Shown: positions 1 to 36,288 of the stretch, in pieces | Layout of the letters: each line of letters opens with the position of its first letter | How positions within the stretch are numbered: position 1 is the first letter of the stretch | Assembly: GCA_036338555.1 (NCBI GenBank) | Contig: JAYZBY010000136.1 | Coordinates: forward strand, 1 to 36,288 | Source of the DNA: Acidobacteriota bacterium | GTDB taxonomy: Bacteria; Acidobacteriota; UBA6911; RPQK01; JADFOI01 | Length of the DNA: 36,288 nt | Direction: 5' to 3' | The notes under the pieces: generated by a model | Databases searched by the model: none | Seen by the model: only the letters and a program-made list of their open reading frames with translations | Told to the model about the DNA's origin: nothing | Made by a program: the position numbers and the translations under genes

Positions 1-392
1 GTTGTATTGATCAGTGGAGCTTCCCCCGTGACGATGACCTCTTCTGAAATCTCACCCACGGCAAGGGTCAGGTCAACTAGTGCCTCCTGGCCGAGTCCAA
101 CCGTCAGTCCACGGCGGACAGCTGTCTGAAAGCCCTGAAGCTCTGCGCGGACTTCATAGGTTCCAAGGTCGAGTGCCAAGGCGTTGTACTCGCCTGCGTC
201 GCCAGTAACCAGACCACGGCTCTGCCCGGTGTCAACGTTGGTAACTGTTATTTCGGCTCCGGGCAAGACAGCTCCTGTGGAGTCCTGTACGGTACCGGCA
301 ATGCTTCCGGTTCGACTTTGACCATAAACCGAGGGTGTTGCCCAAATCAGAGCAACCAACACCAGACCTAAAATCAAATTTGTTTTTCGCAT
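1..392 (-). CDS. TonB-dependent receptor with carboxypeptidase-regulatory-like N-terminal domain, 5' part only (gene runs off the left edge)
   Basis: Open-ended, so absent from the ORF track. Minus-strand ATG at 392..390 has GAGGAG 8 nt upstream. My translation MRKTNLILGLVLVALIWATPSVYGQSRTGSIAGTVQDSTGAVLPGAEITVTNVDTGQSRGLVTGDAGEYNALALDLGTYEVRAELQGFQTAVRRGLTVGLGQEALVDLTLAVGEISEEVIVTGEAPLINT has no stop down to position 1. It parallels the N-terminus of the complete receptor at 14696..18151. Confidence 0.8.
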   Translation of the reverse strand, partial: MRKTNLILGLVLVALIWATPSVYGQSRTGSIAGTVQDSTGAVLPGAEITVTNVDTGQSRGLVTGDAGEYNALALDLGTYEVRAELQGFQTAVRRGLTVGLGQEALVDLTLAVGEISEEVIVTGEAPLINT

Positions 393-513
393 GGATTCTC
401 TCTCCTCAATAGTAGATTAATTTCCGCTTTTCACTCAGTACCCTTTCCCAAAGACCTGTGGGCCGAGTCTTTAAGCGTAACATCTATATACATGACATAC
501 GAACGTACAGTAA

Positions 514-529
514 AGCAAAAATGATGCCA
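514..529 (-). promoter_or_regulatory. candidate sigma-54 (-24/-12) promoter for the partial TonB-dependent receptor
   Basis: The minus strand reads TGGCATCATTTTTGCT, which fits TGGCAC-N5-TTGCW with exact GG-N10-GC spacing. It lies about 120 nt upstream of the ATG at 392. Confidence 0.5.
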
Positions 530-589
530 GGAGTCAATCTTGGGGTGGTGTCATCACTGACTCCAATAGGGTGTGGTTTCAGCTGGAAT

Positions 590-630
590 GGATTCAAGAA
601 TTTGGATTGTTGATCCAGGAATTTGAATCG
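590..630. promoter_or_regulatory. two tandem ~20-bp direct repeats, possible upstream activator site for the sigma-54 promoter
   Basis: ggattcaagaatttggattg (590..609) and tgatccaggaatttgaatcg (611..630) match at about 15 of 20 positions. They sit 60-115 nt upstream of the -24 element on the receptor's coding strand. Confidence 0.25.
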
Positions 631-741
631 GAAGGGGCTGCCCTCCACGACCAAGGATAGCAAGATATTTACCACCAAGGCACAAAGACACAAAGAAGAC
701 TAGCTCAGTCGTTCCTTCGGAGCGATGTCTAACAGGCTCCA

Positions 742-768
742 GTAGGGGCGCACGGCGGCCGTGCGCCC
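742..768 (+). repeat. REP-like element, class A (GTAG head + GGGCGCAC...GTGCGCCC palindrome)
   Basis: The sequence gtaggggcgcacggcggccgtgcgccc recurs at 12043, 20177, 30321 and, inverted, at 30371. Confidence 0.8.
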
Positions 769-800
769 ACGGCAAGGCCGTACCAATGGCCTTCCAGAAG

Positions 801-858
801 GCGGGGAGTATTCCAGGGTGCCGCGATTCCGGAGGCCGCTCATAGAGCGGCCGCTACA
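801..858 (-). repeat. REP-like element, class B long form (GTAGCGGCCGCTC-loop-GAGCGGCC + CCGGAATCG tail)
   Basis: The minus strand reads tgtagcggccgctctatgagcggcctccggaatcgcggcaccctgg... It contains a NotI site (GCGGCCGC). The same element recurs at 14261, 21328, 28468 and 30411. Confidence 0.8.
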
Positions 859-1096
859 ATACCGTGCCGACTGATCGGGGGGCACGACGGTACGCCCTCT
901 TGATGGCCATGGCCGGGTAAACGTTTCCGGGGGTGTTGAGGGTGACCGTTCGGTCGTCCATGCTGACGACTTTTCCGTTTTTCAGAATCATGTCGGCATA
1001 GCTCTGCTGGGCCACCAGAACGGGCAGTTGCTGAGAAAGAACATAAATCTGGATCAAACCCACCACCAGCAAGGGCGTCACTAATCTTTTTCTCAT
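854..1096 (-). pseudogene. truncated N-terminal relic (about 66 homologous codons) of a group-I exported amidohydrolase
   Basis: ATG at 1096..1094 has GGGAGG upstream. MRKRLVTPLLVVGLIQIYVLSQQLPVLVAQQSYADMILKNGKVVSMDDRTVTLNTPGNVYPAMAIK aligns with the N-termini of 3855..5714, 9442..11316 and 18324..20180. Homology stops near nt 898 and the frame runs into the REP at 834..858 and terminates. The upstream extension to 1165 in the ORF track lacks support. Confidence 0.7.
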
Positions 1097-1182
1097 AAAT
1101 CCTCCCGCAAAGGGATTTTCAAATGATGTCACCTCGAAATCACTAAAATAAACACCTTCGGCCAAGCTAGAATGAATGTGAT

Positions 1183-1740
1183 GTGAGTAGAACGATTCGA
1201 GAATATGTGCTGCTGATCATCCTGGCAATGCAGGGCACCGGTGTTTTTGCCGCGCAGTTACCTGCATCGGAGGCTGTTCCAAACCAGGTCCTTTTGAATA
1301 ATCTGGTGGCTACGGCCGGCCAGGAGGTGACGCTCCATCTGCGCTTTGAAACCCAAACGGAGGTGAAAATCAACCGGCTCAAGCTGGAGATCGTTTTGCC
1401 GATGCCCCAGTTGAGTCTGGTCCGGGTTGAGCGTCCCTATCCGGTGGAAAAGGTGGAAGGGAAAATCTCGGTCCAGGAGATGGAATCAGGCCGGATTCAG
1501 CTGGAGATCGCGTTGCCCGAAAACAGCCTAGAAGCTCTTTCTGAAGAAGCGGTTGCCTTTCTGGTCATCCAGGTTGCCGGGAATGTCGAAGCTCTGCCGC
1601 TGACGATAGGAGTGGAGAACGTCGAGATGAGGGATCTCCAAGGTCGATTTTTGGAGGAAATTCAGGATTCCCAAGCACGAATCAACGTGGTCAGCGAGGC
1701 GCTGTATCCGTTGATCGCGTGCTTTTTTTACCTGCACTGA
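1183..1740 (+). CDS. hypothetical secreted protein, possibly a cohesin-like beta-sandwich (tentative)
   Basis: 185-aa ORF with a hydrophobic N-terminus (YVLLIILAMQGTGVFAAQ). The alternating beta-strand pattern (VTLHLRF, LKLEIVLP, IQLEIAL, FLVIQVAG) resembles cohesin-type domains. It has a GTG start without a clear SD, so the start is uncertain. Confidence 0.45.
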   Translation: MSRTIREYVLLIILAMQGTGVFAAQLPASEAVPNQVLLNNLVATAGQEVTLHLRFETQTEVKINRLKLEIVLPMPQLSLVRVERPYPVEKVEGKISVQEMESGRIQLEIALPENSLEALSEEAVAFLVIQVAGNVEALPLTIGVENVEMRDLQGRFLEEIQDSQARINVVSEALYPLIACFFYLH

Positions 1741-1793
1741 GTAGCGCGAGTCTTCGACCCGCGCGTTCCATGTAGGAATGTCTACGACCGCCT

Positions 1794-1809
1794 TGTAGCG
1801 GCCGCTACA
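1794..1809. repeat. REP-like element, class B short form (perfect 16-bp palindrome TGTAGCGGCCGCTACA)
   Basis: Self-complementary 16-mer containing a NotI site. An identical copy lies at 12088..12103. Confidence 0.85.
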
Positions 1810-1842
1810 CAATCTAGCCAGCGTGCCGAGGGGTTTCTTTTC

Positions 1843-1884
1843 GTGGAACGTGGAACCTGGAACGCGCAGACTAAAAGTCTGCGC
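1843..1884 (+). repeat. GTGGAAC heptamer triplet followed by an 8-bp-stem hairpin
   Basis: gtggaac gtggaac ctggaac occupies 1843..1863. It is followed by gcgcagac-taaaa-gtctgcgc (1864..1884), which overlaps the stop codon of 1871..3718. A near-identical inverted copy lies at 35802..35842. Confidence 0.8.
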
Positions 1885-3718
1885 TCCGGTAGATCACCTT
1901 GCCGCCGACCAGGGTCATTAAATTTTTGATCTTCTTGATGTCCATTTCGGGGATGGTGAAGTAGTCTCGATCCAGGACGATCAGGTCGGCCAGTTTTCCC
2001 TTCTCCAACGATCCCAGATCGTTTTCCCGGAGCACCGACTCGGCGGCCCAGGTGGTCCAGCCGCGTAGGGCACTGATCCGATCCAGTTTCTCCTCCGGCA
2101 CCCAGATTTCGCCGTCCCATTCTCGGGTGACATAAAAGGCGAACAGCGGCCAGAAGCCGTACCAGGGCCAGGCACCCAGTGCACTCTCCTTGGGCACCTC
2201 CGCCAGATGGGCATCGGTGGCTAGAGTGAATCTTGCGCCAGCCTCCAACATGCTTTTGGTGGGCGTGAACCACTTCATGTACTGGTCACCGTAAACATCG
2301 GTGAATTGAGCGATCCTGCGGGCCATGCCGGTGGCCTGCATGTTCATCCACAGTCCGTAGTGAGCCAGCTTGGGAATCTGATCGGGCCGGATCAGCAGGG
2401 GATGATCGAAGAAGTGCCGCTTCTCGCGGATCTGCTCGATCGTCCATCCGTCCTCGGCCATCAACTGGTCCATCATCTGAAACAGGATGTCGGTGGTGCC
2501 ATCCTGGGTGGCGTGAACATCGGCCAGTCTCAACCCCGCCTTTAGGGCAGCCAGGTGTCCGTCATAACGGAAGGTCCCGGGCTTGTGTCCCGGACACTGC
2601 TCCACCTGCTCCAGCTGGGCTCGCAGTGCCGGATCCTCCGGTACTGCCTGGCTGCAGGGGCTGGTGTCCCAGCCTTCTTCTCCCACCCCGCTGTTCCAGA
2701 AGTAATCGCTTCCCTGGCCGCCAAAATCACCCAGAAGGGTATAGAACTCGGCCGGATCGGCGGCCAGCGAGTAGGCGCTGCGATGGATCCAGGCCCAGCG
2801 GATGGGCATCTCGTCTCTTTTGTCCAGCAGGTTGAGGGCCTTGATCACCTCCAGCGGCTCGATGTGGGTCTGTACGGTGGTGAGGCCGAAGGAGGCATTC
2901 TCCTCCAGTTCCTTCTTGAGCATGGCCGCCACTTCTTCGGTTCGGTTGCGCAGGATGATGTCGTAGACCAGAAAGTACCAGACTCGAAGGCCCACCGGTT
3001 TCAAGGTGTCGATGTCGCGGCCGATGGCGTCGCTGATGATCTGCCGGGCCTGGCTGTTGTAGATGCCGGAGGCCAGACTGCCGCTGACCACCACCGGGTT
3101 CCGGGGTGCGATTCGGTCAAGATCGGCCGTGTTCACCATCCGTTTCCCGATCACTGGTGACTGGTCGCCCGCCGAGATGGCTCCATCCTGCATGGGAAGA
3201 TTGACGATGACCCAGTTGTCGGGCCCCAGCTCAGCTGCTCGTCTTCGGATGACCTCGCCAATTTTCTCGACTATGGCACTTCGGGGCAGGTCGTCCAGTT
3301 CGCTCTCGTGTAGCCCCAGAACCGGCGTCACCTTGAGCTGCATGTCGGGGGTGAAATCGGGATCGCTGCCGAAATGGTTGTACAGCCACAAATGAGGATG
3401 GGTGTGGCTGTCGATGATTCCTGGAAGGACCGTCCTTCCCTTCACATCGATGATCTCGGTTTGGGGTCCCGCCAGTTCCCGGATCTCCTGACTGCTTCCG
3501 AGCGCCAGGATCCTGCGGCCCCGAACGGCCAGCGCTTCAACCGTGGTCAACTGGTTGTCCATGACGGCGATCTTGCCGTTGATCACGATCACATCCGGAT
3601 AGGCCTCCAATCTAACCAACAGGTCGGAGACGTCCTGCCCGGAAGCTGTCCCCGGTGTCAGAAAATAAATAATTCCAAGAATCAGCCCGGCTTGGAAGAG
3701 CAACAGTCGTTTTAACAT
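1871..3718 (-). CDS. exported amidohydrolase family protein (Amidohydro_3/COG1574-like), group III
   Basis: 615 aa with an N-terminal signal peptide. It has the motif PDVIVINGKIAVMD...ALAVRGRRILALGS, the HxH metal motif PGIIDSHTHPH, and the C-terminal motif GSLEKGKLADLIVLDRDYFTIP...TLVGGKVIY typical of this family. Confidence 0.85.
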   Translation of the reverse strand: MLKRLLLFQAGLILGIIYFLTPGTASGQDVSDLLVRLEAYPDVIVINGKIAVMDNQLTTVEALAVRGRRILALGSSQEIRELAGPQTEIIDVKGRTVLPGIIDSHTHPHLWLYNHFGSDPDFTPDMQLKVTPVLGLHESELDDLPRSAIVEKIGEVIRRRAAELGPDNWVIVNLPMQDGAISAGDQSPVIGKRMVNTADLDRIAPRNPVVVSGSLASGIYNSQARQIISDAIGRDIDTLKPVGLRVWYFLVYDIILRNRTEEVAAMLKKELEENASFGLTTVQTHIEPLEVIKALNLLDKRDEMPIRWAWIHRSAYSLAADPAEFYTLLGDFGGQGSDYFWNSGVGEEGWDTSPCSQAVPEDPALRAQLEQVEQCPGHKPGTFRYDGHLAALKAGLRLADVHATQDGTTDILFQMMDQLMAEDGWTIEQIREKRHFFDHPLLIRPDQIPKLAHYGLWMNMQATGMARRIAQFTDVYGDQYMKWFTPTKSMLEAGARFTLATDAHLAEVPKESALGAWPWYGFWPLFAFYVTREWDGEIWVPEEKLDRISALRGWTTWAAESVLRENDLGSLEKGKLADLIVLDRDYFTIPEMDIKKIKNLMTLVGGKVIYRSADF

Positions 3719-3740
3719 GATTGAACCTTTCTGCTTGAGT

Positions 3741-3813
3741 TGTAGTGGCCGCTTCCATGGGCGGCTGTCTTGAGTCTATCGGTCGGGCCGCTCGATGAAG
3801 CGGCCGCTACACA
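3741..3813. repeat. inverted doublet of class B REP-like elements (REPIN-like)
   Basis: tgtagtggccgcttccatgggcggc (3741..) faces gggccgctcgatgaagcggccgctaca (..3811). The GTAG heads point outward, and the doublet sits between two tandem amidohydrolase genes. Confidence 0.75.
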
Positions 3814-3854
3814 ACCGAGCTAACGACCCGTTCAGTTGGAACCCTAACACCCAA

Positions 3855-5714
3855 CTAATTTGCCCCGGCGGCCAGGCCTGCCGAGTCGTGAACGATCTTG
3901 CCGCTGAGACCGGTCATGATGACTTTCATATCTGGAATTTCCTCCACCGGGACAGTGAAAAAATCCTTCTCCAAAACCGCGAAATCCGCGAACTTGCCCG
4001 GTTCCAGCGTGCCCACGGTTTTCTCGGCCAGCATATACTCAGAGGCCCAGGTGGTGGCCATCTTCAAGGCCGTGACCCGGTCAATGCCCTCTTCCGGGAG
4101 AAACTCATGCCACTGATCGGTCCCCTGCTTCTGAATGCGTCGCGTCATGAGGGTGTAAATGGGGGTCCAGAAGTCTGGACCGGTGGCTTCGAAGGTCACT
4201 CGGTGCCCATCGTTGATCCAGGTCTTGACCGGCATCGTGAACGATTCCACCTTTTCACCATAGGCTTCCAGAACATCGGGCACCCGGGCCAGATGACTGG
4301 GGGTGACGTTGATGATGATTCCATATTTTTTGATGCCGGCCATCACGTCGGGAACATTGCCCAGCAGGAAGGCGTGCTCCATGGTGGTGCGCAGACTTTT
4401 AATGTACTCGACCGAGAGGTTCCCCTCTGCCATCGCCTCTTCCAGCATCTCGATGTAAAGGCGGGCACCGTGACTGGAGGTACCGTGGGCCTGAACCGGG
4501 CGCCATCCGCTCAGGATGGCGGCCTTGTATGATTCCCACGGTTTGCTTCCCGGGGCGGGACACCGCTCACGTGACTTGATCTCGGCGGGGGCTAAGACGT
4601 CGTCACCCAGACACACCTCGTTGTAGATGGAATCCCAGATCTCGTTGCACATGCCGTTGAGCCAAAGCATCTCTCCGCCGTTGACGTGATCGGACCAGGG
4701 AGCGCCCGAGGCCTTGTAGAACTCGCGGGTGAAGCGAAGTCCGAAGTGGCGTCCCCGCTGCGATTCGATATAGTAAGCCAGCCGGTGAGGCATCTGGCTT
4801 TGGCGGTTCAGCTGGTTGTAGGCGGCCACGATCCGGGGGGCTACGATTCGGGTGGCCACGGTGGTGATGCCCAGTTTCTGCAGATCCATCCCAAACAAAC
4901 GCAGCGTCTCGGACAACTTCTCGAGCGGCTCGTCTTTCCACCAGAACTCCCAGCTGAGGGCATCCATGCCGGGGACGCCCACATAACCGTCCAGCGCCGA
5001 GTTGGGTCCGTTTTCCAGGTCGACGCTCTCGTTGAAATCAGGGAAGAGCTCGATGAAGGCATCCATGGCGGTTTCGTTAAAGAGCGGGTGAGTCCCTCCC
5101 GTTTTCACGGCCACCGGGTTGTCAGGCGTAGCGCTGTCCCATTGCCTGCGGTTGAGGTTGCCCTTGTAGACCCAGGTGAAGGTGGTGCCGACGGCATTGT
5201 TCTCATTCTCCAGCAGGCTGACCGTGATCCATTGTCCCTTGGGGATGTTCTGCACCCGTATGGCGTTGACCAGGGAATCCCGTACCTTCCCGGCCGTTGC
5301 TTCGGCGGTGGTCTCGGCCGTGACGGTCAACTTGATGCTGGGGTCGACCAGTCCCTGGCCCGGGCCGTACTGGCGGGCCGCGTTGCCGTAAAGGTGAAAG
5401 TGGGTGGCCACCAGTCCGGGAATCACGGTTTTGTTACCCAGGTCGACGAAGCGGGTCTCGGGTCCCGACAGTCTTCTCATCTGGGCATTGCTTCCCAGGG
5501 CCATGATTCGCTTTCCCTTGATGGCCATGGCTTCAACGATATTCCCAGGGGTGTTGGGAAGGCTGCTTCGATCGTCCAGGGTGGCAATCTTTCCGCTGGT
5601 TAAAACCAGGTCGGCATAGCCTTGCCGAGCCACCAGCAGGGGCAGTTCCTGAGCCCATGCCATCGCCGAGTTGTACAGGATGATAAGAGTAAAGGTCAAA
5701 ACGGTGCGCCTCAT
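3855..5714 (-). CDS. exported amidohydrolase family protein, group I
   Basis: The start is set at the ATG 5714..5712 (MRRTVLTF...), which has GGAGG 5 nt upstream; the ORF track begins 6 codons earlier. It has a signal peptide, QELPLLVARQGYADLVLTSGKIATLDD, HxH (ATHFH), and the C-terminal GTLEPGKFADFAVLEKDFFTVP. It is a close paralog of 9442..11316 and 18324..20180. Confidence 0.85.
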   Translation of the reverse strand: MRRTVLTFTLIILYNSAMAWAQELPLLVARQGYADLVLTSGKIATLDDRSSLPNTPGNIVEAMAIKGKRIMALGSNAQMRRLSGPETRFVDLGNKTVIPGLVATHFHLYGNAARQYGPGQGLVDPSIKLTVTAETTAEATAGKVRDSLVNAIRVQNIPKGQWITVSLLENENNAVGTTFTWVYKGNLNRRQWDSATPDNPVAVKTGGTHPLFNETAMDAFIELFPDFNESVDLENGPNSALDGYVGVPGMDALSWEFWWKDEPLEKLSETLRLFGMDLQKLGITTVATRIVAPRIVAAYNQLNRQSQMPHRLAYYIESQRGRHFGLRFTREFYKASGAPWSDHVNGGEMLWLNGMCNEIWDSIYNEVCLGDDVLAPAEIKSRERCPAPGSKPWESYKAAILSGWRPVQAHGTSSHGARLYIEMLEEAMAEGNLSVEYIKSLRTTMEHAFLLGNVPDVMAGIKKYGIIINVTPSHLARVPDVLEAYGEKVESFTMPVKTWINDGHRVTFEATGPDFWTPIYTLMTRRIQKQGTDQWHEFLPEEGIDRVTALKMATTWASEYMLAEKTVGTLEPGKFADFAVLEKDFFTVPVEEIPDMKVIMTGLSGKIVHDSAGLAAGAN

Positions 5715-5973
5715 AGTTTCCTCCAAGATCAAGCTTTAGGAGCTCCAGTAAACGTTCAGAGAAGTTTTTCGGAAATGGGGTATTGGCATTCCATCATCAG
5801 AAGAGCAGAAGACTGCCGTTTTGATCTCATTTTTAGGGTAGAAAGTCAAGTAGAAATGGCTTTTTCCGACCTTGGGCTTGTGCTATGATTCGCCCGCTGT
5901 CAGCCCTTTTAGGGTGGATGGACAATCAGCCTATACCTGCTAGGTAATCTTAACCTTACTGGGGGGATCAATC

Positions 5974-7743
5974 ATGAAAGTAACGAGAACGACGACGACC
6001 AGTATGACAGTCCTCCTATTTTTGTTGGGTCTGAGCGGTTGTGCCTCCAGTGTGCCCGAGGGACTGGCACCCGACATGGTCTTGCACAATGGCAAGATCG
6101 TCACCGTGGATGAGAGTTTTTCCATTGCTCAGGCCGTGGCCATTCAAGATGGGCGTCTGATTGCCGTCGGGTCCGACAGCGATGTCCTGGCCCTGGTCGG
6201 CGCAGGGACCGAGGTGATGGATCTGGAAGGGAAGACCGTTTTACCCGGCCTTCATGATTCCCATCTTCACCTGGCCTGGCCGGTGGGTGAGGCTCCCAAT
6301 CCGGCCATCCCCGAACTGGCGGCGGCTCGATCGATTGGAGAGATTGTCGAGATCGTGGGTCGCGAGGCGGAGGCCGCCGCGCCGGGCGAACTGGTGTGGA
6401 TTCCCTTCGGACCGGCCATCGTGGACATGATTGAAGAGAAACGCTGGCCCAACAAGTTCGATCTGGACCCGGTCTCCCCTGACAACCCGGTCGTGATCAC
6501 CTTTGCGGCGGACGGCGTGTATGTCGCCAACAGCATGGCCTTGGAGAAGGCCAACATCAACCGCCGGACTCCCCAGCCGCACCTCAGCGGCTTGATGGGA
6601 GAGTTTGAAATCGATGGCCGGACCGGCCAGTTGACCGGAGTCATGAAAGGACGTTCCGCGGCCCACCTGCTGCGGGAGCCGCTGGAAGTCTGGTCGACCG
6701 ACATCCTGGAGGAGAATATCGCCCGCGCCATTGAGGCTGACATCGTCCCCTACGGCATTACCAGCCTGGCCGACCCTGCCATGGCCAGCAACAATCAACC
6801 CATTCAACACGCCTTTCAGCGGGTGGCCCGGAGCAAGATCGGTGAGTGGGTTCGCCTTAATCTGATGATCCGGATTCCGGTGCGGGCCCTTTCGGCCGAG
6901 GAGTGCATTGACCTGATTCAAGGGCTTCTTTTTGAGCCGCCTCTCAAGAACGACTTCTTCCGGGTGGGAACTTTCAAGCTGAGTATGGATAAGGGATACC
7001 CCGGGGCCAAGCCCTATATCGTGCCCGAGGAGAAAGGGAAAAAGGTTCTCATCGAGGGACACAAGGCGGGATGGCAGCTCTACGTGCACATCACCACGCC
7101 GGAGACCTTTGACTATGTGAGTGAAGCTCTGGAGGAAGCCTACCGGCTCTACCCTCGAGAAGACGCCCGCCATATCTTCACCCATATCCACTACCCGACC
7201 CAGGCCAATGTCGACACCATGAAGCGGTTGGGGATCATTGCCGATTTACAGGTGACCCGCATCTACCATACGGCCGATGACGCCGAGGAGACGATCCATC
7301 AGGACCCCGATCGGCCTCACCTGGGCGACAAGCCCGTGGCTACCTACCGGGATGCCGGGATTTCGGTGATCCTGAGCAGCGACCAGGCGCCGGTGGGTCC
7401 CCTCTTCACCGTCTGGGAAGCGGTCAACCGGGTGCGCAAGTCCGGCAAGGTCTATCAGCCCGAAGAAAGCCTGACGCTGGAGCAGGCCATCCGGGCCATC
7501 ACCATCACTCCGGCCTGGGCTTTCTTTGAAGATGACATCAAGGGGTCTCTTGAGGTAGGGAAATGGGCTGATCTGGTAGTGCTGGGCCAGGATATTCTGA
7601 CGGTTGATCCGATGAAGATCAAAGACATTCCGGTACTCAGGACCATGACGGGTGGCAGGTTCGTCTATGTCAATCCCAACCAGGATCCCGATCAGGAGGT
7701 GAAGTACTATCGATATCCCCAGCGGACTTCTTACCTGGATTGA
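5974..7743 (+). CDS. amidohydrolase family lipoprotein, group II
   Basis: ATG has GGGGGGA 6 nt upstream. Lipobox is LLGLSGC. Other motifs are PDMVLHNGKIVTVDESFSIAQAVAIQDGRLIAVGS, HxH (DSHLH), and the C-terminal GSLEVGKWADLVVLGQDILTV. It ends in TGA (7741..7743). Confidence 0.85.
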   Translation: MKVTRTTTTSMTVLLFLLGLSGCASSVPEGLAPDMVLHNGKIVTVDESFSIAQAVAIQDGRLIAVGSDSDVLALVGAGTEVMDLEGKTVLPGLHDSHLHLAWPVGEAPNPAIPELAAARSIGEIVEIVGREAEAAAPGELVWIPFGPAIVDMIEEKRWPNKFDLDPVSPDNPVVITFAADGVYVANSMALEKANINRRTPQPHLSGLMGEFEIDGRTGQLTGVMKGRSAAHLLREPLEVWSTDILEENIARAIEADIVPYGITSLADPAMASNNQPIQHAFQRVARSKIGEWVRLNLMIRIPVRALSAEECIDLIQGLLFEPPLKNDFFRVGTFKLSMDKGYPGAKPYIVPEEKGKKVLIEGHKAGWQLYVHITTPETFDYVSEALEEAYRLYPREDARHIFTHIHYPTQANVDTMKRLGIIADLQVTRIYHTADDAEETIHQDPDRPHLGDKPVATYRDAGISVILSSDQAPVGPLFTVWEAVNRVRKSGKVYQPEESLTLEQAIRAITITPAWAFFEDDIKGSLEVGKWADLVVLGQDILTVDPMKIKDIPVLRTMTGGRFVYVNPNQDPDQEVKYYRYPQRTSYLD

Positions 7744-7793
7744 GATCGGATCAGGTTCGGAATTCATGAAGGATCGAAACGGAGGTACCGGCG

Positions 7794-9245
7794 ATGCCAT
7801 TCCGAGCTAACTCTCCCCAGCCCCTGGACCGTCGCCGCTTTATCTCCCTGGCGACAGCTGGTGCTGCTGCTCTTGCCGCCGTTCGGCCTTTGTCAGGGTC
7901 CCTTCCGTCTCAGGATAGCGAACTCCCGGCCGACGCCCGGGCCGGGGATTGGCCCATGTTTGGAAACAATATTCGGGGCACTCGGAGTAACCCTCATGAG
8001 ACCCTCATCGGCCCGCACAATGTGGCTCAGCTGAAGGTGAAATGGACCTTTGAGGAGGCTCGAGGGTTCTCTCAGAGTACACCCATTGTGGTGGGCGACA
8101 GTCTTTACTTTACGGCCCACGATGGCCATGTCTGGGCGGTCGATACCCGGTCCGGAAGACTGAGATGGAAATTCGATGCCTGGGAGGGAATTCAGCCCGA
8201 CCAGATTCCGCTCGGCCAATCCGAGTTCCGTTCCAATATGTTCCGAGGGATGCGAGGCTCGGTTGCCTACGGCAACGGGCGCATTTACGTAGGTGACGCC
8301 ACCGCCCGATTCCACTGTCTGGACGCCGAGAGCGGTAAGGAGATCTGGCGAACCGTGATGGATCCGCTGGCGGGAAAACATCAGAGTCTGATTTCGGCGT
8401 CGCCCATTGTTTATGGGGAGAAGATCTTTATTGGACTCTCCACTACCTCTGGCCGCGCCCACATCGCCTGCCTGGATGCCAACACCGGTGCCGTCAGGTG
8501 GCGCTTCGATACCGTGCCCGATCCGGAAGCAGCCGGGGGAGGGGCGGTCTGGACCGCCGCCGCCCTGGATCCGGAGACCGGCACTGTTTACAACGTCACC
8601 GGAAGCATCCACGGCCATGTGCCTGGACCGATGTTATTCAGCGAGAGCATGATTGCCAACGACATGGAATCTGGCGAACTGCTCTGGTATGACCAGCTGC
8701 GGGCCAATGATCCCTTTGATCTGGATTACAGCTGTCACCCCATGCTTTTTGAAGCCACTCATCCTGAGCACCGGGCTGCCCGGCGTCGCTGTGTGGGTGC
8801 CGGCAGCAAGACCGGTTTTCACACCTTTGATCGGGATACGGGAGAGCATCTGTGGACGGCGGCCGTCACCAATGGCGGCGCCTGGCTCAACAGCACCGCC
8901 TATGGCAGGGATAAGGTCTATATGGTTTCCAATGGAGCCGCCGGCCACCGCCAGATTGCCCAGTCGGCCACCGTGGCGCTTCATGCCTGGACCGGGGAAG
9001 TCCTGTGGTGGACCCCCAATGCCTCCACCATCCAGGGAGCGGCGGCCTATGCCAATGGTCTTTTCTACCAGGGTTTTCGAGACGGCACCCTGCAGGCGCT
9101 GGATGGGGAGACCGGCGAGCCGCTCTGGACCTACCAACTGCCGGCGCCTCGACGGGGAGGAATCGTTATCTCCAACGGCACCCTCTACACCATCTGCGGA
9201 GGAACCAACTCGCCGCCCTATGCGGTTTATGCCTTTAGTCTGTAA
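7794..9245 (+). CDS. Tat-exported PQQ-like beta-propeller repeat protein
   Basis: GGAGG lies 8 nt upstream of the ATG. It has the twin-arginine motif DRRRFISLATAGAAALAA. The repeated W/G-rich propeller motifs (DWPMFGNNIRGTRSNP, GDSLYFTAHDGHVWAVDTRSGRLRWKF, DGTLQALDGETGEPLW) are typical of PQQ-like repeat proteins. It is a paralog of 27007..28434. Confidence 0.75.
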   Translation: MPFRANSPQPLDRRRFISLATAGAAALAAVRPLSGSLPSQDSELPADARAGDWPMFGNNIRGTRSNPHETLIGPHNVAQLKVKWTFEEARGFSQSTPIVVGDSLYFTAHDGHVWAVDTRSGRLRWKFDAWEGIQPDQIPLGQSEFRSNMFRGMRGSVAYGNGRIYVGDATARFHCLDAESGKEIWRTVMDPLAGKHQSLISASPIVYGEKIFIGLSTTSGRAHIACLDANTGAVRWRFDTVPDPEAAGGGAVWTAAALDPETGTVYNVTGSIHGHVPGPMLFSESMIANDMESGELLWYDQLRANDPFDLDYSCHPMLFEATHPEHRAARRRCVGAGSKTGFHTFDRDTGEHLWTAAVTNGGAWLNSTAYGRDKVYMVSNGAAGHRQIAQSATVALHAWTGEVLWWTPNASTIQGAAAYANGLFYQGFRDGTLQALDGETGEPLWTYQLPAPRRGGIVISNGTLYTICGGTNSPPYAVYAFSL

Positions 9246-9308
9246 ATCTCAACACAGAGCCTCCGAGAAGAGGTTTCACCCCAGAGACACAGAGAAGAAA
9301 AACAACTA

Positions 9309-9341
9309 AAAAGACGGCGGCACCAAGTGCCGCCGTCTTTT
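9309..9341. terminator. bidirectional rho-independent terminator between convergent genes
   Basis: aaaagacggcggcac-caa-gtgccgccgtctttt forms a 15-bp perfect stem. It has an A-tract on the left and a T-tract on the right, and lies between 7794..9245 (+) and 9442..11316 (-). Confidence 0.85.
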
Positions 9342-9441
9342 GAAGTTACCTGTGTCTGTCAAGCGAATCCGGAAACCGACCTTCACGCTCGGCTCGTCAC
9401 ACCAAGGTAAGAAAAAGAACTCTGTGTCTCTGTGGTCAGGG

Positions 9442-11316
9442 CTAGTTGCCTGGCTGGTCGGCGTCCCAGATGATTTCCCCGCTCAGACCGGTCATGACCA
9501 CTTTCAGTTCCCGGATCTCTTCAATTGGAATGGTGAAAAAATCGTTGTCCAGCACGGCGAAGTCGGCGTACTTTCCGGGCTCCAGGGTCCCGATGGTATC
9601 CTCGGCCATCATGTACTCGGAGGCCCAGATGGTGGCCATCTTCAGGGCGCTGACTCGATCGATGCCCTCCTCCGGAAGAATCTCCACCTCCGGGGCCGCC
9701 CTGCCGGTCAGGAAGTCCACGTCTCTTCCGGGGATCTTGCGCGTCACCAGCGAATAGATGGGGGTCCAGAAATCGGTCCCTGCCGCCTCGAAGGTCACAC
9801 GAATACCGTCGTTGATCCAGGTCTTGACGGGCATGGCGAATTTTCTGAGCCCCTCACCATAATCCCTGATGTTCTCGGGAATATCCCGAAGCATGCCCAT
9901 ATTGACGTTGATGATGATCCCGTACAGCTTGATCTTGTCCATGATCTCCGGAACGTTGCCCAGCAGGATGTTGTGCTCGATGGTGGTTCGCAGGTTGCGT
10001 ATGTACTCCACCGAGTAGTTGCCTTCCCGCATGGCCTCTTCCAGCATCTCGATGTAAAGGCGGGCTCCGTGACTGGAAGTGGCATGACCCTGGACCGGCC
10101 GCCATCCGTGAATGATGGCTTCCTTGAAGGATTCCCAGGGCTTGCTGCCCGGATAGGGACAGCGCTCCCGGGCCTTCACTTCAGCCGGGGCATCGGGCAT
10201 GTCCGGGCCCATGCACACCTCGTTGTAGATGGAATCCCATACTTCGTTGCACATGCCGTTGTTCCAGAGCATCTCGCCGCCGTTGGCATGGTTGGTCCAG
10301 GGAGCGCCGCTGCCCTTGTAGAACTCGTGGATCTGTTTCTTGCCGTAGAAGTTGCCCCTTTGAGATTCCACGTAGTAGGCCAGACGGTGTGGCATCCTGC
10401 CTTCTCGATTCAGAAGATTGTAGGCGGCAATGACGCGAGGAAAGAGAATACGGGTGGCGGCGGTGGTGATGCCGAGTTTCTGCATATCCATCCCGTGCCG
10501 GTACATGGCCTCCGCCAGATCCTCCAGGGGTTTATCCTTCCACCACAGCTCGAAGCTCAGCCCTTGAATCTCCGGAACCGCGGCGTAGCCGTCCCTGCCG
10601 GCACCCGGACGATTCTCCATATCGGTGCTTTCCTCCCAGTCGGGAAAGAAGGTCTTGATCTCGTCGATGGCCGGTGTATTGAGGACTCCCTGGAGTCCGG
10701 TTTTTACCAGCACGGGATTGTTTTCGGTCCCGTTGTCGATCTGTCTTCGGTTGATGCTTCCCATATATAGCCAGCTGAAGGTGGTGCCGCGACGATTGTC
10801 ATCATTTTCCTTGAGATCAACGGTAATCCATTGGCCGTTGGGCAACTGGCGGGCCTGAATGGCATTGACGATGGTTTCCCGGATCTTCTTGGCGGTGGCT
10901 TCGGCCGTGGTTTCGGCCACCACCGTGAGCTTGATACTGGGATCGGTGAGATCCAGTTCGGGGCCATATCGAGCCACTGCCGGTGAGAAGAGATGATAGT
11001 GGGTTTGAATCAGTCCGGGAATGACGGTCTTGTTCCCCACATCCACGAAACGTGTCTTGGGTCCGGCCAGTTCCCGCATTTCGGAGTTGCTCCCCACCGC
11101 CATGATGCGTTTTCCCTTTACCGCCATCGATTCCACGATGTTTCCGGGCGTGTTGGGAGTGATGCTGCGATCATCCATGGTGACGATCTTTCCATTGGTC
11201 AGAATCAGATCGGCGTAACCCATATCGCCGACCAGTGGGTGAATCTGCTGTCCCCAGGCCAGAGTCGGAACCACGGCCAAGACTAGGATTAAAGTGACAA
11301 GTCTTCTCATTTGCAT
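9442..11316 (-). CDS. exported amidohydrolase family protein, group I
   Basis: 624 aa with a signal peptide. Motifs are QQIHPLVGDMGYADLILTNGKIVTMDD, HxH (QTHYH), and GTLEPGKYADFAVLDNDFFTIP. By eye it is very similar to 3855..5714 over long stretches (for example ERCPYPGSKPWESFKEAIIHGWRPVQGHATSSHGARLYIEMLEEAM). Confidence 0.85.
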   Translation of the reverse strand: MQMRRLVTLILVLAVVPTLAWGQQIHPLVGDMGYADLILTNGKIVTMDDRSITPNTPGNIVESMAVKGKRIMAVGSNSEMRELAGPKTRFVDVGNKTVIPGLIQTHYHLFSPAVARYGPELDLTDPSIKLTVVAETTAEATAKKIRETIVNAIQARQLPNGQWITVDLKENDDNRRGTTFSWLYMGSINRRQIDNGTENNPVLVKTGLQGVLNTPAIDEIKTFFPDWEESTDMENRPGAGRDGYAAVPEIQGLSFELWWKDKPLEDLAEAMYRHGMDMQKLGITTAATRILFPRVIAAYNLLNREGRMPHRLAYYVESQRGNFYGKKQIHEFYKGSGAPWTNHANGGEMLWNNGMCNEVWDSIYNEVCMGPDMPDAPAEVKARERCPYPGSKPWESFKEAIIHGWRPVQGHATSSHGARLYIEMLEEAMREGNYSVEYIRNLRTTIEHNILLGNVPEIMDKIKLYGIIINVNMGMLRDIPENIRDYGEGLRKFAMPVKTWINDGIRVTFEAAGTDFWTPIYSLVTRKIPGRDVDFLTGRAAPEVEILPEEGIDRVSALKMATIWASEYMMAEDTIGTLEPGKYADFAVLDNDFFTIPIEEIRELKVVMTGLSGEIIWDADQPGN

Positions 11317-11363
11317 ACCTCTGACAGGTTAAAAGGATTAATCGGGTAATGTCTGATCGATCT

Positions 11364-11392
11364 ATTCAATGGCGGCGACTCAGAAGTGTCAA
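11364..11392 (-). promoter_or_regulatory. candidate sigma-70-type promoter for 9442..11316
   Basis: The minus strand reads TTGACA (11392..11387), a 17-nt spacer, then TTGAAT (11369..11364). It lies about 45 nt upstream of the ATG. Confidence 0.4.
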
Positions 11393-11472
11393 GGACAATT
11401 TGTCATGGTTTAGACAACAGGAATGGGAAGAGCCTTCACAAGCCCCGAAGGCACGAAGGCACGAGTCGCCCC

Positions 11473-11501
11473 TTGACCTAGCTTGAGCCAGGAAATACAG
11501 T
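11473..11501 (+). promoter_or_regulatory. candidate sigma-70-type promoter for 11551..12024
   Basis: TTGACC (11473..11478), a 17-nt spacer, then TACAGT (11496..11501). It lies about 50 nt upstream of the ATG. Confidence 0.4.
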
Positions 11502-11550
11502 ATGGCCCGAATTGCAACGTTAATGAATATGCTCAAGGGAGAGAGGTAAC

Positions 11551-12024
11551 ATGGCTCCATCAGAAATGCAGGCTTGGTTTGAAGAGTACAAGAAGATCTG
11601 GGAAGCTCCTTTTCGGCTGGAGGATTATCTGAATTGTCATACCGAGGACGTCGTCTACAACGACCTCACCATTCCCACCATCTTCAACGGTCGTGATGGG
11701 CTGCGTGAATTCTATGTCCGGGTTCTGGAAGCGATTCCCAACTTTGCCTCCCGCTATGAGAGGTATTATCAGCAGGGCGATGTGGTCATCACCGAGGGAG
11801 CCCTGATCGGGGATCAGACCGAGATCTATCGCGGAAATCCGCCTTCCAACCGGCATGTGGACGTTCCCTGGGTCCAGTTCCTTCATTTCAAGGGGGATCT
11901 GATCCACGAGGTACACGACTACTACGATCGCCTCGACTTCCTGCGTCAGATGGGAATCGTGGATCTGGACTTCACCGGCCAGCCCGTTGAAAAAACCGGC
12001 GGCGATTACAAGGCTGGGGACTAG
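11551..12024 (+). CDS. SnoaL-like / NTF2-fold family protein
   Basis: 157 aa with a GGGAGAGAGG SD. YLNCHTEDVVYNDLTIPTIFNGRDGLREFY...GDLIHEVHDYYD resembles SnoaL-like polyketide cyclase / ketosteroid-isomerase-like domains. Confidence 0.55.
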   Translation: MAPSEMQAWFEEYKKIWEAPFRLEDYLNCHTEDVVYNDLTIPTIFNGRDGLREFYVRVLEAIPNFASRYERYYQQGDVVITEGALIGDQTEIYRGNPPSNRHVDVPWVQFLHFKGDLIHEVHDYYDRLDFLRQMGIVDLDFTGQPVEKTGGDYKAGD

Positions 12025-12042
12025 CCTTTAGGTGGGATAACT

Positions 12043-12066
12043 GTAGGGGCGCACGGCCGTGCGCCC
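12043..12066 (+). repeat. REP-like element, class A
   Basis: gtaggggcgcacggccgtgcgccc sits directly after the stop of 11551..12024. Confidence 0.85.
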
Positions 12067-12087
12067 TTTGTTCAGTTGGCGTGCCCT

Positions 12088-12103
12088 TGTAGCGGCCGCT
12101 ACA
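12088..12103. repeat. REP-like element, class B short palindrome
   Basis: tgtagcggccgctaca is identical to 1794..1809. Confidence 0.85.
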
Positions 12104-12110
12104 CCCGCCC

Positions 12111-13538
12111 TCACTCAAACACGTGTTTGAATTTCTTGTACATCTCTTCCCTCAGTTCGGGGCTGGGCCCGCTTATCCTGGGGAAGTCCTTGAGCCTCTC
12201 GTAAGGCTTGCAGGCTTCGATCACGGCCCGGGAACTGAAGCCTCCTGAGCCGTCCCCGGGTCCAATGGGATCATCGCTGGTTCGCATGCTGCGGGTGATG
12301 AGCTGGATCGAGGTTTCCGGATTGGAGCGAGTGCAAAGAGCCCAGATTACCTGGAAGGTGTCGGTCGGGTCGATGTCGTCGTCTACCACGATGGTGTAGC
12401 GATTGGCGTAAAGTCCCGCCTGGCATTGAGAGGCGATCAGGCCGGCTTGCCGGGCGTGTCCGGTGAACTTCTGTTCGATGGAGACGATGTTGAACATCCT
12501 GGAGCCGCCTGCCGGGTGGCACCACACTCCCTGGACACCGGGAACCCCGGCCCCCTCCAGCGCATCCCAGATGCGGGCTGAGCGGGTGAAGGCTCGATAG
12601 ACGGAATGTTCCGCGGGCGGGCGCACCGGCGGTGCCCCCAGGATGATGGGATCATTTCGATGCAGGATGCTGCGCAGGTGGATGATGGGATCGGCCTGGG
12701 GGGGACTGGCGTAGTAGCCGGTCCACTCACCGAAGGGACCTTCGAATTTCTTGGAGCCGGGAATGATTTCTCCTTCCAGAACGATCTCGCTCTGGGCCGG
12801 AATGGGAAGTCCGCTGAAGGGGCCCTCGATCACTTCAATCGGTTCGCCCTGCAGGGCACCCACGAAATCCATTTCGCAGTAGCCGTAGGGGAATTCCATG
12901 GAGGCAACCGTCAAAAAGGAAGGGTGGTGACCGACCGAAATGGCTACCTTGACCGATTCGTTTCGCTCCAGCGCTTTTCGGATATGCATGGCTCCGTGGT
13001 GAGCCAGGGCGATGTGCACGCCTACGGATTGCTCGTCGTGAATCATCACCCGGTAGGTCCCGGTGTTGACCCAGCCCTCGTCGGGGTCGCGGGTGATCAC
13101 CATATCGCCGGTTCCGATGTAGCGGCCCCCGTCGTGTTCATGCCACTTGGGTGTTGGGAACTTCAGAACATTGACGTCCTTGCCTTGCTGGACGTTTTCC
13201 AGAACGGGGCCGTCCTTCACCACTACCGGGGGAATGGGCTTGAAGCTGCCCGCCATTTCTCGCCACTTCTTGACGAAGTCCAGATTGGAGAGATCGGTGG
13301 GCATGCCGAAGGTGAGAGCCACCTTGCGCACAGAGGCCAGGGTATTGGTGATGACCCGATAGCCTTCCGGGTAGCCCTTGATCTTGTCGAATAGCAGCGA
13401 CGGCATGGGATCCATCTGGCTGGCCAGCTCGGTGAGGGCACCCATCTCGTGCACCCAGTCGGCGCCTTCAACCCGACGCACCTCACCCATCTTCTCGGCT
13501 TCTTCGATCCACAGGCGCAGATCAGTACAATTGGGCAT
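12111..13538 (-). CDS. UbiD-family (prFMN-dependent) decarboxylase
   Basis: 475 aa with GGGAG 6 nt upstream of the ATG. PKWHEHDGGRYIGTGDMVITRDPDEGWVNTGTYRVMIHD and the overall length match UbiD-family carboxy-lyases. It ends in TGA (12111..12113) and starts 37 nt after the upstream CMD gene. Confidence 0.85.
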   Translation of the reverse strand: MPNCTDLRLWIEEAEKMGEVRRVEGADWVHEMGALTELASQMDPMPSLLFDKIKGYPEGYRVITNTLASVRKVALTFGMPTDLSNLDFVKKWREMAGSFKPIPPVVVKDGPVLENVQQGKDVNVLKFPTPKWHEHDGGRYIGTGDMVITRDPDEGWVNTGTYRVMIHDEQSVGVHIALAHHGAMHIRKALERNESVKVAISVGHHPSFLTVASMEFPYGYCEMDFVGALQGEPIEVIEGPFSGLPIPAQSEIVLEGEIIPGSKKFEGPFGEWTGYYASPPQADPIIHLRSILHRNDPIILGAPPVRPPAEHSVYRAFTRSARIWDALEGAGVPGVQGVWCHPAGGSRMFNIVSIEQKFTGHARQAGLIASQCQAGLYANRYTIVVDDDIDPTDTFQVIWALCTRSNPETSIQLITRSMRTSDDPIGPGDGSGGFSSRAVIEACKPYERLKDFPRISGPSPELREEMYKKFKHVFE

Positions 13539-13575
13539 GTGTGACTCCCTGCCTCTTAGGGCTTCTCCTTCTTAC

Positions 13576-14136
13576 TTAGAAGTACTCCTCGAGCACTTCA
13601 GGGGGAACATCATCTTCGATTTTGAGGGCACTGGCAAAGGCATTGGTCAGGGCGGAGAGCATTACCACCGAGAGGGCTTCAACGATTTCAGCATCCTCCA
13701 GTCCCTGGGCTCTGAGTGCCTGGATGTCTTCAGGAGAAATGGTGGTCGTGTCGGCCGCCACCTTGCGGCCGAATCGAATGACGGCCAGTTCCCTGGGGTC
13801 CCCTCCCGGAACCTCCTTTCCTTCCCTCAGGGCTATGACGGTTTCCTTTTCCATGTTGAATTCCTTCACGAGGAATCGGGAATGCCCGCCCACTCAGTAA
13901 AAGCAGTTGCGCACGTCGGAGGCGGCAACGAAAAGGAGCTCCTTGAACTGGCGGCTGAATTTGCCTTTGCTCATCACCAGGTTGTAGCCGGAGGAAGATG
14001 CCCTTAAGGCCGGGGCGAAGTGAGCCATCATGGCGTAAAGGGGTGAAGGGCGTCCATGCTCCTTCACGAAGGCGTCGATCAGGCGCTGGCCCTCCGGCTC
14101 CAGGTTCTCCAGGTCGGGAAAGGGAATTAAAGCCAT
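13576..14136 (-). CDS. carboxymuconolactone decarboxylase/AhpD-family protein with predicted selenocysteine (in-frame TGA at 13894..13896)
   Basis: The track ORFs 13894..14136 and 13576..13893 are contiguous and in one frame, separated only by a TGA. Joined they give 186 aa: ...ELLFVAASDVRNCFY-U-VGGHSRFLVKEF... The TGA falls at the second Cys of the family motif C-x-x-C-x-x-x-H. A SECIS-like hairpin lies 16 nt downstream. AAGGAC SD precedes the ATG at 14136. Confidence 0.75.
13859..13877 (-). other. SECIS-like hairpin downstream of the recoded TGA
   Basis: The mRNA reads GAUUCCU-CGUGA-AGGAAUU, a 7-bp stem including one G.U pair with a 5-nt apical loop containing GU. The stem begins 16 nt after the UGA. 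Confidence 0.55.
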
Positions 14137-14160
14137 CGTTTGTCCTTATAGTAACGGTCG

Positions 14161-14192
14161 CTCTAGGAGCGGCCTCCGAAAAGATCGTGTCG
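14161..14192 (+). repeat. REP-like element, class B (degenerate head GTAACGGTCGC)
   Basis: gtaacggtcgctctaggagcggcctccgaaaa is a direct-orientation partner of 14261..14292. Confidence 0.7.
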
Positions 14193-14260
14193 ACACTCGA
14201 GCGACTATTTCACCTGCTGAGGAAGTAGCTGTCAAGTTGTGGTAGGGTGAGAGACCCGTT

Positions 14261-14292
14261 GTAGAGGCCGCTCTGTGAGCGGCCTCCGGAAA
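14261..14292 (+). repeat. REP-like element, class B long form
   Basis: gtagaggccgctctgtgagcggcctccggaaa. Confidence 0.8.
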
Positions 14293-14526
14293 CACCGTCG
14301 CCCATCTAATTACAATTGACAAACCAAAAATGCCTTGACAGAAGAGGGGCGTGCATTCGAAGATAGTAGATTGTTTACGGACAATTTTTAGGGGTTTAGG
14401 GTCGCGGCTGCGCACAAATTATGAAATCCAATATTTCGGATTCGGTTGATTCAGTTAATTTGGACCCGCATCCGCAGCCACCACTACATATCGATTTGAT
14501 AAAAGAGGGCGCCACAAGATAGCAGT

Positions 14527-14542
14527 TGGCCTCTCTATTGCC
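14527..14542 (+). promoter_or_regulatory. candidate sigma-54 (-24/-12) promoter for the TonB-dependent receptor
   Basis: TGGCCTCTCTATTGCC has TGGC and TTGC with exact GG-N10-GC spacing. It lies about 155 nt upstream of the ATG at 14696, inside an unusually AT-rich 400-nt leader. Confidence 0.45.
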
Positions 14543-14695
14543 TAAAAGATTGATCGTTCGAAGTGTGTATTTTAAACCGATACAGTGTTGTGGCTGATGA
14601 TTCGAGTGACCTGAATGCACTTTCGATCACATCCATACTAAGGATTTTCAGTTAAAGAAGTGATCCAAATCAATTCATTTTTTGGGAGGTTTTTC

Positions 14696-17600
14696 ATGCG
14701 CAAGAGTACGCTAGTTTTAGGCTTGATTGTAGCGTTATTCGTACCCGTCACCGGACTGGCCCAGACCACCAGTGGTACCATTCTGGGAACCGTGGCCGAT
14801 GAAACCGGCGGCGTTCTGCCCGGAGTGGAAGTGGCGGTGACCAACCTGGATACCGGTGCCACCCGACTGGCCATCAGCGACGATGAGGGACGCTATCGAG
14901 TGCCCGAGGTGACTCCTGGAAACTACGAGATCTCGGCAGCCTTGACGGGATTTACCACGGCGGTTCGCAGCGGCATCAGTATGACCGTCAACCGTCAGGC
15001 CCGAGTGGATCTGACTCTGAGCGTGGGCGAGATTAGCGAACGCGTGGTAGTCACGGGCGAGGCACCCACCGTCGATACCACCAGTTCGACTATGGCCGGC
15101 CTTGTGGATGAGGCCAAGATTCGCGATTTGCCTCTCAACGGGCGCAGTTTTTCCGATCTCGTGACCCTACAGATGGGGACGTTCGAATTACCGACGGGAT
15201 CCAGTAACAGCGCTTCAGGGTTTGGGACCAAAATCTCCATCTCTGGCGCCCGTCCCTCTGCCAATAGTTTTTTACTGGACGGCAACTTCGTCAATGGCAC
15301 CCTGGGCAACACGCCGGGTGGAGCCACAGGGCTCTTCCTAGGGATAGAAACCCTGCGGGAATTTTCTGTTTTGACAAACACCTATAGTGCGGAGTACGGA
15401 CAAAGCATGGGTGGGATCATCAACGCCGTGACCAAGAGTGGAACCAATGATGTGCACGGCTCTGTCTTTTATTTTCACCGTAATGACAACATGGATGCCC
15501 GTAATTTCTTTGACCGGGATCCAAGCAATCCCACCCAGCGCAGTGATCCCCCAGAGTTCAGGCGCCACCAGTTCGGATTCACCGCCGGAGGGCCCATTGT
15601 GTCGGACAAGACCTTTATTTTTGGGGGTTTTGAGGGTCTCAGAGAGTCATTGGGGACGAGCATTGTCTTTGGCACCTACACTGACGAGGCCAAACAGGGT
15701 ATTTTCCCCGTTGACAGCCCTATAACTGACGCCAGCAACCCGTGTGCGAGAATCGATAACGCTCTAGGCTCTGCTCCTTTCAGTGCCACCTACCTTGCAG
15801 CCACGAATCGTTGCCAAATTCCGCTGGGTGGCCCTGCGGTTGCGGGTGGGCCAAGCGTGGCCGACTACATCGCGCGTTTCTTGCCCCCGGCCAACCAGGG
15901 GGTGCGGGATGCGCTGAACGGAACCGGGGAAGGCGTTTTGCAACACTCTAAAATATCAGACGAAGACAATTTCGTGATCAAGCTGGATCACAACTTCTCC
16001 GATTCGGACAGCATGTTTGTCCGCTACACTTTTGATGATGCGACAGTTGATCGTCCGTTGATCAATTTTGCAACTGGATTTATTACCCGCAATCAGTATG
16101 TAACCGTGGAGGAGAAACATGTTTTTTCCCCCACCCTTTTAAATGTGGCCCGGGTCGGCTTTAACCGTAGCGCTTTGTTGGAACGAGACTTTCCGATAGG
16201 CGGTGCCATCCCGGAGAACATGCAGCTCGTTCCCACCAACCGCAGCGCACTACCCGAACTGCAGTCGGGCCTCCTTGGCACCTGGACCCCACCTGGCACA
16301 GGGGGCGGTTTTTCCGGACCCATGGGAGGCAGCAGTGTTACTCCGCGGATTTACCGGACTAATCTGTTTGAGTATGCCGATACCGTAAATTGGACAAGCG
16401 GTTCGCATTCGGTGAAGTTCGGGGCCAATCTCAAGCGGGTTCAGGCCAACCTGATTTCTCCTCAGAGGACCTTTGGCAGCTTCCAGATGAAAGATATCTT
16501 CAACTTCCTGGTAGGCTCAAAAACCAATGGTTTGTCGTATATTACAGGCGATTCCAACGTTCAGCGCGGAATCCGCTTCTGGGCTATGGGATTCTTCATG
16601 CAGGATGATGTTCAGATTAGTCCTGGTCTGACGCTCAATTTGGGACTTCGCTACGAGCCCTCGACCGGACACTCGGAGGTCAACGGCAAACTGGGGACCG
16701 TGAAAGACATTCGCACGCAGACCAAGTCGGAAAGTGTAGACGTCATTTTCAAGAATCCTACGGGAAAGAATTTTGCTCCACGCATCGGCTTTGCCTGGGA
16801 TCCCTTCGGGGACGGGAAAACCGCTGTGAGGGCTGGCTTTGGCCTGTTCTACAACATCCAGATGACCGAGCTCGACCGCATCTCAGCCACCAGCAACCCC
16901 CCCCATACCACCATAGCGACAGTTTCAAGCCTTCCCTTCCCCTTCGATTTCGAGGCGTGCTGTACAGCCGCCGGGGGGGCAGCGCGGACCTCTTTGGAGC
17001 TCGTTGATTGGAATGCGCCTCAGTCCTACCGGATGCAATGGAACCTGAATATTCAGCATGAGATAGTGAATGACACTACCGCAACCGTTGGTTATGTTGG
17101 CGCCCGAGGGGTGGATTTGTTTCGGGTCTATCAGTGGAACCAGCCCGATCCGGTGGATCCGTCGACGTGTCAGCCCAACGACGGTCCCACTTGTGTCAAC
17201 CCGCTTCCTGCCCGCGGCCCCTATTACTACCCGCGATACGGGGACAGACCCGACAGTTCGTTTATTTTTGGCGGACGTATTCCACCTGGAAGGACCTGCC
17301 CAAAAGGAGGGGGGGGCTTCTTTCGTTGCGCCAGGCTGAACCCCAGCTTTGACACCAGCATCCAGCGTAGTGGAGGAGCCGATTCCTATTACCATGGGTT
17401 GCAGCTCCAATTGAACAAGCGTTTCTCCAAGGGTTTCCAGGTCCAGGCATCCTATTCCTGGTCTCATTCGATCGACACCAGCTCCAAGCAGATCCGGGGT
17501 CCTGGAGAGAGCAGCCAGACGTCCAGTCAGCAAAATCCCCTGGATACACAGGCTGAAAAGGGACACTCCAACTTCGACGTGCGGCACAACTTAAGCCTGA

Positions 17601-18151
17601 ATTACACAATCGACCTGCCGGGCCAGAATTTGGCGGGTCCGGCTGGAACAGTTCTGGGAGGATGGCAGCTAGGAGGCATCGTGACTATGGCCACCGGAGT
17701 TCCCGAGACCATCGTACTGGGGTATGACAACTGCCGGTGCATTAACGGAGAGATCTTCGGAGTGTCGACAACCGATAATCGTCCTGACCTAGTGGGAAAT
17801 AACAGTCCAGTTTTAAGCGGTGGACGAGACCCCAACAAATACTTTAACGCTACTTCTTCCAACTTTGTACCTGCCCCAGGGGGGTTTTATGGAAACCTGG
17901 GTCGAAATACACTGAGGATTCCAGGACTAGCTCAATTCGATCTTTCCTTTGTCAAGAAATCCAGCCTGGGTGAGGGAACCAGTCTGCAACTTCGCATCGA
18001 GGCCTTCAACATCCTCAATCGGGCCAACTTTGCCGATCCCTCCACCAGGCTCTTCTTTGGGGCCGGACGGCCTAACCGCGGAGCGGGGAGAATAACCCGT
18101 ACCCATACCACCGCGCGAGAGATACAGTTGGCTTTGAAGCTAGTCTTCTAG
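14696..18151 (+). CDS. TonB-dependent receptor with carboxypeptidase-regulatory-like N-terminal domain
   Basis: The start is set at ATG 14696 (MRKSTLVLGLIVALFVPVTGLAQ), with GGGAGG 6 nt upstream; the track starts 12 codons earlier. It has TTSGTILGTVADETGGVLPGVEVAVTNLDTGATR (CarboxypepD_reg-like), then plug-like and long beta-barrel regions. The C-terminus ...LALKLVF ends in Phe, as in outer-membrane barrels. Confidence 0.85.
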   Translation: MRKSTLVLGLIVALFVPVTGLAQTTSGTILGTVADETGGVLPGVEVAVTNLDTGATRLAISDDEGRYRVPEVTPGNYEISAALTGFTTAVRSGISMTVNRQARVDLTLSVGEISERVVVTGEAPTVDTTSSTMAGLVDEAKIRDLPLNGRSFSDLVTLQMGTFELPTGSSNSASGFGTKISISGARPSANSFLLDGNFVNGTLGNTPGGATGLFLGIETLREFSVLTNTYSAEYGQSMGGIINAVTKSGTNDVHGSVFYFHRNDNMDARNFFDRDPSNPTQRSDPPEFRRHQFGFTAGGPIVSDKTFIFGGFEGLRESLGTSIVFGTYTDEAKQGIFPVDSPITDASNPCARIDNALGSAPFSATYLAATNRCQIPLGGPAVAGGPSVADYIARFLPPANQGVRDALNGTGEGVLQHSKISDEDNFVIKLDHNFSDSDSMFVRYTFDDATVDRPLINFATGFITRNQYVTVEEKHVFSPTLLNVARVGFNRSALLERDFPIGGAIPENMQLVPTNRSALPELQSGLLGTWTPPGTGGGFSGPMGGSSVTPRIYRTNLFEYADTVNWTSGSHSVKFGANLKRVQANLISPQRTFGSFQMKDIFNFLVGSKTNGLSYITGDSNVQRGIRFWAMGFFMQDDVQISPGLTLNLGLRYEPSTGHSEVNGKLGTVKDIRTQTKSESVDVIFKNPTGKNFAPRIGFAWDPFGDGKTAVRAGFGLFYNIQMTELDRISATSNPPHTTIATVSSLPFPFDFEACCTAAGGAARTSLELVDWNAPQSYRMQWNLNIQHEIVNDTTATVGYVGARGVDLFRVYQWNQPDPVDPSTCQPNDGPTCVNPLPARGPYYYPRYGDRPDSSFIFGGRIPPGRTCPKGGGGFFRCARLNPSFDTSIQRSGGADSYYHGLQLQLNKRFSKGFQVQASYSWSHSIDTSSKQIRGPGESSQTSSQQNPLDTQAEKGHSNFDVRHNLSLNYTIDLPGQNLAGPAGTVLGGWQLGGIVTMATGVPETIVLGYDNCRCINGEIFGVSTTDNRPDLVGNNSPVLSGGRDPNKYFNATSSNFVPAPGGFYGNLGRNTLRIPGLAQFDLSFVKKSSLGEGTSLQLRIEAFNILNRANFADPSTRLFFGAGRPNRGAGRITRTHTTAREIQLALKLVF

Positions 18152-18180
18152 GATCGTTCCAGACAATTGCGCAATCCCGA

Positions 18181-18216
18181 AGAGGCAGGCTGCCAGGTAG
18201 CCTGCCTCTTTTTTTG
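18181..18216 (+). terminator. rho-independent terminator after the receptor gene
   Basis: agaggcaggct-gccaggt-agcctgcctct is an 11-bp stem followed by TTTTTTT. Confidence 0.85.
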
Positions 18217-18323
18217 TGGTGGCCGTTCTGTGAACAGTCCAGCGCTAGATCCTTCGCTCTAGACCCCTTATAATCTCCCCGAAGCAATCGTTTTCTCAAG
18301 AAACGAATAAAAGGAGGCCCAAC

Positions 18324-20180
18324 ATGAGTACCATTTCCACCCTGGTTCTGGTTGTGCTCATCTCTCAGGGATTCATTTTTTCTCAGCAGGTTCCGGAGTT
18401 GGTTGCCGAGCAGGGTTATGCGGATATGATCCTGATCAACGGGAAAATAGTGACTATGGATGACTGGAGCATTGTACCGAATACGCCCGGACGGATTGTT
18501 GAGGCCATGGCCATCAAGGGCAAAAAGATCATGGCGTTGGGAACCAACCAGCAGATGCGGGAATTGGCCGGGCCTGCCACCCAGTTTGTCGATGTGGGTG
18601 GTAAGGCTGTCATTCCGGGTTTGATCCAGACTCACTATCACCTCTTTGGTCCGGCCGCCAGCCGCTTTGGGCCTCAAGTGGGGCTGATCGACCCCAGCAT
18701 CAAGGTGACTGTGGTAGCGGAGGCGACCGCCGAAGGCACCTCCAAGAAGATCCGCGACTCGGTCGTCAACGCCATTGAAGCCCAGAGCATCCCTAAAGGA
18801 CAGTGGATCAGCGTCTCCTTGAGGGAAGGCCCGGACAACCGGCCCGCCACCAATCGAACCTGGCTCTACCGGGGACTCATCAACCGCAGGACGGTTCAGC
18901 TGGACAGCGCCGCCCCCGATCATCCGGTGGTGGTAGGAGCCAGACAAGCGGGAATCTTCAACGCGGCGGCTATCCGGGCATTCAAAGAGGTTTTTCCCGA
19001 CTGGGAAGAGAGCACCATGCTGGAGAGGGGCCGCAGCAGCGCCGCCCGGGACGGATACGCGGCCGTTCCCGAACTGCAAGGTCTCACCTTCGCCTACTGG
19101 TGGAGAGATGAGCCGGTCGACAAGTTGGCGGAAGCGCTGAGACTTCACGGGATGACGCTACAAAAGCTGGGGATGACAACGGTGTCGACGCGTTTGCTTT
19201 TTCCCAGCATTGTGGACGCCTACAATAAGCTCAATCGCGAGGGTAAAATGCCCCATCGCTTGTCCTATTACATCGAAGCCCAGAGGGGCAGTTTCTTCAA
19301 CCTCAAAGCGACCCGTGAATTCTACAAGGGCACGGGTGCGCCCTGGACCAATCACCGCAACGGCGGGGAGATGTTGTGGATGGGTGGAATGAGCAACGAG
19401 GTCTGGGATTCCAGCCAGAATCATGTGTGCCTGGGTCCCGACGTTCCTGCCTCTCCCGAGATCAAGGACCGGGAACGCTGTCCGCGTCCCGGGACCCGGC
19501 CCTGGGAAGCGGTCAAGGCGGCGGTCATGAACGGGTGGCGCCCAGTGGGGGTCCACGGCACCTCCAGCCATGGAGTCCGGCTCTACATTCAGATGCTGGA
19601 AGACGCCATGAAGGAGGCCAACCTGTCGGCTGAGCACATCCGGGGACTTCGCACCACCATGGAGCACAATACGGTGCTGGGCACTCCTGACGATGTGATG
19701 GCCAAGATCAAGGAGTACGGCATCATCCTCAACGTCAACACGCCTTACCTGGACTGGACCAGTGTGCTGATCAAGGACTATGGAGAGGTGCTCAGACCTT
19801 ACGCCATGCCCGTCAAGACCTGGATCAACCAGGGAATCCGGGTGACCTTCGAAGCCACCGGCACCGATTTCTGGAAGCCCATCCACACCCTTATCACCCG
19901 GGAGATCACCAACCCCCTGACCCAGCAGAAGGAAACCATGAATCCCGAGCAGGCCATCGATCGGGTCACCGCATTGAAGATGACCACTACCTGGGCTTCC
20001 GAGTACATTTTGGCCGAGGACACCCTGGGCACTTTGGAACCCGGAAAATACGCCGACTTCGTGGTTTTGGAGCAGGACTTTTTCACCATCCCGGTCGAGG
20101 AGATACCCGGGATGCAGGTCATCATGACGGGTCTGGCCGGGGAGATTGTCTACGATCGGGACCAACTGGCCGGCATGTAA
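18324..20180 (+). CDS. exported amidohydrolase family protein, group I
   Basis: 618 aa with an AAGGAGG SD and a perfect TATAAT at 18269..18274 upstream. It has a signal peptide, QQVPELVAEQGYADMILINGKIVTMDD, HxH (QTHYH), and GTLEPGKYADFVVLEQDFFTIP. Confidence 0.85.
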   Translation: MSTISTLVLVVLISQGFIFSQQVPELVAEQGYADMILINGKIVTMDDWSIVPNTPGRIVEAMAIKGKKIMALGTNQQMRELAGPATQFVDVGGKAVIPGLIQTHYHLFGPAASRFGPQVGLIDPSIKVTVVAEATAEGTSKKIRDSVVNAIEAQSIPKGQWISVSLREGPDNRPATNRTWLYRGLINRRTVQLDSAAPDHPVVVGARQAGIFNAAAIRAFKEVFPDWEESTMLERGRSSAARDGYAAVPELQGLTFAYWWRDEPVDKLAEALRLHGMTLQKLGMTTVSTRLLFPSIVDAYNKLNREGKMPHRLSYYIEAQRGSFFNLKATREFYKGTGAPWTNHRNGGEMLWMGGMSNEVWDSSQNHVCLGPDVPASPEIKDRERCPRPGTRPWEAVKAAVMNGWRPVGVHGTSSHGVRLYIQMLEDAMKEANLSAEHIRGLRTTMEHNTVLGTPDDVMAKIKEYGIILNVNTPYLDWTSVLIKDYGEVLRPYAMPVKTWINQGIRVTFEATGTDFWKPIHTLITREITNPLTQQKETMNPEQAIDRVTALKMTTTWASEYILAEDTLGTLEPGKYADFVVLEQDFFTIPVEEIPGMQVIMTGLAGEIVYDRDQLAGM

Positions 20181-20200
20181 GGGCGCACGGCTGTGCGCCC
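20177..20200 (+). repeat. REP-like element, class A, head overlapping the stop codon of 18324..20180
   Basis: gtaa-gggcgcacggctgtgcgccc. The TAA of the gene occupies the position of the usual GTAG head. Confidence 0.75.
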
Positions 20201-20246
20201 TTACCGTGCTTTCGCGCTTTCGCTTTTGAATTAACCGGAGGAACCC

Positions 20247-21317
20247 ATGATCAAGCCCTATATGGCCTTTGCAATTCAGCCCAAGGTTTACGGCTGTAAG
20301 GACCGAAAAGAATCCAAGAAGAACCTGGACAACCTGTGCCGGCAGATCGATGCGTGCATGTACGTGGGCGATATGGAATACCCGGCCCAACTGCTGGCCA
20401 TCCCCGAGGGGGCCATCACGGGGTTTTACGATGAGCACAGCCGGATGGATTATGCCGAGATCGTCAAGAAGGTGGCCCTCGATCTTCCCGGCGAGGAGAC
20501 CCAAGTCTTAGCCGAGAAGGCCCGACAATGGGGGATCTACATCATCGCCGCCGCCAAGGTGGTCGAGCCCGATCTTTTCCCGGGACGCTATTTCAACACC
20601 GTCTTCATTATTGATCCCGAAGGAAACATTATTCATCGCTATCGAAAACACCGGGTCTTTCCCGCCGAGAGTTCCACCACGCCCTATGATCTGTATGATG
20701 AGTGGCTGGAGAAGGTGGGCGATGATGTGGACGCCTTCTTCCCGGTGGCCGACACGCCGATCGGAAGAATCGGCACCATGCTGGCCTTCGATGGGAAATT
20801 CCCCGAGGCGGGAAGGGCCCTGGCCCTCAACGGAGCCGAGATCATCTACCGGGGAGGCGAGTTCGAACTGCACCGCCGCTACGGATACACGGAAATCATG
20901 AACCGGGCCCATGCTGTCAACAACAGCTGCTACCTGATCGCTCCCTCCAACGGCCCCAAGTTCATGGATCTCACCGATGATCGGCCTTCCATGACCGGCT
21001 CGGTCAGCGGAGGCGGGATGATCGTCAATTACCGCGGTCAGGTGTTGTGCCAGATCACCAACACCAACGTCACCTACGCCGCCGCCATGATCAACGTCGA
21101 GGAGCTCCGGGAGTATCGTTCCAAGGCCTCCGTCTACACCCTTCCCTATACGACTCCCGAGATGTGGGCTCGGATCTATGCCTCGATCGCGGATAAATAC
21201 CTGTATCCGAAGAACTCTCACCTCGACGAACCTTCCCTCGACTACCAGGGACGAAAGAAACGGATGCAGGATATCGTCCAGAAAATGATCGAGGCCTCTA
21301 CCATCAAAGGCCCGTAG
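20247..21317 (+). CDS. carbon-nitrogen hydrolase (nitrilase superfamily) homolog, catalytic Cys apparently replaced by Ala
   Basis: 356 aa with a GGAGG SD. The Glu motif LLAIPEGAITGF (E54) and Lys motif HRYRKHRVFP (K134) are present. The expected G..iC.D..FPE motif reads GTMLAFDGKFPE (A180). The RAHAVNN motif is present. Confidence 0.7.
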   Translation: MIKPYMAFAIQPKVYGCKDRKESKKNLDNLCRQIDACMYVGDMEYPAQLLAIPEGAITGFYDEHSRMDYAEIVKKVALDLPGEETQVLAEKARQWGIYIIAAAKVVEPDLFPGRYFNTVFIIDPEGNIIHRYRKHRVFPAESSTTPYDLYDEWLEKVGDDVDAFFPVADTPIGRIGTMLAFDGKFPEAGRALALNGAEIIYRGGEFELHRRYGYTEIMNRAHAVNNSCYLIAPSNGPKFMDLTDDRPSMTGSVSGGGMIVNYRGQVLCQITNTNVTYAAAMINVEELREYRSKASVYTLPYTTPEMWARIYASIADKYLYPKNSHLDEPSLDYQGRKKRMQDIVQKMIEASTIKGP

Positions 21318-21327
21318 AACCCCTTCT

Positions 21328-21371
21328 TGTAGCGGCCGCTCTAGGAGCGGCCCTCCGGAATGCGGTCGCAC
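21328..21371 (+). repeat. REP-like element, class B long form
   Basis: tgtagcggccgctctaggagcggccctccggaatgcggtcgcac lies just after the stop of 20247..21317. Confidence 0.8.
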
Positions 21372-21385
21372 AGCCGTTAGAGAAC

Positions 21386-22489
21386 ATGAAAATCATGAGC
21401 GACATCGAGAAAGCCTACACGACCTTGGGGCTGGAACCGGGCGCCTCCATTAAAGAGGTCAGAGAAGCCCATCGAGATCTTTGCCTGGTCTGGGACGCGA
21501 GTCGTTTTGACGACAATCCACAAGTCCAGAAAAAGGCGCTGGACCAACTAGGTCGGATTGATGAAGCCTTCGAGACGCTTTGGGCCTATCACGGTGGATC
21601 TGCTAGGACTGAAGGGGAGACAGCGTCAAGACCGCCTTTGGAAAAAGGTACGGCTCAGCCAACCGACCAGGCTGAGAACTCCCAAGCAGGGGCCCCTTCA
21701 CTCTACGAAGAGATCTTCCGGGGGAGGGCAGACAAGACTCCCAAACGACTGCTATTGGGGGTCATGGTTGCCGCGATAGTGGTAGTGGTGGTGGTGGTAA
21801 TTTACCTGGGTGGTCCGGTCGATCAGGATGAGGTCGAGGGGGCGCAAGCAGCCCCGGCCATCGAAGAACCCCTTGAAATGGAAGGGCTTCTTGAGAATGC
21901 AGTCAGTGGGCCGGGTGATCTTCCTTCCAATCCGTTCCAGCCGGGTGACCCCCCGGGATCCACTGTCGAGACGGCAGGTGAGCCTGGTGAACCTGCCCGT
22001 TTATCCTCTGTTTCTCCGCCCGTCACGCCGTTGAAGGATGAGACCGACTCCCAGCCATTGCCCCGGATTTCTTCGGCAGTTGAGGCCCTCCCTCAAAAAG
22101 AGGTTCCAGTGGTTGAGCCGCAAGACCCCGAGCCGGGCAACAAACCGGTTCTACAGAGGGAGACGCTTAACCTGGTCGAAGAGACCCCAGAACCCGCCGG
22201 GCAGGAAGTCGAGGAGGATGAGGCTTCGATTCTGGCACTTGAAATCCTCAAGGAAAAATCGGAGATCGCCCGTCAACTAATTGAAGGCGGGGGAGTCCTC
22301 GATCTCAGTTACCAGGAATGGAAAACGGTCCGCCGCAACGCACCGGAGTTCTGGATCGATGTCATTACCCAGCGGACGACGGATAGGGGGGAACTCCATC
22401 TGATCTGGTCGGTGAACATGGAGACCGGTGTGGTCAGCCCGTTGAGTCAAGCGGCTCGAGATGTGGAACCGGACCCGCTGCCGAAATAG
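21386..22489 (+). CDS. membrane-anchored J-like domain protein (HPD motif absent)
   Basis: The N-terminus YTTLGLEPGASIKEVREAHRDLCLVWDASRFDDNPQVQKKALDQLGRIDEAFETL has J-domain architecture but DAS where HPD is expected. It has one TM helix (LLLGVMVAAIVVVVVVVIYLGG), an acidic Pro-rich linker and an unassigned C-terminal domain. The start could be ATG 21386 or 21395. Confidence 0.6.
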   Translation: MKIMSDIEKAYTTLGLEPGASIKEVREAHRDLCLVWDASRFDDNPQVQKKALDQLGRIDEAFETLWAYHGGSARTEGETASRPPLEKGTAQPTDQAENSQAGAPSLYEEIFRGRADKTPKRLLLGVMVAAIVVVVVVVIYLGGPVDQDEVEGAQAAPAIEEPLEMEGLLENAVSGPGDLPSNPFQPGDPPGSTVETAGEPGEPARLSSVSPPVTPLKDETDSQPLPRISSAVEALPQKEVPVVEPQDPEPGNKPVLQRETLNLVEETPEPAGQEVEEDEASILALEILKEKSEIARQLIEGGGVLDLSYQEWKTVRRNAPEFWIDVITQRTTDRGELHLIWSVNMETGVVSPLSQAARDVEPDPLPK

Positions 22490-22734
22490 GCGGGTGAGGT
22501 TTGATCCAACGGAATTGCTTCCTCAGGTCGAGCTTCAGCATCCCTTCCACTTGGCGTGGACCCTTCCGCTCGAGGTCACTCCTGGTTGGAACCTACCTTT
22601 CCGGCAACCGATGTTTCTCCTTGACATCCAACCACCCAGGCGCGAGCATAGGGTCTGCTTAACCTGTTTTAAATCCTGGGTTTGGGGTCCGGCATTGATG
22701 CCGGGCGGCCATCCTTTTCATTGGGAGTAATTTT

Positions 22735-24507
22735 ATGAAATATCCAAGGACGCTATTCTCCTGTTTGGTTTTGACGCTGGCTCTTTTGGCCCTCTCCTGC
22801 GGGGGCGCGGTACCCGATGCCCTCGCACCCGACATAGTTCTGGTCAATGGAAAAGTGGTCACCGTGGATGCCGACTTCAGCATTGCCGAGGCGGTGGCGA
22901 TTTCCGACGGCAAGTTCGTGGCTGTGGGAAGCAGTGCAGAGATTCAGGCCCTGGCCGGTGCCAATACGGAGGTCGTGGATCTGGGAGGAAACACGGTGCT
23001 TCCCGGCCTGAACGATGGCCACGGGCATGTGACCCTGACCTGGGGCAAAAAGGTCGATCCCATCGAGACTCGATTTCGCAATTCCAGCAGCATCGAGGAA
23101 GTCCTAGATATCTTACGGGAAAAGATGGAGACACTTGACGAAGGAGAGCTCTTGTGGTTTGACCGGGGCGCTTCCAGTCCCAACGTTTTCGAGGAGAAGC
23201 GCTGGCCTAATCGCCATGACCTGGACAAGGTCTCGACCGACCGTCCCATTCTCCTATCATTGGGCCCGGCAGGAAGCAATGCCATCGTCAACACCAAGTT
23301 GCTGCGCGATCTGGGAATCACCAGCAGGACCCCTCAGCCCTATGATCAGGGAACACAGGGAGAGATTGTCAAGGATTCCCGAGGCCAGCCCAACGGAGTC
23401 TTTCTGGGGTGGGCCGGTCAGTCCTTGGTGCGCCGGAACATCCGGCTTTATTCGACCGAGGTCCAGGCGGAAAATATCCTGCGTGCCTCTGAACAGATGC
23501 ACAAATATGGAATTACCAGCGTCGGAGATCCCAATTCCGCCGTGGCCAGTACCAACGACAATATTCCCTTGATGCGCTCCTATCAGAAACTCTCAGCGGA
23601 AGGCAGACTCCCGGTTCGAGTCAACGTGATGCCTCGAGTGCCTTTCATGACGATTCCCCTGGAGGAAAATTTGAATTACCTGGACTCGATTCCCGTCGAG
23701 CCTGGATTTGGAAATGACTTCATGGTGATGCGGCAAGTCAAGGTCGTGGTCAATTCTTCCCGGGGCGAATTCAAGTTACCGCATGACGACGTCAAGGAGG
23801 TCTTCAAGGCCGTCCACCGGGCAGGCTGGCAGTTGATGGTGCATGTTGGAGGTGGAGAAGCCTTTGATGTGGTCATGGAAGCCATCGATGAAGCCTACGA
23901 TGCCTATCCTGACGGTCCCCAGCGGCACCTGATCACCCATGCCCGTGAGCCCAGTGAAGCGAACATCGAGATCATGGTGAAGCGGGGAGTCATGGTTGAT
24001 CCCCAGCCGGGAACACTTTATGCCTACCCGGATGATGGCGAGGTGGAAGAAGGTCGCTACGGGCCGCTTCCTTTGCGGACCTATCTGGACCGCGGAGTGG
24101 GCCTGATGATCAGTTCTGACCAGCAGCCGGTGGGGCCCCTCTTTCATGTCTTTGAGGCTGTCAATCGGGTGAGTCGTTCCGGCAAGCCCGTCGTACCGGA
24201 AGAGGCCATCACTGTTGAGGAGGCCATTCGGGCCACCACCATCACGCCCGCTTACTCGGTTTTTCAGGACGATGTGAAGGGTTCCATCGAGCCGGGCAAA
24301 TATGCCGACTTGGTGGTGCTGGGAAAGGACATCCTGACGATTCCCTCCATGGAGATCAAGGACATTCCCATCTTTCGCACCATGGTCGACGGAAAGTTTG
24401 TTTATACCAATGAAAACCAGGATCCTGACCAGGAAGTCCGTTACTGGGATCCGGGTCGTTCTCGGTTTTTGAACCTGAAAATTCCAGGTGGAGACAGCCT
24501 GCGTTAG
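22735..24507 (+). CDS. amidohydrolase family protein, probable lipoprotein, group II
   Basis: 590 aa with a GGGAG SD. The signal ends ...LALLALSCGG, a non-canonical lipobox. Other motifs are PDIVLVNGKVVTVDADFSIAEAVAISDGKFVAVGS, HxH (DGHGH), and GSIEPGKYADLVVLGKDILTIP. It is a paralog of 5974..7743 and 25184..26983. Confidence 0.85.
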   Translation: MKYPRTLFSCLVLTLALLALSCGGAVPDALAPDIVLVNGKVVTVDADFSIAEAVAISDGKFVAVGSSAEIQALAGANTEVVDLGGNTVLPGLNDGHGHVTLTWGKKVDPIETRFRNSSSIEEVLDILREKMETLDEGELLWFDRGASSPNVFEEKRWPNRHDLDKVSTDRPILLSLGPAGSNAIVNTKLLRDLGITSRTPQPYDQGTQGEIVKDSRGQPNGVFLGWAGQSLVRRNIRLYSTEVQAENILRASEQMHKYGITSVGDPNSAVASTNDNIPLMRSYQKLSAEGRLPVRVNVMPRVPFMTIPLEENLNYLDSIPVEPGFGNDFMVMRQVKVVVNSSRGEFKLPHDDVKEVFKAVHRAGWQLMVHVGGGEAFDVVMEAIDEAYDAYPDGPQRHLITHAREPSEANIEIMVKRGVMVDPQPGTLYAYPDDGEVEEGRYGPLPLRTYLDRGVGLMISSDQQPVGPLFHVFEAVNRVSRSGKPVVPEEAITVEEAIRATTITPAYSVFQDDVKGSIEPGKYADLVVLGKDILTIPSMEIKDIPIFRTMVDGKFVYTNENQDPDQEVRYWDPGRSRFLNLKIPGGDSLR

Positions 24508-24555
24508 TTCGGATCAAGCATTATTCGGACTGCGAAATTTCATCAAAAGGAGTGC

Positions 24556-25155
24556 ATGATGTCTTCAAAATTCGATCGGAGGAAATTCATGATTCTGGCC
24601 GGCGCCTCGGTGGCCGGACTGGGGGCTTTTCCTCAGGAAGCGGTTCCCCCCGAGGCTCCCCAGGGCGGGGACGCCGACATCCCCAGGATCATGTCCCTTT
24701 TCAGTTTCAACGGAGGGATCTACTACTTTGATCCTGCCGGGTTGTATGTGGAAGTAGGACAGACCGTGGAGTGGGTGGGAGTTTCATTTCGTAGCGCCAA
24801 GGCCTACCATCCTTCCCACGACAATCATGAACTGCGGATTCCGGAAAATGCCGAGCCTTTTGATTCAAGTGCCGGGGGCAGTGGTGGGACCTTCCGATAC
24901 ACCTTCGAGCAGGAAGGGACCTATGACTACTACTCCCCTTCTCACGAGTATCTGGGGATGGTGGGAAGGATCGTGGTCGGAAAGCCCGGAGGCCCGGGTG
25001 AGAAGCAACCTGGGTATGGAAATCGGCAGGGGCGCCAGGTGATGTATCGGGATGCCGCTCGTTTATTCGAGTATCTGAGTGTCGAAAAAATTGTTCGCGA
25101 GAAGGTGGTTCCTTACCCCAAGGACCTGGTCTGGAAGCCCTTTCCGTGGCGCTAG
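24556..25155 (+). CDS. Tat-exported cupredoxin-like protein lacking the copper-ligand cysteine
   Basis: It has the twin-arginine motif DRRKFMILAGASVAGLGAF. It has the cupredoxin-type strands YYFDPAGLYVEVGQTVEWV and TYDYYSPSHEYLGMVGRIVVG. The C-x-x-H-x-x-x-x-M ligand pattern reads S-P-S-H-E-Y-L-G-M, and the protein contains no Cys at all. The start could be ATG 24556 or 24559, with AAGGAG at 24547..24552. Confidence 0.6.
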   Translation: MMSSKFDRRKFMILAGASVAGLGAFPQEAVPPEAPQGGDADIPRIMSLFSFNGGIYYFDPAGLYVEVGQTVEWVGVSFRSAKAYHPSHDNHELRIPENAEPFDSSAGGSGGTFRYTFEQEGTYDYYSPSHEYLGMVGRIVVGKPGGPGEKQPGYGNRQGRQVMYRDAARLFEYLSVEKIVREKVVPYPKDLVWKPFPWR

Positions 25156-25183
25156 AAGGAAAACCCAAAAAGGGGATAGATCA

Positions 25184-26983
25184 ATGATAGAAGGAAAGAA
25201 TCGTAGGTCAGGTCGAACCTTGCTGACTTTCACTCCTGGGCTTGTTCTGCTGGGACTTCTGGCAGGTTGTGGAGGGACCGATCTGGGTGTGCTGCATCCC
25301 GATACCATCCTTTTCAATGGCAAAATCGTCACTGTGGATGAGGATTTCTCGATAGCGGAAGCCGTGGCTATCAAGGATGGCAGATTTGTGGCCGTGGGGT
25401 CCAATGGCCAGGTCCAGGGCCTGGCGGGCCGGCAGACGGAAATGGTGGATCTCGGCGGGCAGACGGTTTTGCCGGGATTCAATGATCCCCACGCGCATTA
25501 TGCCCACAGCCTGGGGTTCGTGGCAGATGAACTGTCCCAGAGGTTCCGCACCTCCACATCGATCAAGGAGATGCTGGAGGTGGTCAAGGAGAAGATCGCC
25601 GTGACGCCTGAGGGTGAGCTGGTCTGGTTTTTCCTGGGCCCGGGATCTCCGGATTCCCTCGAGGAGGGACGCTATCCGACCCGCAAGGATCTGGATCCTC
25701 TTTCCTCCACCCACCCGATACTTCTGGAGTTTGGAGGATCAGGGGCCAATTCCTCGGCTAACAGTCTGGCCCTGAAGCAGGCGGGCATTACCCGCCGTTC
25801 CCCCCAGCCCTCCACCCAGCGTCTGATGGGCGAGATCATCAAGGACGCATCCGGTGAACCGACCGGGGTTTTCCGGGGTCGGGGCGCTTCTTCGCAGCCC
25901 CACAGCGTACTGGTCCGACACAGTACCGACACTCTGGCCGCGACCACCCAGTACGCCTCCGAACAGGTCCTTCCCTATGGAATCACCACCATCGGCGATC
26001 CCAATACCAATATGTCCACGGTCCTGGACAACCACAACTGGGCCCAGGCCTATCAGCGTTTGAGTGCAGCCGGTGAACTGACGGTCCGGGTCAATTGCAT
26101 TTTGCGGCTGCCGGCACTTTATAGACCCCTGGACGAGGTGATGGATTGGATGGATAACCTGTTCATCAGTCCGGGATTTGGCAATGAGACGCTGCGTTTC
26201 GGGCAGATCAAGATCTCCGTCTATGACTCCAATCCCGGCTACCAGGTGCCCAAGGAAGACATCAAGGCCGTCATCAAAAAGGTTCATTCAGCCGGCTGGC
26301 AGCTGTATATCCACGTGGGTGGAGGAGAGTCTTACGATACGGCCATCGCGGGTCTGGAGGAAGCCTATGAGGAATTTCCGAGGGAAGACGCGCGTCATGT
26401 CATCACCCATGCCCGCTATCCTACCGACCACACCCTGGAAGTCCTCGAGCGCTACGACATCATGGTGGAACCCCAGACCGGAAGCATCTACAACATGGGT
26501 GACGACTACGAGGAACGTTATGCCGATCCCGAGCGCCCGGCTTACATTACCACTCCACTGAGAACCTATCTGGACAACGGCATCCGCGTCATGACAGGGT
26601 CGGATCAAAACCCGATCGGTCCCATGTTCACTATTTATGAAGCGGTCAATCGTCTCCGGCGTTCCGGCAAGGTCATCAATCCCGAAGAACGCCTGACGGT
26701 GGAAGAAGCCATCCGGGCCGTGACCATCACGCCGGCCTACTCCACTTTCGAGGAAGATCTGAAGGGCTCCATCGAGGTGGGTAAACTGGCCGATCTGGTG
26801 GTGCTCGGTCGTGATCCTCTCACCGTTCCGCCCACCGAGCTCAAGGATATTCCCGTCATGAGGACCATGGTGGGAGGCGAGTTTTTCTACACCAATCCCG
26901 ATCCCGATCCCAACCAGAAGATCGAATACTGGTATCCCACCCGCGGCTACCGAGCGGTACTCGATGTTCCGGCAGCGGATTAG
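25184..26983 (+). CDS. amidohydrolase family lipoprotein, group II
   Basis: The start is set at ATG 25184 (MIEGKNRRSGRTLLTF...), with AGGGGA 7 nt upstream. The track start at 25079 would overlap the previous gene. Lipobox is LLAGC. Other motifs are PDTILFNGKIVTVDEDFSIAEAVAIKDGRFVAVGS, HxH (DPHAH), and GSIEVGKLADLVVLGRDPLTVP. Confidence 0.85.
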   Translation: MIEGKNRRSGRTLLTFTPGLVLLGLLAGCGGTDLGVLHPDTILFNGKIVTVDEDFSIAEAVAIKDGRFVAVGSNGQVQGLAGRQTEMVDLGGQTVLPGFNDPHAHYAHSLGFVADELSQRFRTSTSIKEMLEVVKEKIAVTPEGELVWFFLGPGSPDSLEEGRYPTRKDLDPLSSTHPILLEFGGSGANSSANSLALKQAGITRRSPQPSTQRLMGEIIKDASGEPTGVFRGRGASSQPHSVLVRHSTDTLAATTQYASEQVLPYGITTIGDPNTNMSTVLDNHNWAQAYQRLSAAGELTVRVNCILRLPALYRPLDEVMDWMDNLFISPGFGNETLRFGQIKISVYDSNPGYQVPKEDIKAVIKKVHSAGWQLYIHVGGGESYDTAIAGLEEAYEEFPREDARHVITHARYPTDHTLEVLERYDIMVEPQTGSIYNMGDDYEERYADPERPAYITTPLRTYLDNGIRVMTGSDQNPIGPMFTIYEAVNRLRRSGKVINPEERLTVEEAIRAVTITPAYSTFEEDLKGSIEVGKLADLVVLGRDPLTVPPTELKDIPVMRTMVGGEFFYTNPDPDPNQKIEYWYPTRGYRAVLDVPAAD

Positions 26984-27006
26984 CTCAGTTAATCAAGGAG
27001 TTGTTG

Positions 27007-28434
27007 ATGAAAACTAAGGATGGACTGCCCTGGAATCGCAGAGAATTTATTCAAGGCGTGGGGGCGACCGTGGCCACGGCCTCCATGTTGCCCCAGGCCC
27101 AGGCCCAAGGGACACTCCCGGTGGCTGGTCGCTCCGACTGGACCCGGTTTGCCTATGATTTGCATAATACCCGTTTCAACTCGCGGGAAGCCACCCTCAA
27201 TGCGGGCAATGTGGGCCGCCTGAGGGCCAAATGGCGCCATCAGATCCCGGCTCCCATCCAGACCAGTCCCACCGTGGTGGGAGACACCCTGTTCATCGGA
27301 GCCTGGGACGGGCATTACCACGCCCTGGATTCGGAAACCGGTGAGCCCAAGTGGAAGTACGATGCCGAGGTTCGGCCGGAATCGCGCTGGGGGCTCCGGA
27401 CCCTGAAGTCGACCGCCGAATACGATCGGGGACGCATCTATTTCGGCACGGGAGGAGGCAATCTGAATTGTGTCGATGGGGCCACGGGAAAGCAGATCTG
27501 GAAGACCAACATGGGGCCCGGGTTGAACATTTCTTCCTCTCCCACCATTTACGGAGACCGAATTTTCATCGGTACCTCGGGAGGCAACGCCCAGGTCATT
27601 TGTGTGGATGCCGAGACGGGTGCCATCCGCTGGAGATTCAAGATTGTGCCGGATCGAGACGGCGGCGGCGGCTCTTCCTGGACCTCCACGGCCGTGGATG
27701 AAGAGCAGAAAATCGTCTACACCACGACCGGTAATCCCAGTTCCTACAATCCTCCCGGACCGCTGCTTTTTAGCGACAGCATTCTTGCCAACGACATGGA
27801 GACGGGTGAGCTGCTGTGGTACTACCAGGTCCGTGCCACCGATCCCTTTGACCTGGACTTCTCCTGTCATCCCATGCTCTTTGACGCCGTGAGCCCCGGC
27901 AAACGGGGTGCCACCCGGAAGTGTGTGGGGGCCGGCAACAAGACGGCTTTCTTTACCTGGGATCGCTATTCGGGTGAGCTGCTATGGAAAGTGATGTTGA
28001 CCAACTGGGCTACCCAGGGAGGTCCCTGGTGGAACAGCACAGCCACTGCCTACAATAAGGTTTATGTGGTTTCCAATGCCATTACCGACCGGGATCCCAT
28101 CACCAGCCGTTCGTTGGGACTCTCCGAATCGGTCACGGCCGCCCTTCAGGCCTACACCGGCGAGATTGTCTGGTGGCGCCACAATGACAGCATGAATCGG
28201 TCGCCCGTCTGTGTGGCCAACGGTGTCTTTTATCAGTCCCTGGGCAACGGAAGCCTTGAAGCCTTCGATGCGGAAACCGGAAAACATCTGTGGCAGTCCC
28301 AGATCGAGAGTACTTCGCGAGGCGGAATCGTCATTGCCAACGGGAATCTTTACACCAGCAACGGTGAAGGGGGTTTGCCCACCGAGCCAACACATGATTA
28401 TTATGTCTACGCCTACAGCATTGACGGGAGATAA
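27007..28434 (+). CDS. Tat-exported PQQ-like beta-propeller repeat protein
   Basis: The start is set at ATG 27007, with AAGGAG 6 nt upstream. It has the twin-arginine motif NRREFIQGVGATVATASMLPQAQA. It is a paralog of 7794..9245, sharing motifs such as DPFDLDFSCHPMLFDA and GAGNKTAFFTWDRYSGELLW. Confidence 0.75.
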   Translation: MKTKDGLPWNRREFIQGVGATVATASMLPQAQAQGTLPVAGRSDWTRFAYDLHNTRFNSREATLNAGNVGRLRAKWRHQIPAPIQTSPTVVGDTLFIGAWDGHYHALDSETGEPKWKYDAEVRPESRWGLRTLKSTAEYDRGRIYFGTGGGNLNCVDGATGKQIWKTNMGPGLNISSSPTIYGDRIFIGTSGGNAQVICVDAETGAIRWRFKIVPDRDGGGGSSWTSTAVDEEQKIVYTTTGNPSSYNPPGPLLFSDSILANDMETGELLWYYQVRATDPFDLDFSCHPMLFDAVSPGKRGATRKCVGAGNKTAFFTWDRYSGELLWKVMLTNWATQGGPWWNSTATAYNKVYVVSNAITDRDPITSRSLGLSESVTAALQAYTGEIVWWRHNDSMNRSPVCVANGVFYQSLGNGSLEAFDAETGKHLWQSQIESTSRGGIVIANGNLYTSNGEGGLPTEPTHDYYVYAYSIDGR

Positions 28435-28467
28435 GTGGTGCTGTAGTGCGGTGGTGTGAGGTCGGTT

Positions 28468-28522
28468 TGTAGCGGCCGCTCTGTGAGCGGCCTGATCGGC
28501 GCCTGAGGAACCTCCCACACTC
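28468..28522 (+). repeat. REP-like element, class B long form with CCTCCCACACTC tail
   Basis: tgtagcggccgctctgtgagcggcctgatcggcgcctgaggaacctcccacactc. Compare 30411..30472 and 36065..36108. Confidence 0.85.
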
Positions 28523-28530
28523 TATGCCGT

Positions 28531-28558
28531 TTCGGATTTGGGATTTCGAAATTCGGAT
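28531..28558 (+). repeat. four degenerate TTCGGAT heptamers
   Basis: ttcggat ttgggat ttcgaaa ttcggat lies just upstream of the SD of 28577..30217. A cleaner x3 copy is at 36021..36041. Confidence 0.7.
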
Positions 28559-28576
28559 TTTCCAAGGAGTCTAGAC

Positions 28577-30217
28577 ATGCATAAAAAACACCTTCACTTT
28601 CTGGTCATCGGCGCCGTCATCCTACTCTCGGCGAATCTTTTCTGGACGCAGGCCCAGCAGAATTCATCTCTGGTGGTGATCGAGGGAGCCACCCTGATCG
28701 ATGGAACCGGGGGAGCGCCCCTCGCCAACTCGGTGGTGGTGATCGAAGGGGACCGGATCCTACAGGTCTTTCGCCAGGGGGAGAGGGATTATCCTTCAGG
28801 GGCTCGGGTAATTCAAGCCGAAGGAAAGACCATCATTCCGGCTCTTTTTGATATCGATACCCACATCGCCCAGCAGGGACTGGAAGCCGCCGCCCAGGCG
28901 CTCACCAATTATCTCTACTACGGGGTTACCAATATCTCGGACACGGGCGTGAGCCTGATTCACGGGGAGGGGCTCCGTAGACTGGAGGAGGAAGGCAAGT
29001 TCATCTCGCCCCGCTTGTTTGAGGCCGGTCCCACCCTGACCGCCGTGGGAGGGCATCCCATTCCCGTCAATCGAGGTCTGGGTCGAACCATCGATACCCG
29101 CACCCTGACCCAGATCGAGGGACCGGAAGATGCCATTCGACAGGTGCGAAGATACGTCAACGAATTGGAGGTCGCCACCATCAAGGCCATTCTGGAGAGT
29201 GGAGGGGATCTGCATTATCCGCGGATGACGCTGGAGACCTACACCGCTCTGGTGGACGAAGCCCATCGCCTGGGAATGAAGGTGTACACCCATGCCAGTC
29301 AACTCTCGGATGCCAGGGATGCCCTGGAAGGAGGCGTCGATCTACTGGCCCACGGCTTTGCAGAAGAGCTCACTCGGGAGAGCGAACTGGCTCAGATGAT
29401 CGTCCAGAAGAAGGCGGCCTGGCTTCCGGATATCAATAACGTCGAATCCACTGCCAAGATGTTTGATAATCCGGAGATCTGGACGGATCCGGATGTTCTG
29501 AAAAGTGTTCCGGCGGTTTATCGAGACCTGATCAACGATCCCGCCGTTCGAACCCGGCTGATGTCTCGTCGGGAGCGTTCCCGCCAGAGCTACGAAAATA
29601 GATTACGCACGGTCAAGGTCCTTTACGACATGGGTGTGAACATCCTGGTCGGAACGGATTCAACCGGCGCCCCTCATCGCATGTTTTATGGATTCGATAT
29701 TCACCGTGAACTGGAGCACCTGGTTCGGGCCGGAATGAAGCCCATGGACGTCATCGTGGCGGCCTCTCGCAAGGCCGCTGAGTACCTGGGCCGGGAGAAG
29801 GACCTGGGAACGGTCGAGGCGGGAAAGATCGCCGATCTACTGATTCTGACGGGAAATCCCCTTGAAGATATCCGCGATTCCAGATCCATTGAGCAGGTGA
29901 TCTATGCCGGGAGGTTCATTGATCGGGATAATCTGCCCATGCTGGATCCCTTTAAAGAGGGCCTGGTGTCGACCGGGAAAAAAGAGCAGACCATTACCGA
30001 TCAGCAGGTGCAGGGAGAGGTAGCGGCTCGATTTCCCTCCGACCAGGGCAGGGAGTTGGTCCTGACCCAGTGCTCCGGTTGTCACAGCCTCCAGGTCATC
30101 TTAGAGCAGCGCAAGAGCAAATCGGAGTGGGAAACGACTGCTGCGAGCATGCTGGGAGAAGGCAATCAGGACATGGACGAGATGGTGGGGTATTTGAGCA
30201 GACACTTCGGACCTTAA
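28577..30217 (+). CDS. exported amidohydrolase (COG1228-like) fused to a C-terminal CxxCH haem-binding domain
   Basis: The start is set at ATG 28577 (MHKKHLHFLVIGAVILLSANLFWTQA), with AAGGAG upstream. The N-terminus VIEGATLIDGTGGAPLANSVVVIEGDRILQV...GKTIIPALFDIDTH is amidohydrolase-like, with D-x-H in place of H-x-H. The C-terminal ~60 aa LTQCSGCHSLQVILEQRKSKSEWETTAASMLG...YLSRHF carry CxxCH at 30071..30085. Confidence 0.75.
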   Translation: MHKKHLHFLVIGAVILLSANLFWTQAQQNSSLVVIEGATLIDGTGGAPLANSVVVIEGDRILQVFRQGERDYPSGARVIQAEGKTIIPALFDIDTHIAQQGLEAAAQALTNYLYYGVTNISDTGVSLIHGEGLRRLEEEGKFISPRLFEAGPTLTAVGGHPIPVNRGLGRTIDTRTLTQIEGPEDAIRQVRRYVNELEVATIKAILESGGDLHYPRMTLETYTALVDEAHRLGMKVYTHASQLSDARDALEGGVDLLAHGFAEELTRESELAQMIVQKKAAWLPDINNVESTAKMFDNPEIWTDPDVLKSVPAVYRDLINDPAVRTRLMSRRERSRQSYENRLRTVKVLYDMGVNILVGTDSTGAPHRMFYGFDIHRELEHLVRAGMKPMDVIVAASRKAAEYLGREKDLGTVEAGKIADLLILTGNPLEDIRDSRSIEQVIYAGRFIDRDNLPMLDPFKEGLVSTGKKEQTITDQQVQGEVAARFPSDQGRELVLTQCSGCHSLQVILEQRKSKSEWETTAASMLGEGNQDMDEMVGYLSRHFGP

Positions 30218-30234
30218 TCCCTGACCCCTGACCA

Positions 30235-30253
30235 GGCCGCTCCTGGAGCGGCC
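30235..30253. repeat. REP-like hairpin, class B core without GTAG head
   Basis: ggccgctc-ctg-gagcggcc lies 18 nt after the stop of 28577..30217. Confidence 0.7.
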
Positions 30254-30320
30254 ACTTCATAGTTCCTCCTGTTGTGATCCAATGGTGTCATGCAGAGATG
30301 CGGTGGTCGGAGTTGGATCG

Positions 30321-30394
30321 GTAGGGGGGCGCACGGCCTGCGCCCTTCTTAGCTTCACAGATCTACCTGTGGGCGCACATCTGTGCGCCCCTAC
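30321..30394. repeat. inverted doublet of class A REP-like elements (REPIN-like)
   Basis: gtaggggggcgcacggcctgcgccc (30321..30345) and gggcgcacatctgtgcgcccctac (30371..30394) have GTAG...CTAC heads facing outward. Confidence 0.8.
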
Positions 30395-30410
30395 ATCACC
30401 GGCACGATTG

Positions 30411-30472
30411 TGTAGCGGCCGCTCTGCGAGCGGCCCTTCGGAATCGGCGCACTGAGGTGCCTCCCATGCTAC
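30411..30472 (+). repeat. REP-like element, class B long form
   Basis: tgtagcggccgctctgcgagcggcccttcggaatcggcgcactgaggtgcctcccatgctac. Confidence 0.85.
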
Positions 30473-30534
30473 GAACTCTTCATTCTGGACTCTGGATTCT
30501 TCTTGCCGTGCGTTCGGTCACTTTCAATCCGGAG

Positions 30535-30563
30535 ATGACCCTCTCCCCTCTCTCTGGTAGAAT
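30535..30563 (+). promoter_or_regulatory. candidate extended -10 sigma-70-type promoter for 30609..31277
   Basis: ATGACC (30535..30540), a 17-nt spacer ending in TGG, then TAGAAT (30558..30563). It lies about 45 nt upstream of the ATG. Confidence 0.35.
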
Positions 30564-30608
30564 ACCTCGGCCCGAAGGAGGCATTAACCACATTCTAAAA
30601 GGACGATT

Positions 30609-31277
30609 ATGAAAGCAAAAACTCTTTTGACATCCTTGAGTCTCACCCTTGCACTTGTCATCGGTACATCGATCCCAGCCTTCTCCGGCCCTGCACCTCA
30701 GAGTGCCGCCGATCTGGCCTCCCAGCTGCCTCCAGGCGAGGGCAAGGGGTATGTTCAGACCATCTGCACCAGCTGCCATGGGCTGGGTCTGATCGTTGCC
30801 CAGCAAAAAACGAAGATTGGATGGGAAGCTACCGTCTACGATATGCTGGGAAGGATCTCAGCTGGAATGGACCGTGAGGCGGATATCATATCCAGCTATC
30901 TTTCCGCTCATTTTGGAGTGGAACCCGCCCCCTCAGTAGTGGACAATACGATGGATGAGTCGGCTTCAAGCGCTGTGGAGATCAAGATCTATCACCAGGT
31001 GGTCTTTCGCTTCAAGCCGGAGGTCAGCGTCGATCAGATCCAGCACGTTCTGGACACGGGCAGGGCAATGTTGGAGAGCATTCCCGAAGTGGCCACGGTG
31101 ATCGTGGGCACGGTGGCGCAGCAGGATTCAGACTATACCCACGGACTGGTGACCGGGTTCAAAAATAATGAGGACCTGCAAAGCTATCGTAGTCATCCCG
31201 ACCACCGAGACTGGCTCACCGACATCTACCGTCCCCTGGTTGAAGAGAGCCTGGTGACGGACATCGTCGCTCCTTAG
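30609..31277 (+). CDS. exported fusion of a CxxCH haem-binding domain and a Dabb (stress-responsive A/B barrel) domain
   Basis: It has a signal peptide (MKAKTLLTSLSLTLALVIGTSIPAFS). QTICTSCHGLGLIVAQQKTKIGWEATVYDMLG...YLSAHFG (CxxCH at 30765..30779) is paralogous to the C-terminus of 28577..30217. The C-terminal IYHQVVFRFKPEVSVDQIQHVLDTGRAMLESIPEV...FKNNEDLQSYRSHPDHRDW matches Dabb domains. Confidence 0.7.
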   Translation: MKAKTLLTSLSLTLALVIGTSIPAFSGPAPQSAADLASQLPPGEGKGYVQTICTSCHGLGLIVAQQKTKIGWEATVYDMLGRISAGMDREADIISSYLSAHFGVEPAPSVVDNTMDESASSAVEIKIYHQVVFRFKPEVSVDQIQHVLDTGRAMLESIPEVATVIVGTVAQQDSDYTHGLVTGFKNNEDLQSYRSHPDHRDWLTDIYRPLVEESLVTDIVAP

Positions 31278-31292
31278 TGGGCGCTACGTTAG

Positions 31293-33170
31293 TTAGTTGG
31301 AGCGATCCTTGAGGGCCTGATAGGTGGAGATCACCGCCTGATCGGGTCTCAGATCAGTCTCGGCGGCGAAATCGGGATGAAGGTACATCGGCCTTCCCCC
31401 CAGAATCGTCATGAGAGACTGGATCTCGGAGATATCTTCTTCCGGAATGCTCATATAGTCTTTGTCGAGGACCACCAGATCGGCCAATTTGCCCTCTTCG
31501 ATCGAACCCAGTTGGTCCTCTCGAAGAACGTATTCGGCGCCCCAGAGGGTGAGGGTCTTCAAGGCGGTAGTCCGATCGATCCGTTCGTGAGCTCCCCAAA
31601 CCTTTCCGTCCACTACGCGAGTGATCAGCATCTCCAGTTCACCCCATACATATTCGTCGCGGTCCATCTCAAAGGCCACGTGGATTCCGGCGTCGATCAT
31701 GCTTTTGACCGGGACCAGATACTGGTTGGCGATCTCCTCGCCATAAGATCGAGCGATACTCGGATAATTGGCGATGTACTTGGGGGCACAGCTCCACACC
31801 ACCCCCATGCGGGCGGCTCTCGCAATGTCCTCCGGATTGACCAGCGTGCAGTGATCCAGAGCCCAGTTCTGGACCGATGAGGGTCTTTCCCGGTTCACCT
31901 GCTCCAGCGCCGTTAAATAGAGCTCCTGTGCCCGATCCCCGGCCACATGCATGTTGGCCACTCGGTGGCCGTACCGGGCCACTTCAAAAAGCCACTCCCG
32001 GTAGTAGTTGCCGCTAATGGGTGCGCCTCGGCCCACGCTTCCTCGATACTCCAGATCCAGATGACACTGACCACTGGGATACCAGGCACCGATAAGGGAG
32101 AGTCCCATGGTGCCCTGATCGCCGGCGGCGTCGTTGTTTCTTTCCAGGGCAGTACATTGTCGAGCACCGCTTCCGTCCAGACCGACGGGGGTGACCGAGG
32201 CCATCCACACCATGGCGCTTCCCTCGCCTCTGGTGGTGTTCGCCAGACGCTCCCCCACGTCGGGGCGTCCGAACAGCCAATTGGCACCGTAGGCCATTCT
32301 GGTCTTCAGTTCTCCGTTGGATTCGAGCAGGCGATAGGCTTCGACGCTTTCCGGCTGCAGTTTGGTGGAAACGGTGGTGATCCCCATGGCACTCCACTCT
32401 TCCAGCTTCTTGTTATAGACCGGAGCCAGGACCTCAGGGGCCGGTTGGGGTCGAAATTCGGTCATCACCAGTCGGCTGGCGGGAGGCTCCAGATGCCCAT
32501 CGGGTCTGCCCTGGTCATCCACCCAGTAGCGACCGTACCTGGTGATGAAGTCGCCGTACTTATTCCACAAAATGTCGATCGCCTTGCTGTTGACGAAATA
32601 CCCGTTTTCGATGGGAATCCCCATGGAAAGAACGATGGGATTGTTGGGGCTGACCTTGTCCAGTTCCCAGCGATCCAGTTGATCGAACAGGATTTCGACG
32701 TGCTTCCGGTCACTGATGCCCCGGGAAGAGAAGTGAACCCATTCTCCGGGTTGGACGTCAATGGCATCCAGGGTTCGACGGATCTGGTTGAGCACATCGT
32801 CGGTCGATTGGACAACCCGAAAGTTGATGGGATAGTTGCGCATCTGATCGGAGCTCAGCTGTCCACCATAGGCTCGTTGTGCGTAGCTTTGCACGTGGGA
32901 GTGGGTGTCGATCAGACCTGGGACCACGGTTTTACCTTTCAGGTCAATCCTTACCGTGTTCGGACCCGCTTGTCTCAGGACTTCGGCGATGCTGCCCACC
33001 GACGCGATTTTGCCGTCGCGGATGGCCACGGCTTCGGCCACCGTGAAATCCTCATCGACTGTCAGGATCTCGCCGTTGTGCAAGATCATGTCGGCGCGCT
33101 CCTGGGCTAATCCTGAGGTCACGCCCAGCAACAAAACGATTCCCAAAAAAGTACCAACTCGCTTGAACAT
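31293..33170 (-). CDS. exported amidohydrolase family protein, group III
   Basis: The start is set at ATG 33170 (MFKRVGTFLGIVLLLGVTSGLAQE), with AAGGGGA upstream and only 10 nt after the stop of 33181..33810. Motifs are ADMILHNGEILTVDEDFTVAEAVAIRDGKIASVGS, HxH (DTHSH), and GSIEEGKLADLVVLDKDYMSIP. Confidence 0.85.
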   Translation of the reverse strand: MFKRVGTFLGIVLLLGVTSGLAQERADMILHNGEILTVDEDFTVAEAVAIRDGKIASVGSIAEVLRQAGPNTVRIDLKGKTVVPGLIDTHSHVQSYAQRAYGGQLSSDQMRNYPINFRVVQSTDDVLNQIRRTLDAIDVQPGEWVHFSSRGISDRKHVEILFDQLDRWELDKVSPNNPIVLSMGIPIENGYFVNSKAIDILWNKYGDFITRYGRYWVDDQGRPDGHLEPPASRLVMTEFRPQPAPEVLAPVYNKKLEEWSAMGITTVSTKLQPESVEAYRLLESNGELKTRMAYGANWLFGRPDVGERLANTTRGEGSAMVWMASVTPVGLDGSGARQCTALERNNDAAGDQGTMGLSLIGAWYPSGQCHLDLEYRGSVGRGAPISGNYYREWLFEVARYGHRVANMHVAGDRAQELYLTALEQVNRERPSSVQNWALDHCTLVNPEDIARAARMGVVWSCAPKYIANYPSIARSYGEEIANQYLVPVKSMIDAGIHVAFEMDRDEYVWGELEMLITRVVDGKVWGAHERIDRTTALKTLTLWGAEYVLREDQLGSIEEGKLADLVVLDKDYMSIPEEDISEIQSLMTILGGRPMYLHPDFAAETDLRPDQAVISTYQALKDRSN

Positions 33171-33180
33171 GTGTTTCCCC

Positions 33181-33810
33181 TTACTTTTTCTCCCCGCCAC
33201 CAACCTGGTCTTGCCCGATCTTCCGGTATTCCTCGTTAAGAGCGATTCCCAGGGCGTCGGCAAGCCGATTGAGATAATTCATTATGCCGATAATGGCAGT
33301 TGCATCCACGATGTCCTCGTCTGAAAAGCCATGACCTCGGAGTTGTCCCAGGTCTTCCGCCGTGCAGGTATGGCCCTGCAGATTGACCTTATCGGCGAAA
33401 TCCAGCAGCGCCCGCGTGGCTTCATCCATAGGCGCCTGTCGATAATCCTTCTTGACGGCTTCGGCCAGTTCCCGGTCTCCCAGCTCGGCACGGAGAAACT
33501 CCCCGTGAGCTTCGACTCAGTAGTGACATTGATTGCCGGCTGAGACCACCACGGCAATCATCTCCTTCTGGGAGCGGGTCAATCCCGAAGGACCGTACAT
33601 CAGGGTGTTGAAGAGGGGAACCCAGCCGCGAGTGACATCGGGGCGAATGCTGGTGGATTTCAAGATATTGGGGATCCAGCCGCGTTGTTTCTGGAAGCCC
33701 TCGTAAAGACTTTTGACGTAGCCGGTGGCCTCTTCCGGATGGACGGTGTCAATCCAGGCAATGTCTTCGATCTGAGCGGTGCTGTCACGCTTGGGATCTT
33801 CTTTAGTCAT
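33181..33810 (-). CDS. CMD/AhpD-family peroxidase-related protein with predicted selenocysteine (in-frame TGA at 33517..33519)
   Basis: Track ORF 33517..33810 ends ...AVVVSAGNQCHY-TGA. The same frame continues without a stop through VEAHGEFLRAELGDRELAEAVKKDYRQAP into track ORF 33181..33429 (MDEATRALLDFADKV...). Joined they give 209 aa with C-H-Y-U-V-E-A-H in place of C-x-x-C-x-x-x-H. A SECIS-like hairpin lies 9 nt downstream. Confidence 0.75.
33489..33507 (-). other. SECIS-like hairpin downstream of the recoded TGA
   Basis: The mRNA reads CACGGGGA-GUU-UCUCCGUG, a continuous 8-bp stem with one G.U pair and a GUU apical loop. The stem begins 9 nt after the UGA. Confidence 0.5.
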
Positions 33811-33844
33811 GGTGTTCTCTCTTATTTAAAGTGCCCTGAATCTT

Positions 33845-33955
33845 ACCACCAAGACACCAAGTCAGCTACCACCAAGACACGGATTTCTTCACCACAAAGG
33901 CACCAAGAAGAGAAAGACAACTGAAAAGACGAAGGCACTGGGTGTCTCTGTGGTG
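33845..33955. repeat. cluster of CACCAAGA / CACAGAGA-type octamer motifs
   Basis: accaccaagacaccaag...accaccaagacac...caccacaaaggcaccaagaagagaaagac...gaaggcac...ggtgtctctgtggtg, where the last is an inverted copy. Related strings occur at 671..700, 9282..9294 and 9420..9432. Confidence 0.65.
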
Positions 33956-34654
33956 CTAGCGGGGATGGCGGCGGTAAACGGCGGCGTAGACACTGCGGAA
34001 GGGGGATACGCAGTAATCCTCAATCAGTTGTTTGCCGGCAATGGGGTGGGCACAGAGTTCCTGGGTAAAAGAGTCGCTGACACGAAAGGAAAGGCGCATG
34101 ATATCGGCCTTTTTCTCATGCCGCTCAACCTGGAAAGCCTTTTCCAGGCTGGGCTCCAGCTTAAAAATTTCTTCATAGGAATGGCTTCTCAGCTGATAGG
34201 GCGAGGTAACTGGGTGCGTTTCCACTTCCCGGTAGTGGGAGAGCAGGGAGGATTGGAAATCCTGGTAGTTGAAGTTCTCAACCTTGTTGTTGACGCTGAT
34301 TTCGATGACACAGTGCTGATCGTCGCAATACGACCTGAGGCCGTAGGTGAAATCGAGCTCGTCTTTATTGAATTTGATGCGATGACCGGCTACATCGTGG
34401 AAATATTTGAGCTCCGCTTCTCTGGTGGAGGGGTGCGATTGGCGCTCGAGCTCCTGCTCCGTGAGATAATGTCCGGCTACCCGTTCGTACCACTCGTCGA
34501 TGATCTGGCCCAGGACCTCCTCTATGCCTGTATAGACCTGTTTTATTTTGCTCTTGGTCGTCACCATATCTTGTCGCTCGAGCCGCAGGATATTGTAAAC
34601 CAGGTTGGGCCGAGGGGCAACAGGCCGGTGTGGGGACAGACGAAGATGAGGCAC
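33956..34654 (-). CDS. hypothetical protein (no family recognised)
   Basis: The minus frame has strong G/C preference at third codon positions and normal amino-acid composition. The overlapping plus-strand ORF 33950..34660 is L/V/G/F-rich, as expected of an antisense artefact. The start could be the GTG at 34654 (GAGG 7 nt upstream) or the ATG at 34567. Confidence 0.6.
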   Translation of the reverse strand: MPHLRLSPHRPVAPRPNLVYNILRLERQDMVTTKSKIKQVYTGIEEVLGQIIDEWYERVAGHYLTEQELERQSHPSTREAELKYFHDVAGHRIKFNKDELDFTYGLRSYCDDQHCVIEISVNNKVENFNYQDFQSSLLSHYREVETHPVTSPYQLRSHSYEEIFKLEPSLEKAFQVERHEKKADIMRLSFRVSDSFTQELCAHPIAGKQLIEDYCVSPFRSVYAAVYRRHPR

Positions 34655-34812
34655 GGTTAGGCCTCAATTGAGCCTTACAAGTAGGTGTGCTCAGTGGTAG
34701 GATGGGTTTTACGGACATGTGTTTCAGAGTTTTCCTGCTTCTGGCCATCCGGGTGCTTACCTCTTGCGGAGGCCCGGCAAGAATTTAAAAACTTCCGGTT
34801 CCCCGGGAGAGC

Positions 34813-35481
34813 TTGCTGCAGGCCTATCGCTTGATGGCCGAAGGCGATCAGCTGGCGCTGGCAGGACAGGCCCATTTTTCTTTACTCAAATACCTGGAAG
34901 CTTCTCGGCTGAATCCCTACCATGAGGTGATCTTCAACAGGCTGGCGATCGCCTACTCACGCTTGAGTCAATTTCGGCAGGCAGGAGAAGCCATTGATCG
35001 CTCGATTCGCCTGGAACCCAGCTATGCCTTTGCCCACAATACAAGAGGCATCATCCACCTGGCCGATGAATTTCACCAGTCAGCGATCAGTTCCTTCAAG
35101 GAGGCGATCAAGCTCAGGCCGGAAGAGGCTAATTTCTACGTCAATCTGGGACACGCCTACCTGAGAGTCAACCAGTATGAGGAGGGGTTGAGAACTTACC
35201 AGTTGGCACTTCAGCTGGATCCGGAAATCCTGGGCAAGTCTGACGTGATCGAACTCTCCTACCAGGATCGCCAGCAAGCGAGTTCGGAGCGTTTTTACCA
35301 GATGGCCCGGATCTTTGCCGAGTTGGGAGATAAGGCCACCTGTCTGGACTATCTGGGAAAGGCCCTTTCAGCAGGTTTTTCAGACGGCCGAAGACTATTG
35401 GGGGATACCGCGTTTGAACAACTCTACGATGATGTGGAGTTCGTTGATTTGATGACTCTTTATGGGATAGAAGGAAATTAG
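34813..35481 (+). CDS. tetratricopeptide (TPR) repeat protein
   Basis: It has several canonical TPR units (AYSRLSQFRQAGEAIDRSIRLEPSYAFAHNTRG..., SAISSFKEAIKLRPEEANFYVNLGHAYLRVNQYEEGLRTYQLALQLDPE). The start is uncertain: TTG 34813 or ATG 34834. See the finding on the upstream in-frame signal peptide. Confidence 0.75.
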   Translation: MLQAYRLMAEGDQLALAGQAHFSLLKYLEASRLNPYHEVIFNRLAIAYSRLSQFRQAGEAIDRSIRLEPSYAFAHNTRGIIHLADEFHQSAISSFKEAIKLRPEEANFYVNLGHAYLRVNQYEEGLRTYQLALQLDPEILGKSDVIELSYQDRQQASSERFYQMARIFAELGDKATCLDYLGKALSAGFSDGRRLLGDTAFEQLYDDVEFVDLMTLYGIEGN

Positions 35482-35753
35482 TTCATCAGGCGGCGAATGC
35501 GCTTCTCCAGTTCGGTCCGAGTCACGAAGTGCGAGGACGACAAATCCAGGTCTTCGTCCAAAGCACGCCTCACCTCGAACCGGGAACTCTGGGTCAAAAT
35601 GTCCTGTACCTCGGCGGAAGTCAGGCTGGATGGATGGGGTCCCAGAGGAGAAATCCAAACCTCTTCTTCTCCACACTTGCAACCGATGACCAGCTGGTTT
35701 TGCTGGCAGAAGAACTCCAGGTAGTCTAGCGTGATCCAGTTGATGTTTTTCAT
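35478..35753 (-). CDS. small hypothetical protein (91 aa)
   Basis: ATG at 35753 has AAGGAG 6 nt upstream, and third codon positions are GC-rich. Its stop overlaps the stop of the convergent TPR gene by 3 nt (4-nt annotated overlap, 35478..35481). No family recognised. Confidence 0.6.
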   Translation of the reverse strand: MKNINWITLDYLEFFCQQNQLVIGCKCGEEEVWISPLGPHPSSLTSAEVQDILTQSSRFEVRRALDEDLDLSSSHFVTRTELEKRIRRLMN

Positions 35754-35801
35754 TCAAGCTCCTTCGGGCTAATAGTTGAGTATATTGGTATGACTAAAAG
35801 C

Positions 35802-35842
35802 CACTGGTCTTCGACCAGTGCGTTCCATGTTCCACGTTCCAC
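35802..35842 (-). repeat. GTGGAAC heptamer triplet plus 8-bp-stem hairpin (inverted copy of 1843..1884)
   Basis: The plus strand reads cactggtc-ttc-gaccagtg c gttccat gttccac gttccac. The reverse complement is gtggaac gtggaac atggaac gc + hairpin, the same architecture and T-rich left flank as at 1843..1884. Confidence 0.8.
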
Positions 35843-35852
35843 GAAAACAGAA

Positions 35853-35995
35853 GTGGAGAAGCGCGCTTGGCGCGCAGAAAAACTCCTCGCTGAAGTTCGG
35901 AGTGGAGAAACGCGCTTCGCGCGTGGAGAAACACCTCACTGACGTTCGGTGTGGAGAAGCAAGCCTCACGTGCGGAGAACCAGACCAGTTCAATC
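35853..35995 (+). repeat. three tandem ~49-bp units, each with GTGGAGAA boxes and a GC palindrome
   Basis: Units start at 35853, 35902 and 35951. GTGGAGAA occurs at 35853, 35902, 35923 and 35951, with GCGGAGAA at 35972. The inner palindromes are gcgcgcttggcgcgc and cgcgcttcgcgcg, and the third unit is degenerate. Confidence 0.8.
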
Positions 35996-36020
35996 ATAAA
36001 ACTTCGATTTTGGAAGTCGT

Positions 36021-36041
36021 TTCGGATTTCGGATTTCGGAT
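36021..36041 (+). repeat. TTCGGAT heptamer x3
   Basis: ttcggat ttcggat ttcggat followed by ttt. A related degenerate copy lies at 28531..28558. Confidence 0.85.
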
Positions 36042-36064
36042 TTTCTGTCAGCCGACAAGGGCTT

Positions 36065-36108
36065 GAGCGGCTCTCCGGAATCGGCGCACTGAGGCGTCTC
36101 CCACACTC
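36065..36108 (+). repeat. partial class B REP-like element (right arm and tail only)
   Basis: gagcggctctccggaatcggcgcactgaggcgtctcccacactc matches the 3' two-thirds of 30411..30472 and 28468..28522. The GTAGCGGCCGC head is missing. Confidence 0.75.
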
Positions 36109-36150
36109 CGGACCCAATGTCAGAGGAAATGGATCACAATCCTCTGCCTG

Positions 36151-36206
36151 TGGTCTGTGGTCTGTGGTCTGTGGTCTGTGGTCTGTGGTCTGTGGTCTGT
36201 GGTCTG
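36151..36206 (+). repeat. perfect microsatellite, TGGTCTG x8
   Basis: 56 nt of exact heptamer repeats with no interruptions. Single units of the same string (ctgtggtc) occur at 9431..9437 and 33948..33954. Confidence 0.95.
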
Positions 36207-36240
36207 CCGCCGGTCAGCGCCTCCCACACGCTGGCTTCCC

Positions 36241-36256
36241 GAAGGAACGAAGGAAC
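36241..36256 (+). repeat. GAAGGAAC octamer x2
   Basis: cccgaaggaacgaaggaacga. Compare ccccgaaggcacgaaggcacga at 11447..11462 and a single inverted unit at 711..722. Confidence 0.8.
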
Positions 36257-36288
36257 GAATTCACTCCCCTTGTGAATACTGGAGCGAT

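Follow-up and report, generated by a model that had tools for sequence, protein, structure and literature searches.

Gene content of the window

The window, i.e. the whole stretch of DNA analysed here (36 kb; 36,288 nucleotides), comes from a marine acidobacterium, and the source lineage is uncultured Acidobacteriota of marine or sediment origin. Nine full-length exported amidohydrolase genes and one relic are present, accompanied by two TonB-dependent receptors, two Tat-exported propellers, a Tat-exported cupredoxin-like protein and two CxxCH domains, all at the positions given in the original prediction. Every one of the nine amidohydrolases passes the Pfam gathering score for Amidohydro_3 and/or Amidohydro_1. 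None of them reaches an NCBIfam equivalog cut-off, and no characterised enzyme is close to any of the nine; the best solved relatives are themselves uncharacterised (3ICJ, 15–16% identity). These results support the view that none of the nine is a characterised housekeeping enzyme, an identity that would have spoken against the original prediction.

Export signals over the whole region were judged by simple heuristics rather than by a trained predictor. An N-terminal hydrophobic segment was detected in this way on all nine amidohydrolases, and their predicted export stands. The accompanying claim that all of the chemistry lies outside the cytoplasm does not, because the same check detected no signal peptide on the UbiD-family protein, the SnoaL-like protein, both CMD-like proteins and the CN-hydrolase homologue described below.

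One of the TonB-dependent receptor genes (1..392, minus strand; CarboxypepD_reg type) is truncated by the left edge of the window. Its N-terminal 130 aa were located by six-frame translation and start mapping, and they are homologous to the receptor flanking a syntenic cluster in another MAG (locus L022). The other receptor (14693..18151, plus strand) is complete, with CarboxypepD_reg, Plug and OMP_b-brl_4 domains (PF25183, 592 bits). In L017 and L022, orthologues are found at this position, and a strong terminator-like hairpin at 18179–18211 belongs to this gene. Receptor adjacency was not enriched near group I genes (8/39 loci versus 5/22 control loci). The 36-kb window also contains no SusC/SusD pair, glycoside hydrolase or regulator; it is not a SusC/SusD locus, and the comparison with a PUL-type locus is not supported.

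Group I amidohydrolases and their neighbours

The three group I paralogues (3855..5714 and 9442..11316, both minus strand, and 18324..20180, plus strand) were identified using Pfam, and they are 61–64% identical to each other. A bidirectional terminator-like hairpin (9309–9341) separates the 9442..11316 gene from the propeller gene 7794..9245. Orthologues in other MAGs are 82–92% identical (85–92% for 3855..5714), versus 61–64% between paralogues, which argues that the paralogues are old and maintained. The AlphaFold model of the 18324..20180 product (pLDDT 71) is closest to the folds 3ICJ and 3IGH. According to the family conservation, the invariant residues in its numbering are H104, H106, E359, D362, C369, C386, H411, H448 and E510, and the invariant Cys pair would fit a periplasmic disulfide. 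The HxH motif and both His ligands are retained, Glu occupies the place of Lys at beta-4, and the beta-8 acid is uncertain.

A relic of a group I gene is located at 854..1096 on the minus strand (homology 899–1099; BLASTP and tblastn) and covers the first ~67 codons. It matches residues 1–66 of the three group I proteins with 45–56% identity (BLASTP, E = 1e-18 to 4e-20) and the full-length syntenic gene in L022 with 64% identity. No further remnants of this gene were found by tblastn, and its remainder is deleted.

In 12 of 39 loci, versus none of 22 control loci (p = 0.0025), a gene of the UbiD family is found no more than 10 kb from a group I gene. The two are frequently direct neighbours, and several UbiD subfamilies are represented. 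This statistically strong association between group I hydrolases and UbiD genes is new. The UbiD-family decarboxylase of the window (12111..13538, minus strand; PF01977, PF20695 and PF20696; TIGR00148, 269 bits versus a cut-off of 244.85) is presumably cytoplasmic. Its closest match over the full length is 7PDA (E = 3.6e-113; the next best match has 184 bits), which is PhdA (PMC10850782). By this comparison, the protein appears closest to the phenazine-1-carboxylate decarboxylase.

Several other genes also keep their positions in relatives. The SnoaL-like protein (11551..12024, plus strand; PF07366, 63 bits) is syntenic in L022, L024 and L025. A small CMD/AhpD-like protein with no Cys (13576..13854, minus strand; PF02627, weak, E = 0.007) is syntenic in L017 and L025, and a second small CMD-like protein (33517..33810, minus strand; PF02627, 27.5 bits, above the 23-bit cut-off) has the same position in L081. 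The CN-hydrolase homologue (20247..21317, plus strand; PF00795, 115.5 bits) has Ala at the catalytic Cys position according to the Nit2 alignment, and Ala is found in all six orthologues. Its pairing with the 18324-type hydrolase is retained in L001, L005, L007, L017, L090 and L092.

Amidohydrolases of the other groups

Group II consists of three lipoproteins, 5974..7743, 22735..24507 and 25184..26983, all on the plus strand (Pfam, 224, 213.6 and 247.9 bits, respectively), which are mutually 44–50% identical. The lipobox Cys, again a heuristic assignment, is residue 23, 22 and 29, respectively, and the lipobox of the first is LSGC. The 25184..26983 gene is located between the cupredoxin-like and propeller genes. 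In its product, conservation among 20 sequences reaches at least 95% for C29, H103, H105, K343, H377, H405/H409 and D474. Group II thus retains the full canonical HxH/K/H/H/D ligand set, which the 5974..7743 product also has.

Group III of the original prediction is rejected, since the two members are only 28% identical, no more than either is to group I (26–29%). They are referred to here as IIIa (1871..3718, minus strand; Amidohydro_3, 127.6 bits) and IIIb (31293..33170, minus strand; Amidohydro_3, 159.7 bits). Both have Sec signal peptides, and both retain HxH and the two His ligands. IIIa orthologues adjoin group I genes in L015, L022, L025 and L037; a IIIb orthologue is present in L081 and absent from L082. 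The neighbour of IIIa is an exported 185-aa protein (1183..1740, plus strand) with a signal-peptide-like N-terminus. It matched no Pfam or NCBIfam family, and its position is kept in L022, L024 and L025.

Group IV (28577..30217, plus strand) is of the Amidohydro_1 type by Pfam, related to Cc2672/Xaa-Pro dipeptidase, and is fused to a C-terminal mono-haem cytochrome c. DxH replaces HxH in the metal motif, and 14 family members share this replacement as well as the fusion. The presence of DxH in place of HxH in this cytochrome-fused hydrolase clade is a new finding. Because of the non-canonical sites in group I (beta-4 Glu and the uncertain beta-8 acid), group IV (DxH) and the CN-hydrolase homologue (Cys to Ala), classical hydrolysis is not assured for these proteins.

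Propeller, pseudo-cupredoxin and haem c domains

The two Tat-exported PQQ-dehydrogenase-like propellers, 7794..9245 (plus strand; eight-bladed; PF01011, 147.9 bits; RRRF motif) and 27007..28434 (plus strand; model pLDDT 80), are 44–46% identical. In the latter, RR, W225, D282 and K312 are invariant, and a Foldseek search with the model gave quinohaemoprotein ADH and XoxF as the nearest folds (TMq 0.73–0.79). The floor Trp, an invariant Lys at the Arg331 position and a D-x-D motif are kept; the last lines up with the Asp residues that serve catalysis and lanthanide binding in XoxF. Three hallmarks of PQQ dehydrogenases are missing: the vicinal Cys-Cys, the Glu of GGE(F/Y)GVRG, where a variable column carries a 4-aa deletion, and the Asn of GDNKW. 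The score against TIGR03075 is 146–169 bits (cut-off 480), and the likeness to TIGR04528 ('acido-empty-quinoprotein') reaches 136–140 bits, far under the cut-off of 650.

The cupredoxin-like protein (24556..25155, plus strand; 199 aa; PF00127, 30.2 bits; RRKF motif) is degenerate and contains no Cys. Its type-1 copper loop reads YYSPSHEYLGM in place of YYCxPHxxxGM; among seven orthologues the Ser is invariant and the His variable. Relatives of the protein retain the C..H..M motif. The propeller and this pseudo-cupredoxin form a near-obligate gene pair, which is a new finding: 25 of the 27 loci that could be fully tested have them side by side. An amidohydrolase directly adjoins the pair in 17 of 80 loci, with three different gene orders.

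The cytochrome c domain of group IV (about 29960–30214) has its CxxCH at residue 499 (CSGCH, 30071–30085), and its profile matches 1JJU with E = 2.6e-8. The second haem domain belongs to an exported protein (30609..31277, plus strand) in which cytochrome c, with CxxCH at residue 53 (CTSCH, 30765–30779), is fused to Dabb (dimeric alpha/beta barrel; PF07876, 71 bits). The product has a SorB-like score of 27 bits, and in L081, L082 and L100 the gene comes after that of group IV. The haem domains are similar to SorB and to the di-haem domain in quinohaemoprotein amine dehydrogenase (1JJU). The original prediction counted the cupredoxin, the propellers and the CxxCH domains as electron-transfer parts. 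The first two are degenerate: Cys is absent from the cupredoxin, and the propeller has lost the vicinal Cys pair together with two metal ligands of PQQ dehydrogenases. The only parts that plausibly remain redox-competent are the two mono-haem c domains.

The group II, cupredoxin-like, propeller, hydrolase–cytochrome c and cytochrome c–Dabb genes constitute what we call module C. From 22735 to 30217 all genes lie on one strand with gaps of 23–142 nt, in an order that L081 and L082 also keep. This compactness, the fold and retained residues of the propeller and the likeness of the haem domains would suit a periplasmic oxidative system, similar to quinohaemoprotein amine/alcohol dehydrogenases with cytochrome or cupredoxin partners. 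The amidohydrolases would free an amine or alcohol, the propeller, holding PQQ or another organic cofactor in a modified pocket, would oxidise it, and the haem c domains would carry the electrons off. We consider this unlikely, however, in view of the missing hallmarks and low family scores of the propeller and the altered copper loop. In addition, most loci of the pair are without any cytochrome (3/22 loci), and PQQ enzymes do not typically carry a Tat signal.

The conserved replacements in four families (cupredoxin Cys to Ser, CN-hydrolase Cys to Ala, the propeller, and HxH to DxH in group IV) could instead mean that several proteins are pseudo-enzymes, and that the role of the locus is not catabolism but binding, sensing or detoxification, e.g. 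sequestration or inactivation, within the envelope, of toxins or antibiotics that contain an amide. Relatives of the amidohydrolases include ochratoxinase, molinate hydrolase and phenylurea hydrolase. The intact ligand set of group II and the ligands kept in groups I, IIIa and IIIb make this explanation very unlikely, and nutrient use better accounts for nine paralogues linked to a cytoplasmic decarboxylase.

Synteny and modules

The 36 kb is, according to synteny, a juxtaposition of three modules rather than one unit, each of them separately conserved in other species. Module A contains a receptor, group I and IIIa hydrolases, the SnoaL-like protein and the PhdA-like UbiD decarboxylase; module B contains a receptor, a group I hydrolase and the CN-hydrolase homologue. 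Module C begins with a 367-aa protein (21386..22489, plus strand) whose N-terminus is weakly J-domain-like and which also has a single transmembrane helix and a Pro-rich, acidic linker; orthologues are present in L081, L090 and L092. Module A is syntenic in XB_MAG1224 (L022), A and B occur together in L017, B and C in L090 and L092, and C in L081 (87%) and L082 (77%).

Co-localisation in relatives, whose absence would have spoken against the original prediction, is supported for blocks kept across species (L017, L022, L025, L081, L082, L090 and L092), but not for most group I paralogues, which are solitary. Related MAGs have at least ~8–13 group I loci each, dispersed over contigs, versus three genes and a relic inside 20 kb here; the clustering is not due to chance.

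The region might nevertheless be a recombination and duplication hot-spot that gathers large paralogous families, including amidohydrolases, receptors and propellers, whose genes or pairs act independently on different substrates. The massive expansion of the families (371 group I relatives among genome representatives), the solitary paralogues and the decay of the relic agree with this. So do the dispersed REP-like palindromes between nearly all genes, the use of both strands, the strong terminators between some genes and the lack of receptor enrichment. A transposase-mediated break-up is also seen in L001, a close relative in which only the hydrolase (92% identical) and CN-hydrolase pair is left, flanked by transposases. 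On the other hand, blocks of up to 9–10 genes keep their order between species at 77–90% protein identity (L022, L081, L082, L090 and L092), the UbiD association and the propeller/cupredoxin pairing are statistically strong, and group II genes adjoin that pair in three different gene orders. We therefore regard a hot-spot lacking any functional unit as rather improbable.

Proposed function

We tentatively prefer, with a confidence somewhat below even, a composite nutrient-scavenging region assembled from three independently conserved modules. The shared element would be family-expanded exported metallo-amidohydrolases of the YtcJ and Cc2672 types. Consistent with this are the family assignments, the export signals on all nine hydrolases, the Tat motifs on propeller and cupredoxin and the lack of any export signal on the UbiD, SnoaL, CMD and CN-hydrolase proteins, together with the group I Cys pair, the group II ligands, the module synteny, the long-maintained group I paralogues, the UbiD association, the closeness of the window's UbiD to PhdA and the propeller/cupredoxin pairing. 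Weighing against it are the unenriched receptor adjacency, the receptor's own hairpin, the mostly solitary group I genes, the arrangement lost in L001, the distance of all nine hydrolases from characterised enzymes, the non-canonical sites and the lack of a regulator in the window. From the observed gene content, heuristic export signals, ligand patterns, synteny and gene-pair statistics, we infer the chemistry, its direction, any receptor role, any physical complex and the substrate as follows.

Small amide-linked compounds, for which N-acyl or aroyl conjugates, carboxamides and short or modified peptides are candidates, would cross the outer membrane, possibly via the adjacent TonB-dependent receptors. 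Hydrolysis would take place in the periplasm or at the membrane face by soluble (I, IIIa, IIIb and IV) and lipid-anchored (II) amidohydrolases. A similar case is the Bilophila metallo-BSH, in which secreted, co-localised Amidohydro_3 paralogues hydrolyse N-acyl amino-acid conjugates (PMC13081902). The freed acids and amines would then be imported to the cytoplasm. For modules A and B, the PhdA-like, prFMN-dependent UbiD decarboxylase with SnoaL-like and CMD-like helpers may process an aromatic or heteroaromatic carboxylate. The group II lipoproteins of module C would cooperate with the Tat-exported propeller and pseudo-cupredoxin, probably derived from a quinoprotein and a blue-copper protein, respectively, with the classical cofactor ligands lost in both. 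These two are most likely a binding or scaffolding pair, or have a non-classical activity, and the sole likely electron-transfer step would be provided by the mono-haem c domains attached to the DxH-variant amidohydrolase and to the Dabb barrel.

Gene content and grouping of the amidohydrolases

Twenty-three genes were found in the window by ORF listing and by Pfam and NCBIfam scans. All nine amidohydrolase genes of the original prediction are present, and each of them exceeds the Pfam gathering score. The proteins of group I (3855–5714, 9442–11316 and 18324–20180), group II (5974–7743, 22735–24507 and 25184–26983), IIIa (1871–3718) and IIIb (31293–33170) pass PF07969 (Amidohydro_3) with 94–248 bits against a cut-off of 29.7 bits, and the group IV protein (28577–30217) scores 76 bits for PF01979 (Amidohydro_1). 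According to all-against-all BLASTP, the group I members are 61–64% identical to each other and the group II members 44–50%, and these two groups of the predicted four-group scheme are upheld. The predicted group III is not, because 1871–3718 and 31293–33170 share 28% identity, which is no higher than either shares with group I. The two proteins are therefore treated as separate lineages, IIIa and IIIb. None of the nine hydrolases reaches an NCBIfam equivalog cut-off (hutI, allantoinase, D-hydantoinase, Xaa-Pro dipeptidase and others), the best scores being 40–157 bits against cut-offs of 233–907 bits. Thus, none of the nine is a known housekeeping enzyme, and the alternative that the groups are such characterised enzymes does not hold. 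As judged from these scores, the window enzymes belong to the amidohydrolase superfamily but lie outside every characterised family.

The predicted group I fragment at 854–1096 is genuine. It has no Pfam Amidohydro_1 or Amidohydro_3 score, and by BLASTP it aligns with residues 1–66 of the group I proteins, with E-values down to 4e-20. It is 64% identical to a full-length gene that occupies the same syntenic position in another species (locus L022), and no trace of the remaining ~550 codons was detected by tblastn. These results indicate that the relic is the 5' stump of a deleted gene.

Both predicted TonB-dependent receptors are also present. One is complete (14693–18151) and is of the CarboxypepD_reg/OMP_b-brl_4 type; the other, on the minus strand, begins at 392, and the left end of the window cuts it off after its first 130 codons. 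The remaining genes encode two PQQ-like propellers (7794–9245 and 27007–28434), a 199-aa PF00127 protein (24556–25155), a cytochrome c/Dabb fusion (30609–31277), a UbiD decarboxylase (12111–13538), a CN-hydrolase homologue (20247–21317), a SnoaL-like protein, two small CMD-like proteins, and two function-unassigned proteins of 185 and 367 aa. An exact look-up of one window protein returned no record, so the context was drawn from homologues. The annotated homologues come from Acidobacteria or Acidobacteriota MAGs, and one source gives Candidatus Polarisedimenticolaceae. An orthologue with 98% identity is located on a contig of MAG PW8.concoct.193_sub (L005).

Active sites and solved relatives

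In the alignment of the eight proteins of groups I, II, IIIa and IIIb, the HxH motif at the end of strand beta-1 (H105 and H107) is invariant, and so are the beta-5/beta-6 His residues (H410 and H447 in the numbering of the 3855–5714 protein). Group II has the complete binuclear ligand set (H103, H105, K343, H377, H405/H409 and D474), each residue being conserved in at least 95% of 20 sequences. Its best sequence match is the YtcJ-like protein 3ICJ of Pyrococcus (E 2.5e-15), which has the same HxH/K/H/H/D ligand set. 3ICJ and 3IGH (Amidohydro_3, cd01300), both Pyrococcus proteins that are solved but functionally uncharacterised, share PF07969 with groups I, II, IIIa and IIIb.

Group I retains the HxH motif and both His ligands. 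Its best sequence match to solved structures reaches only E ~1e-5, and its AlphaFold model (pLDDT 71) is closest in fold to 3ICJ and 3IGH (TMt 0.62–0.64, 15–16% identity), 3ICJ being the best match (E 3.7e-16, TMt 0.62). The beta-4 bridging Lys, which is carboxylated in the binuclear subtype I, is K343 in group II and K203 in group IV, and its alignment column is ambiguous in IIIa and IIIb. In the group I model, the strand that should carry this Lys (predicted 357–362) bears the invariant E359 and no Lys. The beta-8 Asp is present in groups II, IIIa, IIIb and IV, whereas the group I column in the MAFFT alignment is Thr; the candidate acids are E510 (invariant) and D515 (at least 90%), and this alignment does not fix which of them takes the position. 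Group I differs from the Pyrococcus proteins in the invariant Glu for the beta-4 Lys, in an invariant Cys pair and in the beta-8 acid (E510 or D515). In addition, the window proteins are predicted to be exported or lipidated.

The closest solved relatives of group IV are the Amidohydro_1 proteins Cc2672, an L-Lys/L-Arg carboxypeptidase (3MTW, E 2.8e-28), and the Xaa-Pro dipeptidase 2QS8 (E 1.6e-25). The best NCBIfam match, XaaProDiPepCaul, scores 156 bits against a 500-bit cut-off. K203, H239, H259 and D361 are conserved in group IV, but the first His of HxH is replaced by Asp in the sequence FDIDTHI (D95-T-H97). DxH is found in all 14 relatives carrying a C-terminal CxxCH domain, whereas the non-fused relatives have HxH. 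The replacement thus extends over the whole fused clade, and the appended cytochrome c domain of ~85 aa is present in no solved relative.

An analogous secreted system is known from Bilophila wadsworthia, in which two or three co-localised Amidohydro_3 paralogues with Sec signal peptides are metallo-bile-salt hydrolases that act on N-acyl amino-acid conjugates outside the cytoplasm (bioRxiv 2026, PMC13081902). The window set is alike by description, as it also consists of co-localised Amidohydro_3 paralogues with predicted Sec signal peptides. The Bilophila proteins, however, have 945 aa with extra C-terminal domains and are encoded beside a type II secretion system in a gut member of the Desulfovibrionaceae, and the window has no secretion system.

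Predicted location of the products

Export was judged by a simple check of hydrophobicity, lipobox and Tat motif. By this heuristic, signal-peptide-like N-termini are present in the nine hydrolases, both receptors, the 185-aa protein and the cytochrome c/Dabb protein, in agreement with the earlier statement that every amidohydrolase has a signal peptide or lipobox. A lipobox is present in each of the three group II proteins, and across 20 homologues its Cys is at least 95% conserved. In both propellers and in the cupredoxin-like protein, a hydrophobic region follows a twin-arginine motif, and these three are predicted Tat substrates, as had been proposed; all 19 propellers compared and all 6 aligned cupredoxin-like proteins have the RR pair. 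The Cys pair C369/C386 is invariant in group I, which fits a periplasmic disulfide. No signal peptide was found by the same check in UbiD, SnoaL, both CMD-like proteins and the CN hydrolase. Thus, the view that the chemistry is located entirely outside the cytoplasm is wrong for about a quarter of the genes.

The 367-aa protein (21386–22489) has one internal, very hydrophobic transmembrane helix. Its N-terminus is weakly J-domain-like, its C-terminal domain is small, and it has a long linker rich in acidic residues and Pro. It is the conserved first gene of one of the syntenic blocks described in the next section (module C; loci L081, L090 and L092), and could be a membrane-spanning regulator or a chaperone-like factor.

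Conservation of three gene modules

For the synteny comparison, 76 genome loci were fetched with group I homologues, 8 with group IV and propeller homologues, and 80 metagenome loci with the cupredoxin-like gene. Their ORFs were labelled by phmmer using the window proteins as queries. The comparison shows that the window consists of three modules and is not one locus. Module A has the order receptor, relic or full-length group I, 185-aa, IIIa, group I, group I, SnoaL, UbiD, (CMD), receptor. This module is present in XB_MAG1224 (L022), where an intact gene is located at the relic position and the group II and propeller insertion of the window is absent. Module B has the order receptor, group I, CN hydrolase. 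In L017 it is the continuation of module A, and the group I/CN-hydrolase pair is also found in L001, L005, L007, L090 and L092. Module C begins with 367-aa, group II, cupredoxin-like, group II, propeller and group IV with cytochrome c, and continues with cytochrome c and Dabb, IIIb, CMD and further genes up to a TPR protein.

Modules B and C are joined as in the window in L090 and L092. On the 1.6-Mb contig of L081, module C is complete, its group IV protein is 87% identical, and module B is not adjacent. In L082 (a 3.9-Mb contig, 77% identity), module C contains an extra cupredoxin-like/group II/propeller unit and has no IIIb. The co-localisation of the paralogues in relatives is thus borne out for the blocks, but not for the cluster as a whole. 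In L001, which has an orthologue of 92% identity, transposases lie on both sides of module B; several DUF772, Transposase_mut and IS240-type transposase genes (1–9500 and 13777–14499 of that locus) flank the hydrolase/CN-hydrolase pair. This arrangement suggests that insertion sequences broke up the cluster in L001.

As a rival explanation, the region could be an accumulation of independent paralogues. The gene order kept within the modules in other species argues against it. Each window group I paralogue has orthologues of 82–92% identity in other MAGs, as compared with 61–64% between paralogues. These values indicate that the duplications are old and that the copies have been maintained.

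UbiD and the CN hydrolase

The UbiD protein passes the models of all three UbiD domains (PF20695, PF01977 and PF20696), and its TIGR00148 score is 269 bits against 244.85. It aligns over its full length with PDB entry 7PDA (E 3.6e-113, 382 bits), a score twice that of any other solved UbiD (next best, 184 bits). 7PDA is PhdA, the phenazine-1-carboxylic acid decarboxylase of Mycobacterium fortuitum (PMC10850782). The identity is roughly half, and no UbiX gene was found in the window.

The association between group I and UbiD genes was analysed using 39 non-redundant group I loci of at least 9 kb and 22 control loci centred on the propeller/cupredoxin pair. A UbiD-family gene is located within 10 kb of the group I gene in 12 of the 39 loci and in none of the controls (Fisher p = 0.0025), and it often directly adjoins the group I gene. 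Several UbiD subfamilies are involved, and the other UbiD genes beside group I hydrolases belong to subfamilies different from that of the PhdA-like window protein. Enrichment of TonB receptors near group I genes was not found in the same loci (8/39 against 5/22 controls). Another neighbourhood rich in amide hydrolases was observed in L002–L004 (7086–15963), where a 73% identical group I orthologue is located between Amidohydro_1, Zn_peptidase_2, convergent UbiD and penicillin-amidase-family genes.

The CN hydrolase passes PF00795 with 115 bits. It keeps the Glu (PEG) and the Lys (YRKHR) of the active site, but the position of the nucleophile Cys is Ala. The assignment as an active nitrilase or amidase was not accepted, as Ala replaces the catalytic Cys. 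All six orthologues, which adjoin group I hydrolases, have Ala at this position, whereas a more distant paralogue keeps the Cys. The protein looks like a conserved pseudo-enzyme or an enzyme with a changed mechanism. Pseudo-enzyme roles in binding or detoxification could be considered for the region more generally. The Ala of the CN hydrolase, the DxH of group IV and the altered propeller and cupredoxin sites are consistent with this rival, and the complete, at least 95% conserved ligand set of group II argues against it.

The propeller, the pseudo-cupredoxin and the haem domains

The propeller model (pLDDT 80, pTM 0.83) has an eight-bladed fold. By Foldseek, the TMq is 0.70–0.79 to 1KB0, 8GY2, 6DAM and 4MAE. 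Its closest folds are quinohaemoprotein ADH and XoxF (TMq 0.73–0.79), with a lower value of ~0.6 for BamB. The roles of its residues (catalytic Asp of WDYD/WDYA, floor Trp) were presumed from MxaF and XoxF. W225 and D282 are invariant and D284 is conserved in at least 90%; the D-x-D motif corresponds in the alignment to the XoxF Asp residues for catalysis and lanthanide binding, and the Arg331 position is taken by an invariant Lys. The vicinal Cys-Cys is absent (GCC aligns with GLR). Two metal ligands are missing as well: the Glu of GGE(F/Y)GVRG, where GGE corresponds to GGN and 4 aa are deleted at a variable column, and the Asn of GDNKW, which aligns with GPLLF. The TIGR03075 scores are 146–169 bits against a 480-bit cut-off, and the propellers are weakly similar to the 'acido-empty-quinoprotein' family (136–140 bits against 650). 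The name PQQ dehydrogenase was not accepted, based on the TIGR03075 score and the absence of the Cys-Cys, Glu and Asn.

The cupredoxin-like protein passes PF00127 with 30.2 bits against 21.2. It contains no Cys, and its loop is YYSPSHEYLGM. The relatives have YDYYC(I/V)PHExxGM, whereas the window protein and six orthologues have YDY(Y/F)S-x-x-(H/Y/Q)-E-x-x-GM, with the Ser invariant and the His position occupied by H, Y or Q. An exhaustive search gave 1,551 relatives; the motif was scored in the best 150, and C..H..M is kept in 109 of them. According to these motifs, the protein represents a derived branch, without a copper site, of a Tat-exported blue-copper family. The assignment of the 24556 protein as a blue copper electron carrier was ruled out, as it has no Cys. 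Three relatives (P0361, P0363 and P0364; 1,070–1,452 aa) contain 5–9 tandem cupredoxin domains with C..H..M in each of 4–9 repeats, and have a Tat-like N-terminus.

Of the 64 testable loci, 48 have a propeller gene immediately upstream of the cupredoxin-like gene, and 8 have an amidohydrolase gene there. In the 27 loci testable on both sides, the propeller is adjacent or one amidohydrolase gene away in 25. These counts indicate that the propeller and the pseudo-cupredoxin are a near-obligate Tat pair. A directly adjoining amidohydrolase is present in 17 of the 80 loci, with three gene orders represented, and in the lineage of the window the pair has taken in the group II hydrolases. No characteristic third partner was found among the neighbours of the pair; the others are diverse (beta-lactamase-like, FAD oxidoreductase, DUF5916, permeases and amidohydrolase). 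In more distant genomes (L084/L085, 4657–13996; L086, 4582–12273), the pair is located beside an acidobacterial TonB receptor. The L084 neighbourhood includes a GMC oxidoreductase and a cytochrome c/Dabb gene in addition. In L086, a 562-aa Amidohydro_1 protein is encoded beside the pair, and SCO1/SenC and a multicopper oxidase come further downstream.

The window haem domains are below the Pfam cytochrome cut-offs. A profile of the two kinds of domain, in which C38, C41, H42 and the distal M64 are invariant in 10 domains, matches the di-haem domain of quinohaemoprotein amine dehydrogenase (1JJU, E 2.6e-8; 1JMX, E 1.8e-7) and SorB (2BLF_B, E 1.1e-5). The two predicted CxxCH domains are thus supported as probable haem c domains by the profile matches and the invariant Cys/Cys/His/Met, despite the sub-threshold Pfam scores.

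Module C was compared with quinoprotein systems (PQQ-ADH/XoxF with cytochrome c, quinohaemoprotein amine dehydrogenase, and methylamine dehydrogenase with amicyanin). A PQQ-ADH/XoxF-type propeller, a cupredoxin-family partner and nearby haem c domains are common features. In contrast to the quinoprotein dehydrogenases, the window propeller is ~100 aa shorter, has a Tat motif and lacks the Cys-Cys, Glu and Asn ligands; in contrast to amicyanin-type partners, the window cupredoxin lacks the copper-binding Cys. Both members of the pair therefore fail defining features of their redox families. A true periplasmic oxidative system would be a rival explanation. The haem domains, which also fit the electron transfer proposed in the original prediction, speak for it together with the fold and the retained Trp, D-x-D and Lys of the propeller; the lost propeller ligands and the missing Cys of the cupredoxin speak against it.

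Comparison with polysaccharide-utilization loci

The original prediction described the region as a PUL-type locus. As in the SusC/SusD loci of Bacteroidota, TonB-dependent receptors are located beside exported and lipoprotein hydrolases, and the paralogues are clustered. The receptors, however, are of the acidobacterial CarboxypepD_reg/OMP_b-brl_4 type and not SusC (TIGR04056, 17.6 bits against 368), and no SusD family was found in any scanned window ORF. Among the 24 ORFs scanned, no glycoside hydrolase or other carbohydrate-active enzyme and no hybrid two-component or ECF regulator was found. The hydrolases are amidohydrolases, and the receptor adjacency shows no statistical enrichment. As both defining features are absent, the region is not a PUL in the SusC/SusD sense; by analogy, it may work like a TonB-receptor-linked hydrolase locus.

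Intergenic repeats and hairpins

Two families of REP-like GC-rich palindromes, with the cores TGTAGCGGCCGCTCTnnGAGCGGCC and TGTAGGGGCGCACGGCCGTGCGCCC, fill almost every intergenic gap. Those of the first type are located at 821–869, 1794–1828, 3796–3830, 12063–12100, 14150–14183, 14260–14293, 21328–21361, 28468–28501 and 30411–30444, and those of the second type at 12040–12068, 20179–20207 and 30371–30395. A 28-nt inverted repeat (1838–1865/35820–35847, 96% complementary) with GTGGAAC heptamers brackets nearly the whole cluster. The same heptamer repeat is present in the intergenic DNA of five unrelated loci (L001, L026, L061, L092 and L162). Thus, it is a dispersed repeat, and mobile-element ends were ruled out. 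A tandem array of about nine copies of the 7-nt unit CTGTGGT (36148–36217) is located at the right window end, and a 49-nt repeat is common to 30428–30476 and 36065–36113 (84% identity).

The totals of the promoter and terminator scans of the window are not above those of shuffled sequences. Two strong terminator-like hairpins with 15-bp stems were observed at 9309–9341 and 18179–18211. The former separates the convergent propeller and group I genes and is bidirectional. The latter follows immediately on the complete receptor gene, implying transcription of the receptor apart from the downstream hydrolase. Upstream of the receptors or operons, an Rfam search with E up to 0.1 found no riboswitch or other RNA hinting at a ligand.

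Proposed function

The gene content, ligand patterns, synteny and the two associations are solid observations, and the modules are conserved. The explanation best supported by them is a modular, envelope-located, amide-hydrolysing scavenging region, of which the chemistry and the flow are inferred. The exported amidohydrolases would release acids and amines from amide-linked compounds, and at least for group I, a cytoplasmic UbiD-type decarboxylase may then act on an aromatic or heteroaromatic carboxylate. The TonB receptors may supply the substrates, as suggested by their conserved position in two other species and not by enrichment. Module C would add the cofactor-site-degenerate Tat pair and the two haem c domains.

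A further-reaching joint reading, which we consider rather unlikely, is that module C is an undescribed periplasmic system with the near-obligate Tat pair as its core, and that group I feeds N-heteroaromatic acids to the PhdA-like UbiD. In this joint reading, the propeller and the Cys-less cupredoxin would have shed the classical cofactor ligands while still being under selection, and the pair would have recruited the lipoprotein metallo-amidohydrolases and the DxH-remodelled protein wired to c-type haem. In the literature outside subscription journals, no account was found of such clusters, of the propeller/pseudo-cupredoxin pair or of a cytochrome-fused amidohydrolase.

If the joint reading is true, module C implies redox-coupled chemistry on an amidohydrolase scaffold, for which we know of no characterised precedent. 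As inexpensive and clearly delimited targets for expression, the propeller/pseudo-cupredoxin pair and the haem-fused DxH amidohydrolase could reveal a new function for 'empty' quinoproteins or new chemistry in an especially well-studied enzyme superfamily. Acidobacteriota occur in large numbers in soils, sediments and the deep sea, but little is known of the substrates that they use. The exported amidohydrolases form a conserved set that has expanded to about ten or more copies in each genome and is associated with UbiD decarboxylases; they point to an unrecognised scavenging of amide-bound carbon and nitrogen, possibly from N-acyl or aroyl conjugates, heteroaromatic carboxamides or modified peptides of recalcitrant organic matter.

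Follow-up and report, generated by a model that had tools for sequence, protein, structure and literature searches.

The proton relay of Mycobacterium tuberculosis AhpD (MtAhpD) is formed by Glu118/Cys130/His132/Cys133/His137 and that of Pseudomonas aeruginosa PA0269 by Glu36/Cys48/Tyr50/Cys51/His55 (PMC3141380); in AhpD, Cys133 is the residue that directly attacks AhpC (PMC6626918). AhpD-like proteins of COG2128 with selenocysteine (Sec) at the second position of the CxxC motif, written CxxU, contributed 27 sequences to the Sargasso Sea survey, more than any other selenoprotein family newly found there (PMC1088965). 'AhpD-like 1' ranks fourth in the GOS selenoproteome, where 299 Sec forms and 902 Cys homologues were counted (PMC2398784), and a 2026 review carries the entry 'AhpD-like protein, TIGR01926, CxxU' (PMC13188914). 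The initial annotation of the locus described here referred to AhpD-like selenoproteins from metagenomic surveys, and these three sources bear it out. AhpD-like CxxU selenoproteins belong to the most abundant selenoprotein families of marine habitats, and selenoproteins have been reported in Acidobacteria (PMC1794560).

Insertion of Sec in bacteria is marked by a SECIS hairpin within the coding sequence. The published bacterial model has an apical loop of 3–9 nt on an upper stem of 4–16 bp, a G at one or both of loop positions 1 and 2, in most cases with G or U after it, a distance of 16–37 nt from the UGA to the loop, and a minimum free energy (MFE) of -7.5 kcal/mol or lower (PMC13188914).

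We analysed a stretch of 36,288 nucleotides from an Acidobacteriota bacterium (contig JAYZBY010000136.1), called the window in what follows. Two of its listed open reading frames (ORFs), 13894..14136 (80 aa) and 13576..13893 (105 aa), are contiguous, lie in one frame and are parted by a TGA alone. Read directly on the minus strand, the frame opens with ATG at 14136..14134, runs for 80 codons ending ...SDVRNCFY and meets TGA at 13896..13894; past the TGA it continues, with no frameshift, for 105 codons (VGGHSRFLVKEF...LEEYF; VGGHSRFL...EEYF) up to TAA at 13578..13576. This reading bears out the initial description of the two ORFs as one frame broken by a TGA, 186 aa when joined. We put at about 92% the probability that the pair is one gene for a Sec-containing AhpD-like oxidoreductase, wrongly split by ORF calling. 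The features of the gene and its surroundings are:

14143..14147, minus strand: Shine-Dalgarno-like AAGGA, 6 nt 5' of the ATG, read from the sequence
13576..14136, minus strand: single gene for a 186-aa AhpD-like predicted selenoprotein (CMD family, TIGR01926-type), start ATG 14134..14136, stop TAA 13576..13578
13939..13941, minus strand: Glu66, which together with the motif below gives the AhpD proton-relay spacing E-x11-C-x-[H/Y]-C-x3-H
13882..13905, minus strand: active-site motif C78-F-Y80-U81-V-G-G-H85, from alignment and homologue invariance
13894..13896, minus strand: in-frame UGA, codon 81, predicted Sec, aligning with the invariant second Cys of CxxC (MtAhpD Cys133)
13859..13877, minus strand: predicted bacterial SECIS GAUUCCU-CGUGA-AGGAAUU, with a 7-bp stem including one G-U pair and a 5-nt loop containing GU
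12111..13538, minus strand: UbiD-family decarboxylase gene, co-oriented, 37 nt 3' of the AhpD-like gene

For homology searches of the joined protein the TGA was replaced by Cys. The 186-aa sequence matches the Pfam CMD model PF02627 at 9.6e-11 (42 bits against a cutoff of 23) and, as a borderline case, NCBIfam TIGR01926 'peroxidase-related enzyme' (82.0 bits against a cutoff of 81.8, residues 4–173). The nearest solved structures are the AhpD-like proteins 2oyo, 6k40 and 2prr, which align over residues 4–172 and are single domains across the junction; the CFYC of the joined protein faces CLYC/CVYC in the first two. A large protein collection yielded 30 full-length homologues of 179–187 aa, with 39–49% identity over 95–100% of the joined sequence. 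The TGA column is Cys in all 30, and Glu66, Cys78, Tyr80, Cys81 and His85 are invariant among them. Both the assignment to the CMD/AhpD family and the placement of the TGA at the second Cys of the CxxC...H motif, as first proposed, are therefore sustained, the former by the PF02627, TIGR01926 and PDB alignments and the latter by Cys at residue 81 in 30/30 homologues. That the TGA falls on this column in the window and at 22 further loci (below) argues against a chance placement.

Relay spacing is identical in MtAhpD, PA0269 and the window protein (Glu66/Cys78/Tyr80/Sec81/His85), whereas overall sequence similarity to the two characterised proteins is low. The window gene differs from both in the predicted Sec in place of the attacking Cys (the Cys133 equivalent) and in having no AhpC-type partner encoded nearby. 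Judged by sequence, its product is a divergent member of the AhpD-like selenoprotein family known since 2005, and shows every membership feature that was tested. In common with that family (COG2128/TIGR01926) it has the domain, the predicted Sec at the second CxxC position (CxxU) and a marine metagenomic origin; Cys homologues outnumber Sec forms, and a SECIS with G in a small loop lies just past the UGA. It differs in scoring only 82.0 bits against TIGR01926, where a second gene in the same window has 156.7, and in representing a separate subfamily, recognised by CFYU[V/M/A]GGHSRFLV; in its own clade a UbiD gene always comes next downstream. NCBIfam NF041238 (AhpD_rel_CFYUT, 'alkylhydroperoxidase-related (seleno)protein', the Sargasso Sea 'hypothetical protein 1') shares the C-F-Y-U motif and the relatedness to AhpD, but its model spans 357 residues, and the window protein, matching it along a C-terminal stretch, reaches 37 of the 175 bits required, so that it is not an NF041238 member.

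Independent metagenome assemblies supply 9 contigs that encode the identical 80-aa N-terminal fragment. The TGA is present in all six that were fetched, and the five reaching far enough have the same sequence downstream of it. The homologue search gave a single fragment match, P0031, which starts MGGHSRFL; it belongs to a distant relative (DNA ~55% identical) whose contig reads C-F-Y-TGA-M-G-G-H. A scan with the degenerate DNA pattern TGY NNN TAY TGA NNN GGN GGN CAY WSN MGN TWY YT found 22 further loci, in 6 species-representative genomes (by label three Acidobacteria/Acidobacteriota, one Acidimicrobiaceae and two 'uncultured bacterium') and on 16 metagenome contigs. Each of the 22 encodes a homologue whose TGA occupies the same codon and precedes an open frame of ~105 codons; a contig end truncates 4 of them, and the other 18 are complete. 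Ungapped amino-acid identity of the full-length Sec forms to the window protein ranges from 98% down to 34%, the closest genome match (L010, an Acidobacteriota MAG) encoding a protein 96% identical. Carriers of orthologues include the MAGs JAPYTY01 (protein 96% identical) and JAPUKI01, and OY760074.1, an Acidobacteriota chromosome that is complete at 3.59 Mb. Substitutions 3' of the TGA concentrate at third codon positions and many are synonymous, just as in the 5' half; by this pattern the 3' part of the gene evolves as coding sequence in all TGA loci. Two loci, L025 and L027, have an Ala codon (GCT/GCG) right after the TGA, with the next in-frame start 8 or 21 codons on. In a rough NJ tree, computed without support values, most Sec forms group together in a single clade, and L025/L027 and L009 are placed among Cys forms.

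These comparisons bear on two ways of denying the joined product. If the TGA were a true stop, the locus would make the 80-aa fragment alone, or two polypeptides that assemble, the second by re-initiation at GTG. Gene callers do split the gene, and GTG or ATG comes next after the TGA in the window and in most relatives; Val or Met, however, follows the second Cys in Cys forms also (C-F-Y-C-M), which makes the supposed start no more than the codon of a conserved residue. The Ala codons of L025 and L027, with no in-frame start nearby, mean that re-initiation at the junction cannot be the general mechanism. Nothing resembling a Shine-Dalgarno sequence precedes the ORF junction (13893/13894) where the sequence was read directly. 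The break would moreover fall inside the catalytic helix and delete the attacking residue, whereas all 30 Cys homologues are single chains of ~187 aa and the PDB homologues are single domains over the junction. Termination at this codon thus seems very improbable to us, and homologues genuinely ending there, which the initial annotation said to look for, were not found, all relatives being full length. Still less credit is due to a pseudogene, or to a sequencing or assembly error for TGC or TGT. A single-base change would suffice to produce the TGA, but the same TGA stands on independent contigs from different samples and at 22 divergent loci from at least two phyla, with purifying selection 3' of it, and a second paralogue in the window repeats the feature on 20 independent contigs. 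The assembly-error check suggested at the outset accordingly argues for no error: the identical TGA on independent assemblies excludes one. Taken from sequence comparison, the pseudogene, assembly-error and split-gene readings are excluded or very unlikely.

If the window gene is instead read through its UGA into a selenoprotein, as we favour, a SECIS is expected just downstream. The candidate hairpin begins 16 nt past the TGA and its loop 23 nt past the UGA. Set against the published model, its loop of 5 nt, stem of 7 bp, loop G (CGUGA) and spacing of 23 nt all fall within range. The comparison with the -7.5 kcal/mol limit depends on the stretch folded: the isolated hairpin, at -5.1 kcal/mol, lies above it, and the hairpin enforced in UGA + 60 nt gives -13.8. 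The relatives' isolated hairpins range from -3.8 to -7.3 kcal/mol. It resembles the bSECISearch / Escherichia coli fdhF-type SelB-binding hairpin in lying within the coding sequence just past the UGA, with a 5-nt loop that has G at position 2 and then U; it departs from the bacterial SECIS consensus in being, when taken alone, weaker than -7.5 kcal/mol and in the absence of a conserved lower stem in the window's clade. The z-score is -2.0 for the isolated hairpin and -0.1 to -0.9 in context, and the hairpin is not the MFE structure once 42–71 nt are folded. Taken in a single sequence it is not statistically remarkable; its support comes from comparison. Rfam gave no SECIS match over the whole window at gathering thresholds, and none over 13780..13960 at permissive settings, where there were only chance snoRNA-type matches with E > 0.6. 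A long interrupted stem with a GGAA loop, which is the MFE fold, depends on GAA-UUC-A and is lost in variants with Tyr (UAC) or Gln (CAG); we therefore rejected it in favour of the conserved hairpin.

The hairpin folds at the same register in 22/22 distinct Sec-form sequences, the exceptions of detail being shifted lowest pairs in L009 and L012 and one mismatch in L019. Among the Sec forms the loops are CGUGA, GUU, GGUCA, GUC and CGUGC (3–5 nt), stems measure 6–8 bp and the UGA-to-loop distance is 23–24 nt; the RNAalifold consensus is a 6-bp hairpin core. The hairpin proposed initially at 13859..13877, 16 nt 3' of the TGA, is thus the very one kept in all Sec forms, and it fits SECIS geometry. 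Covariation is confined to one pair: L001 and L023 have G-C in place of A-U, a change that probably arose once, and a slide-by-one control reaches a similar score. As this is too thin to establish the structure, we rely on constraint at synonymous sites. The hairpin Glu codon is GAA in 21/22 Sec forms against 124/392 elsewhere in the same genes (Fisher p = 1.5e-9), and the hairpin Arg is encoded by CGA or AGA in 21/23, against 45/282 elsewhere in the same genes (Fisher p = 1e-13), p-values that overstate independence because the Sec-form sequences are phylogenetically related. The hairpin Phe codon is TTC in 36/36, against 159/220 elsewhere in the same genes. Residue 91, whose codon supplies the 3' arm, is K or Q in 22/22 Sec forms and in 7/30 Cys forms. 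In the seven Cys-form genes compared at the DNA level the Arg codon is CGC, CGG, CGT or AGG, with one Leu, and Glu is mostly GAG; a similar hairpin is possible in two or three of these seven controls, only those encoding K/Q-E. Some of the stem pairing follows from the need to encode the conserved peptide F-L-V-K-E. Taken together the codon comparisons argue strongly that the hairpin is under selection at the RNA level, seen mainly as synonymous constraint and not as covariation. We think it rather unlikely that the F-L-V-K-E coding sequence is also a built-in proto-SECIS through which this subfamily switches from Cys to Sec with unusual ease; if true, this could explain the Sec forms scattered among Cys clades.

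A systematic scan of the window for in-frame TGAs revealed a second AhpD-like gene with the same feature:

33181..33810, minus strand: paralogous AhpD-like predicted selenoprotein gene, 209 aa, motif C-H-Y-U-V-E-A-H, TGA at 33517..33519
33482..33511, minus strand: predicted SECIS of the second gene, with a 7-bp upper stem, a GUU loop 17 nt past the UGA and a 5-bp lower stem

Here the TGA stands in the context ...NQ-C-H-Y-TGA-V-E-A-H.... The joined product scores 156.7 bits against TIGR01926 (cutoff 81.8) and 1e-14 against Pfam CMD, and matches PDB 2pfx at 4e-33, its CHYC facing CFYC; it is 31% identical to the 186-aa protein over 114 residues. The hairpin has -13.8 kcal/mol over 30 nt (z = -2.5) and agrees with the SECIS model in loop, stem, spacing and energy alike. 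The N-terminal fragment of this gene recurs unchanged on 20 contigs assembled independently from marine metagenomes, TARA samples among them. Pfam scans of 20 window genes detected no selA, selB or selD, and the fetched loci have none either; ARAGORN found no tRNA-Sec in the 36-kb window or the 22 related loci. A 93-nt 'tRNA-Arg(ccg)' called in L010 and L029 falls within the 3'-terminal part of the UbiD reading frame, and we set it aside as a false positive. With TGA at one and the same catalytic Cys in both paralogues, and a SECIS-like hairpin of its own beside each, the organism very likely decodes Sec.

Two further readings would accept the full-length product and deny it Sec. UGA 81 could be read as Cys or another standard amino acid, through a Cys-charged tRNA-Sec-like tRNA or near-cognate suppression, to give an ordinary CxxC product. 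Some tRNA-Sec-like tRNAs are reported to recode Sec UGA sites to Cys in nature, and some Acidobacteria to have unusual tRNAs; this background speaks for Cys read-through, as does the lack of Sec machinery in the 36-kb window and the fetched loci. TGC or TGT would be simpler for a Cys product, however, and Cys forms with TGC exist; a SelB-type hairpin under synonymous constraint, kept in all Sec forms, also weighs against it. The family is moreover a well-documented Sec family (PMC2398784) and selenoproteins are on record for the phylum (PMC1794560), and we give insertion of a standard amino acid only a very slim chance. In the other reading the code itself is reassigned, as it is in translation tables 4 and 25, and UGA has a sense meaning throughout. 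TGA is indeed a rare stop in the window, used by 2/20 genes, those at 5974..7743 (TGA 7741..7743) and 12111..13538 (TGA 12111..12113), but it ends these amidohydrolase and UbiD genes at full domain length, and the CxxC sites of the two AhpD-like genes are the only places where an in-frame TGA falls in a recognisable gene. A reassigned code is hence scarcely conceivable, and the initial view that recoding is local holds on the same two stop codons.

The predicted selenoprotein gene is followed closely by the UbiD-family gene, with no terminator-like site between the two on the minus strand. Within the clade of the window gene (U-V-G-G-H forms, 64–98% identical), every locus that extends past the gene on its downstream side has UbiD as neighbour, with UbiD itself at 82–99% identity. 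It was not seen beside U-M/A-G-G-H forms, and the sampled Cys forms have other neighbours, a CMD paralogue and enoyl-CoA hydratase. Because the UbiD neighbour is conserved, the two genes are likely to form an operon and to be co-transcribed. We found no description in the literature of a linkage between UbiD and an AhpD-like selenoprotein.

Most steps of the mechanism that we propose derive from the sequence and from characterised relatives. The gene product would be a 186-aa AhpD-like thiol/selenol oxidoreductase, its gene probably co-transcribed with that of the downstream UbiD-family decarboxylase. At UGA codon 81 the hairpin 16 nt 3' (loop CGUGA) would recruit SelB with Sec-tRNA(Sec), and Sec insertion would replace termination. 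By alignment Sec81 takes the place of the attacking Cys in C-x-x-C, within the conserved relay Glu66/Cys78/Tyr80/Sec81/His85. As in characterised AhpD, the target of attack by Sec81 would be an oxidised partner (either a hydroperoxide or a protein of the peroxiredoxin type), and Cys78 would then resolve Sec81 as a selenenylsulfide. One may speculate that in this marine Acidobacteriota clade the Sec-containing AhpD-like protein serves the downstream prenyl-FMN dependent UbiD-family decarboxylase as a dedicated redox partner; it might, for example, keep the cofactor or active site of the decarboxylase in the right redox state. We consider such a partnership rather unlikely; if true, it would give an AhpD-like selenoprotein a role outside peroxide defence.

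For marine bacteria the find is an ordinary one and will not surprise a specialist, as gene callers routinely miss such genes. Its use lies in annotation: two 'hypothetical' ORFs (80 and 105 aa) on many marine metagenome contigs become one predicted selenoenzyme, mending such splits improves selenoproteome counts for marine Acidobacteriota, and the lineage is flagged as Sec-decoding. One divergent subfamily and its conserved UbiD linkage are added, and the understanding of Sec use is unchanged.

Besides the genes discussed above, the window holds ten amidohydrolase paralogues, nine of them with significant Amidohydro_3 matches, together with two PQQ propeller proteins and a TonB-type outer-membrane barrel.

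The window encodes a second predicted AhpD-like selenoprotein, in addition to the one at 13576..14136, which carries the motif C-F-Y-U-V-G-G-H. The new gene has an in-frame TGA, a predicted SECIS and membership of TIGR01926, the last of these strong at 156.7 bits:

33181..33810, minus strand: gene for the second predicted AhpD-like selenoprotein, 209 aa long, with motif C-H-Y-U-V-E-A-H
33517..33519, minus strand: its in-frame TGA
33482..33511, minus strand: its SECIS (GUU loop, -13.8 kcal/mol)

Judged from its sequence, this predicted SECIS is canonical. As with the first gene, ORF calling had broken the second into two pieces, here of 97 aa and 82 aa. An identical N-terminal fragment of the second gene is carried by 20 independent marine contigs.

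The first gene is followed by a co-oriented gene for a UbiD-family decarboxylase:

12111..14136, minus strand: AhpD-like selenoprotein gene and downstream UbiD-family decarboxylase gene

Within the clade of U-V-G-G-H forms to which the window belongs, a UbiD-family gene lies directly 3′ of the Sec AhpD-like gene at every locus where downstream sequence was captured (L008, L010, L011, L013, L014, L015, L019, L021, L022, L026, L028 and L029, besides the window). UbiD is better conserved in this clade than the AhpD-like selenoprotein, since its identity there is 82–99%. The UbiD neighbour was not seen beside more distant Sec forms or beside Cys forms, the homologues with Cys in place of the TGA. 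At two of the paired loci ARAGORN called a 93-nt ‘tRNA-Arg(ccg)’ (L010 2572..2664 and L029 2780..2872), with no matching call in the window; it shares sequence with the 3′ end of the UbiD coding region and is probably a false positive.

The neighbourhood of Cys forms differs from that of Sec forms. An ORF of 171–208 aa typically precedes the Cys-form homologue (loci L030, L031, L034 and L036, and protein P0010 by its record); among these loci a Pfam CMD match is recorded for the preceding ORF of L031 only. Downstream, L031 and L036 have an enoyl-CoA hydratase gene. In some Cys-form genes encoding F-L-V-K-E (L032 and L036), a SECIS-like hairpin can still be folded after the CxxC motif, in the same register as in Sec forms (-10.9 to -11.6 kcal/mol for a 32-nt segment). 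This hairpin may be left over from an earlier Sec state; alternatively, it may be a pre-adaptation that makes a switch from Cys to Sec easier.

The palindromic element GGCCGCTC-NNN-GAGCGGCC occurs seven times in the window, against 0.02 copies expected:

834..852, 14156..14174, 14266..14284, 21334..21352: palindrome copies 1–4
28474..28492, 30235..30253, 30417..30435: palindrome copies 5–7

All are intergenic by the ORF list, and two belong to a 38-nt direct repeat and lie in front of the first selenoprotein gene, in its leader or promoter. In appearance the element resembles REP-like extragenic palindromes, or else a family of terminators or operators.

Hydrolases are strikingly concentrated in 1871..33263. 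This region encodes ten large amidohydrolase paralogues (∼560–660 aa, nine with significant Amidohydro_3 matches), together with two PQQ beta-propeller proteins, a CN-hydrolase, a cupredoxin, a Dabb-domain protein and a 1163-aa outer-membrane barrel of the CarboxypepD_reg/TonB type. Among 20 likely genes of the window, picked by eye from the longest ORFs, 12 end in TAG, six in TAA and two in TGA, a seemingly unusual distribution for a genome of ∼57% GC.

Follow-up and report, generated by a model that had tools for sequence, protein, structure and literature searches.

A predicted AhpD-like selenoprotein gene with an in-frame TGA at the CxxC site from an uncultured marine Acidobacteriota lineage

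The minus strand of the window (the whole 36,288-nucleotide stretch of DNA analyzed here) carries at 33810..33181 what is very probably a single functional gene for an AhpD-like thiol/selenol oxidoreductase, in which the internal UGA at 33519-33517 would be decoded as selenocysteine (Sec). From the comparative sequence evidence we put the probability of this reading at about 0.92. Public gene calls split the gene and its orthologs into two ORFs, none of them annotated as a selenoprotein, which hides the predicted selenoprotein from view in these Acidobacteriota MAGs. The C-terminal halves form public clusters of their own (P0003 with 120 members and P0001 with 22 members), and one public call reads the TGA as Trp.

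One reading frame and one protein family across the TGA

The features of the gene that bear on its reading frame and active site are as follows:

33181..33810, minus strand: predicted AhpD-like (TIGR01926, peroxidase-related) selenoprotein gene, complete, 209 codons plus TAA, ATG at 33810
33517..33519, minus strand: in-frame UGA, predicted Sec codon (residue 98) in place of the second Cys of CxxC, aligned with the Cys98 column
33505..33564, minus strand: active-site segment with the Glu83/Cys95/Tyr97/Sec98/His102 proton relay (Sec98 predicted), spacing E-x11-C-x-Y-U-x3-H

Translation of 33810..33181 gives one open frame with a single internal TGA at 33517-33519. The upstream ORF (33810..33520) ends in ...SAGNQCHY directly before the TGA; beyond it the frame is free of stops, reads VEAHGEFLRAELGDRELAEAVKKDYRQAP and joins the ATG-started ORF 33429..33181 (MDEATRALLDFADKVNLQG...), which is terminated by a TAA at 33183..33181. 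The joined protein has 97 + 1 + 111 = 209 residues. A preliminary description, made from the DNA sequence without database searches, had proposed exactly this continuation of the first ORF into the second, with the motif C-H-Y-TGA-V-E-A-H at the join, and our translation reproduced all of it. GTC follows the TGA, and no in-frame start occurs before Met129. When all TGA-joined pairs of stop-to-stop frames in the window were scanned, only this gene and a second one at 13576..14136 showed the signature of a genuine split gene.

The same description had placed the joined protein in the peroxidase-related CMD/AhpD subfamily. The TIGR01926 model (peroxidase-related enzyme) matches it over profile positions 1-177 of 178 with 156.7 bits (cutoff 81.8), in agreement with that placement, and the Pfam CMD model PF02627 gives 54.7 bits (cutoff 23). 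The PDB entries 2pfx, 6k40, 2prr, 2oyo, and 3c1l all align as single chains spanning the join (E 4e-33 to 2e-28), and these matches to five solved structures settle its fold. In the alignment E83, C95, and H102 are invariant, while Y97 and C98 are nearly so. The TGA occupies the second Cys of N-x-C-x-Y-C-x-x-x-H, as had been supposed, in the alignment with Cys homologs and with structures 2pfx and 6k40. The relay Glu...Cys-x-(Tyr/His)-Cys-x3-His is thus present with Sec predicted at the second Cys, and its spacing equals that of PA0269 and of the AhpD from Mycobacterium tuberculosis.

The protein is AhpD-like and not AhpD proper. It scores only 20.7 bits with TIGR00777, the profile of canonical AhpD (cutoff 191.95), and no AhpC or other peroxiredoxin partner gene was found in the 36-kb window. 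It is also not a member of NF041238 (AhpD_rel_CFYUT; 83.6 against a cutoff of 175) or of NF053654 (GroundWater_YciW; 44.9 against a cutoff of 310).

Related genes and a candidate SECIS hairpin

Related genes were retrieved from GTDB genomes and metagenome contigs using the pattern Q[RK]EMIAVV, which is insensitive to the codon at residue 98. Among 82 related genes this codon is TGA in 52 (53 including the window gene) and TGC or TGT in 29, the latter being the Cys-containing orthologs that the preliminary description had suggested looking for. The TGA-bearing genes span about eight phyla. Carriers of the gene include the MAGs JAPYTY01 (a 91% ortholog), JAZFTY01, and JACZQQ01 and the 985-kb contig_9 of ERZ25070984. 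The exact 97-aa N-terminal half is present on 20 marine metagenome contigs, and all five contigs examined, which were independently assembled from different samples, have the TGA and an intact downstream frame; a TGC or TGT at 33517..33519 was seen in none of these five assemblies.

Two structures, one nested in the other, are predicted downstream of the UGA:

33489..33507, minus strand: candidate bacterial SECIS core hairpin, CACGGGGA-GUU-UCUCCGUG, 8 bp, 3-nt loop, first loop base G
33482..33511, minus strand: possible extended SECIS with a 5-bp lower helix (AGCUC/GAGCU) and a 3-nt bulge, seen in the MFE folds of 76 nt and 32 nt

The core hairpin, which the preliminary description had likewise located, begins exactly 9 nt past the UGA and has its GUU loop 17 nt past it; the stem consists of eight continuous pairs, one of them G.U. 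In isolation it folds with -10.1 kcal/mol; against shuffled sequences z is -4.15, and 1 shuffle in 200 was equally stable. Published bacterial SECIS elements have a loop of 3-9 nt, a stem of 4-16 bp, a G within the first two loop positions, a spacing of 16-37 nt and an MFE of -7.5 kcal/mol or lower (PMC13188914), and the hairpin fits this model in every respect. The extended fold reaches -14.9 kcal/mol (z = -2.67) as a single-sequence MFE. The surrounding 76 nt show no generic fold more stable than shuffles (z = -0.10), and generic MFE and z-score were not significant for the 76 nt after either of the two UGAs in the window. Since the 76-nt region is no better than shuffles, folding the wider region from one sequence is uninformative, and support for the hairpin comes from the isolated element together with the comparative data. 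For the 45 nt that follow the codon, the mean MFE likewise does not differ between TGA genes (-12.8 kcal/mol) and Cys genes (-13.1 kcal/mol). Bulk folding energy was judged unsuitable as a statistic and was replaced by position-specific pairing.

At the hairpin columns, 79.2% of positions pair in the TGA genes, 46.9% in the Cys genes and 26–50% in slid controls. Compensatory changes occur in the TGA genes at pairs 15:29, 17:27, and 20:24, and all 39 sequences of the main class have G as their first loop base. The candidate hairpin is conserved with covariation only in the TGA-bearing relatives, while the encoded peptide H-G/A-E-x-L-R constrains part of its sequence. This hairpin is missing in about 13 of the 52 TGA genes, roughly eight of which have a different hairpin further 3'. 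A search of Rfam gave no match for the whole window at gathering thresholds, nor for 33430-33560 at E <= 10, as expected from bacterial SECIS elements being short and diverse.

By analogy with the known bacterial mechanism, the hairpin at 33507-33489 would act as the SECIS element during translation and bring SelB.GTP.Sec-tRNA(Sec) to the ribosome, which would then incorporate Sec98 and not terminate. Within the Glu83-Cys95-Tyr97-Sec98-His102 relay, Sec98 would stand where the CxxC pair has its second Cys (Cys133 in M. tuberculosis AhpD). From what is known of the family, we infer that Sec98 would attack as the nucleophile and become linked to Cys95 in a selenenylsulfide while an oxidized substrate is reduced, be it a peroxide, a peroxiredoxin or another compound. 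Selenoproteins are known in the phylum Acidobacteria.

Decoding of the UGA by something other than Sec-tRNA(Sec) appears very unlikely. With a SelC*-type tRNA(Cys) opal suppressor or an acidobacterial allo-tRNA, position 98 would receive Cys or some other residue, either constitutively or under selenium scarcity. Such tRNA(Sec)-like tRNA(Cys) species are possible opal suppressors, and allo-tRNAs of Acidobacteria are possible nonsense suppressors (PMC5389517); no selA, selB, selD, or tRNA-Sec was found in the 36-kb window, which contains no tRNA at all. However, selC* has been reported in Firmicutes, Thermodesulfobacteria, Nitrospirae, and Proteobacteria and not in Acidobacteria (PMC5389517), the family is already catalogued as a selenoprotein family, the SECIS-like hairpin, with its conserved loop G, is the signature of SelB, and other genes in the window use TGA as an ordinary stop. 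A global reassignment of UGA (code 4/25) was considered separately and ruled out, because two other genes in the window end with TGA and 18 Pfam-supported genes have none in their interior.

Selection and translation downstream of the TGA

We favor selenocysteine as the reading of the codon, and the sequence that follows it behaves as part of the same protein. The dN/dS ratio is 0.03–0.23 upstream of the TGA and 0.07–0.26 downstream, with synonymous sites saturated (dS 1–1.9 for distant pairs). Judged from these alignments, the frame downstream of the TGA is under purifying selection.

A rival reading is that of two separately translated genes, a 97-aa N-terminal half and a C-terminal half re-initiated by stop-start coupling, which would form a split enzyme without the second Cys. 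In some orthologs GTG or ATG follows the TGA directly and the called C-terminal halves begin there (P0001-P0004 and P0006), and a canonical start (ATG, GTG, or TTG) stands at that codon in 15 of the 52 TGA genes. The remaining 37 have no start there, and in the window gene, with its GTC and its first start at Met129, residues 99–128 including the invariant His102 are nevertheless under purifying selection. The GTC and the few starts after the TGA rule out a separately initiated ORF as the source of these conserved residues. The stop also lies exactly at the catalytic Cys column, inside the CxxCxxxH helix of solved single-chain structures. The preliminary description had considered that the halves might be found as separate conserved genes, but in every case the halves are adjacent and in the same frame, with a single TGA between them, and we regard the two-gene arrangement as extremely improbable. 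A pseudogene, or an assembly or sequencing error, with a TGC or TGT Cys codon mutated or misread as TGA, needs one base change and agrees with the splitting of the gene by all public gene callers, but it is effectively refuted by the TGA in five contigs that come from different samples and were assembled independently, by a TGA at this codon in 52 related genes spread over about eight phyla, by a downstream dN/dS as low as that upstream (dS being saturated), and by a covarying hairpin that goes with TGA forms only. The preliminary description had likewise found pseudogenization hard to reconcile with two such genes.

Genomic neighborhood and comparison with known systems

Three further features of the window were considered together with the predicted selenoprotein gene:

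13576..14136, minus strand: paralogous AhpD-like gene, second predicted selenoprotein, TGA 13894-13896 in C-F-Y-TGA-V-G-G-H
33956..34654, minus strand: 232-aa protein, clade-specific conserved neighbor, directly upstream of 33181..33810
33844..33880 (33867-33880 and 33844-33857), minus strand: two exact copies of GTGTCTTGGTGGTA, a possible promoter or operator element, 34–70 nt upstream of the ATG

A second gene of the family with TGA at the same catalytic position had been reported in the preliminary description, and it is indeed there at 14136..13576. The two paralogs are 24% identical, and the product of the second gene reaches 82.0 bits with TIGR01926 (cutoff 81.8). Its metagenome relatives include six TGA orthologs (L083 and L089-L093) and 10 Cys forms. 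The candidate hairpin of this gene (GAUUCCU-CGUGA-AGGAAUU) is weaker, with -5.7 kcal/mol. A comparison of the two SECIS candidates for shared structure had been suggested, and it showed only generic features and no specific structure in common. The covariance model R1, built on the hairpin class of 33181..33810, matches only that gene in the window and finds nothing at the 13576..14136 site at E <= 10. It scores 10–20 bits at the homologous site of Cys genes, owing to shared coding sequence.

The 232-aa protein gave no match in Pfam and NCBIfam. A homolog lies immediately upstream in seven acidobacterial TGA loci, and also in L084-L088. Among the flanking ORFs of 82 loci no neighbor is conserved across phyla; only this clade-specific protein of 200–232 aa recurs, and it belongs to no family. 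The 14-nt direct repeat GTGTCTTGGTGGTA was missed by a general repeat search and confirmed by a direct sequence search; it has three matches in the window at two or fewer mismatches (0.08 expected), and its copies are kept only in contigs of the same species and in L003.

The genes in the window include ten Amidohydro_3 genes, PQQ-type propellers, a TonB-like outer-membrane barrel, a UbiD, and a nitrilase. The gene at 33181..33810 is apparently co-transcribed with the gene of a secreted amidohydrolase downstream of it (33170..31293), and that at 13576..14136 lies directly upstream of a UbiD-family decarboxylase gene. On this basis both predicted Sec paralogs might be dedicated selenol redox components of an unusual catabolic island and not generic antioxidants, and they could serve in the reduction or dehalogenation of a specific substrate, by analogy with the distant CMD relative Bmp8 and its use of thiols. 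We consider such a dedicated role unlikely; its one support is the local gene order, and this is not conserved beyond the closest relatives.

Bmp8 (PDB 6ohi/6ohj), a CMD-family debrominase according to its depositors, is homologous over residues 32–188 (E 2e-5) but far more distant than the peroxidase-related group, and we saw no sign of a halogenated substrate here. Canonical AhpD, which has AhpC as partner, shows low overall similarity; the present gene has no ahpC nearby, and predicted Sec replaces Cys133. The active-site spacing is nonetheless identical to Glu83/Cys95/Tyr97/Sec98/His102 both in M. tuberculosis AhpD (Glu118/Cys130/His132/Cys133/His137) and in Pseudomonas aeruginosa PA0269 (Glu36/Cys48/Tyr50/Cys51/His55). 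The Cys homologs 2pfx, 2prr, 2oyo, 3c1l, and 6k40 can be aligned over ∼165–170 residues and share N-x-C-x-Y-C-x-x-x-H and the conserved Glu 12 residues ahead of the first Cys, with a Cys where the window gene has UGA. They are mostly structural-genomics entries without a defined substrate, and 6k40 was deposited as 'Alkyl hydroperoxide reductase AhpD'. NF041238 and NF053654 are AhpD/YciW-related NCBI models with Sec at the CxxU site.

AhpD-like proteins with CxxU form an abundant family that has been recognized for many years. AhpD-like selenoproteins (COG2128, CxxU) were first described in the Sargasso Sea selenoproteome in 2005 (PMC1088965); the GOS study named the family 'AhpD-like 1' and counted 299 Sec and 902 Cys homologs (PMC2398784), and it is listed in reviews of 2022 (PMC9312934) and 2026 (PMC13188914). 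As the family has been catalogued since 2005, the window gene is a new member of it from a marine Acidobacteriota lineage. The present analysis confirms the predicted use of Sec in the AhpD-like family for marine Acidobacteriota and many other uncultured phyla, and supplies a clean SECIS alignment in which 39 sequences have one hairpin in common and show covariation. No new principle is involved: in bacterial selenoproteomics this family, its CxxU motif and the mechanism of recoding already count as textbook matter. The catalogued family (COG2128/YciW; TIGR01926) and the predicted protein share the HMM family, the CxxU motif with Sec for the second Cys, the marine origin, the coexistence of Sec and Cys forms, and the type of SECIS, directly downstream with a small apical loop containing G. 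There is no difference in kind; what distinguishes the present case is its source in an uncultured marine Acidobacteriota lineage and the second predicted Sec paralog within the same 36-kb region.

Reading frame, active site and hairpin

Gene 2, the AhpD-like gene under study, is intact, full-length and under selection; a UGA stands at its catalytic Cys position, and a conserved SECIS-type hairpin follows. We put the probability that it genuinely encodes selenocysteine (Sec) at slightly more than nine in ten. The preliminary description had observed a TGA-interrupted gene here, which is confirmed, and had read it as a selenoprotein gene, which is supported by the analyses below.

Features of gene 2 and its upstream region
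33810..33181, minus strand: gene 2 frame, ATG at 33810 to TAA at 33183-33181, 209 codons with one internal stop
33519-33517, minus strand: in-frame TGA, the sole internal stop of the frame
33507..33489, minus strand: bSECIS-type hairpin, CACGGGGA-GUU-UCUCCGUG, 8 pairs, one G.U
33844-33857 and 33867-33880, minus strand: 14-nt direct repeat GTGTCTTGGTGGTA, two exact copies, 34-70 nt 5' of the start codon
33956-34654, minus strand: 232-aa ORF with homologues directly upstream of the Sec-AhpD gene

A mechanical ORF list breaks gene 2 into 33517..33810 (97 aa) and 33181..33429 (82 aa), and the 30 codons between them (residues 99-128) lack a start codon of their own. Read through the TGA, the same frame stays open to the TAA and encodes one 209-residue protein, with the context ...VVVSAGNQ-C-H-Y-TGA-V-E-A-H-GEFLRAELG..., exactly the motif described before. 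A scan of all frame pairs in the window gave no other credible TGA-joined pair besides gene 2 and its paralogue, gene 1.

The joined protein, with Cys put in place of the stop, matches NCBIfam TIGR01926 (peroxidase-related enzyme) over positions 1-177 of 178 with 156.7 bits (cutoff 81.8), and Pfam CMD as well, in agreement with the peroxidase-related CMD assignment proposed earlier. Canonical AhpD was rejected as its identity (TIGR00777, 20.7 bits vs a cutoff of 191.95), and by profile scores it is not a member of NF041238 or NF053654, the '(seleno)protein' AhpD relatives at NCBI. Five solved Cys homologues (2pfx, 6k40, 2prr, 2oyo, and 3c1l) match with E-values of 4e-33 to 2e-28. All are single chains with ~165-170 aligned residues, uninterrupted across the TGA, and have C-F-Y-C or C-V-Y-C facing C-H-Y-TGA. 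Alignment with full-length Cys homologues showed Glu83, Cys95, and His102 to be invariant and Tyr97 and the TGA column (Cys98) nearly so, which places the TGA at the second Cys of CxxCxxxH.

The hairpin begins 9 nt past the UGA and is the 8-bp, GUU-loop helix that had been described at 33489..33507. The consensus for bacterial SECIS (bSECIS) hairpins sets four requirements: an apical loop of 3-9 nt on a stem of 4-16 bp; a G within the first two loop bases, mostly with G or U next; a UGA-to-loop distance of 16-37 nt; and an MFE <= -7.5 kcal/mol (PMC13188914). The gene 2 hairpin agrees with these published values: its loop is GUU, its stem has 8 bp, the loop lies 17 nt from the UGA, and its energy is -10.1 kcal/mol (z = -4.15), or -14.9 kcal/mol when a 5-bp lower helix is added. 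The encoded peptide fixes part of its sequence, the region after the UGA has an unremarkable bulk folding energy, and no Rfam match to the hairpin was found. Helix pairing was counted on gapless alignments covering 51 nt from the codon onward.

Pairing of the gene 2 helix in related genes
52 TGA genes: 79.2% of cells paired
Same columns, partner slid 1-3 nt (control): 26-50% of cells paired
29 Cys genes: 46.9% of cells paired

In 500 shuffles of the TGA set, neither the observed pairing nor the observed covariation score was reached once. Two-sided changes are seen at pairs 15:29 (C-G to U-A, 3 sequences), 17:27 (G-C to C-G, 8 sequences) and 20:24. As the 17:27 covariation couples the second base of a Gly/Ala codon with the wobble base of a Leu codon, peptide conservation alone is insufficient to explain it. 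All five core pairs form in 39 of the 52 TGA sequences, and each of these 39 loops starts with G. About eight of the remaining genes (L013, L028, L030, L063, L065, L071, L076, and L081) carry another hairpin, GACCUC-N6-GAGGUC, a few nt further 3' (~20-40 nt past the TGA). This looks like an alternative SECIS class inside the same protein family, in keeping with how varied bacterial SECIS elements are known to be.

By the mechanism established for bacteria, SelB carrying Sec-tRNA(Sec) would recognize the hairpin while the ribosome reaches the UGA, and would then insert Sec98. Judging from the family, Sec98 and Cys95 would form a redox pair activated by a Glu83/Tyr97/His102 relay. In M. tuberculosis AhpD the second Cys (Cys133) is the nucleophile attacking the oxidised partner, so Sec98 would occupy the most reactive position of the protein, as is usual in selenoenzymes. 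Read-through of the UGA by a non-Sec suppressor could be imagined, since SelC*-type tRNA(Cys) and acidobacterial allo-tRNAs have been described (PMC5389517), but the SelB-type hairpin and the record of the AhpD-like family as selenoproteins make it unlikely.

Conservation of the TGA and selection

The database proteins nearest to gene 2 (70-77% identity) are half-genes, the C-halves starting V/MEAHGEFLRAELGD... and the N-halves stopping at ...CYY. In their contigs the halves form a single frame interrupted by TGA at the matching codon, so they are not separate conserved genes in these relatives. One genome per GTDB species was scanned with the peptide pattern Q[RK]EMIAVV, which takes no account of the TGA position, giving 80 loci. 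The top locus (91% identity) belongs to an Acidobacteriota MAG. Of the three that follow (76-78% identity), two carry the label Acidobacteriota/Acidobacteria and one is an 'uncultured bacterium'. These matches assign the window to a marine Acidobacteriota lineage. With two further loci (L001 and L002) added, 52 loci have TGA as the aligned codon and 29 have TGC/TGT, the latter being the Cys-containing orthologs that the preliminary description proposed to look for; the motif is missing from two. TGA forms occur in Acidobacteriota, KSB1, Calditrichota, Planctomycetota, Chloroflexota, Armatimonadota, Firmicutes, and some Actinomycetota.

Twenty marine metagenome contigs, Tara Oceans included, carry the exact 97-aa N-terminal half. 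The five examined have 5-7 changes relative to the window in 630 nt, and each retains the TGA with an open frame after it; none of these independent assemblies has TGC/TGT at 33517..33519. For six orthologues, dN/dS (Nei-Gojobori) is 0.03-0.23 upstream and 0.07-0.26 downstream of the TGA, with dS of 1.0-1.9 for distant pairs. The region after the 'stop' is thus under constraint as strong as the region before it.

Two separately translated genes, split at the TGA, are contradicted by the missing start codon and by a stop that would fall inside the catalytic helix. The codon directly 3' of the TGA is GTC in gene 2, and ATG/GTG/TTG stands there in only 15 of the 52 TGA genes, so re-initiation cannot account for the conserved downstream peptide. 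A pseudogene, already thought hard to reconcile with two such TGA genes, or a sequencing error is excluded by the TGA in 52 related loci and 5/5 assemblies and by the downstream constraint.

Global UGA reassignment was also rejected: TGA is the normal terminator of 5974..7743 and 12111..13538, and no internal TGA occurs in 18 Pfam-supported genes. The stop codons of 20 window genes are skewed (TAG 11, TAA 7, TGA only 2); in genomes with this G+C content (57%), TGA is usually a common stop.

Neighbourhood and the second predicted selenoprotein gene

Ten Amidohydro_3/Amidohydro_1 genes, an unusually dense island, dominate the window. It also encodes two PQQ-type beta-propellers, a CarboxypepD_reg + OMP_b-brl_4 outer-membrane protein, UbiD, a nitrilase (CN-hydrolase), a cupredoxin, SnoaL, and a Dabb protein; no AhpC or peroxiredoxin gene was found in it. 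The orthologues in L001 (985-kb ENA ERZ25070984 contig_9) and L002 are flanked by the same amidohydrolase/PQQ arrangement, and no neighbour is conserved across phyla. Gene 2 is probably co-transcribed with the amidohydrolase gene 33170..31293 (with signal peptide), because only 10 nt separate them; this linkage is absent in the orthologues of 71-78% identity. The 232-aa ORF has no Pfam or NCBIfam match, and in every close acidobacterial orthologue locus its homologues adjoin the Sec-AhpD gene 5', in the same orientation. Its product could be a functional partner of gene 2. The GTGTCTTGGTGGTA repeat, with a one-mismatch copy at 670-683 (minus strand) in an intergenic-looking region, has 3 matches in the window vs 0.08 expected by chance. 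It is kept only in same-species contigs and the related locus L003, and may be a promoter or operator motif.

Gene 1 and its candidate hairpin
14136..13576, minus strand: gene 1, C-F-Y-TGA-V-G-G-H, TGA at 13894-13896
Loop starting 23 nt past the UGA: candidate SECIS, GAUUCCU-CGUGA-AGGAAUU, second loop base G, then U

Gene 1 has its TGA at the same catalytic position, as previously noticed, but shares only 24% identity with gene 2 and belongs to a different branch of the AhpD-like family. In the databases it is closest to Cys forms with CFYCMGGH (42-49% identity). Six orthologues (L083 and L089-L093, 49-97% identity), obtained from a metagenome scan and one contig look-up, share the TGA codon; ten Cys forms were obtained as well. 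The candidate hairpin is weak, at -5.7 kcal/mol, and Cys forms partly have it too; one compensatory change, A-U to G-C, is seen in L083 and L093. A covariance model of the gene 2 hairpin did not detect it; given this, the structure shared by the two elements is limited to generic bSECIS features and does not extend to a common motif. Gene 1 ends 37 nt short of a UbiD-family decarboxylase gene (12111-13538) on the same strand, which suggests an operon.

Annotation and the known selenoprotein family

The practical value of the gene 2 finding lies in annotation, as this gene is split throughout in public gene calls. The database entries P0001, P0003 (a cluster of 120 members), and P0006 are C-terminal halves called as separate proteins from the codon after the TGA. 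The JGI protein P0005 is recorded with Trp at the Sec site (CFYW), most likely from translation of TGA with genetic code 4. The L001 orthologue has an apparent frameshift near its 5' end relative to L002 (9740-9830, '...gtcaaaacctgtacgag...') and a 5-residue insertion in its C-terminal half (P0006: ...GMRGKLGKPNYLN...); both could be indel errors of a long-read assembly and not real changes.

The active-site residues of gene 2 have the spacing of the AhpD proton relay, Glu-x11-Cys-x-Tyr-Cys-x3-His; PA0269 has Glu36/Cys48/Tyr50/Cys51/His55 as its relay, and M. tuberculosis AhpD has Glu118/Cys130/His132/Cys133/His137 (PMC3141380). The Sargasso Sea study listed 'AhpD-like protein (COG2128), CXXU' as a new selenoprotein family with 27 members (PMC1088965), and in the GOS data it was the fourth most abundant selenoprotein family (299 Sec and 902 Cys homologues; PMC2398784). 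The family is also present in sequenced genomes, and Acidobacteria were credited with selenoproteins already in 2006 (PMC1794560). Reviews from 2022 and 2026 and the BSepDB database carry 'AhpD-like protein, TIGR01926/COG2128 (YciW), CxxU'. Gene 2 adds a member to this established selenoprotein family, whose motif and mechanism were already known.
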